In this document: positions 1 through 64,000 of the stretch, in pieces | How positions within the stretch are numbered: the first letter of the stretch is position 1 | Layout of the letters: each line of letters begins with the position of its first letter | NCBI GenBank assembly: GCA_902787305.1 | Contig: CADAFS010000002.1 | Location: 31,449 to 95,448 of the forward strand | DNA length: 64,000 nt | Reading direction: 5' to 3' | Origin: an uncultured Pseudomonadota bacterium | Lineage (GTDB): Bacteria; Pseudomonadota; Alphaproteobacteria; Rs-D84 | Notes under the pieces: generated by a model | The model's input: the letters and a program-made list of their open reading frames with translations, nothing else | Database searches by the model: none | Told to the model about the DNA's origin: nothing | Program-made: the position numbers and the translations under genes

Positions 1-231
1 GTGTTACTGAAAAATTTTGCTTTTGGAAAGTGGGCTATTATACGGAATATCACCCAGGAAAAGAACTTGTAGTCGGGGATTTTCCTTGGTGTGGCGAAAT
101 GGGAAATTTTGTTGATAACAAAGTATTATCGAAATAACTTGCTTTTTCAATAATTTTGGTGCATAATGCGACCTGCACAACACCCTTGGAGGTTGTGCGA
201 CATAAAAAATGCTAAATCAAAAGGATAAAAA

Positions 232-861
232 ATGGCAATTGAATTAAATGCAGAGATTCGCAATGTTGCCGGCAAGGGGGCCGCACGTGCAATTCGTAAT
301 AACAAAAATATCCCCGCCGTCATCTATGGCGAAAAGAAAGATCCGGTCGCAATCGAAATTTCCGGTCGTGATTTTGCGCCGATTGTTCAAATTCCGGCGC
401 TCAGGACAAAACTGTTTCATATTACGACAAAAAATGGTAAAGAAGACGCAATGTTGATGGATATTCAATATCATCCGGTGTCTGATAAAATCGTTCATGT
501 TGATTTCAAACGCATCGATGTTAAAAAGCCTGTTTGCGTTTCGGTGCCGGTAGAGGTTATAAATGTCGACACGTCCAAGGGATTGAAACTGGGTGGTGTT
601 TTGAACTTTGCGGTGCGTAAGGTTTCGTTAGTTGCACTGGTTGATAAATTACCGGAAAAAATCGTCCTTGATTTGGCGGATTTAACAATTGGTGACACCG
701 TCCACGGTTCGGATTTGGTTTTGCCAGACGGCGTGGCACTGGGCCTGCACCAGGCGGAATTGGCGTTCGCAACCATCGGTGGTAAGATGCCAGAAGAAGC
801 CGATGCCAAGAAACCGGCGGCGGCAACCGCGGCGCCTGCGGCGGCACCGGCCAAGAAATAG
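232..861 (+). CDS. rplY: 50S ribosomal protein L25 / general stress protein Ctc family, with Ala/Pro-rich C-terminal tail
   Basis: N-terminus MAIELNAEIRNVAGKGAARAIRNNKNIPAVIYG matches the L25/Ctc family. 209 aa. AAGGA-like RBS upstream. Confidence 0.8.
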   Translation: MAIELNAEIRNVAGKGAARAIRNNKNIPAVIYGEKKDPVAIEISGRDFAPIVQIPALRTKLFHITTKNGKEDAMLMDIQYHPVSDKIVHVDFKRIDVKKPVCVSVPVEVINVDTSKGLKLGGVLNFAVRKVSLVALVDKLPEKIVLDLADLTIGDTVHGSDLVLPDGVALGLHQAELAFATIGGKMPEEADAKKPAAATAAPAAAPAKK

Positions 862-868
862 TGATAAA

Positions 869-958
869 GTGTTAGTGATTAGTGTAAGTGGTTAGTGACG
901 GGCGCGGATGCGCCCGTTATCCTTTTTCACTAACCACTACCCACTTACACTAACCACT
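869..958. repeat. Inverted pair of dispersed repeat (TAGTGTAAGTGGTTAGTGA family) flanking GC hairpin gggcgcggatgcgccc (899-917); acts as rplY terminator
   Basis: Forward copy 869-898, perfect 7-bp stem hairpin + T-run, reverse-complement copy 928-958. Same motif recurs at >=8 other sites in the window. Confidence 0.7.
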
Positions 959-975
959 ATTTTTATTCCTATGGT

Positions 976-1004
976 CTTGAAATGGGTTTTGTGATAACTA
1001 TATT
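976..1004 (+). promoter_or_regulatory. Possible RpoH (sigma-32)-type heat-shock promoter upstream of dnaK (CTTGAAA ... CTATATT)
   Basis: CTTGAAA at 976-982 then ~17-18 nt spacer then CTATATT. Partial match to sigma-32 consensus (CTTGAAA / CCCCATNT; alphaproteobacterial CTTG-N17-CYTATNT). Position is correct for dnaK. Confidence 0.3.
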
Positions 1005-1041
1005 TGTGGCATACAAAGACAAATAAATATAGGAGTAAAAA

Positions 1042-2937
1042 ATGGGAAAAGTATTAGGTATCGATTTGGGGACGACTAATTCCGCCATGGCGTTCATGGA
1101 CGGAAACGATCCAAAAATTATTGAAAATGCCGAAGGTGGCCGGACAACGCCGTCGGTTGTTGCAATTACATCGAACGGTGAACAGTTGGTCGGTATTACC
1201 GCCAAGAACCAGGCCGTGACGAATCCGGAAAATACTATTTATGAAATCAAACGCCTTATGGGGTTGCGTTATGATAGCCCAGAGGTTAAAGAGATTATGA
1301 AACGCGTGCCTTATAAAATTGTTGCGGGCGACAACGGGGACGCTTGGGTTGAAATTGATGGTAAAAAATATGCACCGTCACAGATTTCGGCGATGATTCT
1401 TGGCAAACTTAAAAAGGATGCGGAAAATTATTTGGGTGAAACGGTGACCGATGCGGTTATTACTGTGCCGGCGTATTTCAACGATTCACAACGTCAGGCA
1501 ACCAAAGATGCCGGTCGTATTGCGGGGTTGAACGTGTTGCGTATTGTGAACGAACCGACCGCGGCGGCGTTGGCGTATGGGTTGGATAAAAGCAAGGACG
1601 GCACAATTGTTGTATATGACCTTGGGGGTGGAACGTTCGATGTGTCGGTGCTTGAAATCGTTGACGGCGTGTTCGAAGTGAAATCAACCAATGGTGATAC
1701 GGCACTTGGTGGGTCGGACTTTGATGCGCGGATTTTGAAATATTTAATTGAAGAATTCAAGGCGCAAACCGGTATTGATTTGTCGAACGATAAATTGGCG
1801 CTGCAACGGTTAAAAGAGGCCGCAGAAAAGGCGAAAATTGAACTTTCGTCCAAGATGTCAACCGATATCAACCTGCCCTTCCTTACGGCGGATGCATCGG
1901 GGCCGAAACATTTCAATACGACATTGACGCGGGCAAAGTTGGAATCGTTGGTGGATGATTTGATTCAAAAAACGATTGAACCGTGCAAAAAGGCGTTAAA
2001 GGACGCGGGTATTGAAAAATCACAAATCAATGAAGTTATCTTGGTCGGTGGTCAAACCCGTATGCCCAAGGTTGTTGAAACGGTCAAAGAATTCTTTGGT
2101 CGCGAACCGCACAAGGGCGTGAACCCGGACGAAGTTGTCGCAATGGGTGCCGCGATTCAGGGTGGCGTGTTAAAGGGCGATGTCAAAGATGTTTTGCTTC
2201 TTGATGTGACACCGTTGTCATTGGGGATTGAAACATTGGGTGGTGTGTTTACACGTCTTATTGACCGCAACACAACAATTCCAACCAAAAAGTCCCAGGT
2301 GTTTTCAACCGCCGAAGATAATCAATCGGCCGTGACAATTCGTGTATTCCAAGGCGAACGCGACATGGCGGCGGATAATAAATTGCTGGGGCAATTTAAT
2401 TTGGAAGGTATCGCACCTGCGCCACGTGGAATGCCGCAAATCGAAGTATCTTTTGATATCGACGCAAATGGTATTGTTCATGTGTCGGCGCGCGATAAAG
2501 GCACGGGCAAAGAACAGGCGATTTCGATTAAATCTGATGGTGGACTTTCCGAAGAAGAAATCAAACGCATGGTTGATGAAGCGGCCGCCAATGCCGATGC
2601 GGACAAGAAAAAACGCGAATTAGCGGAGGCAAAAAATAACGCAGAGGCCGCAATCAACGCGATTGAAAAGTCACTAAAAGAACATGGTGACAAAATAAGC
2701 GCGGATGATAGGGGCGCAATCGAATCGGCCAAGAAGGAATTGGCGGATGAATTGGCGAAATCTGATGCGACCGCAGAATCACTGAAACAAAAGACCGAGG
2801 CATTATCCGAAAAAGCCATGAAACTTGGCGAAGCGGTGTATAAGGCACAACAAGAGGCACAAAATGCCGCCGGTGCAAATACGTCGGATGATAATAAATC
2901 CGATGGCGCACGCGATGCCGATTTTTCGGAAAAATAG
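1042..2937 (+). CDS. dnaK: Molecular chaperone DnaK (Hsp70)
   Basis: 631 aa. [17 protein letters not shown], and the [19 protein letters not shown] ... [24 protein letters not shown] substrate-binding region are canonical DnaK. Strong RBS aggagtaaaaaATG. Confidence 0.95.
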
Positions 2938-2985
2938 TGATGAGTGTTAGTGGTTAGTGAACCCGCCCAAATGGGCGGGTTTTAT
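2935..2985. repeat. Dispersed repeat copy (tagtgatgagtgttagtggttagtga) overlapping dnaK stop + terminator hairpin cccgcccaaatgggcggg-tttt
   Basis: Repeat 2935-2960, hairpin 2962-2984 followed by T-run. Left boundary of cargo cassette containing ORF 3046-3729. Confidence 0.65.
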
Positions 2986-3045
2986 AATAAAAAACTTGAC
3001 TTTATGCTTTATTGTGTTAGGTTTATGATTAATAAGGAGTAAAAA

Positions 3046-3729
3046 ATGAATAAAGTTTATAAGGCCAAAGTAGCTAGAATTGGGAAAAATGCGGCTGGTG
3101 AGGTTGTTATTATTGAAACGCAAGATGGACATTTTTTCCGATCTTGTGCTGAAGAACATAAGTTGAGACCACCAGAACAGAAGAAGCGTTTAGACTTTGT
3201 TTGTATTGCTATTGAAATGCAAGATAGAGTTTTTTTTCAATCTTGTGCAGAAGAACATAAGTTGAGACCACCAGAACAGACGAAGCGTTTATATGAGTCT
3301 GTTTGTGTTGGTGATGAAATAGAATACTCAGAGTTTGACGGTAGCTTTATAATTTTACGTAACATAACCCAAGATGAAAGGAGTGTTAAATCTTTTGTTG
3401 AAGAATCGACTCAATATGCAATAGTTAGTGATTTTTGGCATTCGCCAGACAATAAATCTACTCATATAGAATGTGTAAGTCCTGCTTGGAATGGGGTTAA
3501 TAAATTCGATGTTCCTGGTCATGTTGCGCTTAGATTGCTGGACGAAATAGTTGTAACAAAAACTCCAGGACAAGAAAAAGGAACGCATAACTATCTGTTT
3601 GGCGGTAATGTGACACTTGAGCAAGATATACAAAGAGAAATTCAGGAAAAAGTGTTACCTGGTTGGTCCAAGGAACAATTAGCATTATTGTCAAAATTCT
3701 CAACCGATTCAAACCACAGAAAACGGTAA
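3046..3729 (+). CDS. Hypothetical protein with internal tandem duplication (FFRSCAEEHKLRPPEQKKRL x2)
   Basis: 227-aa ORF with same RBS as dnaK (aggagtaaaaaATG). ~100-nt segment directly duplicated (3133-3190 vs 3233-3290). AT-rich relative to flanks. Bracketed by inverted repeat-family copies. Confidence 0.5.
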   Translation: MNKVYKAKVARIGKNAAGEVVIIETQDGHFFRSCAEEHKLRPPEQKKRLDFVCIAIEMQDRVFFQSCAEEHKLRPPEQTKRLYESVCVGDEIEYSEFDGSFIILRNITQDERSVKSFVEESTQYAIVSDFWHSPDNKSTHIECVSPAWNGVNKFDVPGHVALRLLDEIVVTKTPGQEKGTHNYLFGGNVTLEQDIQREIQEKVLPGWSKEQLALLSKFSTDSNHRKR

Positions 3730-3770
3730 TTTGATTTAATTGAAAATAATCATGAACTTAAAAACATTAA

Positions 3771-3833
3771 AAAAAAAATGGGTGCGGATGCGCCCATTTT
3801 CCACTAACACTAATCACTTACACTGACTACTAT
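3771..3833. terminator. Bidirectional rho-independent terminator (A-run, gggtgcggatgcgccc hairpin, T-run) followed by inverted dispersed-repeat copy (3801-3833)
   Basis: 8-bp stem hairpin flanked by A9 and T4 between convergent genes. Repeat copy is the reverse complement of the family consensus. Confidence 0.7.
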
Positions 3834-3834
3834 T

Positions 3835-5088
3835 TTAACACCATCCGCGCAATTTCATCGCCGCGGCTATGCGTTTTATTGAATACATATACGCGGCTTC
3901 GCGCATGCTGACGCTGTATTCACATTTGATTTTATAAATTGCGTCAAATGCGGAAATCATGGCGGTGTGCTCTTTATCCGCAACTTCGCTTTCCGGCCAA
4001 TAATAACCGTATCGATTCTGTACCCATTCAAAATATGAAACCGTCACGCCGCCGGCGTTCGCCAAAATGTCCGGCACAATCATTACGCCACGTTTTAACA
4101 ACAATTCTTCGGCATCAAGTGTAGTTGGGCCGTTTGCGCCCTCTACTATCAAATTGGTTTTAATTAACGGTGCGGTATCGGTGTTTATTGTGTTTTCCAT
4201 TGCACAGGGGGACAAAACATCCACCGGCAATCCCCAAAAATCGTTGGTGGTTATTACGGTTGCACCCGGGGAATCGGCGATACTGCCTTTATTCATGTCC
4301 TTGTATTTCATAAGTGCATCAATATCGATACCGCTTTCATTATAAAGAATCGTATTCCATTCGGCGATTGCGACAATTTTTGCACCCATGTCAAATGCAC
4401 ATTTGGCGGTGAAACTGCCCACGTTGCCGAAACCTTGGACTGCAATTGTTGCGCCGTTTATATCCTTGGCCATGGTTTTTAGTGCCGACGCGATTGTTGT
4501 TGCAATTCCAAAACCGGTCGCACTGGTTCGCCCCAGTGAACCGTTCAATTCCACCGGTTTCCCGGTAAATGTGCCAAAAGAATTGTCGCCCGAAAGTTTG
4601 ATATATTCATCAATCATCCATGACATAATTTGCCCGTTTGTGTTGACGTCTGGTGCGGGAATGTCGGACTTTTCGCCAAGTATTGGATAAATTGCATCAA
4701 CATACCCGCGGCACAGACGTTCCAATTCGCCCGCCGATAATGTTTTTGGGTCAACGATAATTCCGCCCTTGCCGCCCCCATACGGCAAACCCGTCACCGC
4801 ACATTTGAATGTCATCCAAATTGAAAGCGCGGAAACTTCGTCACGTGACACGGCGGGATGAAAACGGATTCCACCCTTGGACGGTCCCAGTGCGGTATTA
4901 TGTTGTGCGCGGAAACCTGTAAAGGTTTTAATCGAACCATCATCCATTTTAACCGGAATTTGCACTTCGATAATGCGCGCCGGATTCTTTAAAATTTCGT
5001 ATACATTTTTATCAAGGCCCAATTTGTCACACGCAGATTTAACGCGGGCCTGGGCCCCCAATAACGGATTAAGATTTTCATTTGCCAT
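3835..5088 (-). CDS. gdhA: Glutamate dehydrogenase (Glu/Leu/Phe/Val dehydrogenase family)
   Basis: 417 aa. GGGKGG catalytic motif, GFGNVG Rossmann dinucleotide motif, typical bacterial GDH N-terminus. Confidence 0.85.
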   Translation of the reverse strand: MANENLNPLLGAQARVKSACDKLGLDKNVYEILKNPARIIEVQIPVKMDDGSIKTFTGFRAQHNTALGPSKGGIRFHPAVSRDEVSALSIWMTFKCAVTGLPYGGGKGGIIVDPKTLSAGELERLCRGYVDAIYPILGEKSDIPAPDVNTNGQIMSWMIDEYIKLSGDNSFGTFTGKPVELNGSLGRTSATGFGIATTIASALKTMAKDINGATIAVQGFGNVGSFTAKCAFDMGAKIVAIAEWNTILYNESGIDIDALMKYKDMNKGSIADSPGATVITTNDFWGLPVDVLSPCAMENTINTDTAPLIKTNLIVEGANGPTTLDAEELLLKRGVMIVPDILANAGGVTVSYFEWVQNRYGYYWPESEVADKEHTAMISAFDAIYKIKCEYSVSMREAAYMYSIKRIAAAMKLRGWC

Positions 5089-5138
5089 GATTTATCTCCT
5101 TTGTGTTTCTTGTGGTATACGCCAATATGCGGGAAAAA

Positions 5139-5699
5139 TCAATAATATTCGCCAAGTTCTATGATGCCACGGGCGCGCGCAGACATATTTTGTTGCATAA
5201 ATTTCAAATATTCGTTCGCCGTGCCTGATGCAACACGATGTGCGCGCGGGGTTGTAAAGAAATTCGGATGGTAGTCGCATTCCCAGGCCAATCGTGTTCG
5301 GTCGGCATCCCACAAGCACGCAGAAATATAGTCACGGGGCACAAGATTTTTCAATGAGTGATTTTTAACCGCATATATAATGGATTCGCATGTGCCGAAA
5401 TCCAGTGGAATAATTTCGTTCATAACCTGCTCTGCCAACGGGATTGCGTTGGGGCCATGTATGGTGTCGTCACCGTCATGGGTTCGTGCCATGTCGTGAA
5501 AGGCGCAGGCCAACACAACCCCAGTTGTGTCTTGCCCAAGGGCCAATGCGTAATCAATTCCACGAAAAACCACCGCCGCGGTATGTGTATAAAGCCCGTG
5601 ATAACCCTTCTTTTGTTGAATAGCATATTTTTCAACAACCGGCATTATTTCGGTTAAATACCAATCAAATGTTTTAGAAATAGAAATTCTGTTTGCCAT
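5139..5699 (-). CDS. HD-domain phosphohydrolase-like protein
   Basis: 186 aa. H...HD...D pattern (YHGLYTH ... AFHDMARTHDGDD). Confidence 0.4.
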   Translation of the reverse strand: MANRISISKTFDWYLTEIMPVVEKYAIQQKKGYHGLYTHTAAVVFRGIDYALALGQDTTGVVLACAFHDMARTHDGDDTIHGPNAIPLAEQVMNEIIPLDFGTCESIIYAVKNHSLKNLVPRDYISACLWDADRTRLAWECDYHPNFFTTPRAHRVASGTANEYLKFMQQNMSARARGIIELGEYY

Positions 5700-5927
5700 G
5701 ACTGTTCTTTTTTCTGCGTTCGCCTAATCTATCGTGTTTTTTATCAAATGTAAACAATTTTATTTAATTATTTTGCGTGCGGTCGCAACATGCAAAAATT
5801 AAACCGGCAGAAAGACCTGCCCGCCTACGCCGCTAATTACGAATAATTTTCTCATATTCCTGGTTGCGCTTCGGCGAGGCACTCAATTTTCTTAATCGTG
5901 CGCTTCGCGTGCGATAACGAAAATTGG

Positions 5928-5946
5928 TGGTGCGGGCGAAGGGAAT
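5928..5946. repeat. 19-bp direct repeat of tRNA-Gly(CCC) 3' end (tggtgcgggcgaagggaat), att-like site A
   Basis: Identical to 21197-21215 region of the tRNA-Gly gene at the far end of the island. Confidence 0.7.
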
Positions 5947-6088
5947 GTAATTCCCATTCACTTTGTTCATGGGCCCCTTTCACTGCGCTTCGCTTGTTCC
6001 GAACCCTCTCGTTGCCGTTGGCAACTCTTTCGGGTTCTCTTCCGTCGCCACATGCAAAAATTAAACCGGCAAAATGCCGGTTGAATTT

Positions 6089-6105
6089 TTGGTGCGGGCG
6101 AAGGG
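6089..6105. repeat. 17-bp direct repeat of tRNA-Gly(CCC) 3' end (ttggtgcgggcgaaggg), att-like site B
   Basis: Second copy 160 bp from copy A. Preceded by hairpin ccggcaaaatgccgg and 21-bp repeat catgcaaaaattaaaccggca, which also occurs at 5787-5808. Confidence 0.7.
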
Positions 6106-6300
6106 GACCATATTTTCGCTTTTTTAACCCTTTTTGGACCCTTTTTAGCCGCTTTTTACCTGTTTTTTATCATTTTGCCTGACACTTTGCTTGGCACTTT
6201 TATAAAATACTGTGTTTCCGGTAAAAAGTACACAAAAAAAAATGATATTTACAATTAGTTACAAATTGGTTATAGTTGCATTGAAAGTGAAGAGGAATAT

Positions 6301-7377
6301 ATGAAAAAAACATCCACGTATAATGCAGAAACTTTAAATGGTGTTTTAAGGTTGGCTGAATTGTTTTGTGGCCCTGGTGGTATTGGATTGGGGGCAAAAC
6401 TTGCTAACGTGGACGGTTTAAAGATTAAACATGTCTGGGCTACGGATTACGATAAAGATACATGTGAAACATATAAAAGGAATTTGAACCCAGAAGCAAT
6501 AATTTGTGAAGATATTCGCAAAATGGATTTTGCAAAAATTCATTCAAAATATGGCGAGATAGATTGTTTGACTTTTGGTTTCCCTTGCAATGATTTTAGC
6601 ACGGTTGGCGAACAGAAAGGATTGCACGGGGTTTTTGGTGCTTTGTATCAATATTGTGTAAAAGCATTGGAAGAATTTAAACCGAAATTTTTTATAGCAG
6701 AAAACGTGAGTGGTTTGCGTAATGCTAATGATGGAGAAGCTTTTAATAAGATTTTGGAAGCTTTTAAAAATTGTGGATACAACATATACCCCAATTTATA
6801 TCATTTTGAAGAATATGGTGTTCCACAAAAAAGACATAGAGTCATTATTGTTGGTATACGCAATGATATAAATTTAAAGTTTAAAATACCGTCTACGAAA
6901 CCATATAAAAAAGTGGATAATTCTGTAAGAACTGCTTTGAAAGACATTCCAGAAAAAGCACCAAACAATGAATTAACTGCTCAATCTGCAATGGTTGTAG
7001 AAAGATTGAAATATATAAAGGAAGGTGAAAATGCTTTCACCGCAAAGTTGCCACCACACCTTCAATTAAATGTAAAAGGTGCAAAAATAAGTCAAATTTA
7101 TAAACGGTTAAAAGCAGATGAACCTTCTTATACGATTACTGGTAGTGGTGGCGGTGGCACACATGTATATCATTATAAAGAAAATCGTGCTTTAACAAAC
7201 CGTGAACGTGCAAGGATTCAAACCTTTACGGATGATTTTGTGTTTATAGGGTCGAAAGAAAGTGTTCGTAAACAGATAGGTATGGCGGTTCCACCAAGGG
7301 GTATGAAAATAATATTTGAAGCACTGTTAAATACAATTCTTGGTAATGATTATGAAACAATGGAAGCAAAAGTGTAA
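6301..7377 (+). CDS. DNA (cytosine-5)-methyltransferase (Type II R-M methylase)
   Basis: Motif I FCGPGG, motif IV GFPCNDFS, motif VI ENV, motif VIII QKRHRVIIVG, motif IX RERARIQTFTDDF, motif X GMAVPP. Confidence 0.85.
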   Translation: MKKTSTYNAETLNGVLRLAELFCGPGGIGLGAKLANVDGLKIKHVWATDYDKDTCETYKRNLNPEAIICEDIRKMDFAKIHSKYGEIDCLTFGFPCNDFSTVGEQKGLHGVFGALYQYCVKALEEFKPKFFIAENVSGLRNANDGEAFNKILEAFKNCGYNIYPNLYHFEEYGVPQKRHRVIIVGIRNDINLKFKIPSTKPYKKVDNSVRTALKDIPEKAPNNELTAQSAMVVERLKYIKEGENAFTAKLPPHLQLNVKGAKISQIYKRLKADEPSYTITGSGGGGTHVYHYKENRALTNRERARIQTFTDDFVFIGSKESVRKQIGMAVPPRGMKIIFEALLNTILGNDYETMEAKV

Positions 7378-7380
7378 AAG

Positions 7381-8370
7381 ATGTCCGATATCATATTAAA
7401 AAACGATTTGTTTGAAAAAATATTGTTAGAACCAGCCAGGGAGTGTGATGAGTTGCGGATTGTGTCCGGTTTTTCAACACCTGCTATGGTAGTGCATAAT
7501 TTAACTGAAGTAGAAGAGCAATTTGCAAAACCAGATTTAAAAATACAGTTAATTATAGGTATGACCCCCACAATTTCCGGTATTTCTAAAACGCATCATA
7601 AAAACTTTACTAAACTTGTTGCCAATCGTCCAAACTTTGTGTGTTCGTATATAAAATCAGATGCCAGTCCGATACATACAAAGCTTTATACGTGGCTAAG
7701 AAATGGTGTTCCACAAAAAGCATTTCTTGCTTCTGCAAATTATACGATAAACGCATTTAAAAAAGAACAGGATGAAATAGCAACGGAGTGCGACCCTGTT
7801 CAAGCTTTGGAATATTTTAATTCCAAAGTTCCGCTGTCTTTATATTGCACTTGTGATGAAGCAGAGGAAATGGTTAGAGAAGATGTTTTACGGCAACGTG
7901 TTGCAAGAACGAGAGAAAATTCCGATGAAGAACAACAGGTGCTTGTTGAAAATTCAGGCGTGGAAGGGCAAGACACTGTGTCTTTACCATTATTTGTAGT
8001 TAGAGAAAATAGAATTCATACTCATTCTGGTTTGAATTGGGGGCAAAGAGACCGTAGAAATCCGAATCAGGCCTATATACCAATACCGGCAAAAATAGGT
8101 AGAAGTGGTTTTTTCCCGCCACGTGGACAGCCTTTTGCTGTATTGACTTCAGACGGATTCCCGTTTGTATGTGTTGTAGCACAGGGCGGGGATAAAGCGA
8201 TACATACAACAAATAACAATAGTGAATTTGGTGAATATTTTAGACGCCGGTTGGGTGTCCCATTAGGCGCTCCTATAACATTAGATGATTTGGACCGTTT
8301 TGGGAATAGATATGTTAAATTCACAAAAATAAATGAAGAAGAATATTATATGGAATTCAACCCAAGCTAG
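7381..8370 (+). CDS. Putative Type II restriction endonuclease, PLD-superfamily (BfiI/NgoAVII-like) with C-terminal DNA-binding domain
   Basis: Starts 3 nt after the MTase stop (translationally coupled). N-terminal IHTKLYTWL...(20 aa)...LASANYT resembles the metal-independent PLD nuclease active site (His/Lys ... Asn, spacing H+20 as in BfiI). Call is family-level from motifs only. Confidence 0.45.
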   Translation: MSDIILKNDLFEKILLEPARECDELRIVSGFSTPAMVVHNLTEVEEQFAKPDLKIQLIIGMTPTISGISKTHHKNFTKLVANRPNFVCSYIKSDASPIHTKLYTWLRNGVPQKAFLASANYTINAFKKEQDEIATECDPVQALEYFNSKVPLSLYCTCDEAEEMVREDVLRQRVARTRENSDEEQQVLVENSGVEGQDTVSLPLFVVRENRIHTHSGLNWGQRDRRNPNQAYIPIPAKIGRSGFFPPRGQPFAVLTSDGFPFVCVVAQGGDKAIHTTNNNSEFGEYFRRRLGVPLGAPITLDDLDRFGNRYVKFTKINEEEYYMEFNPS

Positions 8371-8792
8371 AAAAGATTGGTGCTGTGTTCGGCCTGCATG
8401 ACGAACTCAGATATAATAAATAAAATTACCATCCCATACGATTAATAAATCTTGATACGGTTGTTTGTTTGACGGACAGTATTTTTGCATTTCGGTATTA
8501 GATTAATGCATAATATGGTTAGAATTTTTTTCATAAATACTATTTACTTTTTTTTATAAATGTTTTATATTCGGATTGAATCCAAGAGATTGGGTTCGGG
8601 GTCTTTACAAACCCGCTTTATCCGATGCGAAAGCATCGTTATCTGATGGTTTCGGTGCTTTGCATCGTAATCATCCCTGGCTTGATGGTCGGGGTGCCGT
8701 AAGCTATACAACAGGGGTAACCTGAAGGCACGGGGTCAATGATAAAGCGACTGTAAACACTCCCGACCGCCTTTTGTCTGTATGGCGGCCAT

Positions 8793-11700
8793 TTGTTTTT
8801 AGGAAAGGAGATTTATATGCAAAACAAATTGGATTTATCTGTAAAGACAATAACCAAAAACAACATAAAATATAGTTGGGCATTTGTTTTGCTACTAATT
8901 CCTGTTACATCCTATGCTGATTTTAGTTTTAATAATTACCAATACACATTAAATTATTTACGGTCACAACATTTAACAAATGAATTCAGTCATTATACTA
9001 TCAATTTTTCCCCAACACAAAATGATGGGACAATAAATAGTTATGTATATCAAAATGGAACATTAACTCCAGTTAGTTATAATTATACCCTTACACCAAA
9101 TGCTGGGGACCATGGTGGTGGTGTCGTTCTTCATAATGGAGACGATTTAAACGTGTATTGGCACAATGAAACAAATTATAATCTTGTTGCTACTCCTGCA
9201 ACAATAAATACCATCGGAACAATATCTGGGGATTTTATAACTAATTCAGGGTCCGGACAAGCTGGGGGATTAACAAACAATGCTTTTACAATAAATAATT
9301 TATACGGTGATTTTATAGAAAACACTTCAACAACCAATGCTGGAGGCTTGCTTAATCTTGAGAACGGGCTTATTGGTAATATAGTGGGTAATTTTTTAAA
9401 CAATAATGGTATTGGATATGGGGGCGGTATCGACAATGAAGCCACTATTACAAATATAACATCAAATTTTGTTGGGAATATTGTCAATTATCCTGCTAGT
9501 GGTTCTGCCCTGGTTTTTGGGACAGCTATTGGCGGTGGAATTTATAATGCAGGGGCTATAACAGGTATATCGGGAGATTTTATTGATAATAGAGCGTATA
9601 ATTATTTTTCCGATTCCATAACCTCTTACTATTTTTACTCTTTTTCTGGTGGTGGAGCCTTATATAACGGAAAAAATTATTTACAGCCACAAAACAATGT
9701 TGAAACTAATATTATTGAGAACATACAGGGAAATTTTATCGGGAACTCTGCAGTTATTGAAAACATCTATAATCCTACAATAACCGATACTTTATTCTTC
9801 AGTGTTAATGGTGGTGCAATTTTCAATAACTATAATGGTCAAATACAAAACATAAATTCTGATTTTTATAACAATTTTGTGAATATAGATAATACAGGTT
9901 CTCTGTCTGGGATGGATACTATACAATTATGGTCAAGAGGCGGGGCTATTTATAATGAAGGTATAATCAACAATATTACTGGGAGTTTCATTAATAATAG
10001 CGCAACTATAAACAACAATAGTACTTTTAATACAGAAAACGTTCAATTATGGGCTTTTGGAGGCGCTATTTACAATGCTGGACAGCTTGGGTTGCAAGCC
10101 ACATCCAACGACATATTGTTTTCCGGCAACTCCGCAACTTTAGGCGGAGCTATTTATAACACATCCACTTTAACTATGAATATCGCAGAAAACCAACATA
10201 TAATTTTTGACACTGTCAGTGACGATATTTATAATAGCGGAACAATAACAGTATCAGGTGACGGAACTTTGTATTTACAATCTGTATCGGGCAATGGTGT
10301 TTTAAATCTTAATAATCATATTACTCATTTGGCAGACAATGCCGCATTTCAACAATATCTTCTTCAATTAGCGGAAGGGAGCATTTTATATGCTACCCCT
10401 AGTTCTCTTCTCTCTGACACAGGGGTATTAAATGATGGTACTTTATTTTTTTCAGACGGGGTATTATCCACGCACATAACCGGCTCTGGCAATATAATAA
10501 TAAACGGTGACGTGGTTAACGATTCCTACATAGGGAATCAAGTGATTATTAATTATGGTCACTCTTTAACAACTGCCGCTGGGTCGAATAGTTTGCATAA
10601 TGGCATTTTGAATAACGGGACATTATACTTAACAACTGGCTCATTAAGTACATGGACTGATATTACAGGCGATGGAACTATAATAACACTTGGTAATATT
10701 TCTGGTAACGCGGGTCAATTTGGGAACAATATTGTAAATGATTATACATTAACTTTAAACGGTGGAACATTAAATACAAGAATTAGCGGTGATGGAACGC
10801 TTGTTACCACAGGCAATGTAACAATTGATGTAACCGGTGCTTACTATGATACAGGGTATGTTAGTGTAGTAGAAAACAACATACAAAACAATGGGACATT
10901 AACACTTGTCGGTGGAGGTAGATTATGTACAAATATTTCCGGTGATGGTAATGTGGTGATTAATAATTCTTCGGGCTTTGTTGTTTCAGTAGCAGATGAC
11001 AATATTATAAGCGAATCCATAACAATTAATAATGAGGCAAATTTAAATGCATCCGCAAATAGTATTGGCGGAAATGTTATTAATAATGGTCAATTACATC
11101 TTTGGGGTGGGACTTTAACACATAATATTGCAGGAACAGGTTATACAGGCATACATGGTAACACCGAAACATCTGCAAATAATTTGTTAACAAACATTAG
11201 TTTAAGCGGTCTTACTGAATCCGAAGAAATATCACTAACTTTAACAGATGGCACATTACAACGAGTTATAAGCAATGGTAACAATGCAAATAATAATATC
11301 ATTATAGACGGTGATGTTTTATCATCTCCATCAAATCTATTAGTAAATGTTTCTGTAAATGATGGGGCTGTATTAACGTTAACCAATGGTACTTTATCTA
11401 AAAATATAACTGGTAATGGAACGTTATCGACAAGCGATTTAACAACAAGTGCGAATAATCTTGGAATTAACGTTAATAACATAGGCAATTTAACTCTTTC
11501 TGGTGGAACAATAACTCATAATATTACCGGTACAGGGCAAACCACAATCAATGGTGCTGTTACCAATAATGCGCTTATATCTCAAACAATGGTTGTTAAT
11601 TCTGGTAAATCTCTGACAACCGTCGCTGAGGGTATTGGCGGAAATATTTTAAATTCGGGGAATGTTACTTTAACTGGCGGGACCTTAAATAATAATATAT

Positions 11701-13598
11701 CTGGTGGCACAATAACAATAGATGGTAATGTTATTAACGATGGTAATTTGTACGGTTCTCTGGTTATAAATTCAAACAAAAGCCTAACAACTGATGCAGA
11801 TAATATATATTATTCCGGGTTACAAAATAACGGGGAATTGATTTTAACAGGTGGCACAATTTCCGGTGGTATAAATGGTTTATTCTACATATCGGGTAAT
11901 GTAACCAACAATGCTACACAAACTGGACAAATAAACATCTCTAACGGTGGTATGTTTACAACCGGTGGAAATTTATTATCAACAAATAATGCTATTATAA
12001 ATAATGGTACACTTAACATTACCAGTGGCAACCTGCAACAAAATGTTACTGGCGGAAACACCATAATTGCTCAAAACGCAACAACCAGCGCAACCAGTTT
12101 TGGCAATCTGGAATTAAACGGCATTATGAATGTCGGAACCAATACTGTTAATACGGCAAATGCAGATATTAATGGCACTATAAACCTTGGTATATCATCA
12201 TTAAACAAAAATTCCAGTACATATACCGGTGGGCACATTATAGCAGATGACATTGTGTTTGGCGATAATGCCATGCTTAATTTGACCATTACGGACACAA
12301 ACCTGCAAAAGGGTGGTTCCAGTGGTGATATAGAAATAATTACCGCAAATGGTGAATGGACGGGTGATATCGCTACATTTACCAGTAATAATTTGTATGA
12401 TATAGCATATAATACCGAAAATCACACATTTACGTTTACACGTAAAAAATTCGGTGCAGATTTAATAACAGAATTGAACGGGACTGAATTAGATATCAAT
12501 ATCGCCGGGGTTTGGGATGAACTGCAATCATCAGATAATCCAAATATACAAACCATAATAAATGCTATTGACTATAATTCCCAACATAACGCGACCAAAT
12601 ATGCTAAATTAATCCATAATTTGGCGCCACAAAACCATCAGGTTACGGTTGGGGCGGTACGTAACGCCAACACAGTTATAGATAATCATATATTCACTAG
12701 GTTGGCAACACTTAGACGCCCACAAATTAATAGAACCAACGCTAATCTAAGAAAAAGACGCGCAAATCCTTTCTATTATTATGGAAATTATCGTGGCAGA
12801 AACGGTGGTGATACAGAACCGACAACTAACAATGGTATGTGGATAGAAGGACTTTATAATTACGCACAACAAAAAGATGACACAAAGTTTTCTGGCAAAA
12901 CGTTTGGTGTTATGGGCGGTTTTGATTCTAAATTAACGGAACATTTGACCGCTGGTTTAGGGTATGCATTTAACAAAACAAACATTGACGCCGATAATCA
13001 CGATATTGACGCCATGGGGCATACGGGTTTTGTATATGCCGAATATAAACCAACACAATGGTATCTGGACGCTTTGTTGTCATATAACCTGACAAATTAT
13101 CAAAATTCAGCCGCACTTATCGACAATTTGACCGTAAAATCTGATTATAAAACCAACAGTTTGAGTGGCGCCTTGACGTCGGGTTACGATTTTCAAAAAG
13201 GTTTGGATTTATACGGTGGTCTGAATTATATCGGAATTAAACAGGACGCTTACACAGATACCGCCGGTCAATATATCAAAGCCGATGACACACAAATGTT
13301 GACCCTAAAAGCCGGTGGAAGATATAAATTAACAAGTCAAAAAATGAAAAGAGCTAGCACCGTTTTGAAAGCTGCGGTTTTGTACGATGTTATGTCTGAT
13401 GATGGGGTTGCAACGGTAACAGTAGGCAATAATAATTACATTGTTCATGGTAATGGTATTGACCCGTTCGGTGTTCAGGCAGGTATTATGTTTGATTCAT
13501 TTGGTGGCAATACTTATTTATCGCTAGGTTATGACCTTGAATGGCGTAATAATTTCATTAGTCATACAGGTTATATAAAATTGAAATACAATTTCTAA
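8793..13598 (+). CDS. Giant autotransporter / polymorphic-membrane-protein (Pmp)-like adhesin, 1601 aa
   Basis: N-terminal signal peptide (alternative start ATG 8817 MQNKLDL...). Passenger packed with GGA[I/L] tetrapeptides (GGAIYN x>=6) and FxxN repeats (GDFITN, GNFLNN, GDFIDN...), the Pmp hallmark. Many (N)ITG(G)/GTL beta-helix-like repeats. C-terminal ~300 aa beta-barrel translocator ending ...LKYNF (terminal Phe). Strongly AT-rich Asn/Thr/Gly codon usage. Confidence 0.75.
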   Translation: MFLGKEIYMQNKLDLSVKTITKNNIKYSWAFVLLLIPVTSYADFSFNNYQYTLNYLRSQHLTNEFSHYTINFSPTQNDGTINSYVYQNGTLTPVSYNYTLTPNAGDHGGGVVLHNGDDLNVYWHNETNYNLVATPATINTIGTISGDFITNSGSGQAGGLTNNAFTINNLYGDFIENTSTTNAGGLLNLENGLIGNIVGNFLNNNGIGYGGGIDNEATITNITSNFVGNIVNYPASGSALVFGTAIGGGIYNAGAITGISGDFIDNRAYNYFSDSITSYYFYSFSGGGALYNGKNYLQPQNNVETNIIENIQGNFIGNSAVIENIYNPTITDTLFFSVNGGAIFNNYNGQIQNINSDFYNNFVNIDNTGSLSGMDTIQLWSRGGAIYNEGIINNITGSFINNSATINNNSTFNTENVQLWAFGGAIYNAGQLGLQATSNDILFSGNSATLGGAIYNTSTLTMNIAENQHIIFDTVSDDIYNSGTITVSGDGTLYLQSVSGNGVLNLNNHITHLADNAAFQQYLLQLAEGSILYATPSSLLSDTGVLNDGTLFFSDGVLSTHITGSGNIIINGDVVNDSYIGNQVIINYGHSLTTAAGSNSLHNGILNNGTLYLTTGSLSTWTDITGDGTIITLGNISGNAGQFGNNIVNDYTLTLNGGTLNTRISGDGTLVTTGNVTIDVTGAYYDTGYVSVVENNIQNNGTLTLVGGGRLCTNISGDGNVVINNSSGFVVSVADDNIISESITINNEANLNASANSIGGNVINNGQLHLWGGTLTHNIAGTGYTGIHGNTETSANNLLTNISLSGLTESEEISLTLTDGTLQRVISNGNNANNNIIIDGDVLSSPSNLLVNVSVNDGAVLTLTNGTLSKNITGNGTLSTSDLTTSANNLGINVNNIGNLTLSGGTITHNITGTGQTTINGAVTNNALISQTMVVNSGKSLTTVAEGIGGNILNSGNVTLTGGTLNNNISGGTITIDGNVINDGNLYGSLVINSNKSLTTDADNIYYSGLQNNGELILTGGTISGGINGLFYISGNVTNNATQTGQINISNGGMFTTGGNLLSTNNAIINNGTLNITSGNLQQNVTGGNTIIAQNATTSATSFGNLELNGIMNVGTNTVNTANADINGTINLGISSLNKNSSTYTGGHIIADDIVFGDNAMLNLTITDTNLQKGGSSGDIEIITANGEWTGDIATFTSNNLYDIAYNTENHTFTFTRKKFGADLITELNGTELDINIAGVWDELQSSDNPNIQTIINAIDYNSQHNATKYAKLIHNLAPQNHQVTVGAVRNANTVIDNHIFTRLATLRRPQINRTNANLRKRRANPFYYYGNYRGRNGGDTEPTTNNGMWIEGLYNYAQQKDDTKFSGKTFGVMGGFDSKLTEHLTAGLGYAFNKTNIDADNHDIDAMGHTGFVYAEYKPTQWYLDALLSYNLTNYQNSAALIDNLTVKSDYKTNSLSGALTSGYDFQKGLDLYGGLNYIGIKQDAYTDTAGQYIKADDTQMLTLKAGGRYKLTSQKMKRASTVLKAAVLYDVMSDDGVATVTVGNNNYIVHGNGIDPFGVQAGIMFDSFGGNTYLSLGYDLEWRNNFISHTGYIKLKYNF

Positions 13599-14007
13599 AA
13601 TCGGAATTAATAGTAAACACGAGCTTTTTGAATGCCCTAAAACAACGCTTAGAAGGAAGATAATGGGTCGTTAATCGATTGTTCTTTCTTATGAGTATGG
13701 TGTGAATTTGGAGCGATATGGAATGTTTTATGGGACTTCCCAACATTGGTGCAGATAAGTATCATCATTTTTGCATAAAAAGCATAAACTATAAAATTTA
13801 TATAGTTTATTATTAACTATACCGATTAAACCGTAAATACGACCTTATTTTGCTCCGAAGGGTTAAAAATGCTCAAAAAAAGCCATTTTTTCAAGAAAAT
13901 CTGGCGTTTTTTGTAAAATTCTGGCGTACATTTAGTTTTCAACAGTTTATAATAATATCAGATTTAATAAAAGCGTTAAATCATAACTAAAAACAAAAGG
14001 ATATAAA

Positions 14008-14301
14008 ATGAAACAACAGTCTAATCTTTTGAAACAATTCCAGGTATGGATGGAACAAAAGGGTTATAAAAAAACAACACAATCGAATTTGCCAAGCACT
14101 ATTGCAACATATACGGCGTCTTTCCTTCAAATTTGCGAGTGGGAATCTAAAACACCGGAACAAGTTGCAGAATCTATTTCTGACATAGTGCTTGATTACA
14201 CGATAAAAACTCATTCTGCTAGAGGAAGAATGCGCAGTAGGTCCATCCGGGCAAGTGCGGTCGCCTTCAAAAACTTTTTAATCGAATCACAGGTTGCGTG
14301 A
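14008..14301 (+). CDS. Hypothetical small protein (weak resemblance to phage-integrase N-terminal SAM-like/core-binding domain)
   Basis: 97 aa. RBS aaggat 7 nt upstream. Overlaps next ORF by 4 nt (ATGA). Confidence 0.35.
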   Translation: MKQQSNLLKQFQVWMEQKGYKKTTQSNLPSTIATYTASFLQICEWESKTPEQVAESISDIVLDYTIKTHSARGRMRSRSIRASAVAFKNFLIESQVA

Positions 14302-14627
14302 TGAATAAGATTGCCGAATTAAATGATAACCTTAGAAAACATATGTGGTCCCCTGGTCGTAATAAAATCGTTTTGACCAGGGGTGTATGTTCTTTGCCGT
14401 TGATTGAACAAATGTTGTTATTGAAAAAGGTCAGAAATTTTAATGACTTTAATAAAGCAAACGATGTTTATAAACACCATGACTTTGGAAAAATTGAACA
14501 CAATGGGACAAACTATTTTTTCAAGATAGATTATTATGACCCATCGATGGAATATGGTTCAGAAAACCCAGCAAACGAAAATATAACAATCCGGGTTTTA
14601 ACGATAATGCGTGCAGACGAATATTAA
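14298..14627 (+). CDS. DUF3768-like protein (family typical of plasmids/ICEs)
   Basis: 109 aa. Motifs HHDFGKIEH, FFKIDYYD, TIRVLTIMRADEY recalled as the DUF3768 signature. Family call from memory, unverified. Confidence 0.4.
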   Translation: MMNKIAELNDNLRKHMWSPGRNKIVLTRGVCSLPLIEQMLLLKKVRNFNDFNKANDVYKHHDFGKIEHNGTNYFFKIDYYDPSMEYGSENPANENITIRVLTIMRADEY

Positions 14628-14640
14628 AAAAGGACTTGAT

Positions 14641-14784
14641 ATGGCGAATTGCACTTATTTTAAACTTGAAGTTAACGGTATGATATTGCCGGAAATATAT
14701 TTCAACTATGACCAAGCAAAAACCGCATTACAGAATATAGAAAAAACTAATGTTGCTGTAATCGGTAGAGTTATTATGTTTTAA
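14641..14784 (+). CDS. Small ORF (47 aa) MANCTYFKLEVNGMILPEIYF..., hypothetical
   Basis: Immediately downstream of the DUF3768-like ORF. Followed by a clear terminator hairpin. Confidence 0.25.
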   Translation: MANCTYFKLEVNGMILPEIYFNYDQAKTALQNIEKTNVAVIGRVIMF

Positions 14785-14805
14785 CCGTTGATATCAAAAC
14801 AATAA

Positions 14806-14842
14806 AACCTGTATACGCTGGAAAGTATACAGGTTGTTTTTT
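14806..14842 (+). terminator. Rho-independent terminator (aacctgtatac-gctggaaa-gtatacaggtt + T6)
   Basis: 11-bp perfect stem, T-run. Ends the 14008-14784 small-gene operon. Confidence 0.7.
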
Positions 14843-14878
14843 ACATTTGTTCCATATTTGAGTCGTGGCTGCCCCAAT

Positions 14879-15517
14879 CTAGAAATGCTTAATACTTAGT
14901 ATCCGATGACTCAAAGGAGCAACCACAAAGGGTTTGTGTGATGATTTGGAATGTTTTGTATCGTCTGGAAACATCTCGGTTGATAAAAATACTCGATTAT
15001 CGTCAAAATAGGCGTCTTTATTGGCTTTGATTTCCTTTGTTGCATAAAAATACGCTTTGCATTCGGTTCTGTTCATTGTTTGAATATCAACCACATCCGG
15101 AGAATAACAAAAATGTTTTATAGTTTTATCTATCGCCGCGGTTATTTTATAATTGTGGTATCGGTTATTCTGTAAAAACATATGAAAATGCCACTTGTTG
15201 GATGAATTCTGTTCACCGAAACCGATAAATAATAACTGTTTACGAAACCAGTGTCTTGGACTTAATTGCTTTTGAAAATACTTCATAACCCGTCGTAAAT
15301 AACTTCGGGATATTTCCATACTTTTACTACGCTGATTTGTTGGAAATTGGATTGAAATAAAGTGCGTCGGAGCAAATTCACACAACCATTTGCAAATTTC
15401 CCGTCTTAAAATCAATGTTTGTTTTGCATTTTTACGAATTATACAATCAATTCTGTATACATCCACCATATCATTATTTGTAGTTAACATTTTTACCACC
15501 ATTGTTGTTGCAACCAC
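14879..15517 (-). CDS. Hypothetical protein with HUH-endonuclease-like motifs (possible rolling-circle Rep/relaxase-like initiator)
   Basis: Contains HFISIQF (motif-1-like), WHFHMFL (HUH-like H-F-H), and AYFYATKEIK (YxxK motif-3-like) in the canonical order. Start uncertain (several in-frame Met). Not verifiable without search. Confidence 0.3.
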   Translation of the reverse strand: MVATTMVVKMLTTNNDMVDVYRIDCIIRKNAKQTLILRREICKWLCEFAPTHFISIQFPTNQRSKSMEISRSYLRRVMKYFQKQLSPRHWFRKQLLFIGFGEQNSSNKWHFHMFLQNNRYHNYKITAAIDKTIKHFCYSPDVVDIQTMNRTECKAYFYATKEIKANKDAYFDDNRVFLSTEMFPDDTKHSKSSHKPFVVAPLSHRILSIKHF

Positions 15518-15889
15518 AGATGCAAATCAAATCACGATAGGTTGTGGTGGTGTGGTGGTAATGATTCTTTCTGCATCTATGGTTATTAACATAAATTAGA
15601 ACATCTGTTTTATTGTTTTTGCGTTGTGGTTGTATTTTCTTGAAAAAGAGTAAAAAAATTAAACAACACGATTGTTTTTTCGGCTGTTAATTTTTTTAAC
15701 CAACATATATCAACCGCATTGCGTCTATGTTTATCGTCGAATACCACATCGAAAGTCCACAAGCGATACAATATACACATTTTTATAGAACAGTTTTTTG
15801 TGGTGGTTGCATGGACGGAATTATTTTTTTGATAAAAATCCCGGTGTTTTAAACCGGGATTGATGGTTGCACCATATGGCGCTTTATTA

Positions 15890-16078
15890 TTATTTTGGTT
15901 TAGCGATACGCATAAAATCGCAAGTTGATATCAACATACACCTGTTTAATCGTGCAAAATCCGGACCTTCCGTTTTCAAATTTTTATAAATTTGTTTAAC
16001 GGAAAATCTTTTGTCTGGGAATAATTCTTGTAATCTTTCCTTGGCAAATTTTGCTTCAATTTTTAACCTGTTATTCAT
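15890..16078 (-). CDS. Small protein (62 aa), last gene of 3-gene MTase operon; possible DNA-binding/regulatory protein
   Basis: Start overlaps stop of upstream MTase by 8 nt. Basic, helix-rich sequence. Confidence 0.3.
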   Translation of the reverse strand: MNNRLKIEAKFAKERLQELFPDKRFSVKQIYKNLKTEGPDFARLNRCMLISTCDFMRIAKPK

Positions 16079-17294
16079 GATTTTCTCCTTCGGTTTTTGT
16101 ATTAGGGTTAAATTCTGCTTTTACAAATTCGGCAACAACGGCACAGCAGTGTGCACTAACCCAGCATTCCCCCAAAACAGTGCGGAGCAACTTGGTTTTC
16201 TGTCGTGCCCAATATGGAATTTCGATATCATCGGGTAATCCGATTGCACGAAAAATTTCATGTATTGTGAATGTACGGCAATCTGTAAATTGTTCGTTTC
16301 CGTCCTTATCCAAAATTGGTTTACCGTTATCATCAACAATTAATCGACCTGGATGAATCATATGATATGCGGATAGTTCACCACTATTCGTCAAAATCGA
16401 ATGCATTGGTTCATTCCACCTCGCGCGGCTGAAAGCACCAGCGTGTTTAGCACCACTTACTTTTTTAGATAATGTTAGTGGGGAAACAACCCGTTCACCA
16501 GTTGGTGTTATTCGTATTTGGTCTGCTTGCCAAGGTGCGACATACCCAGGTTCATCGTACCAATCTGGTCCACGTTGCCCGAATTCCAGTGTTGGTAAAT
16601 CGTCAATTGCATCTTCCAATGTTAATGGGATTTCTGTGATTGGTTCTGGTAATTTTATTGGTTTAACCTTTGACGCCATAATAATTGTTCGTGGCCGATT
16701 AATTGCTACCCCGAAATGTTTTGCATTTTGAACGGCTTTACAAACATATTGAAAACCAAGATTTCTTAATTCTTTTTCTATTTGGTCGCCAAGCAGAAGT
16801 TCATATTTCTTCGTTTTAAAAGTTAACATATCTTCCGCATTTTCTATGGCGCAGAATTCATATGATGGACAGCGTTTTAAATGTTCCATAACCGCTTCGA
16901 ATAGATATTGTTCATCACTATCTTCATCCTTCCTTGTGTTTGCCCGAGTTATTTGCTGACAGCATGGACTTGCCAGAAGTATTTGCGGTTGTTCTTTATT
17001 TGCAATTTCAGCCAATTTATCTTGCACTTTCGGGTTGGTTATATCACCAATTACCATCGTTGAATTTTTAAAAAGTGCATGATTTAGTTTAGCGCGGTCT
17101 GGTACCAACTCGTTCGTCAAAACAACATCTACCCCTATGTTTTGAAGGTAATACTGGTTTATTCCAGCACACGCAAATAGATTGGTCGCCTTCAAACGAT
17201 GGGGCGTGTCTATTTTGATTTGTTGGGGTTGAACGTGCGACTTGATTTTGTCGCATGTTGTTTTTATTAATAAATCACTGTTATTTCGTGCCAT
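16071..17294 (-). CDS. Second DNA (cytosine-5)-methyltransferase
   Basis: Motif I LFACAGI, motif IV ASPCCQQ (PC), motif VIII QNAKHFGVAINRPRTIIMA, motif IX RTFTIHEIFRAIGLPDD, C-terminal GECWV. Variable TRD between VIII and IX. 14-nt overlap with upstream ORF. Confidence 0.75.
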   Translation of the reverse strand: MARNNSDLLIKTTCDKIKSHVQPQQIKIDTPHRLKATNLFACAGINQYYLQNIGVDVVLTNELVPDRAKLNHALFKNSTMVIGDITNPKVQDKLAEIANKEQPQILLASPCCQQITRANTRKDEDSDEQYLFEAVMEHLKRCPSYEFCAIENAEDMLTFKTKKYELLLGDQIEKELRNLGFQYVCKAVQNAKHFGVAINRPRTIIMASKVKPIKLPEPITEIPLTLEDAIDDLPTLEFGQRGPDWYDEPGYVAPWQADQIRITPTGERVVSPLTLSKKVSGAKHAGAFSRARWNEPMHSILTNSGELSAYHMIHPGRLIVDDNGKPILDKDGNEQFTDCRTFTIHEIFRAIGLPDDIEIPYWARQKTKLLRTVLGECWVSAHCCAVVAEFVKAEFNPNTKTEGENHE

Positions 17295-18414
17295 TGTAAT
17301 CTCCTTTGGCTTCGCTGATTAAATAATTTTGTTTTAGGTATTTGAAACTTTCGTCGTGAATTTCCAAGACCGGAAAAGTCGGATACATTTGTTGGATGAT
17401 TTCCGCATAATATAATGGGTGTTTATCCGTTTTTGTGATTTCTCGGTCAAATACAACGGAATCCATTTTTAGGTTCTGCGGCTTCGGGGCGTCTCCCTTA
17501 CACACTATCACCATTGTTCGATGTTGACGGGTTGTAAAAGCCCCGTTGTGTGATTTACCGGTATCCACAACCGCAAATTCTTTTACCGTAAATCGTAAAT
17601 TTTTCAGAATATCCAATGATTTTTGAATTTGTGATTCATCCAGCCAGAAAAATCCAACGGCATCTTCCGCAATATGATTTCGCATAATTTCAACATTGAT
17701 TTTATACACCAAATCACCATAAATTACCGGAAATTTTGCATTTTCTGGTAAATCAAACATAGGGGCATCACCGGCTTCAAGAACCGTGAATGTTTTGTTT
17801 TCCGATTTTTCATCCGTATGAATTTTTTGATTAAGTTGGTACAAAGTCGGCAAATCTTCAACATCCCAATCGCCACTTTTTAACTTTTTTAACGACTCTT
17901 GGGTGGCGCGTTCGACCATGTCAAAGGTTATATCTTTTCTTATTGTCCATTTTTTTCGCGACAATTTATATTCGTCCCATGCCATTTTATAACTTGGAAA
18001 TCGCCCAGATTTGATATCCCGTTTAATATGCTCTACCTTTTGGACTTCTCGATAAAGCAACCACGAATTCAAATAAATCGCTGTTTCGCATACACCAGTA
18101 TGATTTTCTAATTCATCCGGCGAATTTGCATGTTTGAGTGCACCCTTGGCATCGGATAATAACTTTTCGGCATCTTTTTCATATTCCGCCAATTCTGCTT
18201 CCGTTAAAACTCGAACATCTGGTAATAATGTACAACCAGACACCATTACCGCCGTATTAATCGGATTTGATTCGGTCGTTTCAACGGGTTGAGTTAATTC
18301 TTGCTGTTCTGTTTGTTCGGATAAATCTGCCACCATATCGATTTCTAGACCAATCCTAGACGCATTTAATTCGGCCGCGTTTAAACCATTATTTAAAGAA
18401 TTCATAACTAGCAT
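17281..18414 (-). CDS. Hypothetical 377-aa protein, first gene of MTase operon (candidate cognate restriction endonuclease or other defence partner)
   Basis: No recognisable motifs by eye. Translationally coupled to the C5-MTase. Acidic N-terminus. Probable true start at second ATG (18405) with AAGGA RBS. Confidence 0.4.
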   Translation of the reverse strand: MLVMNSLNNGLNAAELNASRIGLEIDMVADLSEQTEQQELTQPVETTESNPINTAVMVSGCTLLPDVRVLTEAELAEYEKDAEKLLSDAKGALKHANSPDELENHTGVCETAIYLNSWLLYREVQKVEHIKRDIKSGRFPSYKMAWDEYKLSRKKWTIRKDITFDMVERATQESLKKLKSGDWDVEDLPTLYQLNQKIHTDEKSENKTFTVLEAGDAPMFDLPENAKFPVIYGDLVYKINVEIMRNHIAEDAVGFFWLDESQIQKSLDILKNLRFTVKEFAVVDTGKSHNGAFTTRQHRTMVIVCKGDAPKPQNLKMDSVVFDREITKTDKHPLYYAEIIQQMYPTFPVLEIHDESFKYLKQNYLISEAKGDYNGTK

Positions 18415-18799
18415 TCCTTAATTTTTGACAATAAAAGCACCCTTTGCGAAATCGCATTATCGGTTCTGCTCCGGGAAACTTTAGGTTAAAATTTGGATGA
18501 AAAACTTTTCGGTTTACATCCGCTTAAACTTGGTCTAGAATGTTCATTGCATATGAGTCGTTCTAGACCATTAGTTCGATTCTTTAATTTGGGGTTAACG
18601 GTTTCATATCGTTGCTCCATTTTTTTATTTGTTAATTTTTTTTACACAACAATGATTAAATAAACCGCAGAAATTCGCCAGAAATTTATTTTCATTTTTT
18701 GCAAATAAATTTTGGAAAAAATTTTGAAAAAAACAGTTTGTATCAAATTAAAAATTAAAATCCTTGATTTTGGGGCTTTTTTAATTACGATATGTAGCA

Positions 18800-19303
18800 A
18801 TGCTACACATTTGGAAAAACATGGACGGAAAACTGAATATTTTTTTGGCTAATTTATACAAATACCTGAACGAATCGGTGGATTTTTTGGATGTATGGTT
18901 AAAACAAAATCCGATAAAAAAACGAATCATAACGCCAATTGAAATGAAAATATTATATGGATTAAAATACGAAAATTTGAAAACACAGCGGGATATTGAA
19001 AACCATTATAATATGTATCGTTCAACAATTATGAAAACATTAAACAAATTAAAATCAGACGGATTATTAACAATCGAAACAAAATCATTTAAAAATCGCA
19101 CCATAACGCTTACCCAAACAGGTAATGAAACCATTGAATCTATTTTTACACAGATTGCCACTTTTTATCAAAATATGGTGAAAAACGAAATGAAGAATTT
19201 AGATGATGATGGCGTTATGGATGAATGTATAACAACTACACAGAAGGCTTATTTAAATCTCGGCCGAATAATAAAATATTTACCACACAGAAACAAAAAA
19301 TGA
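18800..19303 (+). CDS. Putative winged-helix (MarR-like) transcriptional regulator
   Basis: 167 aa. Central segment QRDIENHYNMYRSTIMKTLNKLKSDGLLTIE resembles the MarR/SlyA HTH-wing. Divergent from the MTase operon. Confidence 0.35.
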   Translation: MLHIWKNMDGKLNIFLANLYKYLNESVDFLDVWLKQNPIKKRIITPIEMKILYGLKYENLKTQRDIENHYNMYRSTIMKTLNKLKSDGLLTIETKSFKNRTITLTQTGNETIESIFTQIATFYQNMVKNEMKNLDDDGVMDECITTTQKAYLNLGRIIKYLPHRNKK

Positions 19304-19379
19304 AATACACTATATGGCGTTTAACCACTGAATAAGCCATCAAACAAATTTCAAGCACACGCGTAAAAAGGCCTTCGTG

Positions 19380-19500
19380 TATTTTTGATTATTTCAATGT
19401 TGGTTTTGGTGTGGGTGGTGGCTAGTCGGGGCTGGCGGCTGGCAGGTGGGTATCCTGGGATGCCGGGTGGGATATGGTAGCCCCCGGGTAGGTGGGTATA
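19380..19500. repeat. G-rich tract with GGTGGG/GGTGGGTAT iterations immediately 3' of integrase stop
   Basis: tggttttggtgtgggtggtggctagtcggggctggcggctggcaggtgggtatcctgggatgccgggtgggatatggtag...ggtaggtgggtataacc. Confidence 0.5.
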
Positions 19501-19514
19501 ACCAGCGCAATCAA

Positions 19515-21095
19515 CTATTTTTTTGACATAACTTTTTTCCAGTAATCAAATTCCGGTTGCAGAAAATCGTATCGCAGTTTATCCGCTTGTTCTTTGATTT
19601 TTGCCAGCGTATGCTTGGAATAGTGTTGTTCCATAATTGTTTGGCCTTTCCAGCCCATAATATTGTTGATATATGATTGTGGAACTAAAAAATCCTGCAA
19701 TTGTAAACTTGCATTATTGCGGAAAGAATGGAAATCCAATTTACCCTTGTATGGTTTAGATAAATTCAAACTACGAATAAACGGTAAAATGCCTTCGGAT
19801 ACATATTTATTATTATAATTACCTTTGCTGTTAACCGCTTGGGTAAATACAGGGTCACTATCTTCGGCTTTTAATCTGCTTTTTTTCCTTTGAGCCCAAT
19901 CAATAAATCCCAAATCCAATAATTGTGTTGGAAGTGGCAACACTCGTATTGTTGCACCAGTTTTTAATTGTTTGGTTTTATTGTCCTTATCTTTATGGAA
20001 ATAGATACAATAACAACCATCTACATCAATAATATCTTTATATTGAATTGTTACTGCTGCATTTGTTCTGGCACCAGCAAACATTCCCATCAAAATAGCC
20101 CAAAAATCGTCAGGGTTATCTTTGAAATGTTTGTGTTTTGGGTTGAATATTTCTTTCAAATCTTTTTCTGTGTATGGCATATGCGGATTTTGGGATTCGC
20201 CTTTTTTATAAACAGGATAGCGGTTGTTAAAATTTTTGTACAATCCGGGATATTCTCTGTCTGCATAATTGTATAATGCCTTTAAATAACCGACTTTCTT
20301 GCCTTTTGTTGCATCTGTCGCCCACTTAGGGTTTGTTTTTATTTCGTTTATTATCGCATCAATTTTTGCTTCATTATTAAATTCAGCGTAATCGGAATCA
20401 ATGGTCAATCCAATTTTTTTGGCCATATGTTTAAAAAACGATTCTTTCTTGCGTTTTTCTGCATCCCCATTATTTTCATGCTGAATCCAAGCGTCTCTCA
20501 ATTCCCTTATCGTGTGTTTTTCCGGTGGTGTTCCAGAACCGGAACCTGAATTTATGTAATCCATTTGTAATATTTTTTGTTGATTTTGCATGATTACTTC
20601 TTGATTGGTTAAAATTTGCCCCATCATTTCTTCTAAGTGTTGTATTTGGTCAATCGTATCTGGGTCAGTAATGCTCAATTTTAATTTTTGTAATCTTGAA
20701 TATATTCCAAGTAAAGCCTTTATTTTTATAGGGTCGTTTTGAATCGATATGCGTTTAACTTTGCACATCATCATTTGACCGCCGCAATCAATTTCCTTAT
20801 CGTATTCATCAAAAACCATATTTTTTGATATCGATTCAGCGGCAAGAATTAATGTTTTTGCTTCAAAGTTTTTTGAATATGAATTGTCTTTCATTTGTTT
20901 CGCCTTTTCCAACGCCTCATAATAATTTTTCGTATGTAATGATTTTATAAAATATCGGCGTTTACCATTTTGACGCGGTAATTCAACCATATAATAAAAC
21001 ACATCACCCCTAAGATAAAGATTGTCATTTGCTTGACAGTTTGCTTTACACTTCTTGAACATAGTTATTTTCTCCTTGTTTTTCAAGTGCGCCAA
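19515..21095 (-). CDS. int: Tyrosine-type site-specific integrase (phage integrase family), tRNA-adjacent
   Basis: 526 aa. C-terminal catalytic region with ARTNAAV (Arg), KTGATIRVLPL, HSFRNNASLQL (H-x-x-R), MGWKGQTIMEQHYSKHT (catalytic Tyr). Lies 100 bp from the tRNA-Gly 3' end, co-oriented. Confidence 0.8.
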   Translation of the reverse strand: MAHLKNKEKITMFKKCKANCQANDNLYLRGDVFYYMVELPRQNGKRRYFIKSLHTKNYYEALEKAKQMKDNSYSKNFEAKTLILAAESISKNMVFDEYDKEIDCGGQMMMCKVKRISIQNDPIKIKALLGIYSRLQKLKLSITDPDTIDQIQHLEEMMGQILTNQEVIMQNQQKILQMDYINSGSGSGTPPEKHTIRELRDAWIQHENNGDAEKRKKESFFKHMAKKIGLTIDSDYAEFNNEAKIDAIINEIKTNPKWATDATKGKKVGYLKALYNYADREYPGLYKNFNNRYPVYKKGESQNPHMPYTEKDLKEIFNPKHKHFKDNPDDFWAILMGMFAGARTNAAVTIQYKDIIDVDGCYCIYFHKDKDNKTKQLKTGATIRVLPLPTQLLDLGFIDWAQRKKSRLKAEDSDPVFTQAVNSKGNYNNKYVSEGILPFIRSLNLSKPYKGKLDFHSFRNNASLQLQDFLVPQSYINNIMGWKGQTIMEQHYSKHTLAKIKEQADKLRYDFLQPEFDYWKKVMSKK

Positions 21096-21196
21096 AGCAA
21101 AAAATGTTGGGAATCCAAAGATTTATTTGCATTGATATGTTTTTTATATCAAACAAAAAATCCGGTCAAAGTGCCGGATTTGTGATAAAACTATCT

Positions 21197-21270
21197 TGGT
21201 GCGGGCGAAGGGAATCGAACCCTCGTCTAAAGCTTGGGAAGCTTTCGTGCTGCCATTATACCACGCCCGC
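21197..21270 (-). tRNA. tRNA-Gly (anticodon CCC)
   Basis: Reverse complement GCGGGCGTGGTATAATGGCAGCACGAAAGCTTCCCAAGCTTTAGACGAGGGTTCGATTCCCTTCGCCCGCACCA. 7-bp acceptor, anticodon loop TTCCCAA, T-arm GGGTTCGATTCCC, encoded CCA. Near-identical in architecture to enterobacterial glyU. Confidence 0.85.
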
Positions 21271-21321
21271 GGTGTGTGATGGATTCTATATCAATCCAAC
21301 CGAATTGTCCAGTAGAAAAAT

Positions 21322-21786
21322 TTAGCGCGAACACACATTAGTTGAAAGCCCAAGTTCTTTTTTCATGTTTTCTAATTTGCGCTTGGCTGATTTGCAAACA
21401 TCTCTGCTTGGGGATTGGGTGTTCAAAACATTTAACAGGTCTTCTATCTGGGTTATGCATGTTGTTTTGGTGAACACGTCCAATGTTAATTCAAATTTAA
21501 CCTTGGTGTGCAGCGCGTTAAAACGGCGAATTAATTCGGCCCAATTCTTTTCGAGCTTGGTTTGCGGGTTCCCAGCCCGCGCCTGCATACGGTTTCGGCG
21601 TTTTTCATTCATGTTATCTTTCGTTTCCTTCATAAAACCTTGTCGGGGCAAAACCGAAATTGCCACGAACCCTTTTGTGATTACGTTGTGGTCGAATTGT
21701 TTTTTGTTTTGCCCCGGTGGAAACAGCGTATACCTGTTGCCCATGTCTATAATGATAAGTTGTTTTTGTGTTACAAGGATTTTCAC
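21322..21786 (-). CDS. Hypothetical protein (154 aa), AT-rich, flanking tRNA-Gly
   Basis: ORF only. Basic central region (NEKRRNRMQARAGNPQTKLEKNWAELIRRF) could be DNA-binding. Confidence 0.3.
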   Translation of the reverse strand: MKILVTQKQLIIIDMGNRYTLFPPGQNKKQFDHNVITKGFVAISVLPRQGFMKETKDNMNEKRRNRMQARAGNPQTKLEKNWAELIRRFNALHTKVKFELTLDVFTKTTCITQIEDLLNVLNTQSPSRDVCKSAKRKLENMKKELGLSTNVCSR

Positions 21787-21807
21787 TCATTTCAGTACCC
21801 CATATAG

Positions 21808-23316
21808 TTATTTTGTTTTTTGATTTTTAATCCATTCCTGAATCAACCAAAATTTATCACCAAATAGTTGTTGTTCGGTAACCGAATAGCGTTTGGCGGC
21901 GGTTATCAAATCCGACAGAATTTTTAATTCCGTTGAACCAAGTCTGTCCGAAGGGCGTGCAGATGGGTCAAGATTCTTTATAATCGAATTCGCGGCTGTT
22001 AAAATCGCATACAGATAATGCGTTCCGTCCGGCATTGGATAATCGTTGCAATATTCGTATACCTCAGAAAGTCTATAATCATCGGCTTTATAATTATCTT
22101 CATGATGTTCTATATGAAGTCTATGCGGGAACCGAATGTGGGCGGCAATTAAAAAACATCTTTGCCAACGCTGTTTCATGTTGTCCGAAAGACTTGGCGA
22201 TTCAAACCCCAAGAACGAATAAAAATCACCCCAACGATATATATAGTCCAGTTTATAACGTCTATACTTTTCTGTGACTTTTTCGGATGGGTGTTCGAAG
22301 CTTTTATAAATGGAATCAAGATCGCGAAGGAAGTCCCGGTTGCAATATAATGACAATAACTGATAATATTCGGTGACATCGGTCGATGGTTTTTCGATAT
22401 TATCGTAAACATTTTTTAATGATTGGTGTGATTTATACGCGGATTTTAGTGCAAGTTTTTGAAGTTTTATATCCGCCTTTTTAACCGTCCCAATTTGATT
22501 CGGTGCGAGTGCGATCATAGATTTAATTAAATCGTTATCAGGTTGCGGAACAAGGGCAAATATGGAATTAAATAATTGCCTGTTATTTTTTGCCACGGCA
22601 ACCCTGCAAATAACTTTGAAATCATCATCGGTGAACAGCCCGCGATTCTTGTTGATAAATGTCATCAATTGGTCGGTCGTTAAACCGTTCGATCCATTTT
22701 GTTGCATGCTTTTCAAAAATGCCGGCTTATCAAATTTTTGAATAGACAACTGGTCTTTGAGTATTGCGTTGATTGTTTGTTCAGGTGTGATACATTCGGT
22801 GGGTATTTTGTCGATTTCAAATGGAAACTGATGTAAAAAGCCGCCAACCAGTGATGGCAACGGGTGCCGAATATATTGTATGTTTTTACGTGATAATCCA
22901 TATGCAAAACGTTGCAAGTTGTCCGACAATTCGTCACATTTCAAAAGCAATTTTGGATCTTCAAGTATTACAAGTTTGATTTCCAATGGGTGCAAAAATT
23001 TTTCCGCAGGATTTTCATCGGTTGCCGCCTTCATTCGGTTCATAAGGAATTTTATCAATTCCTTGTATTCTGCCTGAAATTTTTCGGTATCGGCAATCCC
23101 TGGGCGCAGTGTGTTGCCTAAAATCGCGTCCGACGCCACGGATTTAAAAAAGGACTTGGTTATAAACTGTATTTTTATTGTAGGATCCTGTTGGTATTCA
23201 CCAAGCAATTCGTTTAAAACTTTTTCAATGTCACGGTTTTTAGATTGCTGTTTCTTTTCCATGTCCATTTTTTTCCATTCTGGAACATAGGGGTGGGGTG
23301 TTTTGGCTGCGTACAT
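21808..23316 (-). CDS. Hypothetical 502-aa protein (no recognisable domain; AT-rich, possibly laterally acquired)
   Basis: Long uninterrupted ORF with plausible start. Confidence 0.45.
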   Translation of the reverse strand: MYAAKTPHPYVPEWKKMDMEKKQQSKNRDIEKVLNELLGEYQQDPTIKIQFITKSFFKSVASDAILGNTLRPGIADTEKFQAEYKELIKFLMNRMKAATDENPAEKFLHPLEIKLVILEDPKLLLKCDELSDNLQRFAYGLSRKNIQYIRHPLPSLVGGFLHQFPFEIDKIPTECITPEQTINAILKDQLSIQKFDKPAFLKSMQQNGSNGLTTDQLMTFINKNRGLFTDDDFKVICRVAVAKNNRQLFNSIFALVPQPDNDLIKSMIALAPNQIGTVKKADIKLQKLALKSAYKSHQSLKNVYDNIEKPSTDVTEYYQLLSLYCNRDFLRDLDSIYKSFEHPSEKVTEKYRRYKLDYIYRWGDFYSFLGFESPSLSDNMKQRWQRCFLIAAHIRFPHRLHIEHHEDNYKADDYRLSEVYEYCNDYPMPDGTHYLYAILTAANSIIKNLDPSARPSDRLGSTELKILSDLITAAKRYSVTEQQLFGDKFWLIQEWIKNQKTK

Positions 23317-23329
23317 CTTTTTACCTTTA

Positions 23330-24490
23330 TTATTTCATTGGAATTTGCAATAGTTGTTCTGGGAAAATCAAATCCGGGTTTTCAATGGCGTTGCGTTCGG
23401 CAATAATGCTAAACAATACCCCGCGGCGCAGAAAGTTTCGTGCAATGACCCACAAACAATCGCCACGACGCACGGTATAGAATGTGTCGTTGTCACCCGT
23501 CATTTCCGGCATAACAAAATTATGATTTACGGTTGCGATTGTTTGGCCGTCCGCATCATGTAAACGAACGCCCAATGTATATTCCCGTCCCGGCGTCAAT
23601 TTGCCCACATCCGCGCCGATTCCAAAATTTTTGTAATCTGATACACGTGCATCCCCAAGGAACATATCGTTTAATGTAAGTGAAACGCGCAGGCGCGGCA
23701 ACGCGTTTCCGGTGACAACAATACGCCCGGTATCAAGATAGTCGATTTTCGAAATAATTAAATCGCCGTCTTTTAGTATTGCGGGCGATTGCATAACGTG
23801 ACTGCCGTCCTTTGTCATAAGTAATGATACAGAATTGCGATAATCGACATCGGACACATAAAGGAACACCGTGTCTTCGGATTTTTTGTCCGGTTTTGCG
23901 CCAACCAATGACATTGTATAGTTGCCCGGTTTTAACCCGCGGCCCGGTGCATAAACAAATTCACCATCGTCATTTGTTCGTTCGGTCGCGATGATTTTGT
24001 TATTCAAAACAATCGAAATGTTTTTATTTGGTTGCCACCGGCCCGCCACAACAATCATCCCATTTGGTTTAATGCGAACGATATCAAAGGACGGTTTGTC
24101 GGTTGGTGTTGTTGGTGATGGCTTTTGATTTGTTTTAATTGTTGTTTTAATTTCCACTGGGTTGGGCGCACGTACTATGACAACATCACGGCCGGCGTTT
24201 GTTTGCGAAAACATTGCCCAAATCGCGACGAACAAAACAATAATCGCGCAAGCAATAGGAAACCAGTATTCGCGCAATATAGATTTTTTTGTTTCTTCGT
24301 CATGCGTATCCAATTTTGGTTTTGGGCCCGAAACTTTTTCTTCTTCGGTATCATTAAGTGTTTTTAAAAACCGGCGTGTAAAGCGGCGGCGGCGCGAAAG
24401 CCATCCGTCTTGGCGTGCAATTGCGTCATCAATCAAGTTGTCGGTGGAACGTTTTGTTTTGCCCATGGCGGCGGTATTATTGTTTGCCAT
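23330..24490 (-). CDS. Membrane-anchored LysM peptidoglycan-binding domain protein
   Basis: Single TM helix (WFPIACAIIVLFVAIWAMF). C-terminal LysM (YTVRRGDCLWVIARNF...PDLIFPEQLLQIP). Probable start MANNNT (24490) rather than the track's 24538. Confidence 0.55.
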   Translation of the reverse strand: MANNNTAAMGKTKRSTDNLIDDAIARQDGWLSRRRRFTRRFLKTLNDTEEEKVSGPKPKLDTHDEETKKSILREYWFPIACAIIVLFVAIWAMFSQTNAGRDVVIVRAPNPVEIKTTIKTNQKPSPTTPTDKPSFDIVRIKPNGMIVVAGRWQPNKNISIVLNNKIIATERTNDDGEFVYAPGRGLKPGNYTMSLVGAKPDKKSEDTVFLYVSDVDYRNSVSLLMTKDGSHVMQSPAILKDGDLIISKIDYLDTGRIVVTGNALPRLRVSLTLNDMFLGDARVSDYKNFGIGADVGKLTPGREYTLGVRLHDADGQTIATVNHNFVMPEMTGDNDTFYTVRRGDCLWVIARNFLRRGVLFSIIAERNAIENPDLIFPEQLLQIPMK

Positions 24491-24598
24491 TTTATATCTC
24501 CCGTTATGTGATGGTTTTTTCAATAGACAAAATAGCATAAAAAATGTTTCTTTGTCAACTTATTTGTGATATAATTGTTCGGAAAAATGGAGAAAATA

Positions 24599-25677
24599 TG
24601 AAAAAAATAGCAATTATGACAACGGGTGGCGATTGTAGTGGCCTTAACACCGTGATAAATCGTGTTGTTTTGGGTGCAAGTATTCGCGGGTGGCGGGTTT
24701 ACGGAATCGTTGATGGAACGGACGGACTTTGCTGTAAACCGATAAATGTAATAGAAATGAATACGGAAACCGTGCCGATTGAAAATGCCAGGCTTGCGGG
24801 CAGTTTCCTGCACAACGGGCATGCGTGTATGCTAAATTTTGAAAAGGCGGCGCAAACAGGGCGGATAAAAGAGTTTAATAAAACCCTGCGTGATGCATTG
24901 ATAAAATTAAAGTTGGATGCGCTGATTTTGGTCGGTGGCAACGGCAGTTTTTCACTCGCCTGGTTAAATCGTGAAATTTATCGCGATTTGTCGTTGGTAT
25001 GTATTCCAAAGACCATTGATTTTGACATCCCCCTTACCGACCGAACAATCGGGTTTGATACGGCGGTGGAACAATTGACAAGTTATTGTGACCAGATACT
25101 TTTGACGGCACGCAGTCATCATCGATGGTTCGTGGTGCAAACAATGGGACGCGATTGTGGGCGACTTGCGCTGTATGCGGGAATTGCGGTTGGCGCCGAT
25201 GCGATTTTGGTTCCGGAAATAAAGTTTGATGTTGATGAATTGGTGCAACATATAAAGTCCGTAAATCGCGATTATGGTATCATTATGGTGTCCGAAGGTA
25301 TAACGCTGCGCGGGCATTCGGGGCGACCGGCGGATATGATTGCACGCAAACTTACCGCGGCGGGAATTACGAACCGGACCGCATTTCCGGACTATGTTCA
25401 ACGTGCGGGTGATACGGTGGCGGGCGATCGGTTGCTTGCCGCAAAAATGGCAACCTGTGCATTGAATGCAATTGAAAACAATGAAACATATGTTATGACG
25501 GCGCTGCGTGGGAATGATTGTGTGACGGTGCCACTCGCAGAATTCTATGCTGCGGGCGATGTCAGGGCCGACCCGAATATACCGGCGGTCAAAACGGCAA
25601 ACGCGTATATTGAACCCGATGATCCGTTGTTGCATGTGGCAAGTGATTTGGGTGTTTATGTTGGCGTTAGTGGTTAG
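24599..25677 (+). CDS. pfkA: 6-phosphofructokinase (PFK-A family; ATP or PPi type)
   Basis: MKKIAIMTTGGDCSGLN (GGDGS-like), LVGGNGS, MGRDCGRLALYAGIAVGADAILVPE. RBS ggag before ATG 24599. Final codons and stop fall inside a dispersed-repeat copy (25664-25700). Confidence 0.75.
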
Positions 25678-25700
25678 CGTTAGTGTAAGTGGTTAGTGAG
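25664..25700. repeat. Dispersed repeat copy (gcgttagtggttagcgttagtgtaagtggttagtgag) overlapping pfk 3' end
   Basis: Same TTAGTGTAAGTGGTTAGTGA core. Confidence 0.65.
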
Positions 25701-25886
25701 ATTTGTATTCAATTGCTTGACTTTTGGATATTTTTAGTGCAAAATGTATTTGCAAATCCCAAAGATTGCCATTTGAATCAAACCTGTGTGCGGTATGCAC
25801 AAGGCGCATCATCCGTTGAGTTTTCAACCTTGATGTTGGTTTTCTTTGTGGGGTAAAACAGTTTCTTTAAAAAAAGGAGTATAAAA

Positions 25887-26336
25887 ATGGCAACTGTTAT
25901 TCGTTTGGCACGCTATGGTGCAAAAAAACGCCCGTATTATCACATTGTTGTGACCGATTCACGCAATGCGCGTAATTCTGGTAATGTGTTAGAGGTTGTT
26001 GGTAAATACGACCCAATGTTGGCGCGTGATAATGAAAAGCGCGTAATCCTTAAGGTTGAAGAAATCAAGGCGTGGTTGGCAAAGGGTGCGCGTGCATCCG
26101 ACCGTGTGTATCGGTTCCTGGCCAATGCGGGTTTGGTCGCAAAACGTGTGATTCCAACACAGACGAAAAAGAATTTGCAATCTGAAAAAACATTGCAAAA
26201 AATCAAAGACAAGGCCGATAAATTAGCGAAACTGGCCGAAGAAAAAGCCGCGGCCGAAGCCGCCGCCAAGGCCGCAGCTGAGGCACCGGCAGAAACACCG
26301 GCAGCGGAATCCGCAACCGAAGCATCAGCGGAATAA
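25887..26336 (+). CDS. rpsP: 30S ribosomal protein S16 with Ala/Glu-rich C-terminal extension
   Basis: [32 protein letters not shown] is canonical S16. Confidence 0.9.
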
Positions 26337-26339
26337 TAT

Positions 26340-26675
26340 ATGTCATCGGATACGCGCATCTTGGTTGGGGAAAAATATATACCACCTGTAGCAACGGTTG
26401 TTAGTGTGTTATCGCAGTATACTGTTTTATGCGGTTCGTCGGGGCATTCTGTTGACACAGCTTCATGTTCAATGTGCATTCCCGAAACAACATGCCCATT
26501 TAATGGCGAACCGTGTGTTGACAAACAGAAACTTCTTGATGCATGGCGGCGATCCGTTGAATATATGGCGCAACACCATATCAATCATGTCTTTTTTACT
26601 ACCGATTCAATGTTTGGTGGGTGTCCCAAAGGGTTTGCCGAATTATGCCCAGATTCTAATCAGAGGCAACACTAA
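26340..26675 (+). CDS. Hypothetical Cys-rich small protein inserted between rpsP and rimM
   Basis: 111-aa ORF with 7 Cys. Occupies entire rpsP-rimM spacer, starts 4 nt after rpsP stop, ends 3 nt before rimM. Confidence 0.3.
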   Translation: MSSDTRILVGEKYIPPVATVVSVLSQYTVLCGSSGHSVDTASCSMCIPETTCPFNGEPCVDKQKLLDAWRRSVEYMAQHHINHVFFTTDSMFGGCPKGFAELCPDSNQRQH

Positions 26676-26677
26676 AT

Positions 26678-27142
26678 ATGACCGATAGTAAAAACATCTT
26701 GGTTGGGAAAATTGTTGCCCCCCGTGGCATTAGGGGCGAAGTGCGTGTTCAAACCTTTACCGAAAAACCGTCGGATTTTCAAAAACTGGCGGTTTTTGGG
26801 GATAAAATTCCGGCCGACGCATTGCATTTTGTGTGGGCGGTTCCAAACGCCGATGTTGTTGTTATGCGCGTGGACGGTGTTTGCGATAGAAATGCGGCAA
26901 AAACATTGCGCGGGACGGAACTTTTTATAAACCGCGATGATTTGCCCGCCCTGCGTGACGGCGAATATTACCAGGCAGATTTGATTGGAATGATGGTTGT
27001 CCGTGATGGTGCGGAATTGGGCCGCATTGTGTGCTTTCAAAACTTTGGTGCCGGCGACATTATGGAATTAGATAATGGCGATATGGTGTCTTTTCGGGGG
27101 GCGAGTGTAGATTTTGAAAAGAAAACAATAACAGTAAAATAA
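26678..27142 (+). CDS. rimM: Ribosome maturation factor RimM
   Basis: MTDSKNILVGKIVAPRGIRGEVRV... PRC-barrel C-terminus. Conserved position in S16 operon. Confidence 0.85.
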   Translation: MTDSKNILVGKIVAPRGIRGEVRVQTFTEKPSDFQKLAVFGDKIPADALHFVWAVPNADVVVMRVDGVCDRNAAKTLRGTELFINRDDLPALRDGEYYQADLIGMMVVRDGAELGRIVCFQNFGAGDIMELDNGDMVSFRGASVDFEKKTITVK

Positions 27143-27154
27143 AGGGTGATAAAA

Positions 27155-27646
27155 ATGAATGAACAATCGTTGGTTTGCGATATCTGTACATGGGAACGGT
27201 TGCCAGAACCCACTGCGTGTCAATTTCAAGAAGTTAAAGGTGGAAATTTTGGCGGGTGTTATGCGACACCAACAGATCTTTTGAGTGTATTGAAAGATCC
27301 AGAAGCAGTTTTTGGTGTGGGGACAGCACCATTCATAAAGAAATTCAGTTTCGATAACGCTCTTAATCGCATGCCAGCGTGTGAATGTGTCACATCGTTA
27401 TCCGAATGTCCCGTGGCGAAATTTATAGCCGATAACAAAATGAACTGTCTGTTATATTTTGAGAAATGTGGTTACGATTTTTTACATAGTGACGGCAATC
27501 TTAGATATTATTTTCATTATGAATTTAATCTGGACCATGACGATATAAGTAAGTATTATAGGGAGATGCTTAAAATATATAACGCATGTAAAATGCGTCA
27601 ATCACCTGTATTTACAAGATTGAAATCAAAACAAAATGCACTTTAA
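27155..27646 (+). CDS. Hypothetical Cys-rich protein inserted between rimM and trmD
   Basis: ~164 aa with 10 Cys (CDIC...C...C, ACEC...SEC). AGGGTG RBS 7 nt before ATG 27155 (GTG 27146 alternative). AT-rich. Overlaps trmD start by 11 nt. Confidence 0.35.
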   Translation: MNEQSLVCDICTWERLPEPTACQFQEVKGGNFGGCYATPTDLLSVLKDPEAVFGVGTAPFIKKFSFDNALNRMPACECVTSLSECPVAKFIADNKMNCLLYFEKCGYDFLHSDGNLRYYFHYEFNLDHDDISKYYREMLKIYNACKMRQSPVFTRLKSKQNAL

Positions 27647-28334
27647 TATATTGACCGTTTTTCCAGAAATGTTTCCGGGCACACTTGGTGCCGGGGTGGT
27701 TGGTCGTGCCTTGGCGGACGGAATTTGGTCGTATAATGTTATAAACATTCGCGATTTTGCCATAAATGATTACGGCAGTGTTGATGACGCACAATTCGGT
27801 GGCGGTGCCGGCATGGTTATGCGCCCCGATGCGTTGGGTGCGGCGATTGATTCAATCGAAAAACCGGGGCAAATTATATACTTTTCCCCGCGTGGGGCGC
27901 GTTTAGACCAAAAAATGGTACGCAGGTTCGCGGGTGATGCGAAAAACGCGGTTTATACCCTGCTCTGTGGTCGGTACGAAGGAATTGACCAACGGGTAAT
28001 TGATGAATATAATATCATGGAATTATCCATTGGCGATTATATCTTGTCTGGTGGTGAAATCGCCGCGCAAGTTTTTATTGACAGCGCGGTTCGCGTGTTG
28101 GATAATGTCCTTGGTGGCGGTGCGGAATCGACCACCACGGAAAGTTTTGAAATCGGGGGGTTGGAATGGCCGTTATATACCCGCCCGTCGGTATGGCGTG
28201 GACGAAAAGTCCCAGAAGTCCTGCTGTCTGGTCACCACGGCAACATAGAACGGTGGCGGAAACAACAATCGGACGAAATAACAAAAATGCGTCGTCCGGA
28301 TTTAATAAAGGAAAATAAAAATGAACATAATTAA
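27636..28334 (+). CDS. trmD: tRNA (guanine37-N1)-methyltransferase TrmD
   Basis: [15 protein letters not shown]... SPOUT-fold TrmD signature. Conserved operon position. Confidence 0.9.
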
Positions 28335-28728
28335 AAAAATCGAAGAAAAAAATATCGCAAAGGTCAAAGGCGACAAGGTTATTCCGAATTTCAAGGCGGG
28401 TGATACTTTGCGCGTGCATGTAAAAATCAAAGATGGCGACAAATTCCGTATTCAATTGTTCGAAGGTGTCGTGATTGCGCGTGACGGTGGCATGGGCAAT
28501 ACCGCATCGTTCACGGTTCGTCGTGAATCTTATGGTGTTGGTGTTGAACGCAAGTTCCCACTGTACAGCCCGGCAATCGAAAAAATTGAAAAGGTTCGTA
28601 TTGGTCGCGTGCGTCGTGCGAAATTGTTCTTTTTACGGAAATTGTCTGGTAAAAAGGCGCGTATTGTCGAAGATTTGGCGGCAACAAGCGCGGAAAAAGG
28701 CACAAAGACCGAAAAGAGCGAAAAATAA
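28321..28728 (+). CDS. rplS: 50S ribosomal protein L19
   Basis: ...[45 protein letters not shown]... canonical L19. Confidence 0.9.
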
Positions 28729-28750
28729 ATTCCCATCTGATTCACAAAAA

Positions 28751-28775
28751 TCCCGCAAATGCGGGATTTTTTGTT
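28751..28775 (+). terminator. Rho-independent terminator of S16 operon (atcccgcaaatgcgggat + T6)
   Basis: 7-bp stem, T-run. Confidence 0.75.
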
Positions 28776-28816
28776 GTTAAAAATTACCACCTCTCTATTT
28801 CTGTATCGGTCCATAT

Positions 28817-28865
28817 TGTTAGTTGTAAGTGGTTAGTAAAACCGGCGCAAAAACGCCGGTTTTCA
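28817..28865. repeat. Dispersed repeat copy (ttgttagttgtaagtggttagta) + bidirectional terminator hairpin accggcgcaaaaacgccggt
   Basis: Left boundary of second cargo cassette. Hairpin flanked by A-run/T-run. Confidence 0.65.
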
Positions 28866-29591
28866 TTATGCGTTTTTTGTTTTTCCACAACGTGCATTAT
28901 AACAAAACACAAAACCAGAATCCAAATAACATGGCATTGTTTCACGGGCGTAGCGCAACAGATTAAGAGATGGGCGACAAATTTGTGTCGTTGCAAAAAC
29001 AAACGCATCAAAACCCGACAGCAATTTTGCACTTTTGGCCTTTGAACTTTCGTAATCAAAAAACCATTGATTCATTTGATTAATATCCCAATCGCCTTTG
29101 GCATCTTTTTCATTAACAGTAATGCTGTTCAATGTTGCCCGGTCACCATTTTCCATATGTTTCATAAAGGTTTTGTCATATGGATTCTTTACAAACCCAT
29201 GTTGGCCATTAACCCATTCGTCATTTTTTACCGATTTTACTGTATATAAACAATAATTATCGTCAATGATTGTTGGTTTACCAAAATGCATGTCAAAAAC
29301 GGGTTGTATAGACTCTGGAAAAGGAAGCATGACAGCATTCACAACACGTGCACCACATTGCAGCAACAGGCCATAGTCGCGCATATAGCGAATTCCTGTC
29401 GTTGATGTGCTGGCCGAAACATAGTCGTGCAACATAAAGACATATTTGCCTTCAAAAGCCCTTTGTGATATTGGTGTGCGTTGTAAATTCTGTAAATCAT
29501 ATTTTTGCAAAATTGTTTCTGCCCGATTCAGCATTTTAAGTCCTTTATATTTTTTCTTTTTATTTTTGGATTTCGGTTGATTTTTTACCAA
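28866..29591 (-). CDS. Hypothetical protein (241 aa; probable start MLNRAE at ~29535)
   Basis: ORF only. Lys-rich N-terminal extension probably not translated. Located inside the repeat-bracketed cassette. Confidence 0.4.
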   Translation of the reverse strand: MVKNQPKSKNKKKKYKGLKMLNRAETILQKYDLQNLQRTPISQRAFEGKYVFMLHDYVSASTSTTGIRYMRDYGLLLQCGARVVNAVMLPFPESIQPVFDMHFGKPTIIDDNYCLYTVKSVKNDEWVNGQHGFVKNPYDKTFMKHMENGDRATLNSITVNEKDAKGDWDINQMNQWFFDYESSKAKSAKLLSGFDAFVFATTQICRPSLNLLRYARETMPCYLDSGFVFCYNARCGKTKNA

Positions 29592-29889
29592 AAAAAATTT
29601 GACAAGCGGACAGTGCTTCTTCCGGTTTTTCTTGAATTCGTTTTTCTATCTTGGCGGTCCAAATTGTGCAATCGGGGACCAATGGCAGCAACCCCAGGCA
29701 AATATTTACTTCCTTGACCGAAATCAAACGGTTGGAGTTCGTATCCGCCAATCCGTCCACAAATGATTTAAAATTACGAAAATGTTCGCTGGCCCGTTTG
29801 CACACTTGGCCGTTCACACTGCAAATATATGTTTGGGTGTTCCAATCTTGCAATTCATACAAAGGCTCTAATCCAATTTCTTTTGACAT
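29560..29889 (-). CDS. Hypothetical protein (109 aa), overlapping downstream gene by 32 nt
   Basis: ORF with 4 Cys. Co-oriented with 28866-29591. Confidence 0.35.
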   Translation of the reverse strand: MSKEIGLEPLYELQDWNTQTYICSVNGQVCKRASEHFRNFKSFVDGLADTNSNRLISVKEVNICLGLLPLVPDCTIWTAKIEKRIQEKPEEALSACQIFFGKKSTEIQK

Positions 29890-29953
29890 TTTTGTTTCCT
29901 TTGGTTTTATGGGTATGGTACTATAAAATCACGGGAAGTCAACGATAAATACC

Positions 29954-29976
29954 CCACTAACACTAACCACTTGCAC
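29954..29976. repeat. Dispersed repeat copy, inverted (ccactaacactaaccacttgcac); right boundary of cassette 28817-29976
   Basis: Reverse complement of family core. Followed by small hairpin acgac-ac-gtcgt. Confidence 0.6.
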
Positions 29977-30051
29977 CCGTCACGACACGTCGTACCGCGG
30001 TTACACTTTTTTAATTTGACTTGCCGGCGATATGGCGATAGTATATGGGTG

Positions 30052-30396
30052 ATGAAAAAAATTCTTGTTTCTTTATTGACCATATTTACCGCGTTTGGGG
30101 CGCATGCGTATATTGACCGTGATACCGCGGTTTTACAGGTTATGAACAAGGCCGCCGGCAAGACCCAGACGATTATGGCACCCGTGGGGCGGGAGGTTCG
30201 TTTTGAAAAATTGAACTTTTTGGTGCGTGCGTGCAAACAATCTGACCCTTTTGATGCGGAAAATTTTTATGCGTTTACGGAAATTTCGCGCCCCGACGGT
30301 GGTATGATTTATAGTAATTGGTTGGACCGGAATAATCCCGGTAAAAACCCGGTACAAAATGCCGACTATGATATATGGTTGTTGCGGTGTGAATAG
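30052..30396 (+). CDS. Small secreted protein (DUF2155-like)
   Basis: Signal peptide MKKILVSLLTIFTAFGAHA. Conserved Cys pair. Family assignment from memory, low certainty. Confidence 0.35.
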   Translation: MKKILVSLLTIFTAFGAHAYIDRDTAVLQVMNKAAGKTQTIMAPVGREVRFEKLNFLVRACKQSDPFDAENFYAFTEISRPDGGMIYSNWLDRNNPGKNPVQNADYDIWLLRCE

Positions 30397-30418
30397 TTTT
30401 TAGTTTCGGGGGGATAAT

Positions 30419-30739
30419 ATGAAAAAAATCATTGTTCGTGGAATCGTCTTTTTTGTGGGGCTTGGTGTGTTGTTGATGGCGATATTTGTGTTCTTTACAT
30501 TACCGCGCAAAGACGCCGCGTTGGAAAGTGCATATTTAAAAGATTGGCGCGGTGCGACGGTTGAACGGCGAATTGCCGCGGCACGGGTTTTGACCGCATC
30601 GGAAAATAATCTTGAACTGTTGGTGGCGTGTGTTGATAAAATGGCGACATTGCCGGATTCGGCGGATATGCCGGTGCGCGACGCGATGGAACTTTGTTTT
30701 GTTGGAATACAATTAAAGAACACTGTGTACGAAGAATAA
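30419..30739 (+). CDS. Small membrane-anchored protein
   Basis: N-terminal TM segment IVFFVGLGVLLMAIFVFF. 106 aa. Confidence 0.35.
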   Translation: MKKIIVRGIVFFVGLGVLLMAIFVFFTLPRKDAALESAYLKDWRGATVERRIAAARVLTASENNLELLVACVDKMATLPDSADMPVRDAMELCFVGIQLKNTVYEE

Positions 30740-31431
30740 TGTGGCGGGCGATATTTCTGTTTCTTTTGATTGGTTGTGCGGGCGGCAATGTGGACGCGGA
30801 TTTTGGCGCAAAATATATTGGTGCACACTATACAGCCGACCCATTGGGGGAAATGAAATCGCCGGACACAGACCCGCTTATTCGATTTGATGCGTTTGAT
30901 TGCACAACATTTGTTGAAACGGTTTTGGCCGGTGGCGATGTGCAAAAATTAAATAAAATTAGGTATTCGGACGGCGTGCCGGACCTTGTTCGACGAAACC
31001 ATTTTATTGAAACAGATTGGCTTTCCAACAATTCCGATATTGTTCAAAATGCAAGCGGTCGTTGTGCACCGACCGCCATACATACGGTCACGATTGATAA
31101 AAAGAATTGGTTCCGGGTCATGCACAATATGGACACGGACTTTTCGCCACGTACCGCGCGTTTGGAATATATTCCGTATAAATATGCCGCGGATATTCAG
31201 GTTGAACGGCCAGTTGTGGTTTTGTTTTTGCGCGACAATCCAAAGATTCGTGATAAAATCGGTACCGATTTGGCGGTGCGACATATGGGGTTTTTGTTGC
31301 CGAATGGTGTTCTCCGTCATGCATCGCGGCGCGCGGGCGCGGTTGTTGAAACACCATTTCGTGAATATGTGCAAAGAATGATGGAAAGTGAAAAAAATTT
31401 GGGTATAATGATTTTGGAAATAAAAAAATGA
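30739..31431 (+). CDS. Putative lipoprotein (possible amidase/peptidase-like, DUF1460-like)
   Basis: Lipobox LLIGCAG after ATG 30739. Motif FDAFDCTTFVETVLAG. Family guess only. Confidence 0.35.
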   Translation: MWRAIFLFLLIGCAGGNVDADFGAKYIGAHYTADPLGEMKSPDTDPLIRFDAFDCTTFVETVLAGGDVQKLNKIRYSDGVPDLVRRNHFIETDWLSNNSDIVQNASGRCAPTAIHTVTIDKKNWFRVMHNMDTDFSPRTARLEYIPYKYAADIQVERPVVVLFLRDNPKIRDKIGTDLAVRHMGFLLPNGVLRHASRRAGAVVETPFREYVQRMMESEKNLGIMILEIKK

Positions 31432-32549
31432 TAAACGATACAATTATTAAAATGGATATGGGCGCGGCCATTGGTGATACGTCGGATGGTGCGGCCGTTT
31501 TATGCTTGGGCATTGAATCTTCGTGTGATGAAACCAGTGCGGCAATCGTCGATTCAAACCGAAATATACTTTCACATATAATTTATTCGCAAATCCCGGA
31601 ACACCAAAAATATGGTGGTGTGGTGCCGGAATTGGCGGCGCGTGCGCATATATTGGCCATTGATGAAGTGATTGGTTTGGCGCTTTCGCGGGCGGGAAAA
31701 CGATTGGATGATATCGATGTTATTGCGGCGACCGCGGGGCCGGGTCTGATTGGTGGCGTCTTGGTCGGCTGGATGGCGGCAACCGGCATGGCCCAGGCAA
31801 CCGGCAAACCACTGGTTGCGGTGAATCATTTGGAAGGTCACGCATTGGTGCCCCGCCTTTGCGCCACAACCGCGGATGATAGCAAAGCAAATGTCGATGT
31901 AGAATTTCCGTATTTACTAATGCTTGCGTCTGGGGGACATTGTCAGATTTTATTGGTGCGTGGTGTTGGGCAATATGAATTGATTGGGCAAACTTTGGAT
32001 GATAGCGCGGGCGAAGCGTTTGACAAAGTTGCAAAAATGTTGGGTCTGGGGTATCCCGGCGGCCCGATTGTGGATGCGCATGCAAAACTGGGTAATCCAC
32101 GGGCGTTTGATTTTCCGCGACCACTGACCGACAAACCGGGATGTGATTTTTCATTTAGTGGTATTAAAACCGCGGCGCGCGCAATGTTGGCCAAACATGA
32201 AGTCCCCTATTCTGACGAATTTATAAATGATTTCTGTGCATCGTTTCAGGCGTCTGTCGTTGATTGTATTATAAATCGTTTGAACAACGCGATGAAGACG
32301 GATGTCGTTCGGGCGTGCGCGCCAAGGACACTGGTGGTTGCGGGTGGCGTTGCGAAAAATAGCGCGATACGCGCGGCGATGGAAGAATTGGCGCGTCGCC
32401 ACAATATGATTTTTGCCGCGCCGCCGATGAACCTGTGTACCGATAATGGCGCAATGATTGCGTGGGCGGGAATTGAAAACTATCGTGTGGGCAAAATTGT
32501 TCGTGAACCAATCGCCCCGCGCCCGCGTTGGCCACTTACGGAATTATAG
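31428..32549 (+). CDS. tsaD: tRNA N6-adenosine threonylcarbamoyltransferase TsaD (Kae1/Gcp)
   Basis: LGIESSCDETSAAIV ... NHLEGHAL ... GVAKNSAIR. Start may be internal Met. Confidence 0.85.
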   Translation: MINDTIIKMDMGAAIGDTSDGAAVLCLGIESSCDETSAAIVDSNRNILSHIIYSQIPEHQKYGGVVPELAARAHILAIDEVIGLALSRAGKRLDDIDVIAATAGPGLIGGVLVGWMAATGMAQATGKPLVAVNHLEGHALVPRLCATTADDSKANVDVEFPYLLMLASGGHCQILLVRGVGQYELIGQTLDDSAGEAFDKVAKMLGLGYPGGPIVDAHAKLGNPRAFDFPRPLTDKPGCDFSFSGIKTAARAMLAKHEVPYSDEFINDFCASFQASVVDCIINRLNNAMKTDVVRACAPRTLVVAGGVAKNSAIRAAMEELARRHNMIFAAPPMNLCTDNGAMIAWAGIENYRVGKIVREPIAPRPRWPLTEL

Positions 32550-32558
32550 GGGGGCAAA

Positions 32559-33794
32559 ATGCAAAAACCGGAACCTTTTGTTAAACCCGATACGATTTTT
32601 TCCGTGACTGATGCGTCGGCGTTGCTTAAAAATGTTGTTGAAACGGCGTTCCCGGTTATAAAGATTCGTGGGGAACTGTCGCAAATTACGCGTGCAACAT
32701 CGGGACACATGTATATGACGATAAAGGATTCCGGTGCCGCGATGTCCGTAATTATTTGGCGCGGAACACCCGTGAATTTCGCGTTATCCGATGGACTAGA
32801 GGTTATAATTACCGGGCGGCTTACCACATATCCGGCGCGTAGTAATTATCAGATTGTGGCTTCCAGTATCGAAATGGCGGGTGTTGGTGCAATCCTTAAA
32901 ATGTTGGAAGAACGGAAACAGAAATTGGCGGCCGAGGGGTTATTTGACATATCACGTAAAAAGCCATTGCCAAAATTACCAACGACAATCGGCGTGGTCA
33001 CCAGTCCGACCGGTGCCGCGTTCCAAGATATTCAAAATAGACTTCGCGAACGATTTCCGGTGCATGTAATTTTATACCCTGCAACCGTCCAAGGTGCCAC
33101 CGCCGCGGCTGAGGTTGCCGCCGGTGTTGAATATTTTAACCGCGCAAAAAATGTCGATGTTATAATTGTTGCGCGTGGCGGTGGGGCATTGGAAGATTTG
33201 TTGCCGTTTTCCGAAGAAATTGTTGTGCGTGCGGTTGCAAACAGTAAAATTCCGGTTATAACGGGCGTTGGACATGAACCGGATTGGATGCTTGTTGATT
33301 TTGCGGCGGACCACCGCGCGCCCACCCCAACCGGTGCGGCCGAAGCCGTTGTTCCAACAAAAACATCATTGATTCAGGATCTTGAAAACATGTTCCATCG
33401 GTTGTCGGTTGGTTTTGCCACGAAATTTCAGAACCTTAGACAGAAAATCGAAAATATAAATATAAAAAGTCCGCGGCAAATGGTTATGGAACGTACACAA
33501 AGACTCGACGATATTACGCGGACACTGGGCGTTATAATAAATGCGAAAATGACAGACGCAAAACATAAAATGGAAATTGTTGCGCGCGCACCCGATATAA
33601 TGAATAACAAAATGCTAAATTTAAGACGCGGTTTGGAACACAATGGACAAATGCTAAACTCATTGGGGTATAAAAATGTCTTGGCGCGCGGATATGCAAT
33701 CGCGCGGGCGACAGATGGCGCGATTATATCAAGCGCAGCAGCGCCATCCAAAATCGCATCGGTTGAATTTGCAGATGGGGTTGTGACTATTTAA
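32559..33794 (+). CDS. xseA: Exodeoxyribonuclease VII large subunit
   Basis: OB-fold N-terminus VTDASALLKNVVETAFPVIKIRGELSQITRATSGHMYMTIKD. 411 aa. Confidence 0.85.
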   Translation: MQKPEPFVKPDTIFSVTDASALLKNVVETAFPVIKIRGELSQITRATSGHMYMTIKDSGAAMSVIIWRGTPVNFALSDGLEVIITGRLTTYPARSNYQIVASSIEMAGVGAILKMLEERKQKLAAEGLFDISRKKPLPKLPTTIGVVTSPTGAAFQDIQNRLRERFPVHVILYPATVQGATAAAEVAAGVEYFNRAKNVDVIIVARGGGALEDLLPFSEEIVVRAVANSKIPVITGVGHEPDWMLVDFAADHRAPTPTGAAEAVVPTKTSLIQDLENMFHRLSVGFATKFQNLRQKIENINIKSPRQMVMERTQRLDDITRTLGVIINAKMTDAKHKMEIVARAPDIMNNKMLNLRRGLEHNGQMLNSLGYKNVLARGYAIARATDGAIISSAAAPSKIASVEFADGVVTI

Positions 33795-35436
33795 TTAATG
33801 TTTTTGCGGTGGCGATTGATTCAGGGGTTATTTTCGCGCCACTGATTATTCGTGCAATTTCGTTTAATCTTTCATCGCCCGTAATTTCACGGACAGTTGT
33901 CGTGGTTGTTTCGCCGTTTGTTGTTTTTTCAATCTTGAAATGCCGGTCGGCAAAGCCCGCAACCTGGGCTGAATGGGTTATAACAAGCGCTTGTGAATTT
34001 TGGGCAAGACGGTTCAGGCGATTGCCGACGGCACTTGCGGTAGCACCACTGATGCCGGTATCAACCTCGTCAAAAACAAATGTGTGCGAAGAATCGTTGT
34101 CCGCCAAAACCACCCGCATGGCAAGCATTAGACGCGCAAGTTCGCCACCCGATGCCGCGCGGTGTAATGGTGCAAACGGCATTCCGGGATTGGTCTTTAT
34201 CATAAACAAAACATCGTCCCCGCCCGTCGCTGATGGTTCGCGTGGTGTGATTTCAACATTAAAATCCGCGTTTCCAAGTTTCAAATCGGGCAATTCCGAT
34301 AACAGACGCGTGCGTAATTCGGTCGCCGCGTATCTGCGTTTTTCGGTAAGTTCATGCGCCGCCAATTGGTATGCGTCGTGTGTGCGCGCAACAATTGACT
34401 TTAACCTTTTTAATTCGTCATCTGAATTAGTTATCGTATTTAACTGTGATTCCATTTCAATCAATTTTTGTGGCAAATCATCGGCCGCAACATGATGCTT
34501 GCGTGCCGCCGCGCGAATTGCAAAAAGTCGTTCTTCGATTGAATCGACCGTATCGGTATCAATTTCGTTTGGTGCAATTTGCGCGGATACGCGCGCAACA
34601 ATTTCCGCCGCGTTATATAACGCATCTATTTGTTCCGAATACGGATTTGTTTCGCCCCGCACACGTTCCAAGATATGCGCCACCGTAAAAATCTGTGCAT
34701 CCAATGTGTCGCCGCCGCGCCCCATTGCCGCAACCGCGTCCGCCAGAATCGCCGCGTTCTTTTCGGCATTTATCATATCGGCGCGTTTTGTAGCAAGTTC
34801 GCTTTCTTCACCAATGCGCACATTTAATGCCCGCAATTCCGCGATGTTATGTTCAAGATATTCTTGTTCCGTCGCATTTTTATCGAGGAAATTTTGGACT
34901 TCTTGTAATTTTTTTGTTGCCGCGTGGTATTCATTATATGTTTGGCGGGTCCGCATTAAAATTGTTGCAAATCCATCAATGTTTTTTATCGCAAAATTAT
35001 CAAGTGCCATGCGGTGTGTTGTCGGATCAAGCAGCGTATGATTTGCAAATTGTCCATGAATTTCAACCAACAAATCCCCAACGGATTTAAGAACACGCAC
35101 CGACACGGGCGTGTCATTTATCCACGCGCGACTTTTGCCGTCCGCGCCAAGTGTTCGGCGCAAAATAATTGTATCGTCATGTTCGATTTCCATTTCGTCC
35201 AAGATTGTTGCCGCGGCCGCGGGGCATGAATCAAATTCCGCCGTGACCGATGCCATGTCCGCGCCGTGTCGCACAAGCCCAACATCCGATCGCGCCCCAA
35301 GCGCAAGCGATAACGCATCAAGCAATATACTTTTCCCGGCGCCCGTTTCGCCGGTCAATATATTCAACCCCGAACCAAATTCAAGATTTAGTTTGTCAAT
35401 AAGAACAATGTTAGAAATCGTTAAATGCGTCAACAT
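33787..35436 (-). CDS. recN: DNA repair protein RecN
   Basis: MLTHLTISNIVLIDKLNLEFGSGLNILTGETGAGKSI (Walker A), SMC-like coiled coil, C-terminal signature/Walker B. Start taken at MLTHL. Confidence 0.9.
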   Translation of the reverse strand: MLTHLTISNIVLIDKLNLEFGSGLNILTGETGAGKSILLDALSLALGARSDVGLVRHGADMASVTAEFDSCPAAAATILDEMEIEHDDTIILRRTLGADGKSRAWINDTPVSVRVLKSVGDLLVEIHGQFANHTLLDPTTHRMALDNFAIKNIDGFATILMRTRQTYNEYHAATKKLQEVQNFLDKNATEQEYLEHNIAELRALNVRIGEESELATKRADMINAEKNAAILADAVAAMGRGGDTLDAQIFTVAHILERVRGETNPYSEQIDALYNAAEIVARVSAQIAPNEIDTDTVDSIEERLFAIRAAARKHHVAADDLPQKLIEMESQLNTITNSDDELKRLKSIVARTHDAYQLAAHELTEKRRYAATELRTRLLSELPDLKLGNADFNVEITPREPSATGGDDVLFMIKTNPGMPFAPLHRAASGGELARLMLAMRVVLADNDSSHTFVFDEVDTGISGATASAVGNRLNRLAQNSQALVITHSAQVAGFADRHFKIEKTTNGETTTTTVREITGDERLNEIARIISGAKITPESIATAKTLIK

Positions 35437-35456
35437 ATCAATGTAATAATACCCCT

Positions 35457-35906
35457 TTATATTACATTTTCCAGTGTAAAATCGTTTAACCAAAGTATTT
35501 TACATTTGATATTAAACATCGGAAAAATTTCCTTTAACAATTTATAGTATTCCGTTAATTGCACACGATATTTTTCATAATACCGTTTTTTATCAATATC
35601 TGTTTTATAATCTAAAACAATAACGGTTTTTGCGTTTTCGTTTACATATAACCTGTCTATGCGGCGACTTAGGAACGTGCCGTCAACATATCCGGCCAAT
35701 GGCACTTCGGCACGCGAAAGTGGTCCCATAATTTCACATAATTCCATATTGCTTTTTATTTTTGAAATTATATCCGCTGGGCCAACAAAATCACCATCAC
35801 AAAATTTAATCTTTGCCATTTGTGCATGCATGTCCGTCCCCGCATGCGTTGCGAATTCTTTTGATTCTAGGTCATGTATAATTTTGTGTAATTTAGTTTG
35901 CTTCAT
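35457..35906 (-). pseudogene. addA: C-terminal PD-(D/E)xK nuclease-domain fragment of addA, in a different frame from the helicase ORF
   Basis: 149-aa ORF with IDRLYVNENAKTVIVLDYKTD (D...D-x-K nuclease motif). Overlaps 3' end of the 865-aa UvrD-like ORF by 14 nt in another frame. Confidence 0.5.
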
Positions 35907-38490
35907 TTGAAATCCTTATTATGCCATCCGTCACCCCAACCTTGTCCGACAAAGTTTTCCATAACATATTATGCCACGAAAGTTCGGGTGCATTTGTGTT
36001 TGATGAAAACCCGTATATATAAAGTTCATCACGCGCACGCGTCATCGCAACATAGAGTAATCGAAAGTTTTCTTCGGTCATCGTGCGGGTGGTACGTGAT
36101 TTGATTTCTTCAAATTCGGGGCTGTATTCTTTTGGCGCATGCGCCGTCCAAACCCAAACCGGCAAATCGTCCGCATCACCCCTTAAATCATATAATGACA
36201 CCGGGCGCGGCATTGATACAGTATCAATTAAAAACACAACACGTGATTGCAAACCCTTGCTGCCATGCACGGTCACAATTCGAACACCGTTGTTTGTATC
36301 CATATCGCGTTTTATCTCACTTGCCCCCGTTATAAACCATTTAATAAAGTGCCGTAATGTTCCCGGACGTGTTCTTTCATAAGACAAACAAATTGTCATA
36401 AATTCTTCCAATGGGTCAAGTATATGTTCGCCCAACGCCGCAACCATTTCTTCGCGCATATTATAATGATTCAAAACATAACTAAAAAACGTATATGGGC
36501 CGGACACTGCATAAACCCGAATAAAATCCGAAAGAATTTCAAATGTACCTTGGTGCAAATCTGCAAGCAAATCAAAAACAGGCGTGTCTTTATTTCGGTT
36601 TGCACACAATTTATAAATATCATCTTCAGAAAATCTAAACATTGGACTTTTTAGAACACAACACAAACTATAATCATCTTTTGTATCCATACAAAACCGC
36701 AACAGATTCATTAAATCTTTGATAACTGGGAATTCGGGCAAAACAATCCTATCGCTGCCCGCGACCGGTATTCCGCGTTGTTTAAGTGCAAAAGTCATCG
36801 GCGCGGCCAGCGGTGCACGTTGACGCACCAAAATCATAAAGTCGTTTGGTTTATATTTTCCGCCTGCCACAAGTGTGGCGATTTTGTCGGCAATATCGGC
36901 AACATAATTTTTACGAACACGGTCAGACGAAAGTTCGGAATTTCGCGCAGAAATTATTTCGTGTATTTCAACCGTGCCATGCACACCAACACGAAAGCAT
37001 TTGTGCGGATTGTTTGTAAACCCTGTTTCGCGCGCAACATTTTCGTCACTGAAAAACATATCAACCGTTTGCAAAATGGGTTCCGTGGAACGAAAACTTT
37101 GCGTAAGCGGAACATCCATAATTTCACGAACGCTATTTTTTATATATTTTGATATTTCTTGTTTGCTTTTTATAAACGCGTTTGCATCGGCACCTTGAAA
37201 ACCATAGATAGATTGTTTTGTGTCACCAACCACAAACAACGAATGCGGCATATCGGACGTATCGCCTTCGGCGAAAAAGTCCCCAACCAACATTTGCAAA
37301 ATTTCCCACTGGGCGGGGCCGGTATCTTGGGCTTCGTCAACCAAAATGTGCGACAACGATAAATCAAGGACCGACAAAATCCAACCCATTGTTTCGGGAT
37401 TTGAAAACAAACGATGTGTGTATAAAATCAAATCTTCAAAATCAAGGACATTTTGTGCGCGTTTTAATTCCATATATTTTTTTGCAAACGCCGCCGACAA
37501 ATCAAACAGCGCAATCGAATCATAATATATTTTTTCGTTGATGCGTCGAACATTTAATTCAAAAACCCGCCGGCCCTCTTCGGACAAAAACGGATAATTT
37601 AGACCGGTTTTTATTGGTGTGCCTTCATTGGTTAGGTATGCATGTTTATATTGCTCAAAATCTATTGTCTGATTAATATATTGTTCGGTCAAAGTTATCA
37701 GGTTTCTAAGTTTGGTTCCTATTTTCTTTTCGGCCCTGGCATTGGTCAAAATTTCTTGCAGTTTTTCATCTGGGACATCGGGGGTATCGCCAAGTTTTAT
37801 ATTGAATAAATTTAGATTTTTTTTAATCGTATCAATGAAATAATTCCTATATTTAACAAAATCTGTTATCATAAAAAAGTTTTTACATTGTTGTTCAAGA
37901 TGTTTTAATAAATCATCAATTTTATGTTCCGATATTGTTCCAACCAGGTAATCAAAAGCATCTTTGACATTTGCATCGTTGTACGAAGAATTTATAAGTT
38001 TATCGAGTGCATCATGCAACAACACCCTTTGCGGCGCATCCGATATAAGTGACCACGATGGGGCAAGCCCCGCCTCGGTCGGGAAACGGTGCAGGATTTC
38101 TTCGCAGAAACCATGAATCGTTTTTATTTTAAGCAAATCCGGGTTATCAATATACTTAAAAAACACCGCCCGCGCATGTGCCAAATCATCATCGGTTGGT
38201 GTTTTATTTTTTGAAACCCCAACCAATAATTCACGCAATTCGTCGTCATTCGCCATTGCCCAATTTCGCAATGCACCAAGTATGCGCCCACGCATTTCGC
38301 CCGCCGCCGCATTGGTATAGGTAAGACACAGAATACCGAAATTTGGCGCATTATCGCGAAACAAAATACGCAATAAACGTTCAATCAAAACACTTGTTTT
38401 CCCGGTGCCGGCGTTCGCCTGGACCCAAACATTACGTGTTGGTTCTGCGGCGAATTCTTGTTCGGGTGAAAGCGGGTCTTTTTTTATCAT
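35893..38490 (-). CDS. addA: ATP-dependent helicase/nuclease AddA (UvrD/REP helicase part), apparently truncated/frameshifted before nuclease domain
   Basis: N-terminus VWVQANAGTGKTSVLIERLLRIL...ILCLTYTNAAAGEMRGRI...IKTIHGFCEEILHRFPTEAGL matches alphaproteobacterial AddA. UvrD motifs present. Confidence 0.7.
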   Translation of the reverse strand: MIKKDPLSPEQEFAAEPTRNVWVQANAGTGKTSVLIERLLRILFRDNAPNFGILCLTYTNAAAGEMRGRILGALRNWAMANDDELRELLVGVSKNKTPTDDDLAHARAVFFKYIDNPDLLKIKTIHGFCEEILHRFPTEAGLAPSWSLISDAPQRVLLHDALDKLINSSYNDANVKDAFDYLVGTISEHKIDDLLKHLEQQCKNFFMITDFVKYRNYFIDTIKKNLNLFNIKLGDTPDVPDEKLQEILTNARAEKKIGTKLRNLITLTEQYINQTIDFEQYKHAYLTNEGTPIKTGLNYPFLSEEGRRVFELNVRRINEKIYYDSIALFDLSAAFAKKYMELKRAQNVLDFEDLILYTHRLFSNPETMGWILSVLDLSLSHILVDEAQDTGPAQWEILQMLVGDFFAEGDTSDMPHSLFVVGDTKQSIYGFQGADANAFIKSKQEISKYIKNSVREIMDVPLTQSFRSTEPILQTVDMFFSDENVARETGFTNNPHKCFRVGVHGTVEIHEIISARNSELSSDRVRKNYVADIADKIATLVAGGKYKPNDFMILVRQRAPLAAPMTFALKQRGIPVAGSDRIVLPEFPVIKDLMNLLRFCMDTKDDYSLCCVLKSPMFRFSEDDIYKLCANRNKDTPVFDLLADLHQGTFEILSDFIRVYAVSGPYTFFSYVLNHYNMREEMVAALGEHILDPLEEFMTICLSYERTRPGTLRHFIKWFITGASEIKRDMDTNNGVRIVTVHGSKGLQSRVVFLIDTVSMPRPVSLYDLRGDADDLPVWVWTAHAPKEYSPEFEEIKSRTTRTMTEENFRLLYVAMTRARDELYIYGFSSNTNAPELSWHNMLWKTLSDKVGVTDGIIRISNEAN

Positions 38491-38577
38491 TTATATCCTT
38501 GCTTTATTGTTTAAATTTTATTATAAATAAGACCGAACTGCAAGGAATAATAAAATTTCACATTATTGGGGGGAAAA

Positions 38578-40506
38578 ATGACTTTGATTGATATATGGAT
38601 TATGGTTGGTTCGGTGATTGGGGCATTGCTTGTTGGTGTATTGATTGCACTGTTCTTTATTTCCCGCCGGTCGCAACGCGTGATGCAATCCATGCTTGAT
38701 ATTATAACCGCGCCTGATCGTGCCAAGGTTGTTGATGCGTCGCGTGTTTTGCAAACGATAATGGCGGACGAAATTGCAAAAATATCCGGGTGTTTTGCCG
38801 AAATTCGCGACACATTAAAATCACAAATTGGTGTGGCGGAAAAATTACGCGGTGAACTTGCATCGCGTAACGAGGCATTGGTTAATATCGCAAATGATGC
38901 GGTTATGCGTGTTTCGCAAATGACCGACCGGGTTGATAATACGGTGACCGGGTTGCGTGGTGTCGTTGATTCTGACGCGTGGGGCGATGTTGCAAATGCA
39001 ACCGATCGGTTTGCCGCAACGGTTGGTGAAACACTTACAAAAATTACCGCAACGACCAAAGATTCATCCGACAAAATTGCGATGATTGATGAAAAGATTG
39101 CAAATTGGACCGAAAACACAACAAATCTTGCAAACGGGTTAAACGGTGCAATTGATACGGCGACGGAAAAATTTCAACAAATGACGAATGAATCCGATGG
39201 AATGAAAAATGAAATTTCTGAATTAGCAAAAAGTGCGGTCGAAGGTTTTGGAAATATCAAGACGGCCGCCACAAATTATGAAGGTGTTATGAATAATAAT
39301 AACAAGATATTGAACGCATATTTGACGAAACTTGAAACATTTGATAGGCAAAGCAAAAAGCAATTAACAAGCCAGATGAACACACTTACCAACACTGCGA
39401 ACATTGTCGGGGCCCAGGTTATGTTGACTGAATCTTCGGTTGAAAAACAATTACGAAAACTTACCGAAATTGTTGAAACGGTTATCAAAAGTGCAACCGA
39501 AACCGAAAGTTCTGTGCGTGGAATATCCAGTGAACTGTCCGGTCTTACCAATCATTTTGAAACAGAGATTAAAGAATTTGCGACCGATGTTGTTTCCGAA
39601 TTACAAACAGTGTCGGGTGTTGCAAATACGACACTAAAAGATACCAAGGCCGCGGCCGGTGCGTTTTCTGAATCGGTTAAATCCATGGCGACGGGTGTGC
39701 GCGAAACACTTATCGAAATGAATGCGGCGCATACGCAATTGTCTGGTCAATCCGAAGGACTTATCAAAATGTCGGTGGATACGACCGCACAGTTAAAGCC
39801 GTTATCTGAACTTATTGAAAAATATTATGCCACCCTGCCCGCGTTGGCGCAAAGTTCGGATGATGCGGGAATGCGCCTTGGGGCGATTGTTGCGGAATTA
39901 GATAAAAAGATTTCGGATATGCGCGATACGGTGGCGGGTGCAACGGAATCTGTTTCTGAATCTGCAACAAAACTTGATACATTGGCGGGTCAATCGCGTC
40001 AACAGATGATTGATTTAATGTCTGATTACGCCAAGGCCGTTGATACGATGCAGACACTCAACAAACAAATGGCGGTTGCACGCGCCGCCGCCCCGATGGA
40101 GGCGATTAGTACCGCGACCAAGGGCAACCCCATGCCCCGCGCAAGCAGCCATGATTTTTTGGCCCAGTCAACGCGTGAATTTGACAAAATGTATGAACAA
40201 ATGATCGACCTTACCCGCGCGATGGGCAACGATATTCCGGATGTTGTTTGGAAAAAGTATCATGATGGCGACAAAACGATTTTTGCAAAATGGATGGCCA
40301 AGGTTGTAAAGGCCGCAAATAAAAAACAAATTCGCGATTTGTTAAAGGCGGATTCCGTATTCCGTTCACAGGCCACACAATTCGTGCGTGCATTCGACCG
40401 CATTATTACCGCGGCAAAACAAACAGATACGGCGGACAAACTGACCGCCGCACTGATGAAAACCGATTTAGGAATTATATATTCCGCCCTTTCGGTCCAG
40501 GTTTAA
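38578..40506 (+). CDS. Membrane-anchored coiled-coil protein (hypothetical)
   Basis: N-terminal TM helix (IDIWIMVGSVIGALLVGVLIALFFI). ~550 aa Thr/Ala/Glu-rich alpha-helical repeats. No catalytic motifs. Confidence 0.5.
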   Translation: MTLIDIWIMVGSVIGALLVGVLIALFFISRRSQRVMQSMLDIITAPDRAKVVDASRVLQTIMADEIAKISGCFAEIRDTLKSQIGVAEKLRGELASRNEALVNIANDAVMRVSQMTDRVDNTVTGLRGVVDSDAWGDVANATDRFAATVGETLTKITATTKDSSDKIAMIDEKIANWTENTTNLANGLNGAIDTATEKFQQMTNESDGMKNEISELAKSAVEGFGNIKTAATNYEGVMNNNNKILNAYLTKLETFDRQSKKQLTSQMNTLTNTANIVGAQVMLTESSVEKQLRKLTEIVETVIKSATETESSVRGISSELSGLTNHFETEIKEFATDVVSELQTVSGVANTTLKDTKAAAGAFSESVKSMATGVRETLIEMNAAHTQLSGQSEGLIKMSVDTTAQLKPLSELIEKYYATLPALAQSSDDAGMRLGAIVAELDKKISDMRDTVAGATESVSESATKLDTLAGQSRQQMIDLMSDYAKAVDTMQTLNKQMAVARAAAPMEAISTATKGNPMPRASSHDFLAQSTREFDKMYEQMIDLTRAMGNDIPDVVWKKYHDGDKTIFAKWMAKVVKAANKKQIRDLLKADSVFRSQATQFVRAFDRIITAAKQTDTADKLTAALMKTDLGIIYSALSVQV

Positions 40507-40508
40507 CG

Positions 40509-41159
40509 CTATCCGTGACGCTGTTGCGTTTCGTGTTCCTTTTGATGCATAAGTTTCATAAGCTCATAATCTGAATATAGTGCACCAATATATCGAACCA
40601 GGTCTGGGTCATAATTGTTGCAACGTGGTTGTAATATAAAATCAGGTTTGTGTCCCAACGATTTGAAAATATCAAAAATATTGCATGTATTTTGTGTGCG
40701 AACCTTTTCATCATCCGGCATATTTGCACGTTTTTTAATGATATCGTCGTCAACAGGCGGGACAAACCAGGCGGTTTTAATATTATAATCAGATGCGAAC
40801 TTTTGGGCATTAATCCAATCTATCATTTGTTGTGCATAATGCGGTTCAATAACATCATAAATCAAATTTTCGCCAATATGATTGAGAATTTCAAATTCCG
40901 GGACCCCATAAAGCCATTTGGGTTTACCAGATTCCGCTGTCCATAAATCTTGATTGACCCAAAGTTTTGTTACCAATTTTTCGGAATTAAATTTAGTTTC
41001 ATCCACAAAAAAATATTTTTCACCTTCTTTCTCTTCTTTGCGTTTTGTGCGCGTTGTATATGAACGCAGGTTATAAAACAAACCATCGGGTAAATTATTA
41101 ATCCATGTTGTTTTACCAGAACCAGATTCACCAATACAGCAAAGTAATAATCTTTTCAT
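40509..41159 (-). CDS. Guanylate kinase-like P-loop nucleotide kinase (divergent)
   Basis: GESGSGKTT P-loop. SYTTRTKRKEEKEGEKYFFV matches Gmk S-x-TTR-x-x-R ... Y-x-FV NMP-binding segment. Divergent LID/C-terminus. AT-rich. Confidence 0.45.
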   Translation of the reverse strand: MKRLLLCCIGESGSGKTTWINNLPDGLFYNLRSYTTRTKRKEEKEGEKYFFVDETKFNSEKLVTKLWVNQDLWTAESGKPKWLYGVPEFEILNHIGENLIYDVIEPHYAQQMIDWINAQKFASDYNIKTAWFVPPVDDDIIKKRANMPDDEKVRTQNTCNIFDIFKSLGHKPDFILQPRCNNYDPDLVRYIGALYSDYELMKLMHQKEHETQQRHG

Positions 41160-41175
41160 ATTTTTCTCCTTTGGT

Positions 41176-41204
41176 TAAAAAAAACGGTCACCAAAAAGGT
41201 GACC
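41176..41204 (-). terminator. rpoD terminator (cggtcacc-ttttt-ggtgaccg + T-run on minus strand)
   Basis: 8-bp perfect stem immediately 3' of rpoD stop. Confidence 0.7.
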
Positions 41205-41211
41205 GTGGTTA

Positions 41212-43293
41212 TCAATCTTCCAAAAAGCTGCGTAGTTTGCGCGCCCGCGTTGGGTGCTTTAACTTATTCAGTGCCTTTTGTTCAATCTGTCTTATACGTT
41301 CGCGTGTAACCCCGATATATTCACCAACCTCTTCCAAGGTGCTGGTTTTATTCGTACTCATCCCGAAACGTTGACGCAGGACGGTTTCTTCCTTGGGGTC
41401 CAATTCAGACAAAATCTGTGTCACAATTTTACGCAGATTCTTTTGCGCCGCCGAAGTGAACGGATTTTTCGCCGTTTCGTCCGCAATTATTTCCATACGC
41501 GAACTATCGTCTTCGGTACCGACGGGGGCCTCCAAAGAAATTGGACGGACATTGACCTTCATTGCCTTGTGAATTTTGTCCACCGGCAAATATATTATTT
41601 TGGATAATTCTTCGGCGGTGGGTTGACGGCCGTATTTATGCATAAATTGGCGCGATGCGCGTTGAATTTTATGTATGTTATCAATCATATGCACTGGGAT
41701 ACGAATTGTGCGTGCCTGGTCCGCGATGCTGCGCAGTATCGCCTGTTGAATCCAATTGGTGGCATAGGTTGAAAATTTATTGCCCAAACGATAATCGAAT
41801 TTATCAACCGCCTTCATAAGTCCGATATTGCCGTCTTGAACCAAATCGGAAAAATCAAGCCCCAAGCCCCTATTACTGCTCTTTTTTGCAAATTTTATAA
41901 CAAGACGCAAATTCGCCTCTATCATTTCGCGTTTTGCACGTGCGGCCTCGGTCTGGCCACGGCGAACAAGTTCGACAACCTTTTTATATTCGGCGGTCGG
42001 TTGCCCGGTTTCATCGGCGATTGCGGTTATTTCAGATTGAATTTTTAATATATCGTCGCCATGCTTTTTTGCAAAATTGACCCAATTTTGGTTTTTATGC
42101 TTTAACAGTTTTTTTACCCAGTTGCGATTCAATTCGTTGCCAATATATTCGGCCAAGAAATCTTCACGTTTAATCTTGTTCGCAAGCGCAAGACGCAACA
42201 GTTTCCCTTCTAGTCCCATTAGCAACTGGTCGCGTTCGGTAAGACGGTCCATAATTTCCGCGATACGGTCATCGTTCATGCGAATCTTGCTAACACTTTC
42301 AAAGAGTGTAAGGCGCATTTTGTTGTATTTTGTTTCCAATTCTTCGTCCGGTTTCGACGAAGTCAGCAATTTTTCCATACGCATCGCCTGCAATTTTTGC
42401 ATACTGTTAAATGTGCGTTTTATTTTTGCAAACAATTCGGTAATTGTCGGCATCAGTGCTTCTTCCATAACCGGAATTGGCACGCCGGATGTACTGCGCG
42501 GGCTATCATCGCGCTTTATCTCTTCGTCATCTTCGTCTTCTTCACTCTCGTCATCCATATCGTCTTCAACGGATGGTTCGGTTAAATCTTCGAAATCTTC
42601 ATCGGAAAGGTCATCAACCTGCTCTACACCCTTGGACTTTAATGTTTCGGAAAGCGCCGCCACCGATTTTTGTTCGGATTCACTGGAATACATCGCTTCG
42701 AGATTTATTATATAGCGCAAACGAACGTCTTCGTTCAATAATTGTTGATACCAATCAAGCATCGCCTGAATTGTCATTGGGCTTTCGCAAAGGCCATAAA
42801 TCATTAAACGGGATGCGGCCTCTATGCGTTGGGCGATTGCAACCTCGCCCGCGGCGGTTAGTAATTGCACCGTGCCGATTTGTTTTAAATATGATTGGAC
42901 GGAATCTTGGACACCCAAAACAAGTGTGCCGGTTTGACTACGTTCCAATTGCTTGGCATAATGTTCGTAATCTTCATCGTTATCCACCTGTTCCGCATCA
43001 TTATTTAGCAAATTGCGATATTTTTCCGCATTTTCGTCGGAATCGTCATCATAATACCGTTCTATATCCTTTTGATAATTACCGGTCTCTAAAACCTCTA
43101 GTCCCAAGTCCTGTTTAAAGAAATCAAGGACTTCTTGGTGTTCTTCTTCGGGAATTTCATCAGAACCGCAGGCGGCATTAAAATCCATTTGTGACAAATA
43201 CCCGTTTTCCATCGAAGAAACCGCAAGTTTTTGCAGATTTTCCGGCAACGAATCAACCAATAACCTTGTTGCATCATCAAGTTTTTTGGACAT
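41212..43293 (-). CDS. rpoD: RNA polymerase sigma factor RpoD (sigma-70)
   Basis: 693 aa. Regions 2-4 canonical, C-terminus ...[38 protein letters not shown]. Confidence 0.95.
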
Positions 43294-43317
43294 AAAAAAC
43301 CCTTATGATTTTTTAAT

Positions 43318-43968
43318 TTATTTCTTTTTCTTGGTTTTTGTGGCCTTTGCGCTTTCCTTGGCGGCCTTGGCAATCGCATCGTGCAACGCAGATTCAGAAA
43401 CAAGCCCCAACACAATCGGGCTTTGAATTTGAATTTCCGTATAACTTTTATGCGTTTTATTACGGACAGATGCAACCGTGTTGTTCGTACTGCGCATAAG
43501 GCGGGCAATTTGTCCATCGGTCAATTCAGGGCAATTTTTCAAAATCCACAAAATTCCCCCAAGACGGTTTTGGCGCAAAATCTTTGGCGTATAACCAATT
43601 CCCTTTTTGTTTTGGGCATTTTGCGCACGAACAATGCTTTCTTGAAGTGTAAGACGCGCCGTCGGGTCAGATTCGCAAAGTGCAATATCTTCGCGTGTGA
43701 CCTGACCATTTAAAATGGGATTCAGACCTTGAATCTTTTGGGTTTCGGCATCGGCGATGTTTTTAACCTCTAACTCATGCAGGCCGCAAAAGTCGGCAAT
43801 CTGTTCAAAGGTCAGTGCGGTGTTTTCAATCAACCACAACGCAGTAGATTTCGGCATATACGGGTAATTCATAGGGTATCCTCTTTGTATTCTGTGACTA
43901 AATATAGCACAACCGGCACCATATTCAAGCGGTTTTTTGTAAAAAATTTTTAGAGTTTTACATCCCAA
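43318..43968 (-). CDS. DUF1013-like conserved alphaproteobacterial protein
   Basis: MPKSTALWLIENTALTFEQIADFCGLHELEV... pattern recalled for DUF1013. Lys-rich C-terminus. Confidence 0.4.
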   Translation of the reverse strand: MGCKTLKIFYKKPLEYGAGCAIFSHRIQRGYPMNYPYMPKSTALWLIENTALTFEQIADFCGLHELEVKNIADAETQKIQGLNPILNGQVTREDIALCESDPTARLTLQESIVRAQNAQNKKGIGYTPKILRQNRLGGILWILKNCPELTDGQIARLMRSTNNTVASVRNKTHKSYTEIQIQSPIVLGLVSESALHDAIAKAAKESAKATKTKKKK

Positions 43969-45383
43969 ACGGTTCCAGTGGGGGTATCGCGAATACTTAA
44001 CCCCATTGCTAGTAATTCATCGCGCACCGCGTCCGAACGCGCAAAGTCGCGTTCCTGTTTCGCGCGCGCGCGTTCGGCAATACGTTCGTTTATGAAATCT
44101 TCGCTTATGTCTTTGGCACGCAAAAATTCCATTTTTGTATCAGCCACATATTTTGTCGCATCCTGTTGCAAGATATTCAGCACCCCGAACAATTTCACAA
44201 TATGTTCACCGATTGCATTCAAATCGTATGTTGGTTGTGGTTTGCGCAATTCGGCATCAATAAAATCAAACCACCCGAACGCATTCGCGATAAGGTGCGA
44301 TGTATTAAAATTGTCGTCCATCGCGCTTTCAAATTCCGCTGTGATTTCGGCAATTTTTTGTGCCGTTTTTGTGTCATCAACCTTTGATTTATCCGCGTCT
44401 TTTGCGGCGGCAAGTGTTGAATACATACGGTAAACGTGCCTGTGCGCCACTGGGAAAAAGTCATCCGTTATATCAATATCGTTTGAATATGTATTTCGGA
44501 GTAATGCAAACCTTATTGTGTCGGCATCATATTGTGCCAACATATCACGCAATAATATGCCGTTTCCCAATGATTTGCTCATTTTTTGACCGTTTATCTT
44601 TACCAATCCGCAATGTACCCAATATTTTGCGAACGGTTTGCCGGTCACAGATTCCGTTTGGGCGATTTCGTTTTCGTGGTGCGGGAAAATCAAATCGCGA
44701 CCGCCACCGTGAATATCAATCTGTTCCCCGAGGAAACGCATGTTCATCGCACTGCATTCAATATGCCAACCGGGGCGCCCGCGCCCCCACGGCGATTCCC
44801 AGTAAATTTCCCCGGGCTTTGCCGATTTCCACAATGCAAAATCAAGTTCATTTTGCTTACCCGGTTCAGTGTCTTTACGCACCGCAATTTCATTTTTATC
44901 CAAATTTATGTGTGACAATTTTCCGTATCCCGGAAAAGTGTCCAATTTGAAATATACATCACCGGTATCGGCAACATATGCATGACCGCCATCTATCAAT
45001 TTTTTGATAAATTCTATGATGTCGTCAATACACCGTGTTGCGCGTGCCATAACGGTTGGCCGATTATTACCCAATGCATCCATTTGCGCATCGGTTGTGA
45101 CAATATGTTCTTCGGCAAACTGCATCGGGTCCACACCGATGGCGTTGGCATTTTTAATTATATTATCATCAACATCGGTATAATTACGAACATATGTCAC
45201 ATCATAACCCCGATATGCCAAATAGCGGGTTATTACATCAAAAACCACCGATTGGTAGGCGTGCCCAACATGTGCATCGCCGGAAACAGTAATTCCACAG
45301 GCATACATTTTAACCGCCCCCGGGGTCAGTGGGACAAATTCTTCCTTTTGCCGTGACATAACATTATAAATTCGAAGTGACAT
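43950..45383 (-). CDS. cysS: Cysteine--tRNA ligase
   Basis: HIGH-type motif ([10 protein letters not shown]), KMSKSLGN, Zn-binding Cys residues. Confidence 0.9.
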
Positions 45384-45503
45384 AATATAAAACCTTTCGT
45401 TGTCCGTATATCATATAACAATAAATAATTTTTTGCAACCGTATAAAAAATACTTTGAAAATCTGTTGATATTTGTTAAAATTCCTAAAAAGGAGCCTGT
45501 ATT

Positions 45504-46676
45504 ATGAATCGTAAAAAATTATTTCTTGGGGGGGTGATTGCATTATTGTGTGTCGGTGGCGCATCGTATTGGCGGTATTCAGAATCGCGTTTGAACAAGA
45601 TGATTGGTCAAATGATAATGACCGGATTCCATGGTGACGGTGTGGGTGAAAATGCCGAAGGCTTTGCCGCAATTGAAAATCAGGTTAAAAGTGGCCATGT
45701 CGGTGGCATTATATTGTTTGATGTCGATGTTTCCGGCCTTGTTGCCCAAGGTATGACCATACCAGAGGCGAAAAAACATATCTTTTCTTCGAATATTAAA
45801 AATATGGACCAGGTTAAACAATTGACGACGCACCTGCAATCGATTGCGCCAGAACCGTTGCTTGTTGCGGTTGATCAAGAAGGTGGCAATATTCAACGCC
45901 TTAAACCGGAACACGGTTTTGCACCAATTCCGTCGGCCAAGGAACTTGGGACGGGTGATGCGGAAACAACATATAAAATCGCATATGATTTAGGCATGCG
46001 TTTGGCGGATTTGGGAATCAATGTTGATTTTGCGCCGGTTCTGGACGTTGATGTAAATCCGGAATCGCCCGCGATTGGGGCCTTGGCGCGCAGTTTTTCG
46101 TCCGATCCGGCGATTGTCACGGAACATGGACGCGCGTTTGCGGCCGGTTTAAATGATGCCGGTATTATCAGTTCGGACAAGCACTTTCCCGGTCATGGTA
46201 GTGCAGGTGGGGATTCACATAACGGGCTTACAGATGTGTCGAAGACGTGGCAACCCTATGAATTGGAACCGTATAAGAAGTTGTTAAAAGACGCGTCACC
46301 TTGCGCAACGGTGATGGTGGCACATGTTGTCAACCAGAATATTGACACCCTGCCCGCGTCGCCGTCGGCAAAGACGATTCAAATGATACGCGACATGGGT
46401 TTTGGTGGCGTGATTGTTTCGGATGATATGGACATGGGCGCAATTGTCGAACAATTTGGTTTTGAAGAAGCAATCGAAAAAGCACTAAATACCGGAAATG
46501 ATATTCTGATATTTGGGAATAATTTAAGTTATGATAAAAATAAGGGCGAAAAAGTTCATAAAACCATACGAAAACTTGTTCGCGAAGGTAAAGTAAAAAA
46601 ATCGCGAATCAAAGAATCTTATAAACGTATTATGGAAATGAAAAAGTGCCTTGAAAAACAAGACCGTGTTAAGTAA
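45504..46676 (+). CDS. nagZ: Beta-N-acetylhexosaminidase NagZ-like (glycoside hydrolase family 3)
   Basis: N-terminal signal/anchor. VAVDQEGGNIQRL, KHFPGHGSAGGDSHNG are GH3 catalytic motifs. Confidence 0.8.
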   Translation: MNRKKLFLGGVIALLCVGGASYWRYSESRLNKMIGQMIMTGFHGDGVGENAEGFAAIENQVKSGHVGGIILFDVDVSGLVAQGMTIPEAKKHIFSSNIKNMDQVKQLTTHLQSIAPEPLLVAVDQEGGNIQRLKPEHGFAPIPSAKELGTGDAETTYKIAYDLGMRLADLGINVDFAPVLDVDVNPESPAIGALARSFSSDPAIVTEHGRAFAAGLNDAGIISSDKHFPGHGSAGGDSHNGLTDVSKTWQPYELEPYKKLLKDASPCATVMVAHVVNQNIDTLPASPSAKTIQMIRDMGFGGVIVSDDMDMGAIVEQFGFEEAIEKALNTGNDILIFGNNLSYDKNKGEKVHKTIRKLVREGKVKKSRIKESYKRIMEMKKCLEKQDRVK

Positions 46677-46696
46677 ACGTTGATTTTCCTAATCTC

Positions 46697-47617
46697 TTAA
46701 TTTTCTGTGTCATCCGAAAGCGGATGGCACTTTTCATATATATTCATAATTTCGGACATATTTACCTTGGTATAAAGTTGTGTTGTGGAAAGTGATGAAT
46801 GCCCAAGTAATTCTTGCAAACTGCGCAAATCCGCCCCGTCCGACAATAGTGCCGTTGCAAATGTATGGCGCAACGCGTGTGGCGTGACATAATCCGGCAA
46901 TTGCAGAAACGCACGCACTTTTTCGATAACCTTTTCCGCCATACGCGCCGACATAGGCAGACCCCGCACACTGCGGAATAATTCATCGTTCGCCGCGTTC
47001 CCGAACGGGCGCAACGCAATATATTTTTCAATCGCACGATTGACGGCGGGAAGTACCGGCACAATTCGTTCCTTGGAACCCTTGCCCATAATGCGCAACG
47101 CGCCGGGGGCGCCGGCGATGTCGCAATTCTTTAAAGATAACGCCTCTGATATACGCAGGCCGCACCCGAACAGTAATGTCACCAATGCCCAATCGCGCGC
47201 GGCAATCCATGGTTCGTTTTCATCGATTGCGTTTATCGCGCCATGCATATCGTCAACGTCCGACGGTTCAATTGCCTTGGATAATTTTTTGGGGATTTTG
47301 GGTGAAGATATTAAATCAATCGCTTCGTTTTTTATGCCGTGATATTTGGCGATGTACTTAAATAACCCGCGCACCGATGACAACGCCCGCGCCGTCGATT
47401 TGAACGAAAGTTCGCGCCGTTGCCGGTCGGCAAGCCACGAACGAAATGCGATTGTGTCGATTGTTGCAAAATCGCCACGCGCGGGTGCCGCACCCGAAAA
47501 ACGCGTCATAAATTCCATAAAATCCGCAATATCCGACCGGTACGCAATCGCCGTGTGCGCTGAATAATTCTTTGTCGCGGTCAGGTATTCAATAAATTCG
47601 TCGATTATATCCTGCAT
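46697..47617 (-). CDS. Tyrosine recombinase XerC/XerD family
   Basis: N-terminus ...YLTATKNYSAHTAIAYRSDIADFMEFM. C-terminus HALRHTFATALLSDGADLRSLQELLGHSSLSTTQLYTKV. Confidence 0.85.
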   Translation of the reverse strand: MQDIIDEFIEYLTATKNYSAHTAIAYRSDIADFMEFMTRFSGAAPARGDFATIDTIAFRSWLADRQRRELSFKSTARALSSVRGLFKYIAKYHGIKNEAIDLISSPKIPKKLSKAIEPSDVDDMHGAINAIDENEPWIAARDWALVTLLFGCGLRISEALSLKNCDIAGAPGALRIMGKGSKERIVPVLPAVNRAIEKYIALRPFGNAANDELFRSVRGLPMSARMAEKVIEKVRAFLQLPDYVTPHALRHTFATALLSDGADLRSLQELLGHSSLSTTQLYTKVNMSEIMNIYEKCHPLSDDTEN

Positions 47618-47620
47618 ATC

Positions 47621-48391
47621 TTATTTTATTTCAAAGATTGCGGAAACGCGGACGGAAACATCGGTATCCTTGCCCGTTATTGCACCACCGGCATAGCCCG
47701 CGCCGGCGTCCATCGTCATCATTTCCGCCTTGGCCAATCTAAAATTTGCGGTTGGTGCGGTATATGTGCCACCATTTGTATAAGATACCGCAAGTAATTT
47801 GCCAGCCCGTTTTCCAACGCCCGCGGCAAGGCCGTTTGCGCGGTCACGCGCGTTTTCCACCGCGGTCCCAAGGCATGATTCCAAAACCGGTTTCATCGTT
47901 TCGGTGGATGTAAACATACGCAGGTTTGTCACAAAAACATCTTCGGCACCGGCAAATTTGTTCAGGACGGTTTCAATCGTGTCAATATCATTCGCCGACA
48001 CGTCCAGTGCAATTGTCGTTTCAATTCCGATAAATTCAGATTTTTGTTTCGTGTGGTTCCATTCGGATTTTTCATATGAATTAAATTCACTGGTTTGCAC
48101 CTTAACATCCAATGTTTTTAGAAACGCGTTCATTTCCGCAACCTTGGCCGATGCAATTTTCATAGATTTTGCCGCGGATTTATCCGTCACACTTACGCGC
48201 AGTGTTATCGCCGTCCTATCCTTTGGCACACTTGTCAGGCATTCGCCGTCAACACTAATTGTTCGGGGTTCCGCAAAACGGTCAATTGCAACCCAGCCCA
48301 ACACCAACACGCACACGGCCGCAACCGCGCACCCAAGTAATTTATTATTCATTTTCTTTTCTCCTTTCTTTTTCATTTTATTTTTTCCCAA
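47621..48391 (-). CDS. SIMPL/DUF541-like periplasmic protein (BP26-like)
   Basis: Signal peptide. Sequence pattern consistent with SIMPL domain proteins. Family guess. Confidence 0.45.
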   Translation of the reverse strand: MGKNKMKKKGEKKMNNKLLGCAVAAVCVLVLGWVAIDRFAEPRTISVDGECLTSVPKDRTAITLRVSVTDKSAAKSMKIASAKVAEMNAFLKTLDVKVQTSEFNSYEKSEWNHTKQKSEFIGIETTIALDVSANDIDTIETVLNKFAGAEDVFVTNLRMFTSTETMKPVLESCLGTAVENARDRANGLAAGVGKRAGKLLAVSYTNGGTYTAPTANFRLAKAEMMTMDAGAGYAGGAITGKDTDVSVRVSAIFEIK

Positions 48392-49379
48392 GTGTCACAC
48401 GCCGAACGCGCGATAAAGTTTTGTCGGCAATTTTCCGCGCGATTTCCGCACCATTTGCCAGCGCCACATCCAATTCATCGCGGTGCGACATCAGGTATTC
48501 GTATTTTTCGCGCATTGGCGCCAACACCGAATCCATTTTTTCGAACAGCATTGTTTTCGCCGTGCCGTATCCCATGCCGCCCGCACGAAACATTTCGGCA
48601 AATTTTTCGGTTTCTGTCGCATCCGCAAAGTGCCGATAAAGTCCAAAAATCGTTGAAGTTTCTGGATCTTTTGGTTCCGCCGGTGTTTTGCTGTCGGTAA
48701 TGATGCGCATTATTTTTTTCTTTAATTCCACCGAATTCGCCATAAGTGGAATTACATTATCATAAGATTTACTCATCTTCCGGCCATCAAGCCCCGGGAT
48801 AATTCCCGCATCGGGGGAAATTTGCGCATCCGGCAATTTTAAAACATTACCATAAATCGTATTAAAGTGTCCGGCAATATCGCGCGCAAATTCAACATGC
48901 TGTTTCTGGTCCGCGCCGACAGGAACAACATCCGCCCCATAAAGCAATATATCCGCCGCCATCAAAATCGGGTAAGTATAAAGTCCCATATTTACACCGG
49001 CGTCCGCATCCGCGCCCGCCGCCGTATTACGGTCAACCGCCGCCTTGTACGAATGCGCGCGGTCCATAAGTCCCTTGGGCGTGACATTGGTAAGAATCGT
49101 CGACAATTCGCAAACCGCCGGCACATCCGATTGCCGAAACAGCAAGACATTATCCATATTTACCCCAATCGACATAATAATTGCGGCGATTTCATAGGTA
49201 TGTTTGCGCACCAAATCGGCATCGTGCATAATGTTTAGCGCGTGCAAATCCGCGACAAAAACGATTGTCTTGTGCGTTGCCGAAATATCGCGAATTTGAC
49301 GCAAGGCACCGATATAGTTGCCCAAATGCACCGTTCCGGTCGGCTTTATTCCTGTTAAAAATACTTTCGATTCAGACAT
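48378..49379 (-). CDS. trpS: Tryptophan--tRNA ligase
   Basis: TGIKPTGTVHLGNYIGA (HIGH-like), KMSKS, class-I TrpRS length 333 aa. Confidence 0.9.
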   Translation of the reverse strand: MSESKVFLTGIKPTGTVHLGNYIGALRQIRDISATHKTIVFVADLHALNIMHDADLVRKHTYEIAAIIMSIGVNMDNVLLFRQSDVPAVCELSTILTNVTPKGLMDRAHSYKAAVDRNTAAGADADAGVNMGLYTYPILMAADILLYGADVVPVGADQKQHVEFARDIAGHFNTIYGNVLKLPDAQISPDAGIIPGLDGRKMSKSYDNVIPLMANSVELKKKIMRIITDSKTPAEPKDPETSTIFGLYRHFADATETEKFAEMFRAGGMGYGTAKTMLFEKMDSVLAPMREKYEYLMSHRDELDVALANGAEIARKIADKTLSRVRRVTLGKK

Positions 49380-49454
49380 TTTATAACCTGCTCTGCTTAT
49401 TTGCGTTATTATAATCCATTTTTATGTAAAAAGCAACCAATCAACACAAAGCGG

Positions 49455-49612
49455 TGCCACGGGGCTTGATGTGAAGAAAACTACCCCGTCACGCTTCGCC
49501 CCCCCTTCACACAGTGAAGGAAACTACCCCACCGGCTTCGCCGGTCCCCCCCTTCACACGGCGAATCACCCACGCAAAACTTTGTTTTGCCTGGGGCCCG
49601 ATGTGAAGGGGA
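49455..49612. repeat. Structured repeat region: two tandem ~42-bp units (gaaaactacccc..cttcgcc..ccccccttcacac) plus inverted gatgtgaag / cttcacac arms
   Basis: Units at 49475-49510 and 49519-49558. ccccttcaca (49501) is the reverse complement of tgtgaagggg (49601). Lies in the trpS 5' leader / rpsD 3' region. Confidence 0.55.
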
Positions 49613-49619
49613 ACTAAAA

Positions 49620-49650
49620 ATCCGCCGGGTGGCGGACTTTTGATTTTTTT
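49620..49650 (-). terminator. rpsD terminator (tccgccacccggcgga + T-run on minus strand)
   Basis: Hairpin + T7 immediately 3' of the rpsD stop. Confidence 0.7.
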
Positions 49651-49666
49651 CCAAATGATTCCAATA

Positions 49667-50299
49667 TTACCGTGAATAAAATTCGACGACCAATTCAGGA
49701 AACATTTGAACCGGATACGGAACATCCGCAAATGCCGGAACACGTGTGAATGTCGCAACGAAATTCGCACTGTCCACATTGATATAATCCGGTGTATTAC
49801 GTTCGCCAGATTCCAACGCCAACACGACCAACGGCATTTGTTTTGCCTTGTCACCAACCGTGATAACATCGCCAGGTTTAACCTGATATGACGCGATTTT
49901 CACGCGTTTGCCATTGACATAGATGTGCCCGTGGCTAACCAATTGACGTGCGGAAAAGACGGTCGGTGCAAACTTTGCGCGATACACAACCGCATCCAAA
50001 CGGCGTTCCAATAACCCAATAAGGTTGTCCGGTGTGTCGCCCCGCATATTGTCGGCCTCCAGATAATACGCGCGGAATTTCTTTTCACCGACATTACCAT
50101 AGTAATTTTTCAATGTCTGTTTCGCGCGCATCTGCTTTGCATAGTCGGTCATATTACCGCCACGCGATGTCGGCCCATGTTGACCCGGTTTGTATTTGCG
50201 TTTGTTAAACGGGGATTTTGCCTGGCCCCACAAATTAACGCCAAGGCTGCGTCCGATTTTAAGTTTACGGGTACTACGTTTTGCCCCACTTCTTGCCAT
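49667..50299 (-). CDS. rpsD: 30S ribosomal protein S4
   Basis: [25 protein letters not shown]...KPGQHG canonical S4. Confidence 0.9.
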
Positions 50300-50444
50300 A
50301 ATTTAATCCTTTTGGTTTTTTTAACTGTGCCAAACATTTGACAGAAACCTTATCACACCGGGACCAAAACGCACCGATGCTTAATCAGTTCTGATTCTAT
50401 TCAGCGGGCACATAGTAAACCATTTTTTTTGAAAAAGCAAGAAA

Positions 50445-50539
50445 ATAGTGGGAAGTGTTAGTGTAAGTGGTTAGTGAGCGGGGCAATTGCACGATTATTC
50501 CAGAATCCACTTATCACTTACACTAACCACTTACACTAT
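50445..50539. repeat. Inverted pair of dispersed repeat (atagtgggaagtgttagtgtaagtggttagtgag ... ccacttatcacttacactaaccacttacactat), 'empty' MITE-like unit
   Basis: Forward 50445-50478, reverse 50507-50539. ~28 bp between them. Confidence 0.65.
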
Positions 50540-53250
50540 CTCAACATCTTGTAAATAAAGTTTATTGGCACGATTAGCAATGCCAGGCCGGCGGTGGTCA
50601 ACCATTGTACCGGGGTTAGTGGTTCAAGTGACAAAACATTACCGCCGAACGTCACACATGCATAAAGACCGGCAAAAACAACAAATGTCACAATCAAAAA
50701 CATTGGATTTTTGGATAGGCCTGAAAATATATCAAAACCACGCACCCGAACACAGAATCCATTTAGCATTGCCATAATTATTATCAACGCAAACCGGGCG
50801 GACATGGCCGCATCGCCAAAAATTGCAACAAATGGTTCGGCAAGGGTCAGTGTGAATATAAACACACCCGCAATTGTTGTCCATATAACCCCCGCGATTG
50901 TGTCGCCGGTAATAAGTTTTGCGTTTTTGCCCGCGGGTGGTTCGGTCATATATTCCGCGCGCGGTGGTTCGCCACCGAACGCAAGCGAATTCAAACTGTC
51001 GATTACAATGTTTATTATCAGTATCTGTACGGCCATCAATGCCTCTATACCGATAACCAGTGGGAACAAAATACTTATCGCCGCCAGTGTAAAGTTTATC
51101 GGCAATTGAAATCGCAAGAATCCCGTCACATTGTGCATAAATGTTCGGCCCATAAGGATACTGTTGCCAATGGAAACAAAGTTGTTGTCCGTGATTATGA
51201 TATCACTTGCTTCCTTGCATACATCGGTGCTGTCGCCCATGGCGTATCCGACATCCGCACCCTTTAATGCCGGCGCATCGTTTGTACCATCGCCACACAT
51301 ACCGATACAAAGCCCCATTTCTTGGGCAATTTGAACAAGGCGTAATTTTGTATGTGGGGTTGCGCGCGCAATAACACGAATTTGTGGCAAAATGCGTTTG
51401 ACCGCCGCGTCGGACATTTTATCAAATTCGGTTGCGGTTATGGCGATATCATCGTCACTTTGCAAAATTTTACTTTCGCGGGCGATAACACGCGCCGTTT
51501 CCAATATATCGCCCGTTATCATCATAACAGACACACCTGAACCCTGCAATTCCGTCACCATATCCGCAACACCGGGGCGCACATCGTCACGCAACGCGGA
51601 AACACCGATGAATACTAAATTGTTTGGCATTTCGCCCGATTTATGTGTTCCATCATAATATGCCGTTGCGATAACACGCATGGCACGCCGGGCATTAGAC
51701 ACAATAATTCGTCGCACCGTTGCCCGGTTTAATGGATGCGTTGCGCCGGTCGCATCAACATAAAACCGCGAATGTGCAAGGATAATTTCCGGCGCCGCCA
51801 TGACATAGGTGCGCAGCCCCGACTTGGTTTTAACCGTTGTTGCGGAAAACTTGGTCGCACTATCGAATAGGGTTTTTGTTAAAACCTGGTTTTCGCGCTT
51901 TATGGTGGACACCATTTTATGATTTAATCCCAATGCACCAAACAGCGCGCGTTCCGTACTGTTGCCACCAACGATTTGCCCGCCCGCATCAAGCATGGCA
52001 CGCCCATTTAAGACGATGTTATTCATCAACAATCGCACGGCCACGCCACCCGTATTTTGGTTAAACCAAATGTTTGTGCCATCGCCGGTATAATTTGCCA
52101 CAGGTTGCATTTTCCCATACGTAATTGTGCCGGTTTTATCGGTGCAAAGTAATTGTATATTTCCCGCCTCTGGAATTTTATTCGGATTTTTCGCAAGCAA
52201 GTTTTCGCGTGTCATTTTGTGTGCGTTTTGGGCGGTTATGATTTCAATGATAAACGGCAAACCTTCGGGAACCGCCGCCACGAATATAGTAAGCCCCAAT
52301 GTTATCGCATGCGCCACAGTAAGCACAAAATCGCCGAGTCCGTTAAATCCGTCCAAATACCAATGCATGACAACCATGATAACCGCAATACAAATCGCGC
52401 AAATTCCGCCAATTTGTCCAACAACGCCCGCCATTCGGTCAAGGCCACGTTGCAACGCCGTTTTTTCTTCGCCGATATCGGACAAGGTTTTTAATATCTT
52501 GGCATTTTCGGTATCCATTCCAACGCGTGTGACAATCATTGCGCCGCCGCCACCATGAACCGTCGTTCCGGCAAAGACATAGTTCGCGTTGGTATAATCG
52601 TTCGCTGTTATTGGGGCCGCACGATTATATTTGAAATTTGGGAGTGGGGATTTGTGAACCTCTTCACTTTCGCCATTTAGAACGGAATTATTTACCGAAA
52701 TATGCCCGTGGACCAAGTATCCATCCGCCGGGATTCTTTCGCCGGCCTGGAGCAAAACTATATCGCCGACAACTATTTCGGTGCTGTCGATATTTCGGAT
52801 TCGTCCGCCGCGGATAACATTGCACAAAAGCACCGATGCACGCCGCCGCAATTCAAGAGTGCTGTGTTGGCTGCGCAGATGGGTAATAACATTTACAATC
52901 GCAACAATAATGATAACGATGCCGATACCAATCGCCTCTATAATATCGCCATAGCCAAGCAGTGCAAGGCCGATGAACAAACCCGCCATTATAAGTAAAA
53001 TTAGGTTTATTTTTGTCCGAAAGACATCGACCAAGAAATCCCATACACTTTTGACCCGCGGATCGGGCATGGTGTTCGATCCATATTTCTTGCGATTTTG
53101 CGCGACGGCCGCCAAAGATAACCCGTTTAGTGTCAAAAATCCCCCCTGCTTTCTGTGTCCGCATTTTATCGCATTTTTGCCCCCCGGGGCAAGGAGAATT
53201 TTTTGATTATTTACCCGTAATTTGCATAATTGATTGCAATATATGCCCAT
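50536..53250 (-). CDS. Cation-transporting P-type ATPase (P2-type, Ca2+/Mg2+-like)
   Basis: 904 aa. DKTGTIT phosphorylation site, MITGD, GDGTNDAPALKGADVGYAMG, 10 TM segments, N-terminal ...GLS..AAVAQNRKKYGSN. True start unclear (overlaps NUDIX gene 3' end). Confidence 0.85.
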   Translation of the reverse strand: MGIYCNQLCKLRVNNQKILLAPGGKNAIKCGHRKQGGFLTLNGLSLAAVAQNRKKYGSNTMPDPRVKSVWDFLVDVFRTKINLILLIMAGLFIGLALLGYGDIIEAIGIGIVIIIVAIVNVITHLRSQHSTLELRRRASVLLCNVIRGGRIRNIDSTEIVVGDIVLLQAGERIPADGYLVHGHISVNNSVLNGESEEVHKSPLPNFKYNRAAPITANDYTNANYVFAGTTVHGGGGAMIVTRVGMDTENAKILKTLSDIGEEKTALQRGLDRMAGVVGQIGGICAICIAVIMVVMHWYLDGFNGLGDFVLTVAHAITLGLTIFVAAVPEGLPFIIEIITAQNAHKMTRENLLAKNPNKIPEAGNIQLLCTDKTGTITYGKMQPVANYTGDGTNIWFNQNTGGVAVRLLMNNIVLNGRAMLDAGGQIVGGNSTERALFGALGLNHKMVSTIKRENQVLTKTLFDSATKFSATTVKTKSGLRTYVMAAPEIILAHSRFYVDATGATHPLNRATVRRIIVSNARRAMRVIATAYYDGTHKSGEMPNNLVFIGVSALRDDVRPGVADMVTELQGSGVSVMMITGDILETARVIARESKILQSDDDIAITATEFDKMSDAAVKRILPQIRVIARATPHTKLRLVQIAQEMGLCIGMCGDGTNDAPALKGADVGYAMGDSTDVCKEASDIIITDNNFVSIGNSILMGRTFMHNVTGFLRFQLPINFTLAAISILFPLVIGIEALMAVQILIINIVIDSLNSLAFGGEPPRAEYMTEPPAGKNAKLITGDTIAGVIWTTIAGVFIFTLTLAEPFVAIFGDAAMSARFALIIIMAMLNGFCVRVRGFDIFSGLSKNPMFLIVTFVVFAGLYACVTFGGNVLSLEPLTPVQWLTTAGLALLIVPINFIYKMLR

Positions 53251-53809
53251 ATTTGACGATTGGCGTTTCGTCGGGTGCGGTTAAAAAATCCGATTTATTG
53301 ATACTAACCGAATTTATACCATTTGATGTTATTCGTGTTGCGGTTATTTCAGGGATTTTCCCCATAAATAAATCCATACAATCTTTGGCGCGCACGCGAA
53401 CAACGGCGCCGACCTCCGTCGATTGAAAACAAAAATCTGTAAATCCGATTGGTAATTTATTTATATAAACATGGGCAAATGCACGGTCATGCCAATTTTT
53501 TTCATCTTTATCTTGGCGCCAGAATACGATTTGCAACGGAATCGCATTCGATGTATCCGTGTCGACGCCAATTTCTTCCATAATTTCACGCCGGAAAGCA
53601 TCACGTACCGTTTCATCCGCCAAAACATGTCCCGATGCAGTCGTGTACAGTTTCCCAGAATCCGCACGTTCTTGAAAATATATATTACCGTCGTCGTCAT
53701 ACATCCAACAATGAACCGTTTTGTGCCAAAGTCCACGTTCATGCACAATTCCGCGCGATTCTGTACCAATTTTATTCATATATTCATCATAAACACCAAG
53801 ATTTTCCAT
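53207..53809 (-). CDS. NUDIX hydrolase
   Basis: Nudix box GHVLADETVRDAFRREIMEEIGV (G-x5-E-x7-REU-x-EE-x-GU). Confidence 0.7.
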   Translation of the reverse strand: MENLGVYDEYMNKIGTESRGIVHERGLWHKTVHCWMYDDDGNIYFQERADSGKLYTTASGHVLADETVRDAFRREIMEEIGVDTDTSNAIPLQIVFWRQDKDEKNWHDRAFAHVYINKLPIGFTDFCFQSTEVGAVVRVRAKDCMDLFMGKIPEITATRITSNGINSVSINKSDFLTAPDETPIVKYGHILQSIMQITGK

Positions 53810-53867
53810 GTGTCACCCCTTTTCTCTCGAGACATGGTAATAAAATAGGCCAGATTTTGTAAATCAA

Positions 53868-53895
53868 AAAATCCACCATCCGGTGGATTTTTAAG
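53868..53895 (-). terminator. Terminator (atccaccggatggtggat + T6 on minus strand) downstream of GIY-YIG gene / tRNA-Ser
   Basis: Stem-loop followed by T-run in minus orientation. Confidence 0.6.
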
Positions 53896-54045
53896 ATTTA
53901 ATTCGCTGTCTTGATAAACAATAATCAACCGTAAACGCAAAAACTCTATTACACATATCCGTTTTTGCACGGTTGCTAATTGTTTATTCGCGGATTGTGT
54001 GCTGCACTATCGTTCGCACACATCCCATCATCTCCGCCGGTAAAA

Positions 54046-54285
54046 TCAAAAATGATTTTTACAAAATTTACGTCCAGAATGAGTTTTTAAGTAAGATTCA
54101 AAATCTTTGGCTTTTTGTTCGTCATCAAATGCAAAATAATTTTTTATTTGCCACGGTCTATATTTATTTGTATGTATAGATTTTCCGGAATTATGTTCCG
54201 CTAATCTCTGTTTTACGTCAGTTGTAAAACCAATATAAAATGAATCCGGATTATTTATTGATTGTAAAATATAAACATAATACAT
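54046..54285 (-). CDS. GIY-YIG nuclease superfamily small protein (UPF0213-like)
   Basis: MYYVYILQSINNPDSFYIGFTTDVKQRLAEHNSGK...RPW is the GIY-YIG core (YVY, YIG, R, E, N). Confidence 0.65.
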   Translation of the reverse strand: MYYVYILQSINNPDSFYIGFTTDVKQRLAEHNSGKSIHTNKYRPWQIKNYFAFDDEQKAKDFESYLKTHSGRKFCKNHF

Positions 54286-54401
54286 ATTTAACCCGTCTTT
54301 TTGTCTTGTTTTTTATAAAAAACTGCGACTAAAAAGCCGCGGCACTCCGTTTTGCTACACTTAAATCCGCTTAACCGCGGCTTTGCGTTAGTAAAGACGG
54401 G

Positions 54402-54492
54402 TGGCGGAGATGATGGGATTCGAACCCATGATACGGTTGCCCGTATACCACATTTCCAATGTGGCGCACTAGACCAACTATGCGACATCTCC
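54402..54492 (-). tRNA. tRNA-Ser (anticodon GGA)
   Basis: Reverse complement GGAGATGTCGCATAGTTGGTCTAGTGCGCCACATTGGAAATGTGGTATACGGGCAACCGTATCATGGGTTCGAATCCCATCATCTCCGCCA. Acceptor 7 bp, anticodon loop TTGGAAA, long variable arm (class II), T-arm GGGTTCGAATCCC, CCA encoded. Confidence 0.8.
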
Positions 54493-54510
54493 GGATTTTT
54501 TAGATTTTAT

Positions 54511-54909
54511 TTATTCTTCGTCGGATTCCTCGCCGTCACCCATAACATCTTCGGCGACCAATTCCGCCGCATCAACCGGTGCGTCACCAACCAATGTGTC
54601 TTCCAGTTCCGCATCAATATCGCGCAGTTCGGGGTTAACACTGCTAACCTCTAATGTTTCTTCGGCGTTTTCGATGGCCGGCGTTTCCTTATATGATTGC
54701 ACGAATTCGTGGCGGATTCCCGCGATATCAAGTTTTCCACTTGCGATTTCGCGCAATGCCACAACCGTCGGTTTATCGCCGTCGCGTTCAACCACCGGCG
54801 CGGCCCCACCGTTCAGGTCGCGAACCCGCTGTGACGCAAGCATCCCCAGTTCATAGCGGCTTTCCACAAATGGTAATGTATCAGAATTAGTCGTGCGTGC
54901 CATATTCAA
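54511..54909 (-). CDS. rpoZ: DNA-directed RNA polymerase subunit omega with acidic C-terminal extension
   Basis: MARTTNSDTLPFVESRYELGMLASQRVRDLNGGAAPVVE... matches RpoZ core. 132 aa. Confidence 0.75.
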   Translation of the reverse strand: MNMARTTNSDTLPFVESRYELGMLASQRVRDLNGGAAPVVERDGDKPTVVALREIASGKLDIAGIRHEFVQSYKETPAIENAEETLEVSSVNPELRDIDAELEDTLVGDAPVDAAELVAEDVMGDGEESDEE

Positions 54910-54955
54910 TTCCTTTGTTGAAATGTATCATTAGCCACGCTATAATGATTCAAAA

Positions 54956-56248
54956 ATGGTCAAAATGCAAGAAAAAAATATAAAAACTTTATCTTTTGGG
55001 TGCCGTCTTAACGCGATGGAATGCGAACGGATTGGCGGGATGTTGTCGCGCGCCGGCGTTTGCGCGGTGGTTGTGAATACCTGTGCCGTGACCGCAGAGG
55101 CCGAACGCCAATGTGGCCAGGCGGTGCGAAAAATCGCACGCGAAAATCCGGGTGCAATAATTTTTGTGACCGGGTGCGCCGCGACAAGGAATCCGGGACT
55201 GTTTGAAAAAATTCCGGGTGCGGCGGTTATTCCGAACGAAAAAAAGATGGATTTAGATGTTTATCTGGGTAAATTATCGCAAAAAAATCGCGGCAATTCG
55301 TGCCCGGAAATAACCGGTAATTTTGATACAGAAAACAAACTTTCCAAAAAGTTTATTCAGATTCAAAACGGATGCAATCACGATTGCACTTATTGTGTGA
55401 CGCGACTGCTCCGTGGGCCGGCGGTGTCGTTCGAATATGATGAAATTTTGGCAAATGTGCGTGCGGCGACCGCGGATGGGTTTGGGGAAATTGTGCTAAC
55501 CGGTGTGGATGCGGCATCTTATGTTCGGGTTTATGACGGGCGGCCATTTTTGATTTCAGATTTGTGCCGGCGGTTGTTAAAAGACGCACCGGAAATTGAA
55601 CGGCTGCGCCTTTCGTCGGTGGACCCGGCGGTGCCGGCAATCCGCGATATTATCAAAATGATGAAAAGCGAACCCCGTTTTATGCCACATTTGCACCTTT
55701 CCATGCAGTCGGGGTCGGACACGATTTTGCACGCGATGCGGCGGCGACACACGGCGGACACGGTGCGCGATTTGGCGCGCCTTGCGAATGGAAGTGTTAG
55801 TTTTAGTTGGGATATAATCTGTGGTTTTCCAGGCGAAACGGAAGAATTATTTGCCGATACATTAGAATTGGCGCGCGAATTAAAACCAATAAGGATTCAC
55901 GCATTTCCTTTTTCGCCCCGCCCCGGGACGGTGGCGGCGAATATGCCGAACCCGGTTCCACGCAATATCGCACGGGCGCGCGTTCATAAAATAACCGCCG
56001 TTGCGGATGAAAACTTGCGTGAGTTTATGGAACGTCAGGTCGGCAATATGTGCCGGGTTTTGGTTGAATCCGACAATATCGCACGCACACCGGATGATAT
56101 CCCGATTAAAATTGGCGGTGCGCCCATCCCGCCCCGCACAATTTGCGATGTAAAGATTACCGGGATTGATGACGGGGTGTTAGTGGGCGGTCCGTCCCGT
56201 CACCGCAAAGCGGTGCCGAGGCCGCGACGGACTAACCACTTACATTAA
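54956..56248 (+). CDS. mtaB: Radical-SAM methylthiotransferase, MiaB/RimO/MtaB family (likely tRNA t6A37 methylthiotransferase MtaB)
   Basis: N-terminal MTTase domain Cys triad (C..C..C in FGCRLNAMECE...VNTCAV...TGCAA). Radical-SAM CNHDCTYC. TRAM-like C-terminus. Stop codon lies in a dispersed-repeat copy (56231-56249). Confidence 0.75.
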   Translation: MVKMQEKNIKTLSFGCRLNAMECERIGGMLSRAGVCAVVVNTCAVTAEAERQCGQAVRKIARENPGAIIFVTGCAATRNPGLFEKIPGAAVIPNEKKMDLDVYLGKLSQKNRGNSCPEITGNFDTENKLSKKFIQIQNGCNHDCTYCVTRLLRGPAVSFEYDEILANVRAATADGFGEIVLTGVDAASYVRVYDGRPFLISDLCRRLLKDAPEIERLRLSSVDPAVPAIRDIIKMMKSEPRFMPHLHLSMQSGSDTILHAMRRRHTADTVRDLARLANGSVSFSWDIICGFPGETEELFADTLELARELKPIRIHAFPFSPRPGTVAANMPNPVPRNIARARVHKITAVADENLREFMERQVGNMCRVLVESDNIARTPDDIPIKIGGAPIPPRTICDVKITGIDDGVLVGGPSRHRKAVPRPRRTNHLH

Positions 56249-56249
56249 T
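56231..56249. repeat. Dispersed repeat copy, inverted (actaaccacttacattaat) overlapping mtaB-like 3' end
   Basis: Reverse complement of the TTAGTGTAAGTGGTTAGT core. Confidence 0.55.
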
Positions 56250-57513
56250 CTGGGAAAATCCAGAGCCAGCAATAATCTTCATCACCCGGATGCGTGCCAT
56301 CATGTGCAGGCTGGCCCGCGGGGGCGGGTTCGTATCCGCCGCATTCCTTTTTGCGTTGAACCCCAGACATAACCGCAATTTTGTCCGCATCGGTTGATGC
56401 ATTATACGTTGTTGAACCATCGTATGTTGCGACACCATCACCCAACGCACCGGTGGTTGCGTCATACATCGCGACATTACCCGGCGTGCCGGTGGGCGCG
56501 GCATTTTGTATTTCCGTATGCAACGCACTATACACATCTTTCAGCAGTTCCAACGACACCAATGTGGCCTTGACTTGTGCCTCGGTAAGGCCTTGGCCAC
56601 TTGCGAACGTGGCGGATGCCGTTGTGCCATCAATATAGTTCATAACCGCCTCTGCGCCGAATTTTTCGGTTAATGCCAAATTTTTGCCCGCGGTCGTGTA
56701 AACGCTTGACGGACTTCCGGAGCTGTTACCCAACACAACGGCTTGATTCCCTTTTGGTGCCTGAGATCCAGTTAATCTTGAGCTTAGAACATCTTGTTTG
56801 TCAAGCCGAATCGATTGCATCTCATATGATACAGAACGTACAGTCGGAACAAAATTATCCAAATACCCCGATTCTTCATCATCCGATAAATCCAGAAAAT
56901 CATATGAATGTAAGCCCCCCAAATTTTGGTTTATACCCAAAACACCGATTTTGTTACCCAGTACCCCATCGGCATTGTTTGTGCCGGTTCCGTATGACAC
57001 AAGTGCCGGAACATCGTAATCGATTTGTTCTTCGGGTTCATGAAATGTCACCAGGTCGGTTTCGATAATATCCTGTTTTGTATCGACATACGCCTTAGAT
57101 GCCACGGTTTTCTTGTCCAATTCTGTTGGTTCCGCAAATGACGGCGTGGCGATAAAGAGTGCAACAAGTGCGGCAAACCACACCCCGGCGGGTGCTACCC
57201 GCCACCCCTCTCTAGAGGGGAACTTGTGGCATATTTTCTTTGTCATCCCGCTGAAAAGCGGGATCCCGTTAGTTTTACTGCAAACCAACTCTCTACAACA
57301 CCGCGGAGATTCCGCGTTTCCGCGGAATGACGGCACATTTTTGCGGGGCCCAGTACCGCGGAATGACGGCACTTTGTGTTCCCCTTCTTTCCAAGAAGGG
57401 GTGGCGCACGGAGTGCGACGGGGTAATTCCCATACCCCGCCCTGTTCCACGGGGCACCCCTTTCCATCGGAAAGGGGAGATATCGTTTTGTTGAATAAAT
57501 TTATCTTTTTCAT
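56245..57513 (-). CDS. Hypothetical protein with internal signal-anchor, Gly/Thr/Ser-rich (start ambiguous: 57513 with strong RBS, or 57246)
   Basis: GGAGAGGA RBS 5 nt before ATG 57513. Hydrophobic segment GVWFAALVALFIATPSFA. 5' portion overlaps the palindromic repeat cluster, which translates to repeated VPSFRG. Confidence 0.4.
   Translation of the reverse strand: MKKINLFNKTISPLSDGKGCPVEQGGVWELPRRTPCATPSWKEGEHKVPSFRGTGPRKNVPSFRGNAESPRCCRELVCSKTNGIPLFSGMTKKICHKFPSREGWRVAPAGVWFAALVALFIATPSFAEPTELDKKTVASKAYVDTKQDIIETDLVTFHEPEEQIDYDVPALVSYGTGTNNADGVLGNKIGVLGINQNLGGLHSYDFLDLSDDEESGYLDNFVPTVRSVSYEMQSIRLDKQDVLSSRLTGSQAPKGNQAVVLGNSSGSPSSVYTTAGKNLALTEKFGAEAVMNYIDGTTASATFASGQGLTEAQVKATLVSLELLKDVYSALHTEIQNAAPTGTPGNVAMYDATTGALGDGVATYDGSTTYNASTDADKIAVMSGVQRKKECGGYEPAPAGQPAHDGTHPGDEDYCWLWIFPD
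57185..57480. repeat. Cluster of >=6 short perfect palindromes/hairpins incl. duplicated tttccgcggaatgacggcac (57313-57332, 57356-57375)
   Basis: ggcggg-tgcta-cccgcc, cccctct-ct-agagggg, atcccgc-tgaaaa-gcgggat, ccccttctt-tcc-aagaagggg, cccctttcc-atc-ggaaagggg. GC-rich relative to surroundings. Confidence 0.6.
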
Positions 57514-57861
57514 TGTGTCCTCTCCCATTTTGTTTGTTGTTATGAAAAAACGTCGCCAAATGGGACGTGTCGGGGTGTTCAAAAACCATACAAGACAATG
57601 ATCCCAAGGCCTTTTGCCGAAGCATTATAACCATTGGCACCCCAACAATAGGGGTATATCAAAATGACGGCACAGAATATCGGAAATTCTATGGATTACG
57701 ACATAATGTGCCGGTCTTGTATTGGGTTTTTGAAGACCCGAAATTCAGAATCCCTTCTGACTTCGCTCTTATACTATCACGAATCGGGTTTGCGGGGCAA
57801 GTGGTTTTTTATAACGCATAAAAATACCGCGATTTCCGCGGTGTTGATAACATTTTTGTCT

Positions 57862-58329
57862 TTATGACTTTAACAACCGGGCGCGGGATTTTTCCCATTC
57901 GCGGCGTTTTATTGTTTCACGTTTATCCGCGCGGTTTTTACCGTGACCAATGCCCAGCAAAACCTTTAACCGGCCACGATTATTGAAATAGAGTTTTAAT
58001 GGAAATATGGTTGCGCCCCGGTCATTTAGCCGCCCAATCATGCGGTTTATTTGCGTCCGGTGCAACAAAAGCCGCCGTGGCCGACGTTCGTCAAAGTTTG
58101 TAATGCGCGCCGCGGTGGGTAATTTTTGAATTTCGATGCCCGCAAGATATAAATCCGTTCCGCGTTTTTGCACAAACCCATCAACAATCGTGACCAGGCC
58201 GTAACGAAGTGACTTAACCTCTGCCCCACTTAGTTCGATGCCCGCCTCTATCGTGTCTTCGGTAACATAACTGAACCGCGCTTTGCGGTTTTCAGAAACA
58301 GGGCCAAATTTTATCATACTGCGTGGCAT
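57862..58329 (-). CDS. smpB: SsrA-binding protein SmpB
   Basis: 155 aa. ...ENRKARFSYVTEDTIEAGIELSGAEVKS... canonical SmpB. Confidence 0.9.
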   Translation of the reverse strand: MPRSMIKFGPVSENRKARFSYVTEDTIEAGIELSGAEVKSLRYGLVTIVDGFVQKRGTDLYLAGIEIQKLPTAARITNFDERRPRRLLLHRTQINRMIGRLNDRGATIFPLKLYFNNRGRLKVLLGIGHGKNRADKRETIKRREWEKSRARLLKS

Positions 58330-58330
58330 A

Positions 58331-59098
58331 TTAAATCTTTATCTTTGGATAGAGTTTTTTTACGTTTTCCATTACTATATCACACATTTTTTCAAATGAA
58401 ACATTTTTTATTTCCGATAAAACACGCGTTGTCTCAATTACATAGGCCGGTTCGCAAATCTTGCCGCGGTATGGAACGGGCGCGCAATATGGGCTATCGG
58501 TTTCAACGACCAGACGGTCGAGGGGGATGCGCGAAAATGTTTCGCGGATTTCGCCCGCATTCTTGAACGTCAAAATGCCACTCGCCGAAAAAAAGTATCC
58601 GCGGTCCAACATTTTTTTCGCCAAATCATAACCCGATGTAAAACAATGCATAACGCCATAAATATCGGGATATCGTGACAAAATTTCAAATGTATCACTT
58701 TCCGCATCGCGCGTATGGATTGCAACCGGAAGTCCCGCGCGCCGCGCCATGTCCAGTTGCCTTTCAAACAATTCAATTTGTGCATCGCGCGTGTCGGCCG
58801 ACATTTCATGATAATCAAGTCCGATTTCACCAACCGCCAAAACGCGCGAATCCCCCAAAATTTCGTCCGTGATATAATCCGCCGGGTTTGTTCCCGCATG
58901 TTCGGGGTGAATTCCAATTGTCGCAAAAACATTATCGTGCACATGCGCCAACTTTATCGCCGGCAAAATATCCACCGGGTCCGCCGTCGGGCATATCATA
59001 TATTTTACACCCGCCGCAACTGCACGCGCCATCACCGCCGCCGCACCACCAAGGTGTGAAAAATCGTATGTTAAATGACAATGTGTATCTATAAGCAT
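58331..59098 (-). CDS. tatD: TatD-family metal-dependent deoxyribonuclease
   Basis: MLIDTHCHL start, conserved His/Glu/Asp metal ligands. 255 aa. Confidence 0.85.
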   Translation of the reverse strand: MLIDTHCHLTYDFSHLGGAAAVMARAVAAGVKYMICPTADPVDILPAIKLAHVHDNVFATIGIHPEHAGTNPADYITDEILGDSRVLAVGEIGLDYHEMSADTRDAQIELFERQLDMARRAGLPVAIHTRDAESDTFEILSRYPDIYGVMHCFTSGYDLAKKMLDRGYFFSASGILTFKNAGEIRETFSRIPLDRLVVETDSPYCAPVPYRGKICEPAYVIETTRVLSEIKNVSFEKMCDIVMENVKKLYPKIKI

Positions 59099-59991
59099 TT
59101 TTGTATTTCCAATATAATTTTGAACAATGAAATTTCCGGTTCCAAATTCACACGTGCAATATCCGCGATTGCCCGTGTTGCGGTCGGATAAAGTTCCGCC
59201 AAATTAAAGTGTGCGATTACATCCAACAAAATTCCATAAAGTTCCGGATTTGGCGCAATTTGCCGTGCAAGGTTCATCGCGTCCGATTGGGTCGCGTATT
59301 TATTCGTTACAAATTCAATCAAACTTTCGTATATTGCATCGCCACCCGATTGCTTTATGTTTGCGATACGGCCAAATGACCCGTTGGCAAGTTGCAATGT
59401 TTCATCATCAATAACGTCGTCCGGCATAAACCGCGCACAAAGTCGCCGCAAATCAGAAATCGACAGTGGCCGCATCTTTTCCACGCGCGCACGCGAACGG
59501 ACGGTGGGCAGGACACTGGACAACTGGTGCGTGACGAGTAAGAATAGTGTCTTGGCCGGCGGTTCTTCCAATAATTTCAATATCGCGTTCGCCGCCGCAG
59601 TGGTCAGCGCATCCACGGAATCGATCAGCACCACACGCCACCCGCCCGACATGGACGAAAGTTGCATTTTCTCGATAGTCGCGCGCACCGTATAGACCGA
59701 TATGGATTTGCCGTCCGATTTAACCCGCCCGTCTTTATCAATATTTCGGTCCATGTCGATTATAAAAAAGTCGCCGACATTGCCATAGACCATGCGCGCA
59801 ATTTGATACGAGAGTGTCGCCTTGCCAATGCCGCGCGGGCCGCACAGCATCCATACGGGGTGCAACGGATGCGTGTCGCGATTTTGCCACGCATCCATAA
59901 ACGCGCGCAGTGTTGCATCATGTCCGATTGTGCTATTATTATCCATCGGATGCGGAAATTCGTAAACAGGTATGCTTGATTTACGTGCCAT
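59089..59991 (-). CDS. holB: DNA polymerase III delta' subunit-like AAA+ protein
   Basis: HPVWMLCGPRGIGKATLSYQIARMV (Walker A-like clamp-loader box), SRC-like SRARV motif region. 300 aa. Adjacent to tatD as in many bacteria. Confidence 0.7.
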   Translation of the reverse strand: MARKSSIPVYEFPHPMDNNSTIGHDATLRAFMDAWQNRDTHPLHPVWMLCGPRGIGKATLSYQIARMVYGNVGDFFIIDMDRNIDKDGRVKSDGKSISVYTVRATIEKMQLSSMSGGWRVVLIDSVDALTTAAANAILKLLEEPPAKTLFLLVTHQLSSVLPTVRSRARVEKMRPLSISDLRRLCARFMPDDVIDDETLQLANGSFGRIANIKQSGGDAIYESLIEFVTNKYATQSDAMNLARQIAPNPELYGILLDVIAHFNLAELYPTATRAIADIARVNLEPEISLFKIILEIQKCL

Positions 59992-59992
59992 C

Positions 59993-61168
59993 TTAACGCC
60001 CCGTCAACATTGTGACAATGTTACGCCATGCTCGACCAAAAAAACGCACACGACGAACATCAGATTTTGCAACCAAATTGGTTCGCGCGATAACATTACC
60101 GTCACGTTCGGCGATAACCTGGCCCAACACGTCGCCGGCATGAATTGGTGCGGGCATCGGGTCGGTGTACCGCGCAAGCACGCGAACACCGTTCAAACCA
60201 TTTTCCTTTGGCATGGTAATTGCAAATGTCCGGTCAACCGTTGCGATAACCGTATCGTCACGCCCGTACCAGACCGGCACCGCCGTCACATCGTCACCCG
60301 GACGATAGAAAACCCGTGTCATTGTTGTATTAAACCCATGGTTCAGCAACGATTTCATTTCCGCCGCCAATGCATCGTGCCCCTTGCCATGAAAGCCATT
60401 TACAACACCGATTAAACGGCGGCCACCGGCGATCGCACTTGCCACCATGCCGTATCCGCCCTTGTCCGTGTGTCCGGTTTTAAGGCCGTCCGCGCCCGGC
60501 ATAATGAACAGCAGTTTATTATAATTCACCGTGTGCGTTTTGCCCCAATCGCGACACCAATCGGTTTTATATTCGCCGAATTCAAACCGCCGCGTTGCAA
60601 ACATCGGATACAAATCCGGATAATCCGAAATTATATGATATGCAAGTGTGGCAAGTTCGCGACTTGTCATCAAATTTTTTTCATTGGGCAAACCACTTGC
60701 ATTGCCAAAGGTTGATGCCGGCATGCCAATCGCGCGCGCCTTGGCCGTCATCATATCGGTAAATTTTTCCTCTGTTCCCGCCAATTTTTCCGCAACGACG
60801 ACGGACGCGTCACCGCCCGACAAAACAATCAGCCCCAAAATCAGGTCGCGAACGGAAATATCCTGGCCGGCGGAAAGGCAAATCTTGCTTGCCGGGTACC
60901 AAACCGGATCCTGGTAATCCGCGTTTTTACCGACCGGAAAACGGTCATCCAAAGATATTTGACCGGATTTTACCCCGTCAAACAAAACAGCCAATGTCAT
61001 CAGTTTCAACATTGACGACGGTGGCATAAGTTCATCCGCAGATTTAGATACAATTTCCGCCCCTGAATCATAGTCCATCAAAAATACGGATTTTGCCTTG
61101 GTTTTATATTCCGCAAATGCCGGTGTGGCGCAAAGAATCAATAAAAATGCGAAGATTTTTTGTTTCAT
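59993..61168 (-). CDS. dacA: D-alanyl-D-alanine carboxypeptidase (serine-type, PBP5/6 family)
   Basis: Signal peptide. SMLK (SxxK), LSGGDA (SxN-like), KTG triad. Confidence 0.75.
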   Translation of the reverse strand: MKQKIFAFLLILCATPAFAEYKTKAKSVFLMDYDSGAEIVSKSADELMPPSSMLKLMTLAVLFDGVKSGQISLDDRFPVGKNADYQDPVWYPASKICLSAGQDISVRDLILGLIVLSGGDASVVVAEKLAGTEEKFTDMMTAKARAIGMPASTFGNASGLPNEKNLMTSRELATLAYHIISDYPDLYPMFATRRFEFGEYKTDWCRDWGKTHTVNYNKLLFIMPGADGLKTGHTDKGGYGMVASAIAGGRRLIGVVNGFHGKGHDALAAEMKSLLNHGFNTTMTRVFYRPGDDVTAVPVWYGRDDTVIATVDRTFAITMPKENGLNGVRVLARYTDPMPAPIHAGDVLGQVIAERDGNVIARTNLVAKSDVRRVRFFGRAWRNIVTMLTGR

Positions 61169-61275
61169 GATGCATGTATAATAACAATATCCTTTCGCTT
61201 TTCAAACGATTTTTTTAATTTGCTTTTTATATTTTATGGGAATAGAATGCAACGGCAAAAAAAAAGGGGGCGGAT

Positions 61276-62160
61276 ATGTTTGATACGGAAAAATTAAAAT
61301 CTTTTTCTTGGATAAATGTTGGAAACCCCGATCATGATGATTTTGAAAAACTGCAAGACGAATACAAGATTGATGAAGATACCATTTCCGACATTTTAGA
61401 CCCCGACGAACAACCACGCATAGAGGTTGAAGATGATTACAAGGTTATAATTGTCCGCTTTCCCATTGTTAACCGCGAAACCGATACGCAATGGCACACG
61501 GAACCGTTGTCCATTATTTATTCGACAAATCGCGTTATTACCGTTTGCCGCAAACGGTGCGATATTTTGGATAAGATAAAGAAATCTGAAAAAACATCGC
61601 GCGAAGAATTTATTTTGAACATTATGTATTATATCGCGGAATCTTACCTGCGGTGCCTCAAAGAACTGAACCGCCGCGTGGTGGAATCCAAGAAAAATCT
61701 GCAACAGCAAATAAGAAAGCGCGAATTGCTGTCATTACTCGACGTGGAAAACAGTTATACACTTTATATGACCGGATTAAAGGGCAACCTTTCGGTGTTG
61801 GATAAATTGGAAAAGGTGCGCGGGTTTGCAAAAACCGATGAATGCGTGGAATTGGTGGAAGATTCGCGGATTGAATTGTCCCAGGGCATAGAGGTCGTGA
61901 CCAGTTATACGAAAATGCTAAAATCCATCAAGGAAACATTTGAAAGCGTCATCAATATGGATTCAAACACATATATTAACCGCCTTACTATGTGGAACAT
62001 TATTTTAATGTTGCCTACATTGGTTGTGGGATATTATGGGATGAATGTTGCCCTGCCCTTTGCGGAACATGGTGATACCGGGGTTGTTATTTTTGCACTT
62101 ATTATGGCGTTGCTTTTGGGGTATGCGCTGTTTATATTCATTCGCCGCCGGATTGTTTAA
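61276..62160 (+). CDS. corA: Magnesium/cobalt transporter CorA family
   Basis: C-terminal two TM helices with YGMN motif (GYYGMNVALPF). Confidence 0.8.
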   Translation: MFDTEKLKSFSWINVGNPDHDDFEKLQDEYKIDEDTISDILDPDEQPRIEVEDDYKVIIVRFPIVNRETDTQWHTEPLSIIYSTNRVITVCRKRCDILDKIKKSEKTSREEFILNIMYYIAESYLRCLKELNRRVVESKKNLQQQIRKRELLSLLDVENSYTLYMTGLKGNLSVLDKLEKVRGFAKTDECVELVEDSRIELSQGIEVVTSYTKMLKSIKETFESVINMDSNTYINRLTMWNIILMLPTLVVGYYGMNVALPFAEHGDTGVVIFALIMALLLGYALFIFIRRRIV

Positions 62161-62711
62161 TTTAATGCGGCAAGGATTCTTGCAAAGTTTTTATCCGCAT
62201 CCGGGTCGGTCACGTCAATATCGGAAAACTTTATTCCGGGTGCGGTTCGCAACCATTCGATTGCCGGCATGGTTATACGCCAAAAATTATCCAACCGACG
62301 ACGAACAATGGCGATGTCCGCATCGTCCGCGCGGTTGCCACCTTCACGCACGCGTTTTTCTATGCGGGCAATCATGACCGATTCCGGCACATTAAGGTAT
62401 ATCACACGAATATCGAATTTATCCGAATAATTTTCGACAATCCATTTTGCCTGGCCTACGGTCCTTGGGAAACCGTCAAGGATCATGTCGGAATCCGTAT
62501 TAAAATGTGTGGCAAGCAATTCAAATAAATCACCGTCCGCCACCAATTCGCCACGCGCGATAATCCCGGCAAGTTTCGATTCCGGTGGCAACGCGCGCAA
62601 TATCGCACCCGTTTCAATGTATTCGTATTTCCCGCGTTCCATAAGCATTCGCGCAAATGTGCCCTTGCCCACACCTTGGCCCCCCATCAAAAGAATCATT
62701 TTTGGTTTCAT
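62157..62711 (-). CDS. adk: Adenylate kinase
   Basis: LLMGGQGVGKGT P-loop, DGFPRT NMP-binding motif. Short LID variant. Start taken at MKPKMILL. Confidence 0.85.
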   Translation of the reverse strand: MKPKMILLMGGQGVGKGTFARMLMERGKYEYIETGAILRALPPESKLAGIIARGELVADGDLFELLATHFNTDSDMILDGFPRTVGQAKWIVENYSDKFDIRVIYLNVPESVMIARIEKRVREGGNRADDADIAIVRRRLDNFWRITMPAIEWLRTAPGIKFSDIDVTDPDADKNFARILAALN

Positions 62712-62744
62712 TATATTTCCTTTTTTTATCACGGTCATTATACC

Positions 62745-62790
62745 ACAAAAAAATCCCCATAGCCATGGGGATTTGTAATTTTTTTGAAAA
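62745..62790 (-). terminator. rpsA terminator (atccccatggctatggggat + T-run on minus strand)
   Basis: Hairpin between rpsA stop and adk start. Confidence 0.65.
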
Positions 62791-62801
62791 ACGTCGCAAG
62801 A

Positions 62802-64000
62802 TTATTTCTTGCTGTTTTCAATGGCGGCACCAAGAATATCGCCAAGGACGGAACCACTGTCGGCCTCGTTCGCGTATTCTTTGACCGCTTGCTTTTCAAG
62901 TGTCACCTGAAGCGCGCGGATGGACAATTTAACATTGTTACCTTCCACGGATACCACAGATGCCTCTACCGTGTCACCAACCTTGAACTTGGATGTATCC
63001 TGTTCTGATTTTTCACGCGACAAATCGGTACGGCGGATTGTGCCCTTAATATCGTTCGGCAAATCCAAAATCAATTCGTCGGGTGTGACCGCGGAAACCG
63101 TCCCGGACAAAACCGCACCTTTCTTGATAGATGCCGCGTTATTGTCCGCGCCCGCCGTCAATTGTTTAATACCCAATGTGACACGTTCTTTTTCCGGATT
63201 GATGTCCAAGATTTTCGCCGTCACTTCTTGGCCACGAACGAATTTTTTCAATTCTTCTTCGTCAAGGCGATTCCAAGACAAATCGGAAATGTGAACCATA
63301 CCGTCCAATTCCGGTGTCAGCGCCACAAACAACCCAAATTCGGTTGTATTCTTAATCGGCCCGGTGATAACATCGCCGACATTGTGGGTTTCGGCAAATT
63401 GCTTCCACGGGTTTGGTTGCAATTGTTTATATCCCAATGAAATACGGCGTTTTTCTTGGTCGATATCAAGGACCATGACGTTGACTTCCTGGCCATTTTG
63501 AAGAACCTTGGACGGGTGGATATTTTTGTTTGTCCATGAAAGTTCGGACATGTGGACCAAACCTTCGATATTGTTCCCCAGGTCGATAAACGCGCCGTAA
63601 TCGGTGACCGATGAAACCTTGCCAGTGACGGTATCGCCAACATTGAATGCGCGCGATGCGGTTTCCCACGGGTCTTCTTCCAATTGTTTCGCCCCCAGTG
63701 AAATACGATGCGTTTCCGGGTCGAATTGGATAACCTTGACCTTTATTTTTTCGCCAACATGCACCAATTCACGCGGATGATTCACACGTTTCCAAGACAA
63801 ATCGGTCACGTGCAGCAAACCATCAATACCACCCAAATCGATAAACACGCCGTAATCGGTGATGTTTTTAACCGTCCCTTCCAAAACCGCGCCAAGTTCG
63901 ATGTTCTTTAATGCCTCTTTCTGGGCGGCGGCGATTGTATCAGATTGTATCGCGCGACGGGAAACAATTGCGTTTGTGCGCAAAGCATCCATTTTTAACA
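62802..64000 (-). CDS. rpsA: 30S ribosomal protein S1, C-terminal ~396 aa (gene continues beyond window end)
   Basis: Repeated S1 domains (GxV.G.V..I.dfGaFV.l). ORF open to window edge. Confidence 0.9.
   Translation of the reverse strand, partial: LKMDALRTNAIVSRRAIQSDTIAAAQKEALKNIELGAVLEGTVKNITDYGVFIDLGGIDGLLHVTDLSWKRVNHPRELVHVGEKIKVKVIQFDPETHRISLGAKQLEEDPWETASRAFNVGDTVTGKVSSVTDYGAFIDLGNNIEGLVHMSELSWTNKNIHPSKVLQNGQEVNVMVLDIDQEKRRISLGYKQLQPNPWKQFAETHNVGDVITGPIKNTTEFGLFVALTPELDGMVHISDLSWNRLDEEELKKFVRGQEVTAKILDINPEKERVTLGIKQLTAGADNNAASIKKGAVLSGTVSAVTPDELILDLPNDIKGTIRRTDLSREKSEQDTSKFKVGDTVEASVVSVEGNNVKLSIRALQVTLEKQAVKEYANEADSGSVLGDILGAAIENSKK

Follow-up and report, generated by a model that had tools for sequence, protein, structure and literature searches.

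TAGTG arrays at stop codons and terminators in a reduced alphaproteobacterial genome: a clade-restricted family of intergenic repeats

Arrays, hairpins and neighbouring genes in the window

The window, that is, the whole 64,000-nt stretch of DNA analysed here, belongs to an uncultured alphaproteobacterium of Rs-D84 / "Ca. Enterousia" whose genome measures ~0.9 Mb. This is an abundant, uncultured gut lineage, and the order Rs-D84 has reduced genomes. Short repeat arrays lie at or near the genes for L25, dnaK, gdh, pfk, rplS, a DUF2155 protein, rpsD, a P-type ATPase and an MtaB-like protein (Table 1), and are missing from a low-GC integrated island at 5.7-21.2 kb.

Each array is composed of three to eight (N)AGTG cores at a spacing of 6-7 nt, built from TAGTG/AAGTGG units and free of C on one strand, and both the number and the order of units vary among arrays. 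One array, in L009, measures 58 nt. The core TTAGTGTAAGTGGTTAGTGA has nine matches at three mismatches or fewer in the window and none in 100 shuffles, and a profile built from other genomes and then run on the window recovers ten sites and no others. A single array is non-palindromic: in predicted folds, solitary arrays remain unpaired, and pairing occurs only between two inverted arrays. Because its C-free unit cannot pair with itself, the array is not a REP by definition.

Table 1. Arrays and hairpins of the window, with the sites recovered by the array profile
Position	Strand	Feature	Profile site	Basis
859-898	+	TAGTG array, 6 units; left arm of an inverted-pair cassette	872-901 (+)	sequence, profile
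901-916	.	Central GC-rich hairpin of the 859-959 cassette, GGGCGC-GGAT-GCGCCC (GGGCGCGGATGCGCCC, exact)		sequence, fold
928-959	-	TAGTG array, 5 units; right cassette arm; no gene end here	928-959 (-)	sequence, profile
2935-2960	+	Solitary array; dnaK ends on its TAG	2949-2960 (+)	sequence
2960-2983	+	Intrinsic-terminator hairpin directly after the dnaK array, AACCCGCCC-AAAT-GGGCGGGTTTT		sequence, fold
3780-3795	-	Hairpin GGGTGCGGATGCGCCC, one mismatch to 901-916 (GGGTGC...)		sequence, fold
3801-3834	-	Array directly after the gdh TAA stop (3835-3837; gdh 3835-5088, minus strand)	3804-3824 (-)	
25664-25700	+	Array overlapping the pfk end (24544-25677); no hairpin after it	25677-25700 (+)	sequence, fold
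28814-28839	+	Degenerate array with the rplS terminator (28746-28771) before it and a second bidirectional hairpin (28841-28862) after it	28824-28837 (+)	
29954-29977	-	Array adjoining a GC-rich module, upstream of the DUF2155 gene	29957-29972 (-)	
50445-50478	+	Array upstream of rpsD, no plus-strand gene ending there; left cassette arm	50453-50477 (+)	
50507-50539	-	Array, right cassette arm; its TAG (50538-50536) ends the P-type ATPase gene (50536-53250, minus strand)	50518-50539 (-)	
56178-56248	.	Short plus array (56178-56188), GC-rich H1-type hairpin module, minus array (56229-56248)	56231-56244 (-)	

In the first cassette of the window, at 859-959, the first TAG of the left arm terminates the L25 gene (232-861), and the right arm is followed by TTTTTATT and an RpoH-type dnaK promoter. 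The cassette folds at -50.9 kcal/mol (z -9.45). Its hairpin had been described in an earlier note as recurring at 3784; the copy at 901-916 is exact, whereas the second lies at 3780-3795 and carries one mismatch. Together with a T-run (3770-3779), this second hairpin makes up the terminator of gdh on the minus strand. The same hairpin-plus-arm is found at 901-959 and 3780-3835. The array at the gdh end has an orthologous copy in L057. Further along, the array at 28814-28839 is the left boundary of strain-specific DNA and that at 29954-29977, kept in L207, the right boundary of the variable segment. The array at 50445-50478 is kept in L072 and L078, and the DNA beyond it is different.

The earlier note had taken these copies as a dispersed family paired in inverted orientation. 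All the listed copies exist and the family is enriched far beyond chance. The pairing held for 859-898/928-959 and 50445-50478/50507-50539, which are adjacent and form hairpins, but not for 2935/3801 and 28814/29954, whose members stand 0.85-1.1 kb apart and bracket ORFs. Two ORFs bracketed by inward-facing arrays, ORF227 and ORF241, are accessory and found only in this window among the loci compared.

Placement, stop codons and clade range

The arrays are almost exclusively intergenic (210 of 211, with one inside a CDS), at a density of ~1 per 6-10 kb. They are concentrated at gene 3' ends, being present in 40% of convergent intergenic regions versus 15% of co-directional and 12% of divergent ones, and 28% are followed within 14 nt on the 3' side by a GC hairpin, compared with 5% of control positions; the placement reported earlier is thus borne out. 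The G-rich strand usually lies 5' of the GC-rich hairpin, and sense arrays start at a median of 5 nt past the end of the stop codon. Adjacent inverted pairs are all inward-facing (33 versus 0 outward). These cassettes have a median length of 105 nt and a median folding energy of -44 kcal/mol, are predicted to fold into an extended stem of 30-45 bp, and end in TAGTG...CACTA, terminal inverted repeats bounding a short non-coding element.

Their predicted structure suggests that arrays may serve termination or 3'-end formation. However, some arrays sit in tight operon junctions and 24 lie just past a complete terminator, outside the upstream transcript; a role as terminator extension is inapplicable to these. 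Among single arrays in co-directional regions, 27 are sense and 20 antisense.

Of the 146 arrays that follow a same-strand gene end, 32 begin exactly on the stop codon and about ten more contain it, so that ~29% supply the stop, and TAGTG makes up 58 of 145 TAG stops (40%). Since the G-rich strand has stops in all three frames, an ORF that an array abuts, or whose end it replaces, can still be terminated. The supply of stop or last codons had been proposed for dnaK, pfk and the mtaB-like gene; it holds there and extends to L25 and the P-type ATPase. Of the insertion into, or erosion of, CDS ends proposed with it, overlap and erosion are borne out. In PFK, the last codons and the TAG stop are array-encoded (...VSG*) where orthologues end in ...GIYIG(E..), and the MtaB-like protein reads through an entire array-hairpin-array cassette (56178-56248) as the last 24 codons of its gene (54956-56248), ending in ...TNHLH*. 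Automated gene prediction will place 3' ends wrongly and report spurious ORFs in such mosaics.

The family is confined to one subclade of Rs-D84 ("Ca. Enterousia"). More than 114 stretches, from 46 assemblies (at least 46 species-level MAGs), contain the exact 18-mer, all of them in this clade, and the profile has no match in 595 kb of sister and outgroup DNA. Some 25 relatives with DnaK identities of 85-91% carry a plain TAA and a terminator at the same sites, without arrays. Rfam covariance models gave just two matches at the gathering score in the window, both of them tRNAs and both clear of the arrays.

Turnover and possible exchange of neighbouring DNA

The presence/absence polymorphism that the earlier note proposed to look for was found at orthologous regions, together with polymorphism in length. 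One orthologous junction exists in empty, 1.5-unit and 3.5-unit states, and further filled/empty pairs exist. The dnaK 3' array is missing in relatives with 93-98% DnaK identity; at this site relatives carry TAA and no array. Synteny with close relatives stops at this array. In four empty/filled comparisons the copies appear as insertions of 10-70 nt, with neither a clean target-site duplication nor a precise empty site, the junctions being blurred by divergence. These comparisons and the outer ends TA-GTGG...CCAC-TA are compatible with a TA duplication.

The DNA 3' of arrays belongs to at least eight recurrent module families found at non-orthologous sites, and similar pairs of such DNA are non-orthologous in 92 cases versus orthologous in 11. 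Composite arrangements of arrays and other modules occur as well. Flanks of the 18-mer resemble each other more within genomes (0.457) than between them (0.386; 0 of 500 permutations). At vertically inherited sites, AGTG cores are conserved at 94% versus 77% for spacers, a contrast that owes part of its size to conditioning on the reference copy and that recurs between the window and L116. Synteny breakpoints are associated with arrays in co-directional intergenic regions (26% vs 14%, p = 6e-4), whereas convergent regions show no excess (34% vs 40%), so the association may only reflect operon ends.

Candidate explanations and known systems

The best explanation, held at a probability of about one half, is that the arrays serve as a common arm or linker in lineage-specific, non-autonomous mosaic intergenic repeats of the BIME/NIME/Correia kind around terminators. 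The arrays are found in the few permissive places of a ~90%-coding genome, on the stop codon or at the base after it and in the flanks of intrinsic-terminator hairpins. Within genomes, copies probably arise, change in length and become homogenised, possible routes being the copying of whole modules, through recombination or gene conversion between copies or by a putative enzyme that recognises AGTG cores, together with slippage of short units. They could then persist as harmless or mildly useful terminator extensions or 3'-end hairpins, and may act as portable homology for the exchange of neighbouring DNA. On the other side weigh the failure to find a mobilising enzyme in the 0.99 Mb searched, the missing clean target-site duplication, the better conservation of cores than of spacers, an 18-mer kept in 46 species, and the arrays in tight operon junctions or past terminators.

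Enterobacterial BIMEs, which combine REP units with other short motifs, are likewise extragenic, high-copy mosaics of short modules that lie at gene 3' ends and inside operons, near stop codons, and form hairpins by alternating orientation. Here, in contrast, the unit is a non-palindromic, C-free array of 6-7-nt repeats that extends over the stop codon, a search of 0.99 Mb yielded no RAYT, and the host genome is reduced to ~0.9 Mb. REPs of E. coli within ~15 nt of a stop codon reportedly affect translation, a result attributed to Liang, Rudd and Deutscher (2015).

The cassettes resemble Correia elements and other bacterial MITEs in length (~100-150 nt), in inverted arms of ~26-35 nt, in having no transposase of their own and in lying next to genes. 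The outer ends of the cassettes would fit a TA duplication, although the empty sites are not clean; the Correia terminus also begins TATAGTGG. Unlike these elements, the family has many single arms, a cassette centre that differs between subfamilies, and an arm length that varies by whole units. Neisserial mosaics, in which dRS3 20-mers flank RS modules, also use a short conserved intergenic repeat to bracket varied longer modules, and have been tied to variable neighbouring DNA and proposed to promote recombination and exchange (PMC3898611). The arrays bracket two accessory ORFs and, in co-directional but not convergent regions, coincide with synteny breaks, which may only reflect operon ends. 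In dRS3, however, there are terminal inverted repeats of 6 bp, and phages or transposases are known to target it, whereas no such enzyme or phage link was found for the arrays.

The higher conservation of cores than of spacers hints at a constraint at the level of the host or of a factor, as it is unexpected under neutral decay of a selfish copy. A serious but less probable rival is that the AGTG cores are periodic binding sites for a putative clade-specific factor, multimeric or with tandem domains. The target of such a factor would be G/U(T)-rich single-stranded RNA or non-template DNA where stop codon and terminator meet. Binding there would regulate how efficiently transcription terminates, how stable the 3' end is or how ribosomes are released, in a geometry perhaps like that of TRAP or HutP. 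The RNA sites of TRAP and HutP are periodic (G/U)AG triplets with short spacers; the arrays share with them conserved 3-4-nt cores, free spacers, a short non-helical period, a single-strand-like composition and a position beside a terminator hairpin. A C-free strand, cores kept at orthologous sites with spacers free, the exact 18-mer in 46 species, a polarity fixed relative to hairpins and within pairs, and the start of sense arrays just past the stop codon all point to such a factor, as does the persistence of arrays in ~0.9-Mb genomes that otherwise shed non-essential DNA (PMC12306168). Against it stand the near balance of sense and antisense arrays in co-directional regions, the arrays outside the upstream transcript, the differences in presence and length at the same gene in close relatives, sister lineages that have the same genes and terminators entirely without arrays, and the inflation of the core contrast. 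Moreover, no candidate factor or homologous protein was identified, and the arrays occur in both orientations relative to transcription, at hundreds of loci rather than in one operon. An unlikely, stronger form would make the arrays a genome-wide punctuation signal of a minimal genome, in which the putative factor, bound at the stop codon, would link translational termination with the formation of transcript 3' ends at hundreds of genes; the stop codons and terminator that the element brings along would account for its spread.

The TAGTG family is very probably not a classical REP/RAYT system. The proposal of the earlier note that RAYTs mobilise these copies as REP/REPIN elements is very improbable, although the arrays are extragenic, high-copy and arranged in hairpin-forming inverted doublets, some with A-run/T-run flanks like REPIN doublets co-opted as terminators (PMC3337134), and although the family shows long vertical persistence and within-genome similarity. 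What stood of the MITE/REP likeness is the dynamic, hairpin-forming inverted pair; what did not is the unit itself, since each REP has a palindromic core and array units have none, solitary arrays stay unpaired, unit number and order vary, and the arrays form just one part of a wider mosaic of repeats. RAYTs are normally flanked by their REPs, so an excess of them would be expected at array-centred loci. Nevertheless, in the array-centred DNA of 46 genomes and the window (0.99 Mb), tblastn with E. coli RayT gave no match (best E = 6) and no ORF had the HUH..YxxNP (RAYT/Y1) signature. Gene families in variable contexts, covered in part for each genome, included no transposase, only small GIY-YIG genes and housekeeping genes.

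Enrichment by biased uptake and recombination, as for DUS/USS-like uptake signals, has little to commend it. The motif is kept across many species of one clade independently of orientation, is missing from the recently acquired island, and forms inverted pairs at terminators, where neisserial DUS occur alone or as inverted repeats (PMC3898611). However, DUS occur at ~1 per kb, far more densely than the arrays, which have no single fixed word, look like insertions of 10-100 nt rather than words derived by point mutation, and essentially never lie inside genes; competence genes are reported for UBA9783 and not mentioned for Rs-D84 (PMC12306168). Equally improbable, and already disfavoured, is microsatellite-like growth of 6-7-nt units by slippage from TAG-TG seeds at gene ends without copying between loci, which fits the variable unit number, the 58-nt array and stop codons in phase with units, but does not account for the same non-periodic 18-26-mers (unit order A-B-A) recurring at over 114 unrelated loci, for arrays travelling with specific hairpins and other modules, or for strictly inward-facing pairs.

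In genomes reduced to ~0.9 Mb, repeats would be expected to have been lost; in this lineage one family of them holds a large share of gene ends, has rewritten stop codons and the C-termini of PFK and the MtaB-like protein, and marks the boundaries of variable DNA. With this family, the known range of bacterial interspersed repeats comes to include a non-palindromic, stop-codon-rich arm, and the clade gains a simple sequence marker. Should there be a factor that recognises them, the arrays would provide a tractable case of coupling between stop codon and terminator.

The array family and its clade

The arrays form a real and strongly non-random family. Each one consists of 3-8 cores of the form (T/A)AGTG(G), spaced 6-7 nt apart on a strand without C, with the extended consensus TTAGTGG-TTAGTG-TAAGTGG-TTAGTGG-TTAGTG and no palindrome. 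Stop codons close all three frames of this G-rich strand, and one frame of the C-rich strand is open. The 20-mer core, at up to 3 mismatches, gave 9 matches in the window against none in 100 shuffles, and a simple array detector (at least 3 NAGT[GA] cores, spacing 5-8 nt, at most one C) found 8 arrays against 0.86 per shuffle. Copies from other genomes were made into an nhmmer profile, which recovered all 10 sites of the earlier note and nothing else, the sequence being as described at each one; in 595 kb from the sister clade and outgroups it had no match. Among the inverted pairs reported there, 859-898/928-959 and 50445-50478/50507-50539 are indeed adjacent, hairpin-forming doublets, but the other two lie 0.85-1.1 kb apart and bracket ORFs; likewise, the hairpin said to occur in two places does have a second copy, but at 3780-3795 and with one mismatch. 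A derivation of the motif from rRNA or tRNA, which the same note had considered, does not apply, since an Rfam scan of the window returned tRNAs alone.

The exact 18-mer TAGTGTAAGTGGTTAGTG is present in more than 114 stretches from 46 different assemblies of a species-representative genome collection. The carriers are without exception gut MAGs, from ruminants and other animals, classed as uncultured Alphaproteobacteria or "Candidatus Enterousia", and these assemblies are members of the order Rs-D84, whose genomes measure about 0.75-1.0 Mb with a coding density of about 90% (PMC12306168). DnaK and its neighbouring proteins match ENA metagenome contigs, and an exact-protein look-up with rpsD gave no match. 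A viral collection yielded one 18-mer match, in a host-like fragment with dnaB and terminase remnants. This sole "viral" carrier (L196, an IMG/VR contig of 7380 nt) encodes DnaB, followed by the array, an HTH protein and a large terminase split into N-terminal (1763-2365) and C-terminal (5806-6669) fragments, and looks like a piece of host DNA with a prophage or GTA remnant.

Arrays at gene ends and terminators

Only one of the 211 arrays found in 916 kb (115 loci and the window) lies inside a called CDS. Arrays are present in 40% of convergent, 15% of co-directional and 12% of divergent intergenic regions, and 146 of them have a same-strand gene end as upstream neighbour. The array starts exactly on the stop codon in 32 of these 146, about 10 further arrays contain the stop, and additional peaks of array starts at +5 to +7 nt indicate that the stop often falls inside a degenerate first unit. 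TAGTG accounts for 58 of 145 TAG stops, the usual stop being TAA (559 of 811). In the window, the genes for L25, DnaK and a P-type ATPase terminate on an array TAG. PFK ends in ...GVYVGVSG*; about 25 orthologues have ...GIYIG in common and from there on differ from VSG*, the codon sequences downstream of dnaK reading GEI* or similar. The reading frame of the MtaB-like radical-SAM protein runs on across a short array, a hairpin module rich in GC and then an antisense array, so that the protein's tail of 24 residues (...GVLVGGPSRHRKAVPRPRRTNHLH*) comes from a cassette also found in another locus, L072. The stop-codon counts and these gene ends therefore bear out the earlier proposal that CDS ends are eroded by the repeat, which holds more generally than was stated.

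For 28% of arrays, a perfect GC-rich hairpin lies no more than 14 nt 3' of the G-rich sequence, compared with 5% for random intergenic positions, and there is little enrichment on the 5' side. Adjacent inverted arrays face inward in 33 pairs and outward in none, with gaps of 16-130 nt, and the resulting cassettes have a median length of 105 nt and a median fold of -44 kcal/mol; those of the window at 853-970 and 50438-50548 fold at -50.9 kcal/mol (z = -9.45) and -34.5 kcal/mol (z = -4.67). The long outer stem was rejected as a canonical terminator, as it is accompanied by an outer A-run in 9 of 33 pairs and by a T-run in 2 of 33. Given the rarity of these runs, the canonical bidirectional terminator is usually the inner hairpin, with the arrays as its flanks. 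In a second arrangement (24 cases), the array directly follows a complete terminator (AAAAATCCCnnnnGGGATTTTT-TAGTGG...) and precedes other repeat modules. Terminator scans, in-house and with a consensus tool, were too noisy to derive the array-flanked share, their counts being near the shuffled expectation. The strict sense orientation of a 3'-UTR RNA element was not upheld, with 27 sense and 20 antisense arrays in co-directional regions.

Upstream of dnaK, all of the Rs-D84 set shares a conserved RpoH-type heat-shock promoter (CTTGAAA ... CTATAT, window 968-1005), which in the window and the orthologous loci L116-L144 lies directly after the array cassette or terminator.

Turnover and mosaic surroundings

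Orthologous loci were retrieved via DnaK, independently of the repeat motif. No arrays were found in about 25 relatives with DnaK 85-91% identical (about 200 kb), in which TAA and then a plain terminator follow both L25 and dnaK. Arrays in the L25-dnaK spacer are restricted to loci with a DnaK identity of at least 93%, where the arms are clearly homologous but vary in the bases of their spacers and in how many units they have. Between the window and its orthologue L116, the outer base pair of the central hairpin has undergone a compensatory change. The array 3' of dnaK is specific to the window, and the synteny with three orthologous loci (L116, L117 and L144) stops exactly there. Elsewhere, one operon junction exists in three states (TAAAAGGAG in L029, TAGTGGTTATTGAAAGGAG in L040 and TAGTGGTTAGTGTAAGTGGTTAGTGAAGGAG in L073), and one species has, and another lacks, an entire cassette of 70 nt. 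The presence/absence polymorphism that the earlier note suggested looking for is clear among array-bearing species, as is length polymorphism, and no clean target-site duplication is visible at the polymorphisms compared. Other sites are long-standing: the window and locus L057 (protein identity 88%) share the array at the gdh 3' end, and a doublet at one operon junction is found in at least nine species.

At orthologous sites, conservation reaches 94% in the AGTG cores, 77% in the spacers and 80% in the flanks, and the alignment of the window with L116 has changes at about 1/40 core and about 9/24 spacer positions, a contrast partly inflated because the cores were defined in the reference copy. 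The main rival explanation, in which a putative clade-specific factor would bind the arrays as periodic sites at the stop-terminator junction, draws on these conserved cores with free spacers, on the C-free strand and on the deep conservation of the 18-mer, but is weakened by the occurrence of arrays in both orientations to transcription (27:20), by the position of some arrays outside transcripts, and by their free gain and loss. Neither DNA-uptake sequences nor pure microsatellite growth are a good fit.

The best-supported reading is that the arrays are the common arm of a lineage-specific mosaic repeat family. The DNA 3' of arrays belongs to recurrent families shared by non-orthologous loci and by different species, with 92 non-orthologous and 11 orthologous similar pairs. 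Part of this set, to which others belong as well, are TCTGGAAT...ATTCCAGA, AAAACGGCGC...GCGCCGTTTT, GGCACTATAATGTGCGGC...GCCGCACA, GCGGAATCCATGATTAC...ATAAATAAAAGTTTAG, GTCATACCGGCG...CCGGTATC and the variant array CATTAGTCATTGGTCATTAGT. A hairpin-plus-arm unit (family D4) is duplicated in the window, at 901-959 and 3780-3835. The 14-nt flanks of the 18-mer are more alike within an assembly (similarity 0.457) than between assemblies (0.386; 0/500 permutations), which points to intragenomic copying or homogenisation.

At the orthologous gdh 3' end of L057 (1414-1520), an H1-type GC-rich module (CCCGTCACCACAAAGTGGTGCCGCGG) sits in the loop of a GGGCGCA...TGCGCCC terminator hairpin, which shows that one repeat module can be nested in another. 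Long palindromic MITE-like elements (GTCATTGCGAGCG...GCGTGGCAATCCAGT ... ACTGGATTGCCACGC...CGCTCGCAATGAC) occur in six loci of other species (L075, L089, L098, L099, L025 and L058), often with a TAGTG array and the 7-nt variant array immediately in front. Window 57190-57480 is densely packed with further small palindromic repeats, CCACCCCTCTCTAGAGGGGAAC, GTCATCCCGCTGAAAAGCGGGATCC, CGCGGAATGACGGCAC (twice) and GTTCCCCTTCTTTCCAAGAAGGGGTGG, and modules of these types are also found in other species (L083, L092, L094 and L107). The cluster lies within the called ORF 56245..57582 (-), of 445 aa and without Pfam match, the 5' part of which is probably non-coding.

ORFs 3046..3729 and 28866..29591 (ORF227 and ORF241) are found only in the window among the loci compared, and each is bracketed by inward-facing arrays. 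The former matches nothing in Pfam, is without homologue in the other loci compared, and carries an 82-nt direct repeat (3111-3192 and 3210-3291, 90% identical, starts 99 nt apart). Downstream of rplS, strains whose L19 protein is identical carry a hypervariable segment, bounded by the rplS terminator and the DUF2155 gene (28729-29970): the window has ORF241 there, and L200-L209 have a PQ-loop gene and differing ORFs. Synteny breakpoints affect 26% of co-directional regions with an array against 14% of those without (p = 6e-4), but convergent regions show no difference (34% and 40%, respectively), and the association may therefore reflect operon ends only.

Mobilisation and the nature of the family

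The RAYT gene proposed in the earlier note was not found: tblastn with E. coli RayT gave nothing (best E = 6), and a HUH...Y-x-x-N-P signature that matched its positive control had no match in 0.99 Mb, each genome being partially covered. The arrays lack the palindromic core that defines REP sequences and, as no RAYT accompanies them in this partial coverage, they stand outside the REP/REPIN family. Clustering of ORFs by variable context returned ABC ATPases, tRNA synthetases, housekeeping genes and small GIY-YIG genes. The latter (79-127 aa, in differing contexts) have inverted repeats of their own on either side, e.g., TGTCATCCCGTGGCTTGTTCGGGTCCCGC; an array lies 90-130 nt upstream in L007 and L070 (2/3), and the window copy adjoins tRNA-Ser(gga) with no array nearby. 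This proximity is a lead rather than a link.

The low-GC island at 5.7-21.2 kb of the window (5700-21270, GC 35%), which adjoins tRNA-Gly(ccc) at 21197-21270, contains an integrase and no TAGTG arrays. Its weak HUH Rep-like ORF was rejected as mobiliser because of this array-free setting and the lack of a homologue in other array-bearing loci.

Coordinates of the island genes and of the small GIY-YIG nuclease genes
Feature	Position	Strand	Setting
C5 DNA methylase	6301..7377	+	island
NgoFVII-type restriction enzyme	7381..8370		island
Autotransporter-like protein, 1601 aa	8793..13598		island
DUF3768 protein	14298..14627		island
Weak HUH Rep/G2P-like ORF	14879..15517	-	island
C5 DNA methylase	16071..17294	-	island
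Tyrosine integrase	19515..21095	-	island
GIY-YIG nuclease gene	54046-54285	-	window
GIY-YIG nuclease gene	6457-6840		L007
GIY-YIG nuclease gene	493-855		L070
GIY-YIG nuclease gene	3452-3769		L110

With its demonstrated clade restriction, placement, polarity, hairpin potential, stop-codon supply, turnover and modular recombination of parts, this sequence family is nearest in kind to BIMEs, the neisserial NIMEs (dRS3 plus RS modules) and Correia/MITE cassettes (as defined in PMC3337134 and PMC3898611). Copies may be made by recombination or gene conversion, or by a putative enzyme, together with slippage of units; the arrays may serve as portable homology, and the benefit to the cell might lie in stronger bidirectional terminators or 3'-end hairpins. 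What sets the family apart is its setting in a minimal-genome host, and an unusual consequence, the wholesale donation of stop codons by the arrays.

Follow-up and report, generated by a model that had tools for sequence, protein, structure and literature searches.

Island Boundaries and Insertion Site

The question raised by this locus is whether the AT-rich block beside a tRNA-Gly(CCC) gene, read in the initial annotation as an integrative island flanked by repeats of the tRNA 3′ end, is a mobile element with definable ends and, if so, what kind of element it is and what it carries. The window analyzed is a 64,000-nt stretch of DNA from an uncultured gut alphaproteobacterium (Candidatus Enterousia-like). 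The observation was confirmed and its interpretation proved largely right: positions 6106–21195 (15,090 bp) very probably constitute an integrative element, inserted in the 3′ end of tRNA-Gly(CCC) through site-specific recombination by its own tyrosine integrase. The features that define its limits are as follows:

21197–21270, minus strand: tRNA-Gly(CCC), the integration target (ARAGORN; Rfam tRNA, 63 bits)
21196–21212, unstranded: attL core, 17 bp, TTGGTGCGGGCGAAGGG on the plus strand (direct repeat of 6089–6105)
6089–6105, unstranded: attR core, the true island boundary and displaced original tRNA 3′ end (repeat and empty-site alignment)
5928–6088, unstranded: older scar, a 19-nt copy of the tRNA 3′ end (5928–5946) plus a 142-bp segment (repeats and comparison with the sister genome L004)

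The direct repeats of the tRNA 3′ end are real. Positions 6089–6105 and 21196–21212 form a perfect 17-bp direct repeat (17/17 nt), while 5928–5946 matches the tRNA at 21197–21215 over 19/19 nt; with up to two mismatches allowed, the window holds three copies of the 16-mer TGGTGCGGGCGAAGGG, against 0.06 expected, and at least three copies arose in 0 of 100 shuffles. Their designation as attL/attR repeats, on the other hand, holds for 6089–6105, which bounds the island, but not for 5928–5946, which belongs to the older scar outside the element. The 142-bp segment of this scar, which contains the ancestral tRNA terminator hairpin (6064–6082), is also found at the L004 empty site together with the repeat, there in decayed form. 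Because both occur at the empty site, the 5928–5946 repeat and the 142-bp segment are older than the island, which fits the earlier suggestion of serial integrations.

The empty site itself, which the initial annotation predicted would join the left flank directly to the tRNA, was found in L004, a Ca. Enterousia metagenome-assembled genome whose flanking genes share 95–99% amino acid identity with those of the window (PFK 98.7%, LysM 96.5%, and GDH 94.7%). In this genome, the HD/GDH flank is joined directly to tRNA-Gly, which lies ~210 bp from the HD gene; the 3′ flank of the tRNA corresponds to window positions 6088–6044, and the junction aligns base for base as an exact attB. The tRNA also neighbors the HD gene in six further relatives, and its sequence is identical in L004–L008 and L013. 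Integration was precise, with the island bringing a new 3′ end for the tRNA together with a terminator hairpin of its own, and with the original tRNA 3′ end and the chromosomal terminator moved 15 kb away, to 6089–6105. The partners in this recombination were, with high probability, the attP of the element and the last 17 bp of tRNA-Gly(CCC), CCCTTCGCCCGCACCAA.

Could the block instead be ancestral and lost from relatives, with no insertion, and the repeats chance matches or tRNA-derived pseudogene fragments? Fragments of the tRNA 3′ end are indeed common at the locus even where the island is absent (L004, L005, and L006), but the L004 junction is an exact attB in which the tRNA runs straight into the sequence that lies left of 6089–6105, the same tRNA site holds unrelated content in L006, L007, L008, and L013, and other genomes carry homologous elements at a different tRNA-Gly gene. 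Base composition likewise speaks against an ancestral origin, which we regard as very improbable. The AT-richness noted at the outset was borne out: the GC content of the island is 35.3% (0.353) versus 44.7% (0.447) for the rest of the window, the richest 3-kb window of the island (0.368) falls below the poorest of the flanks (0.392), and GC3 ranges from 0.23 to 0.37 versus 0.39–0.49. The k-mer composition is equally distinct, with tetranucleotide L1 distances of 0.33–0.48 in the island versus 0.143 ± 0.018 in the flanks.

Integrase and Attachment Arms

Three features account for the recombination functions of the element:

19515–21062, minus strand: tyrosine integrase, 515 aa (PF00589, phrog_1, and residue alignment)
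21063–21195, minus strand: attL arm and int upstream region (hairpin, motif, and family alignment)
6106–6209, minus strand: attR arm (two tandem 12-mers, phased A-tracts, and conservation in relatives)

The integrase had been placed at 19515–21095, ~100 bp from tRNA-Gly and co-oriented with it. It does lie on the same strand, 101–134 bp from the tRNA 3′ end according to the start chosen; the full open reading frame begins with TTG, and the ATG at 21062, which gives the conserved N-terminus MFKKCKAN, is the more likely start. The protein matches PF00589 (27.3 bits; cut-off 27.1) and phrog_1 (5.6e-24), and the catalytic residues R332, K364/367, H445, R448, W471, and Y481 are invariant in five homologues. 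With these residues, tRNA 3′-end repeats at both borders, and an empty site in a relative, the island is a textbook tRNA-targeting integrative element and, as such, an ordinary kind of genomic island.

The attL arm contains the terminator hairpin that the island supplies to the tRNA (21158–21181) and the motif AAGTGCGCCAAAGCAA (21085–21100), an inverted copy of 12-mers in the attR arm; together with the int 5′ end, it shows ~80% DNA conservation across the island family. The attR arm, which is 74–96% conserved in L037, L039, L040, L008, and L013, holds two tandem 12-mers, AGTGYCARGCAA, at 6175–6199 and five or six T/A5 tracts with 11-nt phasing at 6112–6170. The N-terminal 52 aa of the integrase are DUF6538-like and nearly invariant across the family, and this domain would bind the conserved 12-mer arm sites, while the phased A-tracts may bend the attR arm. 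The divergent catalytic and core-binding part of the protein may in turn set the choice between the CCC and GCC tRNA-Gly cores.

Backbone Genes

Between the integrase and the cargo lie the following features:

18800–19303, plus strand: winged-helix (MarR/TrmB-like) regulator, divergent from int (profile match and L037 comparison)
17281–18414, minus strand: 377-aa protein with an MT-A70-like C-terminal domain (Foldseek and motif)
16071–17294, minus strand: orphan C5 cytosine methyltransferase, a backbone gene (PF00145 and family comparison)
14879–15517, minus strand: putative HUH Rep-like endonuclease (motifs)
14806–14835, unstranded: bidirectional terminator hairpin where the DUF3768 operon and rep converge (terminator search)
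14298–14627, plus strand: DUF3768 protein, 109 aa (DUF3768, E = 1e-30)
14008–14301, plus strand: orf97, a conserved backbone ORF (family comparison)

All gene calls of the initial annotation were reproduced, namely the two PF00145 C5 methyltransferases, the NgoFVII enzyme, the autotransporter, and the DUF3768, Rep-like, and winged-helix/MarR-like genes. A MarR protein occupies the position of the winged-helix regulator in L037. The 377-aa protein, whose gene overlaps the start of the orphan C5 methyltransferase gene by 14 nt, displayed no match in Pfam and a weak PHROG match (phrog_21315); its model (pLDDT only 58) returned MTA1, METTL3, and M1.HpyAVI as top Foldseek matches (E ~2e-5, TMt 0.4–0.49), with a non-canonical DL[VS]Y where DPPW is expected. 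The orphan C5 methyltransferase is 89–93% identical to its counterparts in L034 and L041 and 62% identical to that in L045.

The putative Rep carries motif I (FxSIQFP), the HUH motif as W-H110-F-H112, and Y158xxK161, all invariant in five sequences that are 24–72% identical, as in members of the HUH superfamily, and these motifs suggest a Rep function. Profile matches are weak (REP_ORF2-G2P; PF23343 at 23.2 bits, below the cut-off of 27.8), PDB profiles gave no usable match (best, RepB, E = 0.47), and tblastn against plasmids returned no homologue; the protein is homologous to no known relaxase or plasmid Rep. It is small and lineage-specific, forming 27 protein clusters, all from uncultured Alphaproteobacteria, and the ~320 nt upstream of its gene (15518–15838) are 75% conserved with L037. 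In the convergent operon, DUF3768 begins within orf97, the two overlapping by 4 nt. A type II toxin–antitoxin system of the RelE/ParE type, with a RelE/ParE-fold toxin encoded behind a small antitoxin, was weighed as a conceivable reading of this pair. The product of orf97, which gave no signal against Pfam or PDB even at E ≤ 10, shares 80% identity with its counterpart in L037 and 75% with that in L045. DUF3768 relatives occur on plasmids (255 of 493 conjugative), lying near ssb, parB, and relaxase genes on those of Alphaproteobacteria.

A Modular Island Family

Comparison with related loci shows that the island belongs to a modular family in which the attL and attR arms are conserved and the backbone is common, and in which the cargo slot, running from orf97 to a small resolvase beside attR, is variable. 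The family occurs in gut and rumen Alphaproteobacteria and targets tRNA-Gly(CCC) or tRNA-Gly(GCC). Six loci (L033–L037 and L041) have the same gene order beside one or the other tRNA and share int (41–84%), Rep, DUF3768, orf97, the methyltransferase, and the winged-helix protein; the L037 island is bounded by a 12-nt tRNA repeat. The backbone comprises the tyrosine integrase, the winged-helix/MarR protein, the MT-A70-like protein and the orphan C5 methyltransferase, the HUH Rep, DUF3768, and orf97, and both element ends are conserved at the DNA level across the family.

Cargo and Leader RNA

The present cargo is a Pmp-like autotransporter with a leader RNA, plus an NgoFVII-type restriction–modification (R-M) pair:

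6301–7377, plus strand: cognate C5 methyltransferase of the R-M pair (PF00145, 3.3e-77)
7381–8370, plus strand: NgoFVII-type restriction endonuclease with PLD and B3-like domains (PF09565, 2e-28; PF20731, 3.7e-30)
8429–8497, minus strand: 3′ remnant of a small serine recombinase (resolvase; last 23 codons, 87% identity)
8572–8802, plus strand: structured leader RNA, ~215 nt, plus intrinsic terminator (covariation, structure, and terminator)
8817–13598, plus strand: type Va autotransporter, 1593 aa (PF03797 beta-domain and repeats)

The R-M genes lie 3 nt apart and combine the nuclease, the B3-like domain, and the adjacent C5 methyltransferase (best PADLOC match MTase_II, 7e-118) of a type II NgoFVII-type system. 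Both NgoFVII Pfam domains and the neighboring methyltransferase are shared with the system of Neisseria gonorrhoeae; the difference is that the pair here is a cassette inside a mobile island. Of the defense cargo initially proposed, this pair stands (PADLOC) as the sole recognizable defense, whereas the second C5 methyltransferase is the orphan backbone gene. The resolvase is intact beside attR in L037, L006, L008, and L013, and the region that holds the R-M cassette (6210–8428) separates the resolvase remnant from the attR arm, two features that lie 32 nt apart in L037. By this comparison, the cassette has been inserted beside the truncated resolvase.

The autotransporter is of type Va, with a PF03797 beta-domain (3.2e-25) over its last 332 aa, a passenger bearing GGAIYN and FxxN (Pmp-type) repeats, and a long signal-like N-terminus. 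These features it shares with the chlamydial Pmp proteins, although its Pmp repeat matches (16.8 bits) are below the Pfam threshold of 20.6 and its host is alphaproteobacterial. In L006, L007, L008, and L013, the giant ORFs that occupy this site were considered as diverged forms of the same adhesin; they showed no homology to the autotransporter, in a comparison also run without low-complexity masking, and this candidate was therefore rejected. The interval had been singled out as the likeliest place for an undescribed system, and the cargo yielded no protein system of that kind. The conserved Rep–DUF3768–orf97 backbone and the structured leader RNA are the features of the island that were less to be expected.

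This leader RNA is the most novel item of the island, with real discovery potential. It lies directly upstream of the autotransporter ribosome-binding site, behind a promoter-like site (8543–8571), shows strong covariation, and has six copies in related DNA, five of them in an attenuator-type arrangement immediately in front of a gene; where these genes can be identified, they encode cell-surface functions. A Rfam search of 5000–22500 at permissive thresholds found no family above its gathering score except tRNA, and matches to RF02221 (sRNA-Xcc1) of 27.2 bits (8687–8776) and 21.1 bits (57561–57646) fall below the gathering score of 53, outside the family. The sRNA-Xcc1 family is tied to mobile elements, including integrons, transposons, plasmids, and prophages (PMC12189769). 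Over its 3′ half, the leader RNA aligns end to end with the family model (outer stem, two hairpins, and U tail), and it, too, is on mobile DNA; it differs in being ~130 nt longer at the 5′ side, in its position directly upstream of a gene, and in the separate terminator that follows. An alternative antiterminator helix of GGTCGGGG with CCCTGACC is 80% paired, with covariation no greater than that of controls, and we retain it only as a possible fold.

Mobility and Relationship to Known Elements

No island ORF matched a type IV secretion system (T4SS), relaxase, capsid, or terminase in Pfam, PHROGs, NCBIfam, or PADLOC, and the search of Pfam, NCBIfam, and PHROG for the genes that mark an integrative and conjugative element (ICE; T4SS, coupling protein, and relaxase) was likewise negative, setting the island apart from ICEs. 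Since transfer and packaging genes are missing from the island itself, we propose that the excised circle would be nicked and replicated by a rolling circle, or mobilized, by the HUH Rep. The orphan methyltransferases and DUF3768 may act at establishment in a new host, through self-protection or anti-restriction, and the R-M pair would stabilize the island and give defense.

Look-ups with the exact integrase and HD proteins returned the integrated arrangement only, with no circular or attP forms and no other contexts; the exact integrase was found in two samples, and some of the look-up contigs break near the att repeats. It is conceivable, if rather unlikely, that the element integrated as described and is now domesticated or decaying, no longer excising or moving, its genes having become chromosomal cargo. 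The recovery of the exact integrase in the same chromosomal context from independent samples is consistent with this, and partial decay of the element may be reflected in its truncated resolvase, reduced to 23 codons; neither an excisionase nor a directionality factor (Xis/RDF) was recognized. Decay is also evident at the same site elsewhere, as integrase N-terminal fragments (L008, L038, L039, and L040) and as a giant ORF and resolvase without int or rep (L006 and L013). Yet the island retains int, rep, and both att arms in intact form, its 17-bp cores are identical, all the integrase catalytic residues are conserved, and a composition so unlike that of the flanks speaks for a recent arrival.

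An origin as a phage satellite or defective prophage (PICI-like), or as gene-transfer-agent cargo, in place of a plasmid-like mobilizable island, is improbable. An integrase, a regulator, a replication gene, and accessory genes at a tRNA site within ~15 kb do recall phage-inducible islands, as does the weak phrog_21315 match of the MT-A70-like protein, but the island has no gene for a capsid, terminase, portal, primase-helicase, or packaging redirection. PHROGs matches were confined to the methyltransferases, integrase, regulator, and one family of unknown function, unlike a prophage or PICI; scans of IMG/VR found neither integrase relatives nor the RNA core pattern, and the relatives of DUF3768 are on plasmids.

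Read as an integrative element, the island resembles genomic islands and integrative and mobilizable elements (IMEs) in its integrase beside a tRNA, duplicated tRNA 3′ end, empty site in relatives, foreign composition, and modular cargo (R-M and adhesin), and in having no conjugation machinery of its own. It differs from them in having no recognizable relaxase, oriT, or Xis, the HUH Rep being the sole candidate DNA-processing enzyme. AICEs of the pSAM2 type, 10–20 kb elements of Actinobacteria, likewise carry a rolling-circle Rep, which in the island is putative, alongside a tyrosine integrase that targets a tRNA; they also encode an FtsK-like Tra protein for dsDNA transfer and spread genes, both absent here, and the present host is not an actinobacterium. 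The tycheposons of Prochlorococcus, like the island, are tyrosine-recombinase elements that occupy tRNA genes in a bacterium with a small genome, and the likeness in organization extends to tRNA hot spots with arrays of partial tRNA repeats, decayed copies, and swapped cargo, as in L005, L006, L008, and L013, whereas the backbone (Rep/DUF3768/orf97), host, and habitat differ.

Implications

In the literature, we found no description of mobile elements from Ca. Enterousia-type Alphaproteobacteria, which are uncultured inhabitants of animal guts; the island provides a cleanly delimited one, with its attB/attL/attR series. The tRNA-Gly/HD locus is a hot spot for the exchange of giant surface proteins, and the small conserved backbone (Int, Rep, DUF3768, orf97, and paired methyltransferases) is a possible vector or source of anti-restriction functions. 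More tentatively, integrative elements that encode a Rep, with the island as an example, may form an undescribed family that spreads surface-protein cassettes among reduced-genome gut Alphaproteobacteria, accompanied by a new class of cis-regulator of cell-surface genes. The leader RNA would then be a riboswitch or attenuator with a 3′ domain distantly related to sRNA-Xcc1, and, if this is true, it could hint at the role of that widespread mobile-element RNA.

Target site, borders and empty site of the island

The tRNA-Gly(CCC) gene and its co-oriented tyrosine integrase neighbor were correctly read in the initial annotation, the former being called by ARAGORN and Rfam (63 bits) and the latter by PF00589 and phrog_1. 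The direct repeats of the tRNA 3′ end claimed there were borne out as well, with two copies on the forward strand at 5928-5946 (19/19 nt) and 6089-6105 (17/17 nt). For the 16-mer present in all three copies, 0.06 matches were expected (≤2 mismatches), and three copies were reached in 0/100 shuffles.

Using the flanking HD-domain gene (5139-5699, reverse strand), we fetched relatives from GTDB genomes; the 29 HD-gene matches listed all come from uncultured Alphaproteobacteria of the gut or rumen, and many of these bear the label Candidatus Enterousia. An empty site, anticipated in the initial annotation, was found in the sister Ca. Enterousia MAG L004, whose PFK, LysM protein and GDH share 98.7%, 96.5% and 94.7% amino acid identity with those flanking the island. 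Its gene order is PFK, LysM, orf502-like, orf154, tRNA-Gly(CCC), HD and GDH, with a tRNA-to-HD gap of merely ~210 bp, and the tRNA lies directly upstream of HD in six further relatives (L009-L012, L014, L015). In a three-way alignment, the L004 tRNA continues into AAAATTCAACCGGCATTTTGCCGGTTTAATTTTTGCATGTGGC, the exact sequence left of the 6089-6105 repeat; the L004 arrangement is therefore attB, and its read-through junction sets the borders as follows:

21197-21270, reverse strand: tRNA-Gly(CCC)
21196-21212: attL, inside the intact tRNA
6089-6105: attR, the repeat at the far border
6106-21195: the island, 15,090 bp

The 17-bp att core, read in tRNA orientation, is CCCTTCGCCCGCACCAA. The rebuilt tRNA is followed by a terminator hairpin that belongs to the island (21158-21181), and the ancestral hairpin (6064-6082) stays at attR. 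The insertion at the tRNA 3′ end is precise and of the integrase type.

The AT-richness noted initially is pronounced: GC is 0.353 in the island versus 0.447 in the rest of the window, and the values for 3-kb windows separate fully (island maximum 0.368, flank minimum 0.392). Measured against the flanks, the tetranucleotide distance of the island is 0.33-0.48 versus 0.143 ± 0.018 for flank windows. Island genes have a GC3 of 0.23-0.37 and flank genes one of 0.39-0.49. The island is real and cleanly delimited, and its arrival was probably recent.

Two independent metagenome contigs break at or beside the att repeats, L002 at window position 5957 and L048 ~440 bp upstream of the integrase gene (int), near the tRNA. 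Such breaks could stem from a mixture of occupied and empty alleles, or from nothing more than assembly failing at repeats.

Gene content

The genes predicted initially (two C5 methyltransferases, an autotransporter, DUF3768, a HUH Rep and a MarR-like regulator) were found again, within the following set:

19515-21095, reverse strand: integrase ORF (PF00589, DUF6538-like N-terminus; phrog_1 'integrase', 5.6e-24)
18800-19303: winged-helix regulator, divergent from int
17281-18414: 377-aa protein, overlapping the C5 methyltransferase gene
16071-17294: C5 methyltransferase, overlapped by the 377-aa protein gene
14879-15517: HUH Rep, 212 aa
14298-14627: DUF3768, convergent to rep, overlapping orf97
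14008-14301: orf97, convergent to rep, overlapping DUF3768
8817-13598: autotransporter, 1593 aa (PF03797, 3e-25), with GGAIYN/FxxN repeats
8429-8497: resolvase remnant, 23 codons
7381-8370: predicted NgoFVII-type endonuclease
6301-7377: predicted C5 methyltransferase partner of the NgoFVII-type endonuclease

Given that all integrase homologues start with MFKKCKAN, the true start of int is probably the ATG at 21062. Thirteen clusters of homologues and no Pfam domain were found for the 377-aa protein; its low-confidence structural model (pLDDT 58) matches only the MT-A70 enzymes MTA1, METTL3 and M1.HpyAVI (E ~2e-5), and DL[VS]Y is invariant where the MT-A70 motif is DPPW. In Rep, the elements FxSIQFP, H110-x-H112 and Y158xxK161, kept in five homologues of 24-72% identity, make up what is, judged by its motifs, a rolling-circle HUH signature. 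The Rep family is small (27 clusters, every one from uncultured Alphaproteobacteria), and no relatives were found among plasmids or in the PDB. Two stretches of island DNA, 15518-15838 and 13766-14007, are conserved and would be candidates for an origin or oriT.

PADLOC detected R-M components only among the island genes, and no island ORF matched T4SS, relaxase, capsid, terminase or primase families. We rejected both an ICE, for want of a T4SS or relaxase family, and a prophage or satellite, for want of a capsid or terminase family.

A family of elements with exchangeable modules

The integrase search gave eight metagenomic loci among the matches listed, and homologues of the 377-aa protein gave further ones. 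The same genes in unchanged order occur at L033, at tRNA-Gly(CCC), at L036, L037 and L041, at tRNA-Gly(GCC), and in the fragments L034 and L035. The complete L037 (11.1 kb, with a 12-nt tRNA repeat at its bounds) comprises int, MarR, C5 methyltransferase, Rep (71% identity), DUF3768 (64%), orf97 (80%), cargo and an intact 199-aa resolvase adjoining attR, the cargo being a Slam surface-lipoprotein assembly modifier and two proteins without known function. The island is one member of this family, with int and rep intact and mosaic cargo.

Modules are shuffled between elements. The L041 integrase is 42% identical to that of the island versus 93% for the methyltransferase and 91% for DUF3768. L045 (1-21146; ENA ERZ28653857 scaffold_1507) represents another kind of mobile element, whose recombinase, located near tRNA-Asn, is a large serine recombinase of 520 aa, yet it shares the MT-A70-like and C5 methyltransferase pair (50% and 62%), Rep (29%), orf97 (75%) and the leader RNA described below; modules thus pass between element types. 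L045 also has an Eco47II R-M pair.

The integrases form two groups, CCC-targeting (70-84% identity) and GCC-targeting (41-43%), across which residues 1-52 are nearly invariant. The attL arm with the int 5′ end (21196-20889) shows ~80% DNA conservation over eight loci, and the attR arm (6209-6106) 74-96% over five. Within the attR arm, the 12-mer AGTGYCARGCAA occurs twice in tandem, and there are four to six A5 tracts with a phasing of 11 nt; the 12-mer recurs in inverted form at 21085-21100, just upstream of the int RBS. The invariant N-terminal domain may bind the 12-mers as arm-type sites, with core specificity set by the variable catalytic part.

Candidate leader RNA

The most novel item of the interval is a structured candidate leader RNA of ~215 nt on the forward strand (8572-8802), with GC above its surroundings and a predicted fold of -87.7 kcal/mol (z = -3.8). 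Searching ~680 kb of related DNA with nhmmer and a covariance model gave six copies:

Window 8572-8802, forward strand
Window 57539-57770, reverse strand
L045 15673-15900, reverse strand
L021 (related locus) 4950-5180, reverse strand
L020 (related locus) 12422-12646, reverse strand
L020 3552-3884, forward strand, divergent

When the six sequences are aligned, 83% of cells pair, and double-sided changes occur in 32/67 pairs versus 15.1 ± 2.9 in shuffled alignments (none of 500 reached 32); the slid controls gave 7-14. A promoter-like site precedes every copy and an intrinsic terminator closes it; this terminator lies 15-35 nt from the RBS and start codon of the gene that follows in 5/6 copies and ~170 nt in the other. 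Downstream are the genes for the autotransporter, for a secreted protein of 1479 aa and for two GT2 glycosyltransferases, as well as ORFs (235, 422 and 742 aa) without assigned family. A segment overlapping the terminator's 5′ arm, CCCTGACC, can pair instead with GGTCGGGG, suggesting an attenuator logic; this alternative helix lacks covariation because the sequence is too conserved.

No Rfam family scored above threshold; sRNA-Xcc1, a family that PMC12189769 links to integrons, transposons and genomic islands, gave 27.2 and 21.1 bits over the RNA 3′ half versus a gathering score of 53. The RNA is a candidate new cis-regulatory leader or riboswitch.

History of this copy and of the integration site

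In L037, the resolvase stop codon lies 32 nt from the attR arm; here a 2.2-kb R-M cassette separates the resolvase remnant (8429-8497) from the arm (6209), so the NgoFVII pair is a secondary insertion. The 5′ part of the resolvase is lost in this copy. Later decay stages are seen at the same site in relatives: in L008, L038, L039 and L040, int is cut down to its first 60-70 codons; L006 and L013 have a giant ORF and the resolvase but neither int nor rep; and L007 has a single 2309-aa ORF.

The giant ORFs at the tRNA-Gly/HD site of relatives (1575-2309 aa) are unrelated; in many cases the 199-aa resolvase is intact and the attR arm conserved, but no more than 60-70 codons of int are left:

L006 3141-9809
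L007 2947-9876
L008 2608-9632
L013 883-8768
L039/L040 10001-11735

These loci are a decay series of related islands, and the tRNA-Gly/HD locus is a hot spot for exchanging large surface-protein genes. A resolvase beside such genes could serve phase variation.

The genes bordering the hot spot (21808-23316 and 5139-5699, both reverse strand) evolve much faster than their neighbors: orf502 shares ~21% identity with its positional counterpart in L004 and in the relative L005, and the HD protein has 72-88% identity to its L004 and L007 counterparts, versus 95-99% for PFK, LysM and GDH.

The L004 empty site also holds the 5928-5946 copy, decayed there to 12 nt, and the 142-bp inter-copy segment; since both occur there, they predate the island. 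The serial integration proposed initially fits this shared copy, but as old scars outside the present element. Arrays of tRNA-end copies at ~150-190 bp spacing, with segments homologous to those of the window, occur in four relatives; the positions in the window and in these relatives are:

Window 5782-5812 and 6044-6074, 5928-6088
L005 5471-5727
L006 2558-3004
L008 2287-2471
L013 8924-9872

The array segments (~150-190 bp) contain a terminator hairpin, and arrays are present even at island-free sites. Either repeated rounds of integration and excision left them as scars, or they are a miniature element that is non-autonomous. In L005, the PFK-to-tRNA-Gly block (5537-9846) has the opposite orientation with respect to HD/GDH, and a tRNA-end repeat (5543-5561) marks the junction, which suggests inversion between att-like copies.

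Possible mode of action and significance

The island would behave as integrative mobilisable elements or genomic islands do. The excised circle may be replicated or mobilised through Rep, the methyltransferases and DUF3768 may act during establishment in a new host, and the R-M pair may serve stabilisation and defence. Its likeness to AICEs is limited to a tRNA integrase paired with a rolling-circle Rep; tycheposons offer an analogy in their similar hot-spot behaviour. The island is of an established type, and its modest interest would grow only if functional novelty were shown for the leader RNA or for the Rep/DUF3768 backbone.

Follow-up and report, generated by a model that had tools for sequence, protein, structure and literature searches.

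The question raised by this locus is whether a restriction endonuclease can act without the motor protein on which its closest studied relatives depend. In the window, i.e. the whole stretch of 64,000 nt that was analysed, a methyltransferase gene (M) is directly followed by an endonuclease gene (R). R.NgoAVII and R.CglI, the nearest characterised homologues of R, cannot cut DNA alone (PMC4267653). The notable feature of the locus is that R belongs to a large branch of the NgoFVII family without the motor protein that these studied relatives need.

Positions 6301–8370 almost certainly encode a restriction–modification pair of an m5C methyltransferase and a PLD/B3 restriction endonuclease (Table 1). 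In kind this pair is not novel: a protein identical to R (P0001) is already annotated in NCBI, under the name "NgoFVII family restriction endonuclease", and relatives are present in at least 326 species genomes.

Table 1. Features of the M–R locus and its surroundings (positions in the window)
Feature	Position	Strand	Remarks
Outer, second att-like copy of the tRNA-Gly 3' end	5929..5943	.	Probably remnant of an earlier integration
Hairpin (6064-6082) and att-like copy of the tRNA-Gly 3' end (6089-6105)	6064..6105	.	Probable distal island boundary
Conserved cassette: promoter region, M, R and about 135 nt	6175..8506	+	Found in other MAGs, in partly different surroundings
Promoter-like TTTACA-17-TATAGT	6248-6276	+	Consensus scan; SD GAGGAA at 6292-6297
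C5-cytosine DNA methyltransferase M, 358 aa	6301..7377	+	Stop TAA; Pfam DNA_methylase, TIGR00675
M motif I, FCGPGG	6364-6381	+	
M motif IV, GFPCNDFS	6577-6600	+	Holds the catalytic Cys
M motif VI, ENV	6700-6708	+	
M motif VIII, QKRHR	6826-6840	+	
M TRD	between motifs VIII and IX	+	
M motif IX, RERARIQ	7201-7221	+	
M motif X, GMAVPP	7279-7296	+	Variant of GNAVP
M–R junction TAA-AAG-ATG	7375..7383	+	Probable termination–reinitiation coupling site
NgoFVII-family restriction endonuclease R, 329 aa	7381..8370	+	Stop TAG; ATPase-less clade; Pfam, AF2, Foldseek
R N-terminal PLD nuclease domain, aa 12-160	7414..7860	+	PF09565 RE_NgoFVII, 2e-28
R catalytic codons H99, K101, N120, E132	7675-7677, 7681-7683, 7738-7740, 7774-7776	+	
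R acidic interdomain linker, aa 161-207	7861..8001	+	aa 175-195 predicted disordered
R C-terminal B3-like (pseudobarrel) DNA-binding domain, aa 208-317	8002..8331	+	PF20731 RE_NgoFVII_C, 3.7e-30
Tyrosine integrase (19515..21095) and tRNA-Gly(ccc) (21197..21270)	19515..21270	-	Proximal island end

The methyltransferase

M matched the Pfam family DNA_methylase (PF00145) with an E-value of 3.3e-77 over model positions 2–322 of 324, which corresponds to a complete catalytic domain, and TIGR00675 with 1.6e-58. The top matches in the PDB were M.HaeIII (4e-29) and M.HhaI (8e-22), and PADLOC classified the protein as MTase_II (7e-118). At the level of the sequence, these family matches and the motifs lie far above what is expected by chance. 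The initial annotation had credited M with all ten m5C motifs. Six could be pinpointed (I, IV, VI, VIII, IX, and X); the other four are implied by the near-full-length Pfam and TIGR00675 matches.

The endonuclease

Both domains of R were recognised by Pfam well above the gathering cutoff of 23.8 bits, the N-terminal domain with 99.2 bits (PF09565) and the C-terminal domain with 105.1 bits (PF20731). [quoted passage not shown] A phmmer search of the PDB with the single R sequence matched 4rct at an E-value of only 0.13; it was the clade profile that made this match decisive (5e-19, spanning both domains). [quoted passage not shown]

The HxK...N arrangement was found as described, H99 and K101 being located in IHTKLYTWL and N120 in LASANYT, 21 residues from the histidine. 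In an alignment of 102 relatives of R (A2), K101 and E132 are invariant, and H99 and N120 are each conserved in 101 sequences. The counterparts of the four residues in BfiI are H105, K107, N125, and E136 (PMC4267654). Reading N120 as a BfiI-like asparagine, as opposed to an aspartate in NgoAVII, was dropped, for the NgoAVII-clade sequences carry Asn at position 124. The published text gives D124 for NgoAVII, unlike these sequences.

The two domains are joined by a linker with 11 acidic and 5 basic residues between aa 161 and 205, and the pLDDT falls below 50 at aa 175–195. BfiI and R.NgoAVII possess a comparable acidic linker, for which blocking of the active site has been suggested (PMC4267654), and by analogy the linker of R may serve as an autoinhibitory element. 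In the B3-like domain the N-arm (SGLNWGQR..R.PNQAYI) is near-invariant across the clade.

The dN/dS values of R were 0.011 in comparison with locus L003 (24 synonymous differences, 1 non-synonymous) and 0.068 in comparison with locus L004; for M a value of 0.024 was obtained against L004. Values of 0.01–0.07 denote strong purifying selection and show that both genes are in use.

PLD-family restriction endonucleases had been regarded as rare in the initial annotation. This was overstated, since our searches gave 427 and 1037 clusters and the clade of R alone is found in at least 326 species genomes; in the literature these enzymes have been termed "far from rare" (PMC4081073).

Layout of the operon and expression signals

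As previously noted, R starts 3 nt after the stop codon of M, with exactly AAG between the TAA and the ATG. The start codon of M is preceded by the SD sequence GAGGAA at a distance of 4 nt, whereas no well-placed SD sequence is present at the usual spacing before the start codon of R. Tight or overlapping M–R junctions are found in 71 related loci, the commonest spacings being −4, +2, and −1 nt. This retained tight junction and the absence of an SD sequence before R make the suggested translational coupling plausible, and R may well be translated in this way. Upstream of M a promoter-like sequence was detected in a region conserved with L003 and L004. The number of such sites in the consensus scan does not exceed the shuffle expectation, and the site taken alone is therefore weak.

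The order M then R is kept in about 70 of 78 clade loci. A Vsr gene follows in 33 of the 52 clade loci having a same-strand ORF directly 3' of R; a search for vsr in the 64-kb window found none. A tRNA gene directly 5' of M (tRNA-like translation) was considered and rejected: ARAGORN detected none, and the stretches concerned are att-like copies of a tRNA-Gly 3' end. Rfam returned for positions 5000–9500 only a match to sRNA-Xcc1 below threshold (27 bits, GA 53).

Search for an ATPase gene

In the control loci of the NgoAVII clade with room downstream, an HMM of the Z1/H protein detected the H gene in all 75 cases, directly adjacent in 72. The same HMM had no match within the 64-kb window and none in 79 of 80 loci of the clade of R with 8-kb flanks. 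The sole match among these 80 loci adjoins a separate R of the NgoAVII type; at locus L031 a clade member is situated directly 3' of an R+Z1 pair. The complete 14-kb plasmid pCh1_14 of Bacillus cytotoxicus contains M and R only, without an ATPase gene. Because the Z1 ATPase occurs in one of 80 clade loci as against 75 of 75 controls, we regard the clade as a two-gene system, often in the form M-R-Vsr.

Judged by its sequence, R sides with the NgoFVII family, yet has no ATPase gene. The label "BfiI/NgoAVII-like" given to it initially holds for the PLD/B3 kinship, but it fuses the autonomous mechanism of BfiI with the DEAD-Z1-dependent mechanism of NgoAVII. As R.NgoAVII and R.CglI cannot cut alone, autonomy of R does not follow from homology, and we found no biochemical work on members of the ATPase-less clade in the literature. 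From the gene content we consider it probable, with some reserve, that R acts without an ATPase and is autonomous like BfiI.

Target sequence

Over its full length including the TRD, in which many positions are conserved, M is 41–44% identical to the methyltransferases of three NgoAVII-type operons. Since the homology extends to the TRD, the target is probably GCNGC-like and not wholly new, so that the new specificity that had been envisaged is uncertain. Chances appear about even that the site is of the GCNGC type. The named specificities of this methyltransferase group are listed in PMC10734518, and Fsp4HI, which cuts GC/NGC, has a C-terminal domain of the same B3 type (PMC2441816).

In R.NgoAVII, E241 and E243 of the N-arm and R285 of the C-arm take part in the recognition of GCCGC (PMC4267654). 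These contacts are not kept in R: the tip of the N-arm is deleted and R285 aligns with H275 in a variable column, so that the residues reading the central base in NgoAVII are either missing or variable. When k-mer depletion was computed for the host DNA surrounding clade members (about 0.93 Mb), GCWGC ranked 4th of 512 (obs/exp 0.83, as against 0.93 in control hosts). The known target GCCGC, however, shows no depletion in those control hosts (0.96); the method thus lacks power, and no conclusion was drawn from the ranking.

Genomic island and cassette

The M–R cassette is located at the distal end of an integrative island of about 15 kb at a tRNA-Gly gene. The proximal end is formed by the tyrosine integrase (Pfam Phage_integrase, 3.7e-6) and the adjoining tRNA-Gly(ccc) gene detected by ARAGORN, the 3' end of which matches the att-like repeats (families D1 and D4); a direct repeat of this 3' end lies at the far boundary, next to a terminator-like hairpin. 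The 15-mer GGTGCGGGCGAAGGG is present exactly three times in the window (5929, 6091, and 21198) compared with 0.09 expected occurrences. Two methyltransferase-containing modules are held between the tRNA 3'-end repeats.

The limits of the cassette were derived from alignments of both boundaries with other MAG loci. By blastn, L003 is 95–97% identical from 6175/6246 to 8498/8506, and L004 is 87% identical over 6083..8498. In L004 a tRNA-Gly(gcc) gene lies at a distance of about 0.8 kb from the same cassette, with only an integrase remnant in between. The island context shows the spread of a 2.3-kb M–R cassette among rumen Alphaproteobacteria.

Proposed mechanism and alternative explanations

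We propose the following model, which as a whole, that of a functional two-gene cassette, we hold with good though not full confidence. M and R would be transcribed from a single promoter and R would be translated, probably by reinitiation after the stop codon of M, so that the methylase would be made first or in excess. M would place its methyl group on the C5 of a cytosine within a short recognition sequence, the GCNGC type being the likeliest. R would dimerise via its PLD domains, forming one composite active site to which each subunit would contribute H99, K101, N120, and E132. It would bind unmethylated sites through the B3-like domains. DNA cleavage by R would presumably need no metal ions and proceed through a covalent phospho-histidine intermediate, and the cut would probably fall a short, constant distance away from the bound site. 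In doing so R would work without a DEAD-Z1 translocase and without ATP in the autonomous mode of BfiI, unlike NgoAVII and CglI. The cassette would be cargo of the tRNA-Gly island and move between rumen Alphaproteobacteria.

Among the alternatives, dependence of R on a helicase-like ATPase (of the H/N type or another) encoded elsewhere, i.e. the CglI/NgoAVII mode with an unlinked motor, deserves most attention. The homology of R to R.NgoAVII spans the full length (hhalign probability 99.4%), R.NgoAVII does not act on DNA unless its ATPase is present, and the arrangement in L031 would suit such a dependence. Against this stand the tight linkage of Z1 in all controls, its absence from 79 of 80 clade loci and from the window, and plasmid pCh1_14; moreover the cassette moves as M and R alone, and an R that relied on a partner encoded elsewhere would be useless once transferred. 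We consider this explanation unlikely. Still less probable is that R binds its site without making double-strand breaks, as a nickase or as a site-specific binder blocking phage development. Orlowski and Bujnicki had this idea for R.NgoAVIIP, for which nuclease activity was undetected (PMC2441816), but the inactivity of NgoAVII was later attributed to the missing ATPase, and the near-invariant tetrad in 102 sequences is as predicted of an active nuclease. The single active site per dimer, which would fit a nickase, is no obstacle to cleavage of both strands, since BfiI makes double-strand breaks with one (PMC4081073).

Decay of the module, leaving effectively an orphan methyltransferase and a non-functional remnant of R, is very improbable: R is intact and of full length with every catalytic residue, its dN/dS is low (0.011–0.068), and the identical protein is found on several independent contigs, even though the Vsr partner is missing here, in contrast to the 33 of 52 clade loci, and the module lies within a mosaic island with remnants. 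PLD nuclease domains are also used by modification-dependent enzymes, and R might accordingly be a Type IV-like nuclease similar to SauUSI or the END nucleases and not the cognate partner of M. We rejected this reading, the most improbable of all, because the linkage to a C5-methyltransferase is conserved (about 70 of 78 loci) and such a partner would make an m5C-directed R lethal to its own host; in addition, its C-terminal domain is of the sequence-reading B3 type of R.NgoAVII and not a modification sensor.

The single locus matters little, being an annotated member of a named endonuclease family in a rumen MAG. The clade is of modest use: R.NgoAVII and R.CglI require a DEAD-Z1 motor, a widespread homologous sister clade apparently does not, and the pair of clades is a natural experiment on the reason for this difference. 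We put at slightly better than even the proposition that the whole clade (M-R or M-R-Vsr) consists of autonomous, ATP- and metal-independent PLD endonucleases sharing a full-length ancestor with the R subunits of NgoAVII and CglI. If this is true, the contrast between the clades, in which the N-arm is shortened, the linker differs and the readers of the central base are lost, would show what separates a self-sufficient from a translocase-dependent R, and the near-invariance of the DNA-reading arm would mean a single widespread, as yet unassigned specificity of the GCNGC type. The clade also supplies a candidate for a nuclease module that needs no metal ions and whose B3 reader is compact.

Comparison with known systems

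With tRNA-targeting islands carrying defence cargo the locus shares the tyrosine integrase beside a tRNA-Gly gene and the direct repeats of the tRNA 3' end; the extra outer att copy is particular to the present case. M resembles the C5-methyltransferases with the targets GCSGC, GCWGC, and GCNGC (M.CglI, M.NgoFVII, M.NgoAVII, and relatives; PMC10734518) through its identity to the NgoAVII-type operon enzymes, a level of identity at which the central-base preference is not predictable.

[quoted passage not shown] BfiI is the second-best structural match of R, but the structural alignment shows 12% identity and a full-length TM of 0.40, and the clade profile had no match to 2c1l up to an E-value of 10. 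BfiI reads ACTGGG, and there is no hint of this site for R. The interdomain orientation in the AF2 monomer, with a full-length TM of about 0.4 to both 4rct and 2c1l, fits neither crystal structure and was therefore discarded as uninformative about a BfiI-like or NgoAVII-like arrangement.

The ATP-dependent systems NgoAVII, NgoFVII, CglI, and BceSIV (PF09565 and PF20731; 4RCT, 4RD5) possess an R of the same PLD and B3-like architecture with the same catalytic H/K/N/E set, preceded by a C5-methyltransferase in the same order of M and R. Full-length homology to R.NgoAVII notwithstanding, R is only about 20% identical to the NgoAVII-type enzymes and about 20 aa shorter, and it has lost E241 and E243 together with the reader of the central G, R285. 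The clearest difference lies in the gene content: the NgoAVII-type operons carry the DEAD-Z1 ATPase gene (H) downstream, whereas the clade of R is without it and often has a Vsr gene in this place.

Domains and active site of the endonuclease

The protein encoded by R, the open reading frame 3' of the C5-cytosine methyltransferase gene M, contains two Pfam domains, both scoring far over the gathering threshold: the PLD domain RE_NgoFVII (residues 12-160, E 2e-28) and the B3-like domain RE_NgoFVII_C (residues 208-317, E 3.7e-30). As a single query against the PDB it barely detected R.NgoAVII (E 0.13); a profile from 20 relatives matched R.NgoAVII (4rct) at 5e-19 with both domains covered. An AlphaFold2 model built from 102 relatives (pLDDT 91, pTM 0.87) was disordered in the linker 175-195 alone. 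With this model Foldseek returned R.NgoAVII first (2.9e-18) and BfiI second (8.7e-10), followed by B3-DNA complexes of R.NgoAVII and by SauUSI, NucT, Nuc, Zucchini and PLD3.

The peptides in which the initial annotation had recognized a PLD-type active site are present in R and yield H99, K101 and N120. Together with E132 these residues are the counterparts of H105, K107, N125 and E136 of BfiI (PMC4267654), and they are conserved in 101-102 of the 102 relatives. Between the two domains lies an acidic linker (11 D/E versus 5 K/R), as in BfiI and R.NgoAVII (PMC4267654). The text of that paper names D124, D241 and D243 in R.NgoAVII; N124, E241 and E243 stand at these positions in the sequence taken from the PDB and in those of 36 clade members. 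[quoted passage not shown]

The M and R genes

Both open reading frames were found exactly where they had been placed, with 3 nt (AAG) between the stop codon of M and the start of R. M aligns with almost the whole of Pfam DNA_methylase (2-322 of 324, E 3.3e-77) and also matches TIGR00675 (1.6e-58). The motifs I (FCGPGG), IV (GFPCNDFS), VI (ENV), VIII (QKRHR), IX (RERARIQ) and X (GMAVPP) were located, and among solved structures M.HaeIII (4e-29) and M.HhaI (8e-22) come nearest.

A good Shine-Dalgarno sequence, GAGGAA, is situated 4 nt before the ATG of M; none was found at normal spacing before the start of R. The tight junction is kept in 71 related loci (modes -4, +2 and -1 nt). From this arrangement it is reasonable to infer that translation of R would be coupled to that of M. 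In L053, a locus of a Clostridia MAG, a single 682-aa open reading frame (6915-8963) matches both M (2.6e-136) and R (2.5e-70); either the two genes are naturally fused there, or the frame is an artefact of assembly or of a frameshift.

Compared with its 96.7% identical copy in L003, a locus of a goat-omasum MAG, R shows 24 synonymous differences and one non-synonymous difference (dN/dS 0.011); against L004, from a roe-deer MAG, R has a dN/dS of 0.068 and M one of 0.024. Over the pair (L003 6921-8990), M differs from L003 at 5 nucleotides (dS 0.014) and R at 25 (dS 0.122). Because this divergence is uneven, a recombination breakpoint may lie near the M-R junction.

The integrative island

Features of the island and its boundaries (window coordinates)
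Feature	Coordinates	Strand	Remarks
tRNA 3'-end direct copies, far side of island	5929-5943 (outer), 6089-6105
M	6301..7377	+	358 aa, stop TAA
R	7381..8370	+	329 aa, stop TAG
sRNA-Xcc1, sub-threshold Rfam match	8687-8776	+	27.2 bits vs gathering score 53, E 0.12
1601-aa repeat-rich protein	8793-13598	+	directly downstream of R-M cassette
Rep-like ORF	14879-15517	-	REP_ORF2-G2P, E 9e-5
Second C5-MTase + 377-aa ORF	16071-18414	-	MTase 407 aa, Pfam 1.2e-20
Tyrosine integrase	19515..21095	-	abuts tRNA-Gly(ccc)
tRNA-Gly(ccc)	21197..21270

Read in reverse complement, the 15-mer GGTGCGGGCGAAGGG is the tRNA-Gly(ccc) 3' end; the window holds exactly three copies of it (5929, 6091 and 21198; 0.09 expected). 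Because of these repeats and the integrase abutting the tRNA gene, the region from ~6089 to 21215 (~15 kb) is taken to be an integrative island in tRNA-Gly(ccc), with the M-R cassette directly inside its distal boundary. The outer copy points to a previous integration that has since decayed; the hairpin-plus-att arrangement is present twice, as the repeats D1 (5782/6044) and D4 (5922/6084).

The cassette (~6175-8506) recurs in L003 with 95-97% and in L004 with 87% identity. In L004 it lies ~0.8 kb from tRNA-Gly(gcc) and adjoins a remnant that matches the 5' end of the window's integrase gene. In all three loci a conserved promoter region is still preceded by a hairpin and a tRNA-3'-end-like remnant, and ~135 bp past the stop codon of R the window departs from both others. 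From ~8505 on, including the gene of the 1601-aa protein, the window has no DNA match in the equivalent stretch of L003 or L004, and both lack an open reading frame of comparable size directly after R. Window positions 13989-14180 match L003 at 78%; L003 therefore shares island cargo beyond the R-M cassette.

The 1601-aa protein, which resembles an autotransporter or adhesin, gave no significant Pfam match (Chlam_PMP repeat weakly, E 0.008); the sRNA-Xcc1 match lies in a GC-richer stretch just upstream of its gene. The remaining cargo consists of a DUF3768 protein, annotated on a contig identical to the window, the Rep-like protein, and a second C5-MTase whose gene overlaps the 377-aa open reading frame by 14 nt. 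The latter has no Pfam match and a very weak PADLOC match (E 2e-4), and the pair may be a second R-M system of the island with an unclassified endonuclease.

Abundance and gene neighbourhood of the clade

A protein identical to R, from an Alphaproteobacteria MAG, is named 'NgoFVII family restriction endonuclease' in NCBI, an ENA metagenome contig is 99.995% identical to the window, and PADLOC gives the pair the generic labels MTase_II and REase_II. The homologue search with R yielded 427 clusters, the NgoAVII-type sister group a further 1037, and relatives of R are encoded in 326 species-representative genomes of many bacterial phyla and archaea, so that the rarity initially ascribed to PLD endonucleases was overstated. 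The locus is an ordinary, already named R-M cassette on a mobile island.

CglI, NgoAVII and BceSIV, the characterised relatives, each comprise three genes; the R-protein binds GCCGC but cuts DNA only with NTP hydrolysis and a DEAD-Z1 ATPase (N/H), whereas BfiI is autonomous (PMC4267653, PMC4267654, PMC5861437). A tight M-R-Z1 operon was present in 3/3 diverse NgoAVII-type members (Neisseria, Pedobacter and a metagenome lineage; Z1 627-631 aa). An HMM from three Z1 proteins was run against six-frame translations of the whole window and of 80 loci of the clade of R with 8-kb flanks. It gave no match in the 64-kb window and a single one among the 80 loci, in L031 of a Peptococcaceae MAG, where the Z1 gene sits after a separate NgoAVII-type R. 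As a control, the ATPase was found in all 75 NgoAVII-clade metagenome loci with at least 600 bp downstream of R, directly adjacent in 72.

In the clade of R the order M-R holds in ~70 of 78 loci. Where a same-strand open reading frame lies directly downstream of R (52 loci), it encodes a Vsr mismatch endonuclease in 33 (Pfam 5e-19); no vsr was found in the window. In Bacillus cytotoxicus a complete plasmid of 14 kb has M and R only. A different ATPase-less architecture is seen on the conjugative Lactococcus lactis plasmid p275D (44661-48499), where a distant PLD endonuclease (23% identity) has as its neighbours an HTH regulator and a pair of adjoining C5-MTases. L031 (4970-10889) encodes an NgoAVII-type R (384 aa) and the Z1 ATPase (614 aa), then an R of the window's clade (323 aa) and Vsr, with a single C5-MTase of the window's type and an HTH regulator on the opposite strand. 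Apparently, one methylase is common to two PLD nucleases of different clades.

Target specificity and comparison with known systems

Aligned over the full length, M shares 41-44% identity (E ~1e-80) with the MTases found in the three NgoAVII-type operons, and conservation extends to many positions of the target-recognition region; with the second MTase of the window the identity is only 21%. The new specificity initially considered is therefore not clearly indicated. In this MTase group M.CglI and M.NgoFVII recognize GCSGC and M.NgoAVII GCCGC, and relatives recognize GCWGC, GCAGC and GCNGC (PMC10734518); R.Fsp4HI, which cuts GC/NGC, has an NgoAVII-type C-terminal domain (PMC2441816). Because a single window-type MTase accompanies both nucleases of L031, this locus hints that they read sites under one methylation pattern.

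The central-base-pair readers of NgoAVII are not kept in R: the N-arm lacks the tip with E241/E243, and the column aligned to R285 varies within the clade, R having H275 there. The N-arm of the clade, SGLNWGQR..R.PNQAYI, is nearly invariant, and the clade probably has one specificity throughout. From the homology of M and the loss of these readers we predict a GCNGC-type pentanucleotide whose central base would be recognized in another way than by NgoAVII. An entirely new site is possible, though not the default. In k-mer counts GCWGC had an observed/expected ratio of 0.83 (rank 4 of 512) versus 0.93 in control hosts, but the positive control of this test failed, GCCGC being undepleted in NgoAVII-type hosts.

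Taken together, the observation is confirmed and the R-M interpretation supported, with corrections as to rarity, specificity and the label 'BfiI/NgoAVII-like'. This label hides a mechanistic fork between autonomous and DEAD-Z1-dependent enzymes. The two clades show homology from end to end but a deep split (hhalign probability 99.4%, E 1e-21, 20% identity). The best-supported reading, in which autonomy is deduced from gene content, is a two-gene system functionally like BfiI and phylogenetically on the NgoFVII side. Its interest, a modest one, lies at the level of the clade, a widespread sister group, lacking the ATPase, of the NgoAVII/CglI R-subunits that depend on a motor.

Follow-up and report, generated by a model that had tools for sequence, protein, structure and literature searches.

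The chlamydial Pmp proteins are type Va autotransporters that combine PF02415 repeats, a PF07548 middle domain and a PF03797 barrel, and their beta-helical passengers are built from alternating FxxN and GGA(I/L/V) motifs. They form a chromosomal paralogue family and show allelic polymorphism. In Enterobacteria, the adhesin autotransporters Ag43 (flu), AIDA-I, TibA, MisL (of SPI-3) and ShdA are encoded on islands or plasmids; they combine beta-helical adhesin passengers with 12-stranded barrels, and the islands are tRNA-linked and carry integrases. The Fap2/RadD-type adhesins of Fusobacterium place a very long beta-solenoid rod on a type Va barrel. P4-like satellites and small integrative islands are arranged as integrase, AlpA/HTH, primase and then variable cargo; to our knowledge, no conserved structured RNA has been described at the start of their cargo slot.

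We analyzed a 64-kb stretch of DNA (the window) from an uncultured gut alphaproteobacterium that encodes a protein comparable to these autotransporters. Its closest relatives occur in MAGs of Candidatus Enterousia (order Rs-D84), a reduced-genome lineage (lifestyle described in PMC12306168). We consider it likely that the gene specifies a type Va beta-solenoid autotransporter, with adhesin as its likeliest function, which is carried as island cargo, exists as mosaic alleles and is probably controlled by attenuation. The protein itself is ordinary and of a well-known kind, a large outer-membrane autotransporter with a long beta-helix.

The mechanical call of the open reading frame (8793-13598, + strand, 1601 aa) begins at a TTG that lies inside the U-run of a terminator-like hairpin upstream of the gene. 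The true start is likely the ATG at 8817, which is preceded by the Shine-Dalgarno-like sequence AGGAAAGGAG and gives a coding sequence at 8817..13598 (+ strand; 1593 aa plus stop). The reading frame is a real gene, and exactly this 1593-aa protein is already in public data from 4 contigs. The gene is present in a single copy within the window, and its product is rich in Asn (14.6%), Gly (12.3%) and Thr (11.3%).

Inspection of the N-terminus by eye (aa 1-34, 8817..8918, + strand) revealed a signal-peptide-like sequence whose n-region is rich in Lys and is followed by the hydrophobic stretch WAFVLLLIPV and then SYA/DF; the A/DFSF junction is kept among homologues. At the other end, the sequence terminates in KLKYNF, and the predicted C-terminal barrel ending in Phe was borne out when the last 349 aa were scanned alone against Pfam (PF03797, 89.6 bits, E 3.7e-25, profile positions 1-254 of 255). 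The whole-protein Pfam scan reports no match to PF03797. The original prediction had named the absence of a barrel in a profile search as the observation that would speak against it, and because the whole-protein scan is blind to this domain, such a search run naively would have given a false negative. The AlphaFold model of the barrel had a pLDDT of 86 overall and about 90 over the barrel itself (aa ~1338-1593, 12828..13595, + strand). The top Foldseek matches were all type Va translocators: EstA (3kvn, 2.5e-25), NalP (1uyn, TM 0.79), EspP, Hbp, BrkA and the transport unit of AIDA-I. Between passenger and barrel (12453..12827, + strand) the structure model predicts that aa 1213-1298 form a bundle of helices, with a basic linker of low confidence after it (aa ~1299-1337). 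In the numbering of the barrel model, residues 152-237 are helical and residues 241-275 have a pLDDT below 50, so that a disordered stretch of ~35 aa parts the helical segment from the barrel, and the usual pore-spanning helix has no clear counterpart in the model. The barrel profile, the translocator folds, the solenoid passenger, the signal-peptide-like N-terminus and the C-terminal Phe support the assignment of the gene product as a classical type Va autotransporter. A Sec signal peptide would direct the protein to the periplasm, BAM would insert its C-terminal barrel (about 255 aa) into the outer membrane, and the passenger, about 1,180 residues long, would be threaded outward to fold as a long beta-solenoid rod, presumably retained at the surface.

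The passenger was modeled as an all-beta solenoid over residues about 130-1160 (pLDDT 83), and its first ~130 residues were modeled poorly. The best PDB matches to this model were beta-helical adhesins and passengers, EtpA, Fap2, SepA, EspC, IcsA and Ag43, none of them significant (best E 0.018). The Fap2 extracellular domain (9qe7) was second-best, also not significant (E 0.22). Fap2 differs from the window protein in its much greater size and in its defined lectin/TIGIT-binding tip, no counterpart of which is recognisable here. Within aa 1-520, the motif [GSN][DNS]F[ILVY]xN occurs 8 times, GGx[ILV][YFDLT]N 7 times and strict GGA[ILV] 5 times, against 0.1 expected for each (from shuffles for the F motif). 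GGxIxN-type motifs number 7-10 in aa ~130-450; expectations across motifs are 0.1-0.6, and the motif counts exceed expectation 50-80-fold. The F motifs span aa 140-435 and the GG motifs aa 150-443, in alternation, forming a Pmp-type repeat region of about 9 units (aa ~131-450, 9207..10166, + strand) in which GxFIxN alternates with GGxIYN. The expected alternation of FxxN and GGA[I/L] thus holds for the N-terminal third, with 8 F motifs, but not for the other two thirds of the passenger, from which these motifs are absent. There (aa ~451-1212, 10167..12452, + strand), a second, non-Pmp repeat, NxGxLxLxGGxLxxxIxGxG, recurs in about 11 copies over residues 480-1160 at a spacing of roughly 55-60 aa, as judged partly by inspection, and is followed by a C-terminal cap; the model has short beta strands throughout this part and a pLDDT mostly of 85-97. 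The proposed ~40-residue periodicity fits only the later F repeats, which lie 37-52 aa apart, whereas the first four are spaced by about 25 aa. The Pmp-type rungs would form the membrane-distal third of the solenoid and the second Gly/Asn/Thr-rich repeat the remainder.

The Pfam Chlam_PMP profile (PF02415) gave 16.9-18.5 against a gathering threshold of 20.6, TIGR01376 gave 18.5 against a cut-off of 15, and a profile scan did not find the ChlamPMP_M middle domain. The F/N and GGAI columns are invariant over 37 homologues, and the repeats align in register with those of a homologue that scores 72.7 bits for PF02415 and 128.9 bits for PF03797. The predicted match to Pmp-type profiles therefore stands for TIGR01376 and for the register, but not for PF02415. 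Because PF02415 falls below threshold while TIGR01376 exceeds its cut-off and the middle domain is undetected, the protein appears to be a borderline case, a divergent relative of the Pmps and not a clean member of their family. It shares with the chlamydial Pmps the type Va architecture, the motif-built beta-helix and allelic polymorphism, but here the motifs are limited to the first third of the passenger, the host is alphaproteobacterial, the one copy in the window lies on a mobile island, and the polymorphism arises by recombination among alleles on mobile elements.

The island spans 6088-21212 (15.1 kb) and terminates at the 3' end of tRNA-Gly(CCC) (21197..21270, - strand), the integration target, whose last 16 nt (21197-21212) form the proximal boundary and are repeated identically at the distal, att-like boundary (6088..6103, - strand). 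An older copy of the tRNA-Gly 3' end (19 nt, TGGTGCGGGCGAAGGGAAT) lies outside it at 5926..5944 (- strand) and is probably the remnant of a previous integration there. Both tRNA-end fragments are accompanied by a 31-nt repeat (5782-5812 and 6044-6074). Next to the tRNA lies a tyrosine integrase of 525 aa (19515..21095, - strand; PF00589, 27.3 bits against a cut-off of 27.1; phrog_1, 86 bits). A type II restriction-modification pair (6301..8370) consists of a C5-cytosine methyltransferase (6301..7377, + strand; PF00145, 260 bits) and an NgoFVII-family endonuclease (7381..8370, + strand; PF09565, 99 bits; PF20731, 105 bits). The remaining island genes span 14008..19303: first a 97-aa ORF, then DUF3768 (14298..14627), a Rep-like gene with a weak match (14879..15517, - strand), a second C5-methyltransferase (16071..17294, - strand), a 377-aa ORF (17281..18414, - strand) and a winged-helix regulator-like gene (18800..19303). 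The GC content is 0.33-0.39 over 6-21 kb, compared with mostly 0.42-0.50 beyond the island. The integrase, the tRNA-end repeats and the low GC agree with the original prediction of a tRNA-linked island next to an integrase, except that the integrase is about 6 kb away from the autotransporter gene in the same island and not adjacent to it. A co-occurring contig that is free of the island matches the right flank at 99.98% over 12.1 kb; it is not a clean empty site, as its left flank is 80% identical and its tRNA 3' end is different. Since the source is a metagenome assembly and, in other samples, the contigs break off at the ends of the island, one could ask whether the island signature is an artefact of composition or assembly and the gene ancestral to the chromosome. 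We regard this as extremely improbable: the same 15.8-kb arrangement was assembled in two independent metagenomes at 99.9-100% identity, exact 16-nt tRNA-end repeats flank the island beside an integrase, and close alleles occupy different islands at different chromosomal sites. Its position inside a tRNA-linked integrase island makes horizontal carriage of the gene well founded, and the autotransporter would be accessory cargo of this element.

Directly upstream of the gene we found a conserved, covarying 5' leader RNA of roughly 220 nt (8578..8800, + strand). On the + strand it contains a hairpin, H1 (8578-8597), and a long-range helix in which 8602-8622 pairs with 8741-8758, two stretches that are hypervariable but complementary to each other. 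The core at 8687-8776 resembles sRNA-Xcc1, and 8765-8771 pairs with 8784-8790 in a terminator-like hairpin, which is followed by a U-run (8792-8800). A sigma-70-like promoter candidate (8543..8571, + strand; TTTACT, 17 nt, TATATT) lies immediately before it by consensus match only (9/12), and a TATA(A/C/T)T box stands at the aligned position in most leader copies. The leader precedes diverse cargo genes at about 45 other loci, in constant orientation and always immediately 5' of an ORF. Its 3' half fits the whole sRNA-Xcc1 model (Rfam RF02221, positions 1-87), including the outer stem and first inner hairpin, and the best independent score among the copies was 43.8 bits (E 7e-5), all copies lying below the gathering threshold of 53 bits. 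Like the leader, sRNA-Xcc1 occurs on mobile DNA (integrons, islands and phages), directly upstream of genes such as symE or an ORF6N-domain gene; unlike it, the leader has an additional domain of about 110 nt at its 5' side, a hypervariable long-range helix in place of the model's second hairpin, and a terminator and cargo ORF that follow immediately. In this form the leader is undescribed. The promoter-like box, a terminator in 29/33 copies and the mutual unrelatedness of the downstream genes would also suit an independent trans-acting sRNA gene of the mobile element, as sRNA-Xcc1 is reported to be (Chen et al. 2011), with the autotransporter having its own expression signals. We find this doubtful. 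Only about 17 nt separate the U-run from the start codon, and these are occupied by the Shine-Dalgarno sequence, leaving no room for a separate promoter; the fixed orientation before an ORF also argues against it, as does the finding that the hypervariable segments have no second target within the 64-kb window. Because transcription, probably starting at the promoter at 8543-8571, must pass a structured leader whose intrinsic terminator lies 17 nt upstream of the start codon, attenuation probably controls the gene, which would be expressed by read-through. The terminator could keep the gene usually silent.

As to function, scanning each third of the protein found no other Pfam domains, and no enzymatic or ligand-binding domain was found; with no enzymatic domain, adhesion is the most likely role, and it could be directed at host mucus or epithelium, at partner cells or at sister cells. 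Horizontal transfer of a host-cell adhesin had been predicted; the horizontal carriage stands, but the host-cell part derives from architecture, with no binding domain to bear it out. The same architecture might instead serve Ag43-type self-association and aggregation, attachment to the partner microbes on which a reduced-genome organism depends, or a surface change that favours the mobile element, for instance one that hides receptors from phage or from competing elements. The lifestyle of the Candidatus relatives suggests dependence on other cells, the autotransporter gene adjoins restriction-modification genes, and on related elements the same leader also precedes defence genes (GmrSD, ResIII) and genes for other outer-membrane proteins, which indicates that the cargo slot is not reserved for host-interaction genes. 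The sequence itself offers nothing to separate such roles from host adhesion, and a receptor-mimic or exclusion domain was not found; we therefore hold these roles, taken jointly, to be possible but the less probable account.

Close alleles of the gene were found on at least four unrelated integrative elements, in line with horizontal carriage. The carriers include elements with a P4-like integrase, Toprim and AAA_25 (L006, L015-17), elements with a P4-like integrase, HTH_17 and Prim-Pol (L012-14), and one with a serine recombinase, a terminase and a tyrosine integrase (L008). On these elements the gene family sits behind the same leader. In 200-nt bins, identity between alleles swings between 96-100% and 55-70%, so that the predicted recombinational variation is directly visible, and mosaicism by recombination is strongly supported. 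Homologous recombination among alleles would make the passengers mosaic and leave the two ends, with the leader on the upstream side and the barrel on the downstream side, conserved. Variation by slipped-strand mispairing, also predicted, found no such backing: in its favour are the highly repetitive protein, allele lengths of 1157 to 1900 aa and a T8 run (8550-8557) in the promoter spacer, but Tandem Repeats Finder detected no arrays in the gene and just a single trivial one of 20 nt within 5 kb, intragenic direct DNA repeats are imperfect and at most 26 nt long, and the 1593-aa product is identical in 4 contigs. With no tandem DNA repeats in the gene, and with allele lengths that differ by replacement of whole blocks and not by unit number, phase or length variation by this route is very unlikely. 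One gene family on at least four small integrative elements, with clear block mosaicism, sets the system apart from the adhesin autotransporters of Enterobacteria, to whose passengers this one has no sequence similarity and whose repeats are of other types. Several alleles immediately follow the primase/helicase module in P4-type integrase islands, and other leader copies sit before defence genes, as in the cargo hotspots of P4-like satellites; unlike those, the island in the window has restriction-modification genes, a Rep-like gene and a 525-aa integrase.

We scanned the autotransporter protein both whole and in fragments. The whole-protein Pfam scan returned only a sub-threshold Chlam_PMP match and missed the Autotransporter (PF03797) barrel, which was likewise not reported by the whole-protein NCBIfam scan. 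At face value the Pfam scan would have counted as a refutation under the terms that the original prediction had set. This was overturned when the last 349 aa were scanned alone: PF03797 then matched at 89.6 bits (E 3.7e-25; cut-off 26 bits) over profile positions 1-254 of 255. The miss in the whole-protein scan is a filtering artefact of low-complexity sequence. Because whole-protein Pfam scans overlook the barrel, domain calls are missing from public records, and the precomputed domain lists were empty, from the same cause, for the window protein and for several close homologues. Low-complexity passengers can thus conceal autotransporter barrels from routine scans, which is a lesson for annotation in general.

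For aa 1062-1593, an AlphaFold model based on 40 homologues reached a mean pLDDT of 86. In it, the last part of a beta-solenoid is followed by a helical bundle (aa 1213-1298), a basic, disordered linker and the barrel. About 35 residues with pLDDT <50 separate the helices from the first barrel strand, and the helices are at most a candidate for the alpha-helical linker that passes through the barrel pore in type Va autotransporters. The best fold matches of this model in the PDB were all type Va translocators, namely EstA, NalP (TM 0.79 on target), EspP, Hbp, BrkA and AIDA-I. A phmmer search of PDB sequences with the protein as query returned nothing meaningful. The fragment scan and the type Va fold matches bear out the predicted barrel. 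The protein ends in ...GYIKLKYNF; the final F, an aromatic residue as in the beta-signal for BAM, is invariant in 40 homologues.

The six-frame listing contained a single long ORF at 8793..13598 on the forward strand, which corresponds to 1601 aa if it is read from a TTG. The long frame was as originally predicted, and only its start had to be moved: AGGAAAGGAG is located seven bases 5' of the ATG at 8817 and the TTG at 8793 falls within a U-run, so that the true product is almost certainly a 1593-aa protein beginning MQNKLDLS. This exact 1593-aa sequence was found in NCBI, ENA and Logan, on four contigs. Its residue make-up is extreme (N 14.6%, G 12.3%, T 11.3%). By-eye inspection indicated that the N-terminus resembles a Sec signal peptide, MQNKLDLSVKTITKNNIKYSWAFVLLLIPVTSYA/DF, and the alignment of homologues showed that the SYA/DF junction is kept. 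In some alleles, an N-terminal extension of ~90-125 codons lies 5' of the signal-peptide-like segment (contigs L008:10001-10375 and L009:9659-10030; homologous proteins P0003 and P0010). The extension, which the window allele does not have, is conserved and looks non-secretory (MNAKTVCEKILESLQIANFPHIK...; protein alignment A1, columns 1-130); it represents an uncommon kind of pre-sequence or else a start codon that was called wrongly.

We then asked how far the passenger resembles polymorphic membrane proteins (Pmp). Within aa 1-520, the motif [GSN][DNS]F[ILVY]xN occurs 8 times, GGx[ILV][YFDLT]N 7 times and the strict form GGA[ILV] 5 times, each against 0.1 expected. Eight GxFIxN and 7-10 GGxIxN units alternate (0.1-0.6 expected), and they are restricted to aa ~130-450. 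The alternating FxxN and GGAI motifs named in the original prediction are therefore real and far above the shuffle expectation of 0.1; they cover only one third of the passenger. In an alignment of 37 homologues, the F..N and GGAI columns vary little or not at all. The window repeats also match the homologous protein P0043, which scores 72.7 bits on PF02415, rung for rung and in register, and more distant homologues recovered with the window protein as query, P0043 among them, carry both PF02415 and PF03797. The window protein itself scored 16.9-18.5 bits on PF02415 in the Pfam scans, below the 20.6 cut-off, and 18.5 bits on TIGR01376, above the cut-off of 15, while the Pmp middle domain PF07548 was absent from all Pfam scans with E up to 10. 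Because these tests gave mixed results, we refer to the protein as a divergent autotransporter with Pmp repeats, which works as a Pmp does without being a clean member of the curated family. No second copy of the gene was found by tblastn within the 64-kb window.

Beyond the Pmp region, inspection revealed another repeat in the passenger, NxGxLxLxGGxLxxxIxGxG, in ~11 copies spaced ~55-60 aa apart. An AlphaFold model of aa 1-1161 (mean pLDDT 83.4) did not resolve the first ~130 residues, and showed short beta strands throughout aa ~130-1160, mostly at pLDDT 85-97. A Foldseek search of the PDB with the aa 1-1161 rod gave no significant match; the top of the non-significant list consisted of the beta-helical adhesins and passengers EtpA, Fap2, SepA, EspC, IcsA and Ag43. 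Pfam scans of the whole protein and of its fragments detected no catalytic or other domain anywhere in it. We infer that the protein functions as an adhesin.

The gene had been predicted to lie on a tRNA-linked integrase island, and the boundaries of such an island could be identified. A tyrosine integrase gene (19515-21095, minus strand; PF00589 at threshold, phrog_1 86 bits) is located ~100 nt from the 3' end of tRNA-Gly(CCC) (21197-21270, minus strand). The 16-nt 3' end of the tRNA at 21197-21212 is repeated exactly at 6088-6103, and a further, 19-nt copy of the tRNA 3' end is present at 5926-5944. These two copies define an island of 15.1 kb plus a stretch of 162 nt, which is probably the remnant of an earlier integration event. 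The GC content is 0.33-0.39 across 6-21 kb versus mostly 0.42-0.50 outside the island. The integrase beside the tRNA, the 16-nt direct repeats and the lowered GC content bear out the island as predicted. A 31-nt repeat also occurs twice, at 5782-5812 and 6044-6074, the second copy holding a hairpin like a tRNA terminator, and the fragments in 5782-6105 resemble scars that several rounds of integration and excision would leave at tRNA-Gly. Besides the autotransporter gene, the island encodes a full restriction-modification pair of the NgoFVII type (6301-8370), a second, solitary C5-cytosine methyltransferase (16071-17294), DUF3768, a weakly matched Rep-like protein and a winged-helix protein. 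Defence and anti-restriction cargo adjoins the surface-protein gene.

Two independent metagenomes yielded assemblies of the same island, 99.9-100% identical. One of these also contains contig L125 (k141_1695872, ERZ27280436), whose right flank is 99.98% identical over 12.1 kb. At L125:12030-12260 the island is absent and gdh, 80% identical to that of the window, lies 80 nt past the tRNA. The left side of L125 is 80% identical and lacks the 186-aa gene found at 5139-5699 of the window, and the 3' acceptor strand of its tRNA-Gly differs (CACTCGCACCA) and would mispair with its own 5' strand. Because of the diverged left side and the different tRNA 3' strand, L125 is an island-free variant and not a clean empty site; the metagenome contigs searched contained no clean empty attB, this imperfect variant being the sole candidate. 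In its core, the original interpretation was right: a tRNA-linked integrase island here encodes a Pmp-like autotransporter of type Va.

The closest homologues, found in gut metagenomes, share 41-86% identity; of three genome matches, two are Candidatus Enterousia MAGs. The order Rs-D84 lineage has genomes of <1 Mb, without the TCA cycle and without respiration (PMC12306168). Close alleles always occur in mobile settings, and these are of differing kinds. The contigs L006 and L015-L017 combine a P4-type integrase with Toprim and AAA_25 genes; L012-L014 combine a P4-type integrase with HTH_17 and Prim-Pol/PriCT_2 genes; and L008 carries a serine recombinase, a ParB-methylase, a terminase, an S8 peptidase and a tyrosine integrase. 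Downstream of the autotransporter allele, P4-type islands of either kind (L012, L015, L016) have a conserved 228-aa ORF without a Pfam match. It is missing from the island of the window and may be a partner or accessory gene. Scans of IMG/VR found no relative of the protein and no match to the leader pattern, and hence no evidence for carriage on catalogued phages.

The original prediction had also offered slipped-strand or recombinational variation of the gene, and only the second part held. Tandem Repeats Finder detected no arrays in the autotransporter gene, and its internal DNA repeats are imperfect and at most 26 nt long, so that slippage would have no substrate; we therefore rejected slipped-strand variation. 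Pairwise identity in 200-nt bins showed sharp mosaic blocks among the alleles. The L008 allele matches the window at 98-100% identity over 8941-9140 and 10741-11340, with 56-73% in the interval that separates the two blocks. In the L006 allele, 9141-10740 is 96-99% identical and the sequence diverges thereafter; in the L012 allele, identity is 99% over 12341-12740; and at the 3' end of the gene all three alleles are 93-100% identical. These results strongly support recombinational shuffling of passenger segments between conserved ends, in alleles that reside on different elements.

To our knowledge, almost nothing is known about the interactions of Ca. Enterousia/Rs-D84, which are uncultured gut bacteria, with other cells. 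For a genome of <1 Mb, a surface rod encoded by 4.8 kb is a major commitment, and it is an obvious candidate for the contact organ. With its exchange on small islands and its block-wise re-assortment, the gene behaves as a surface determinant that evolves fast and is traded horizontally, which bears on strain-level differences in colonisation and on the reading of metagenomic strain variation. Two features are of moderate interest: the block mosaicism seen on several mobile backbones of a gut lineage with reduced genomes, and the covarying leader RNA. The protein belongs to a known kind, and the novelty lies in the leader RNA rather than in the protein.

Alleles whose coding DNA is far more divergent share the 220 nt 5' of the gene (8551-8774) at 92-96% identity. 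This region takes in most of the leader, a conserved structured RNA of ~220 nt (8578-8800, forward strand) with its own promoter-like box and a terminator. A metagenome pattern scan followed by nhmmer revealed ~45 further loci with the full leader. Copies lie at L008:9743-10013, L009:9404-9672, L012:9741-10013, L015:9746-10014 and L006:8954-9219 and at ~40 metagenome loci (leader alignment A6). The window leader folds at -87.5 kcal/mol (z = -5.35). When 33 distinct copies were aligned, 97% of cells were paired in the RNAalifold structure, and two-sided changes were observed at 18 pairs versus 9.7 in shuffles; none of 500 shuffles reached 18, and sliding the partners reduced the number to 3-7. 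In 32 of the 33 copies, with 25 variants, a pair of hypervariable segments on the 5' side is perfectly complementary to a hypervariable pair on the 3' side, and these strands close the conserved core as a long-range helix; cognate duplexes average -16.2 kcal/mol versus -4.9 for non-cognate ones. No second target of the hypervariable segments was found within the 64-kb window, which weakens a trans-acting, immunity-type role resembling P1 C4 or P4 CI.

A hairpin with a U-run ends the leader in 29 of the 33 copies. In the window, this terminator lies 17 nt 5' of the ATG, with only the Shine-Dalgarno sequence between them. The 8-nt GGUCGGGG can pair either with CCCUGRCU upstream, as in the RNAalifold and MFE folds, or with CUCCCGACC downstream, as in the outer stem of the Xcc1 model. 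The downstream partner overlaps the 5' arm of the terminator, suggesting attenuation, and we infer that the alternative pairing of GGUCGGGG serves as the switch. Upstream versus downstream pairing would then be arranged as in an attenuator that is riboswitch-like or depends on a factor.

At gathering thresholds, Rfam reported only two tRNAs; under permissive settings sRNA-Xcc1 (RF02221) was the sole family for the leader. The 3' half of the leader fits this model across its full length at 27.2 bits in the window and at 43.8 bits in the best of the related copies, all copies being below the gathering threshold of 53 bits. By this sub-threshold fit, the leader core is a distant, extended relative of sRNA-Xcc1. 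sRNA-Xcc1 has been reported on integrons, islands and phages, immediately 5' of genes such as symE, and these settings fit the reading of the RNA as a leader of cargo genes. The leader stands on several kinds of mobile element, and the genes 3' of it are unrelated to one another: some encode Pmp-like autotransporters or small membrane proteins, others an OMP beta-barrel, an acyltransferase, GmrSD, a ResIII helicase or DUF1796, and lipoprotein-like ORFs also occur. It is therefore a leader of cargo genes in general, not specific to this protein. More tentatively, it might mark the entry of a cargo slot on several unrelated integrative elements of gut Alphaproteobacteria, acting there as a riboswitch-like or factor-dependent attenuator. 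If so, it would be a new class of regulatory RNA on mobile elements, gating the expression of surface and defence genes acquired horizontally, and would suggest that the sRNA-Xcc1-family 'sRNAs' of integrons and phages are such leaders. It would also offer a way into the control of cargo by mobile elements.

The leader core has a second, weak match within the window, at 57539-57653 on the minus strand (nhmmer 24.9 bits, E 2e-7; sRNA-Xcc1 21 bits, E 0.45). This site, at the mechanical 5' end of an ORF of 445 aa (56245-57582, minus strand) and a few kb from tRNA-Ser (54402-54492), may be another cargo site.
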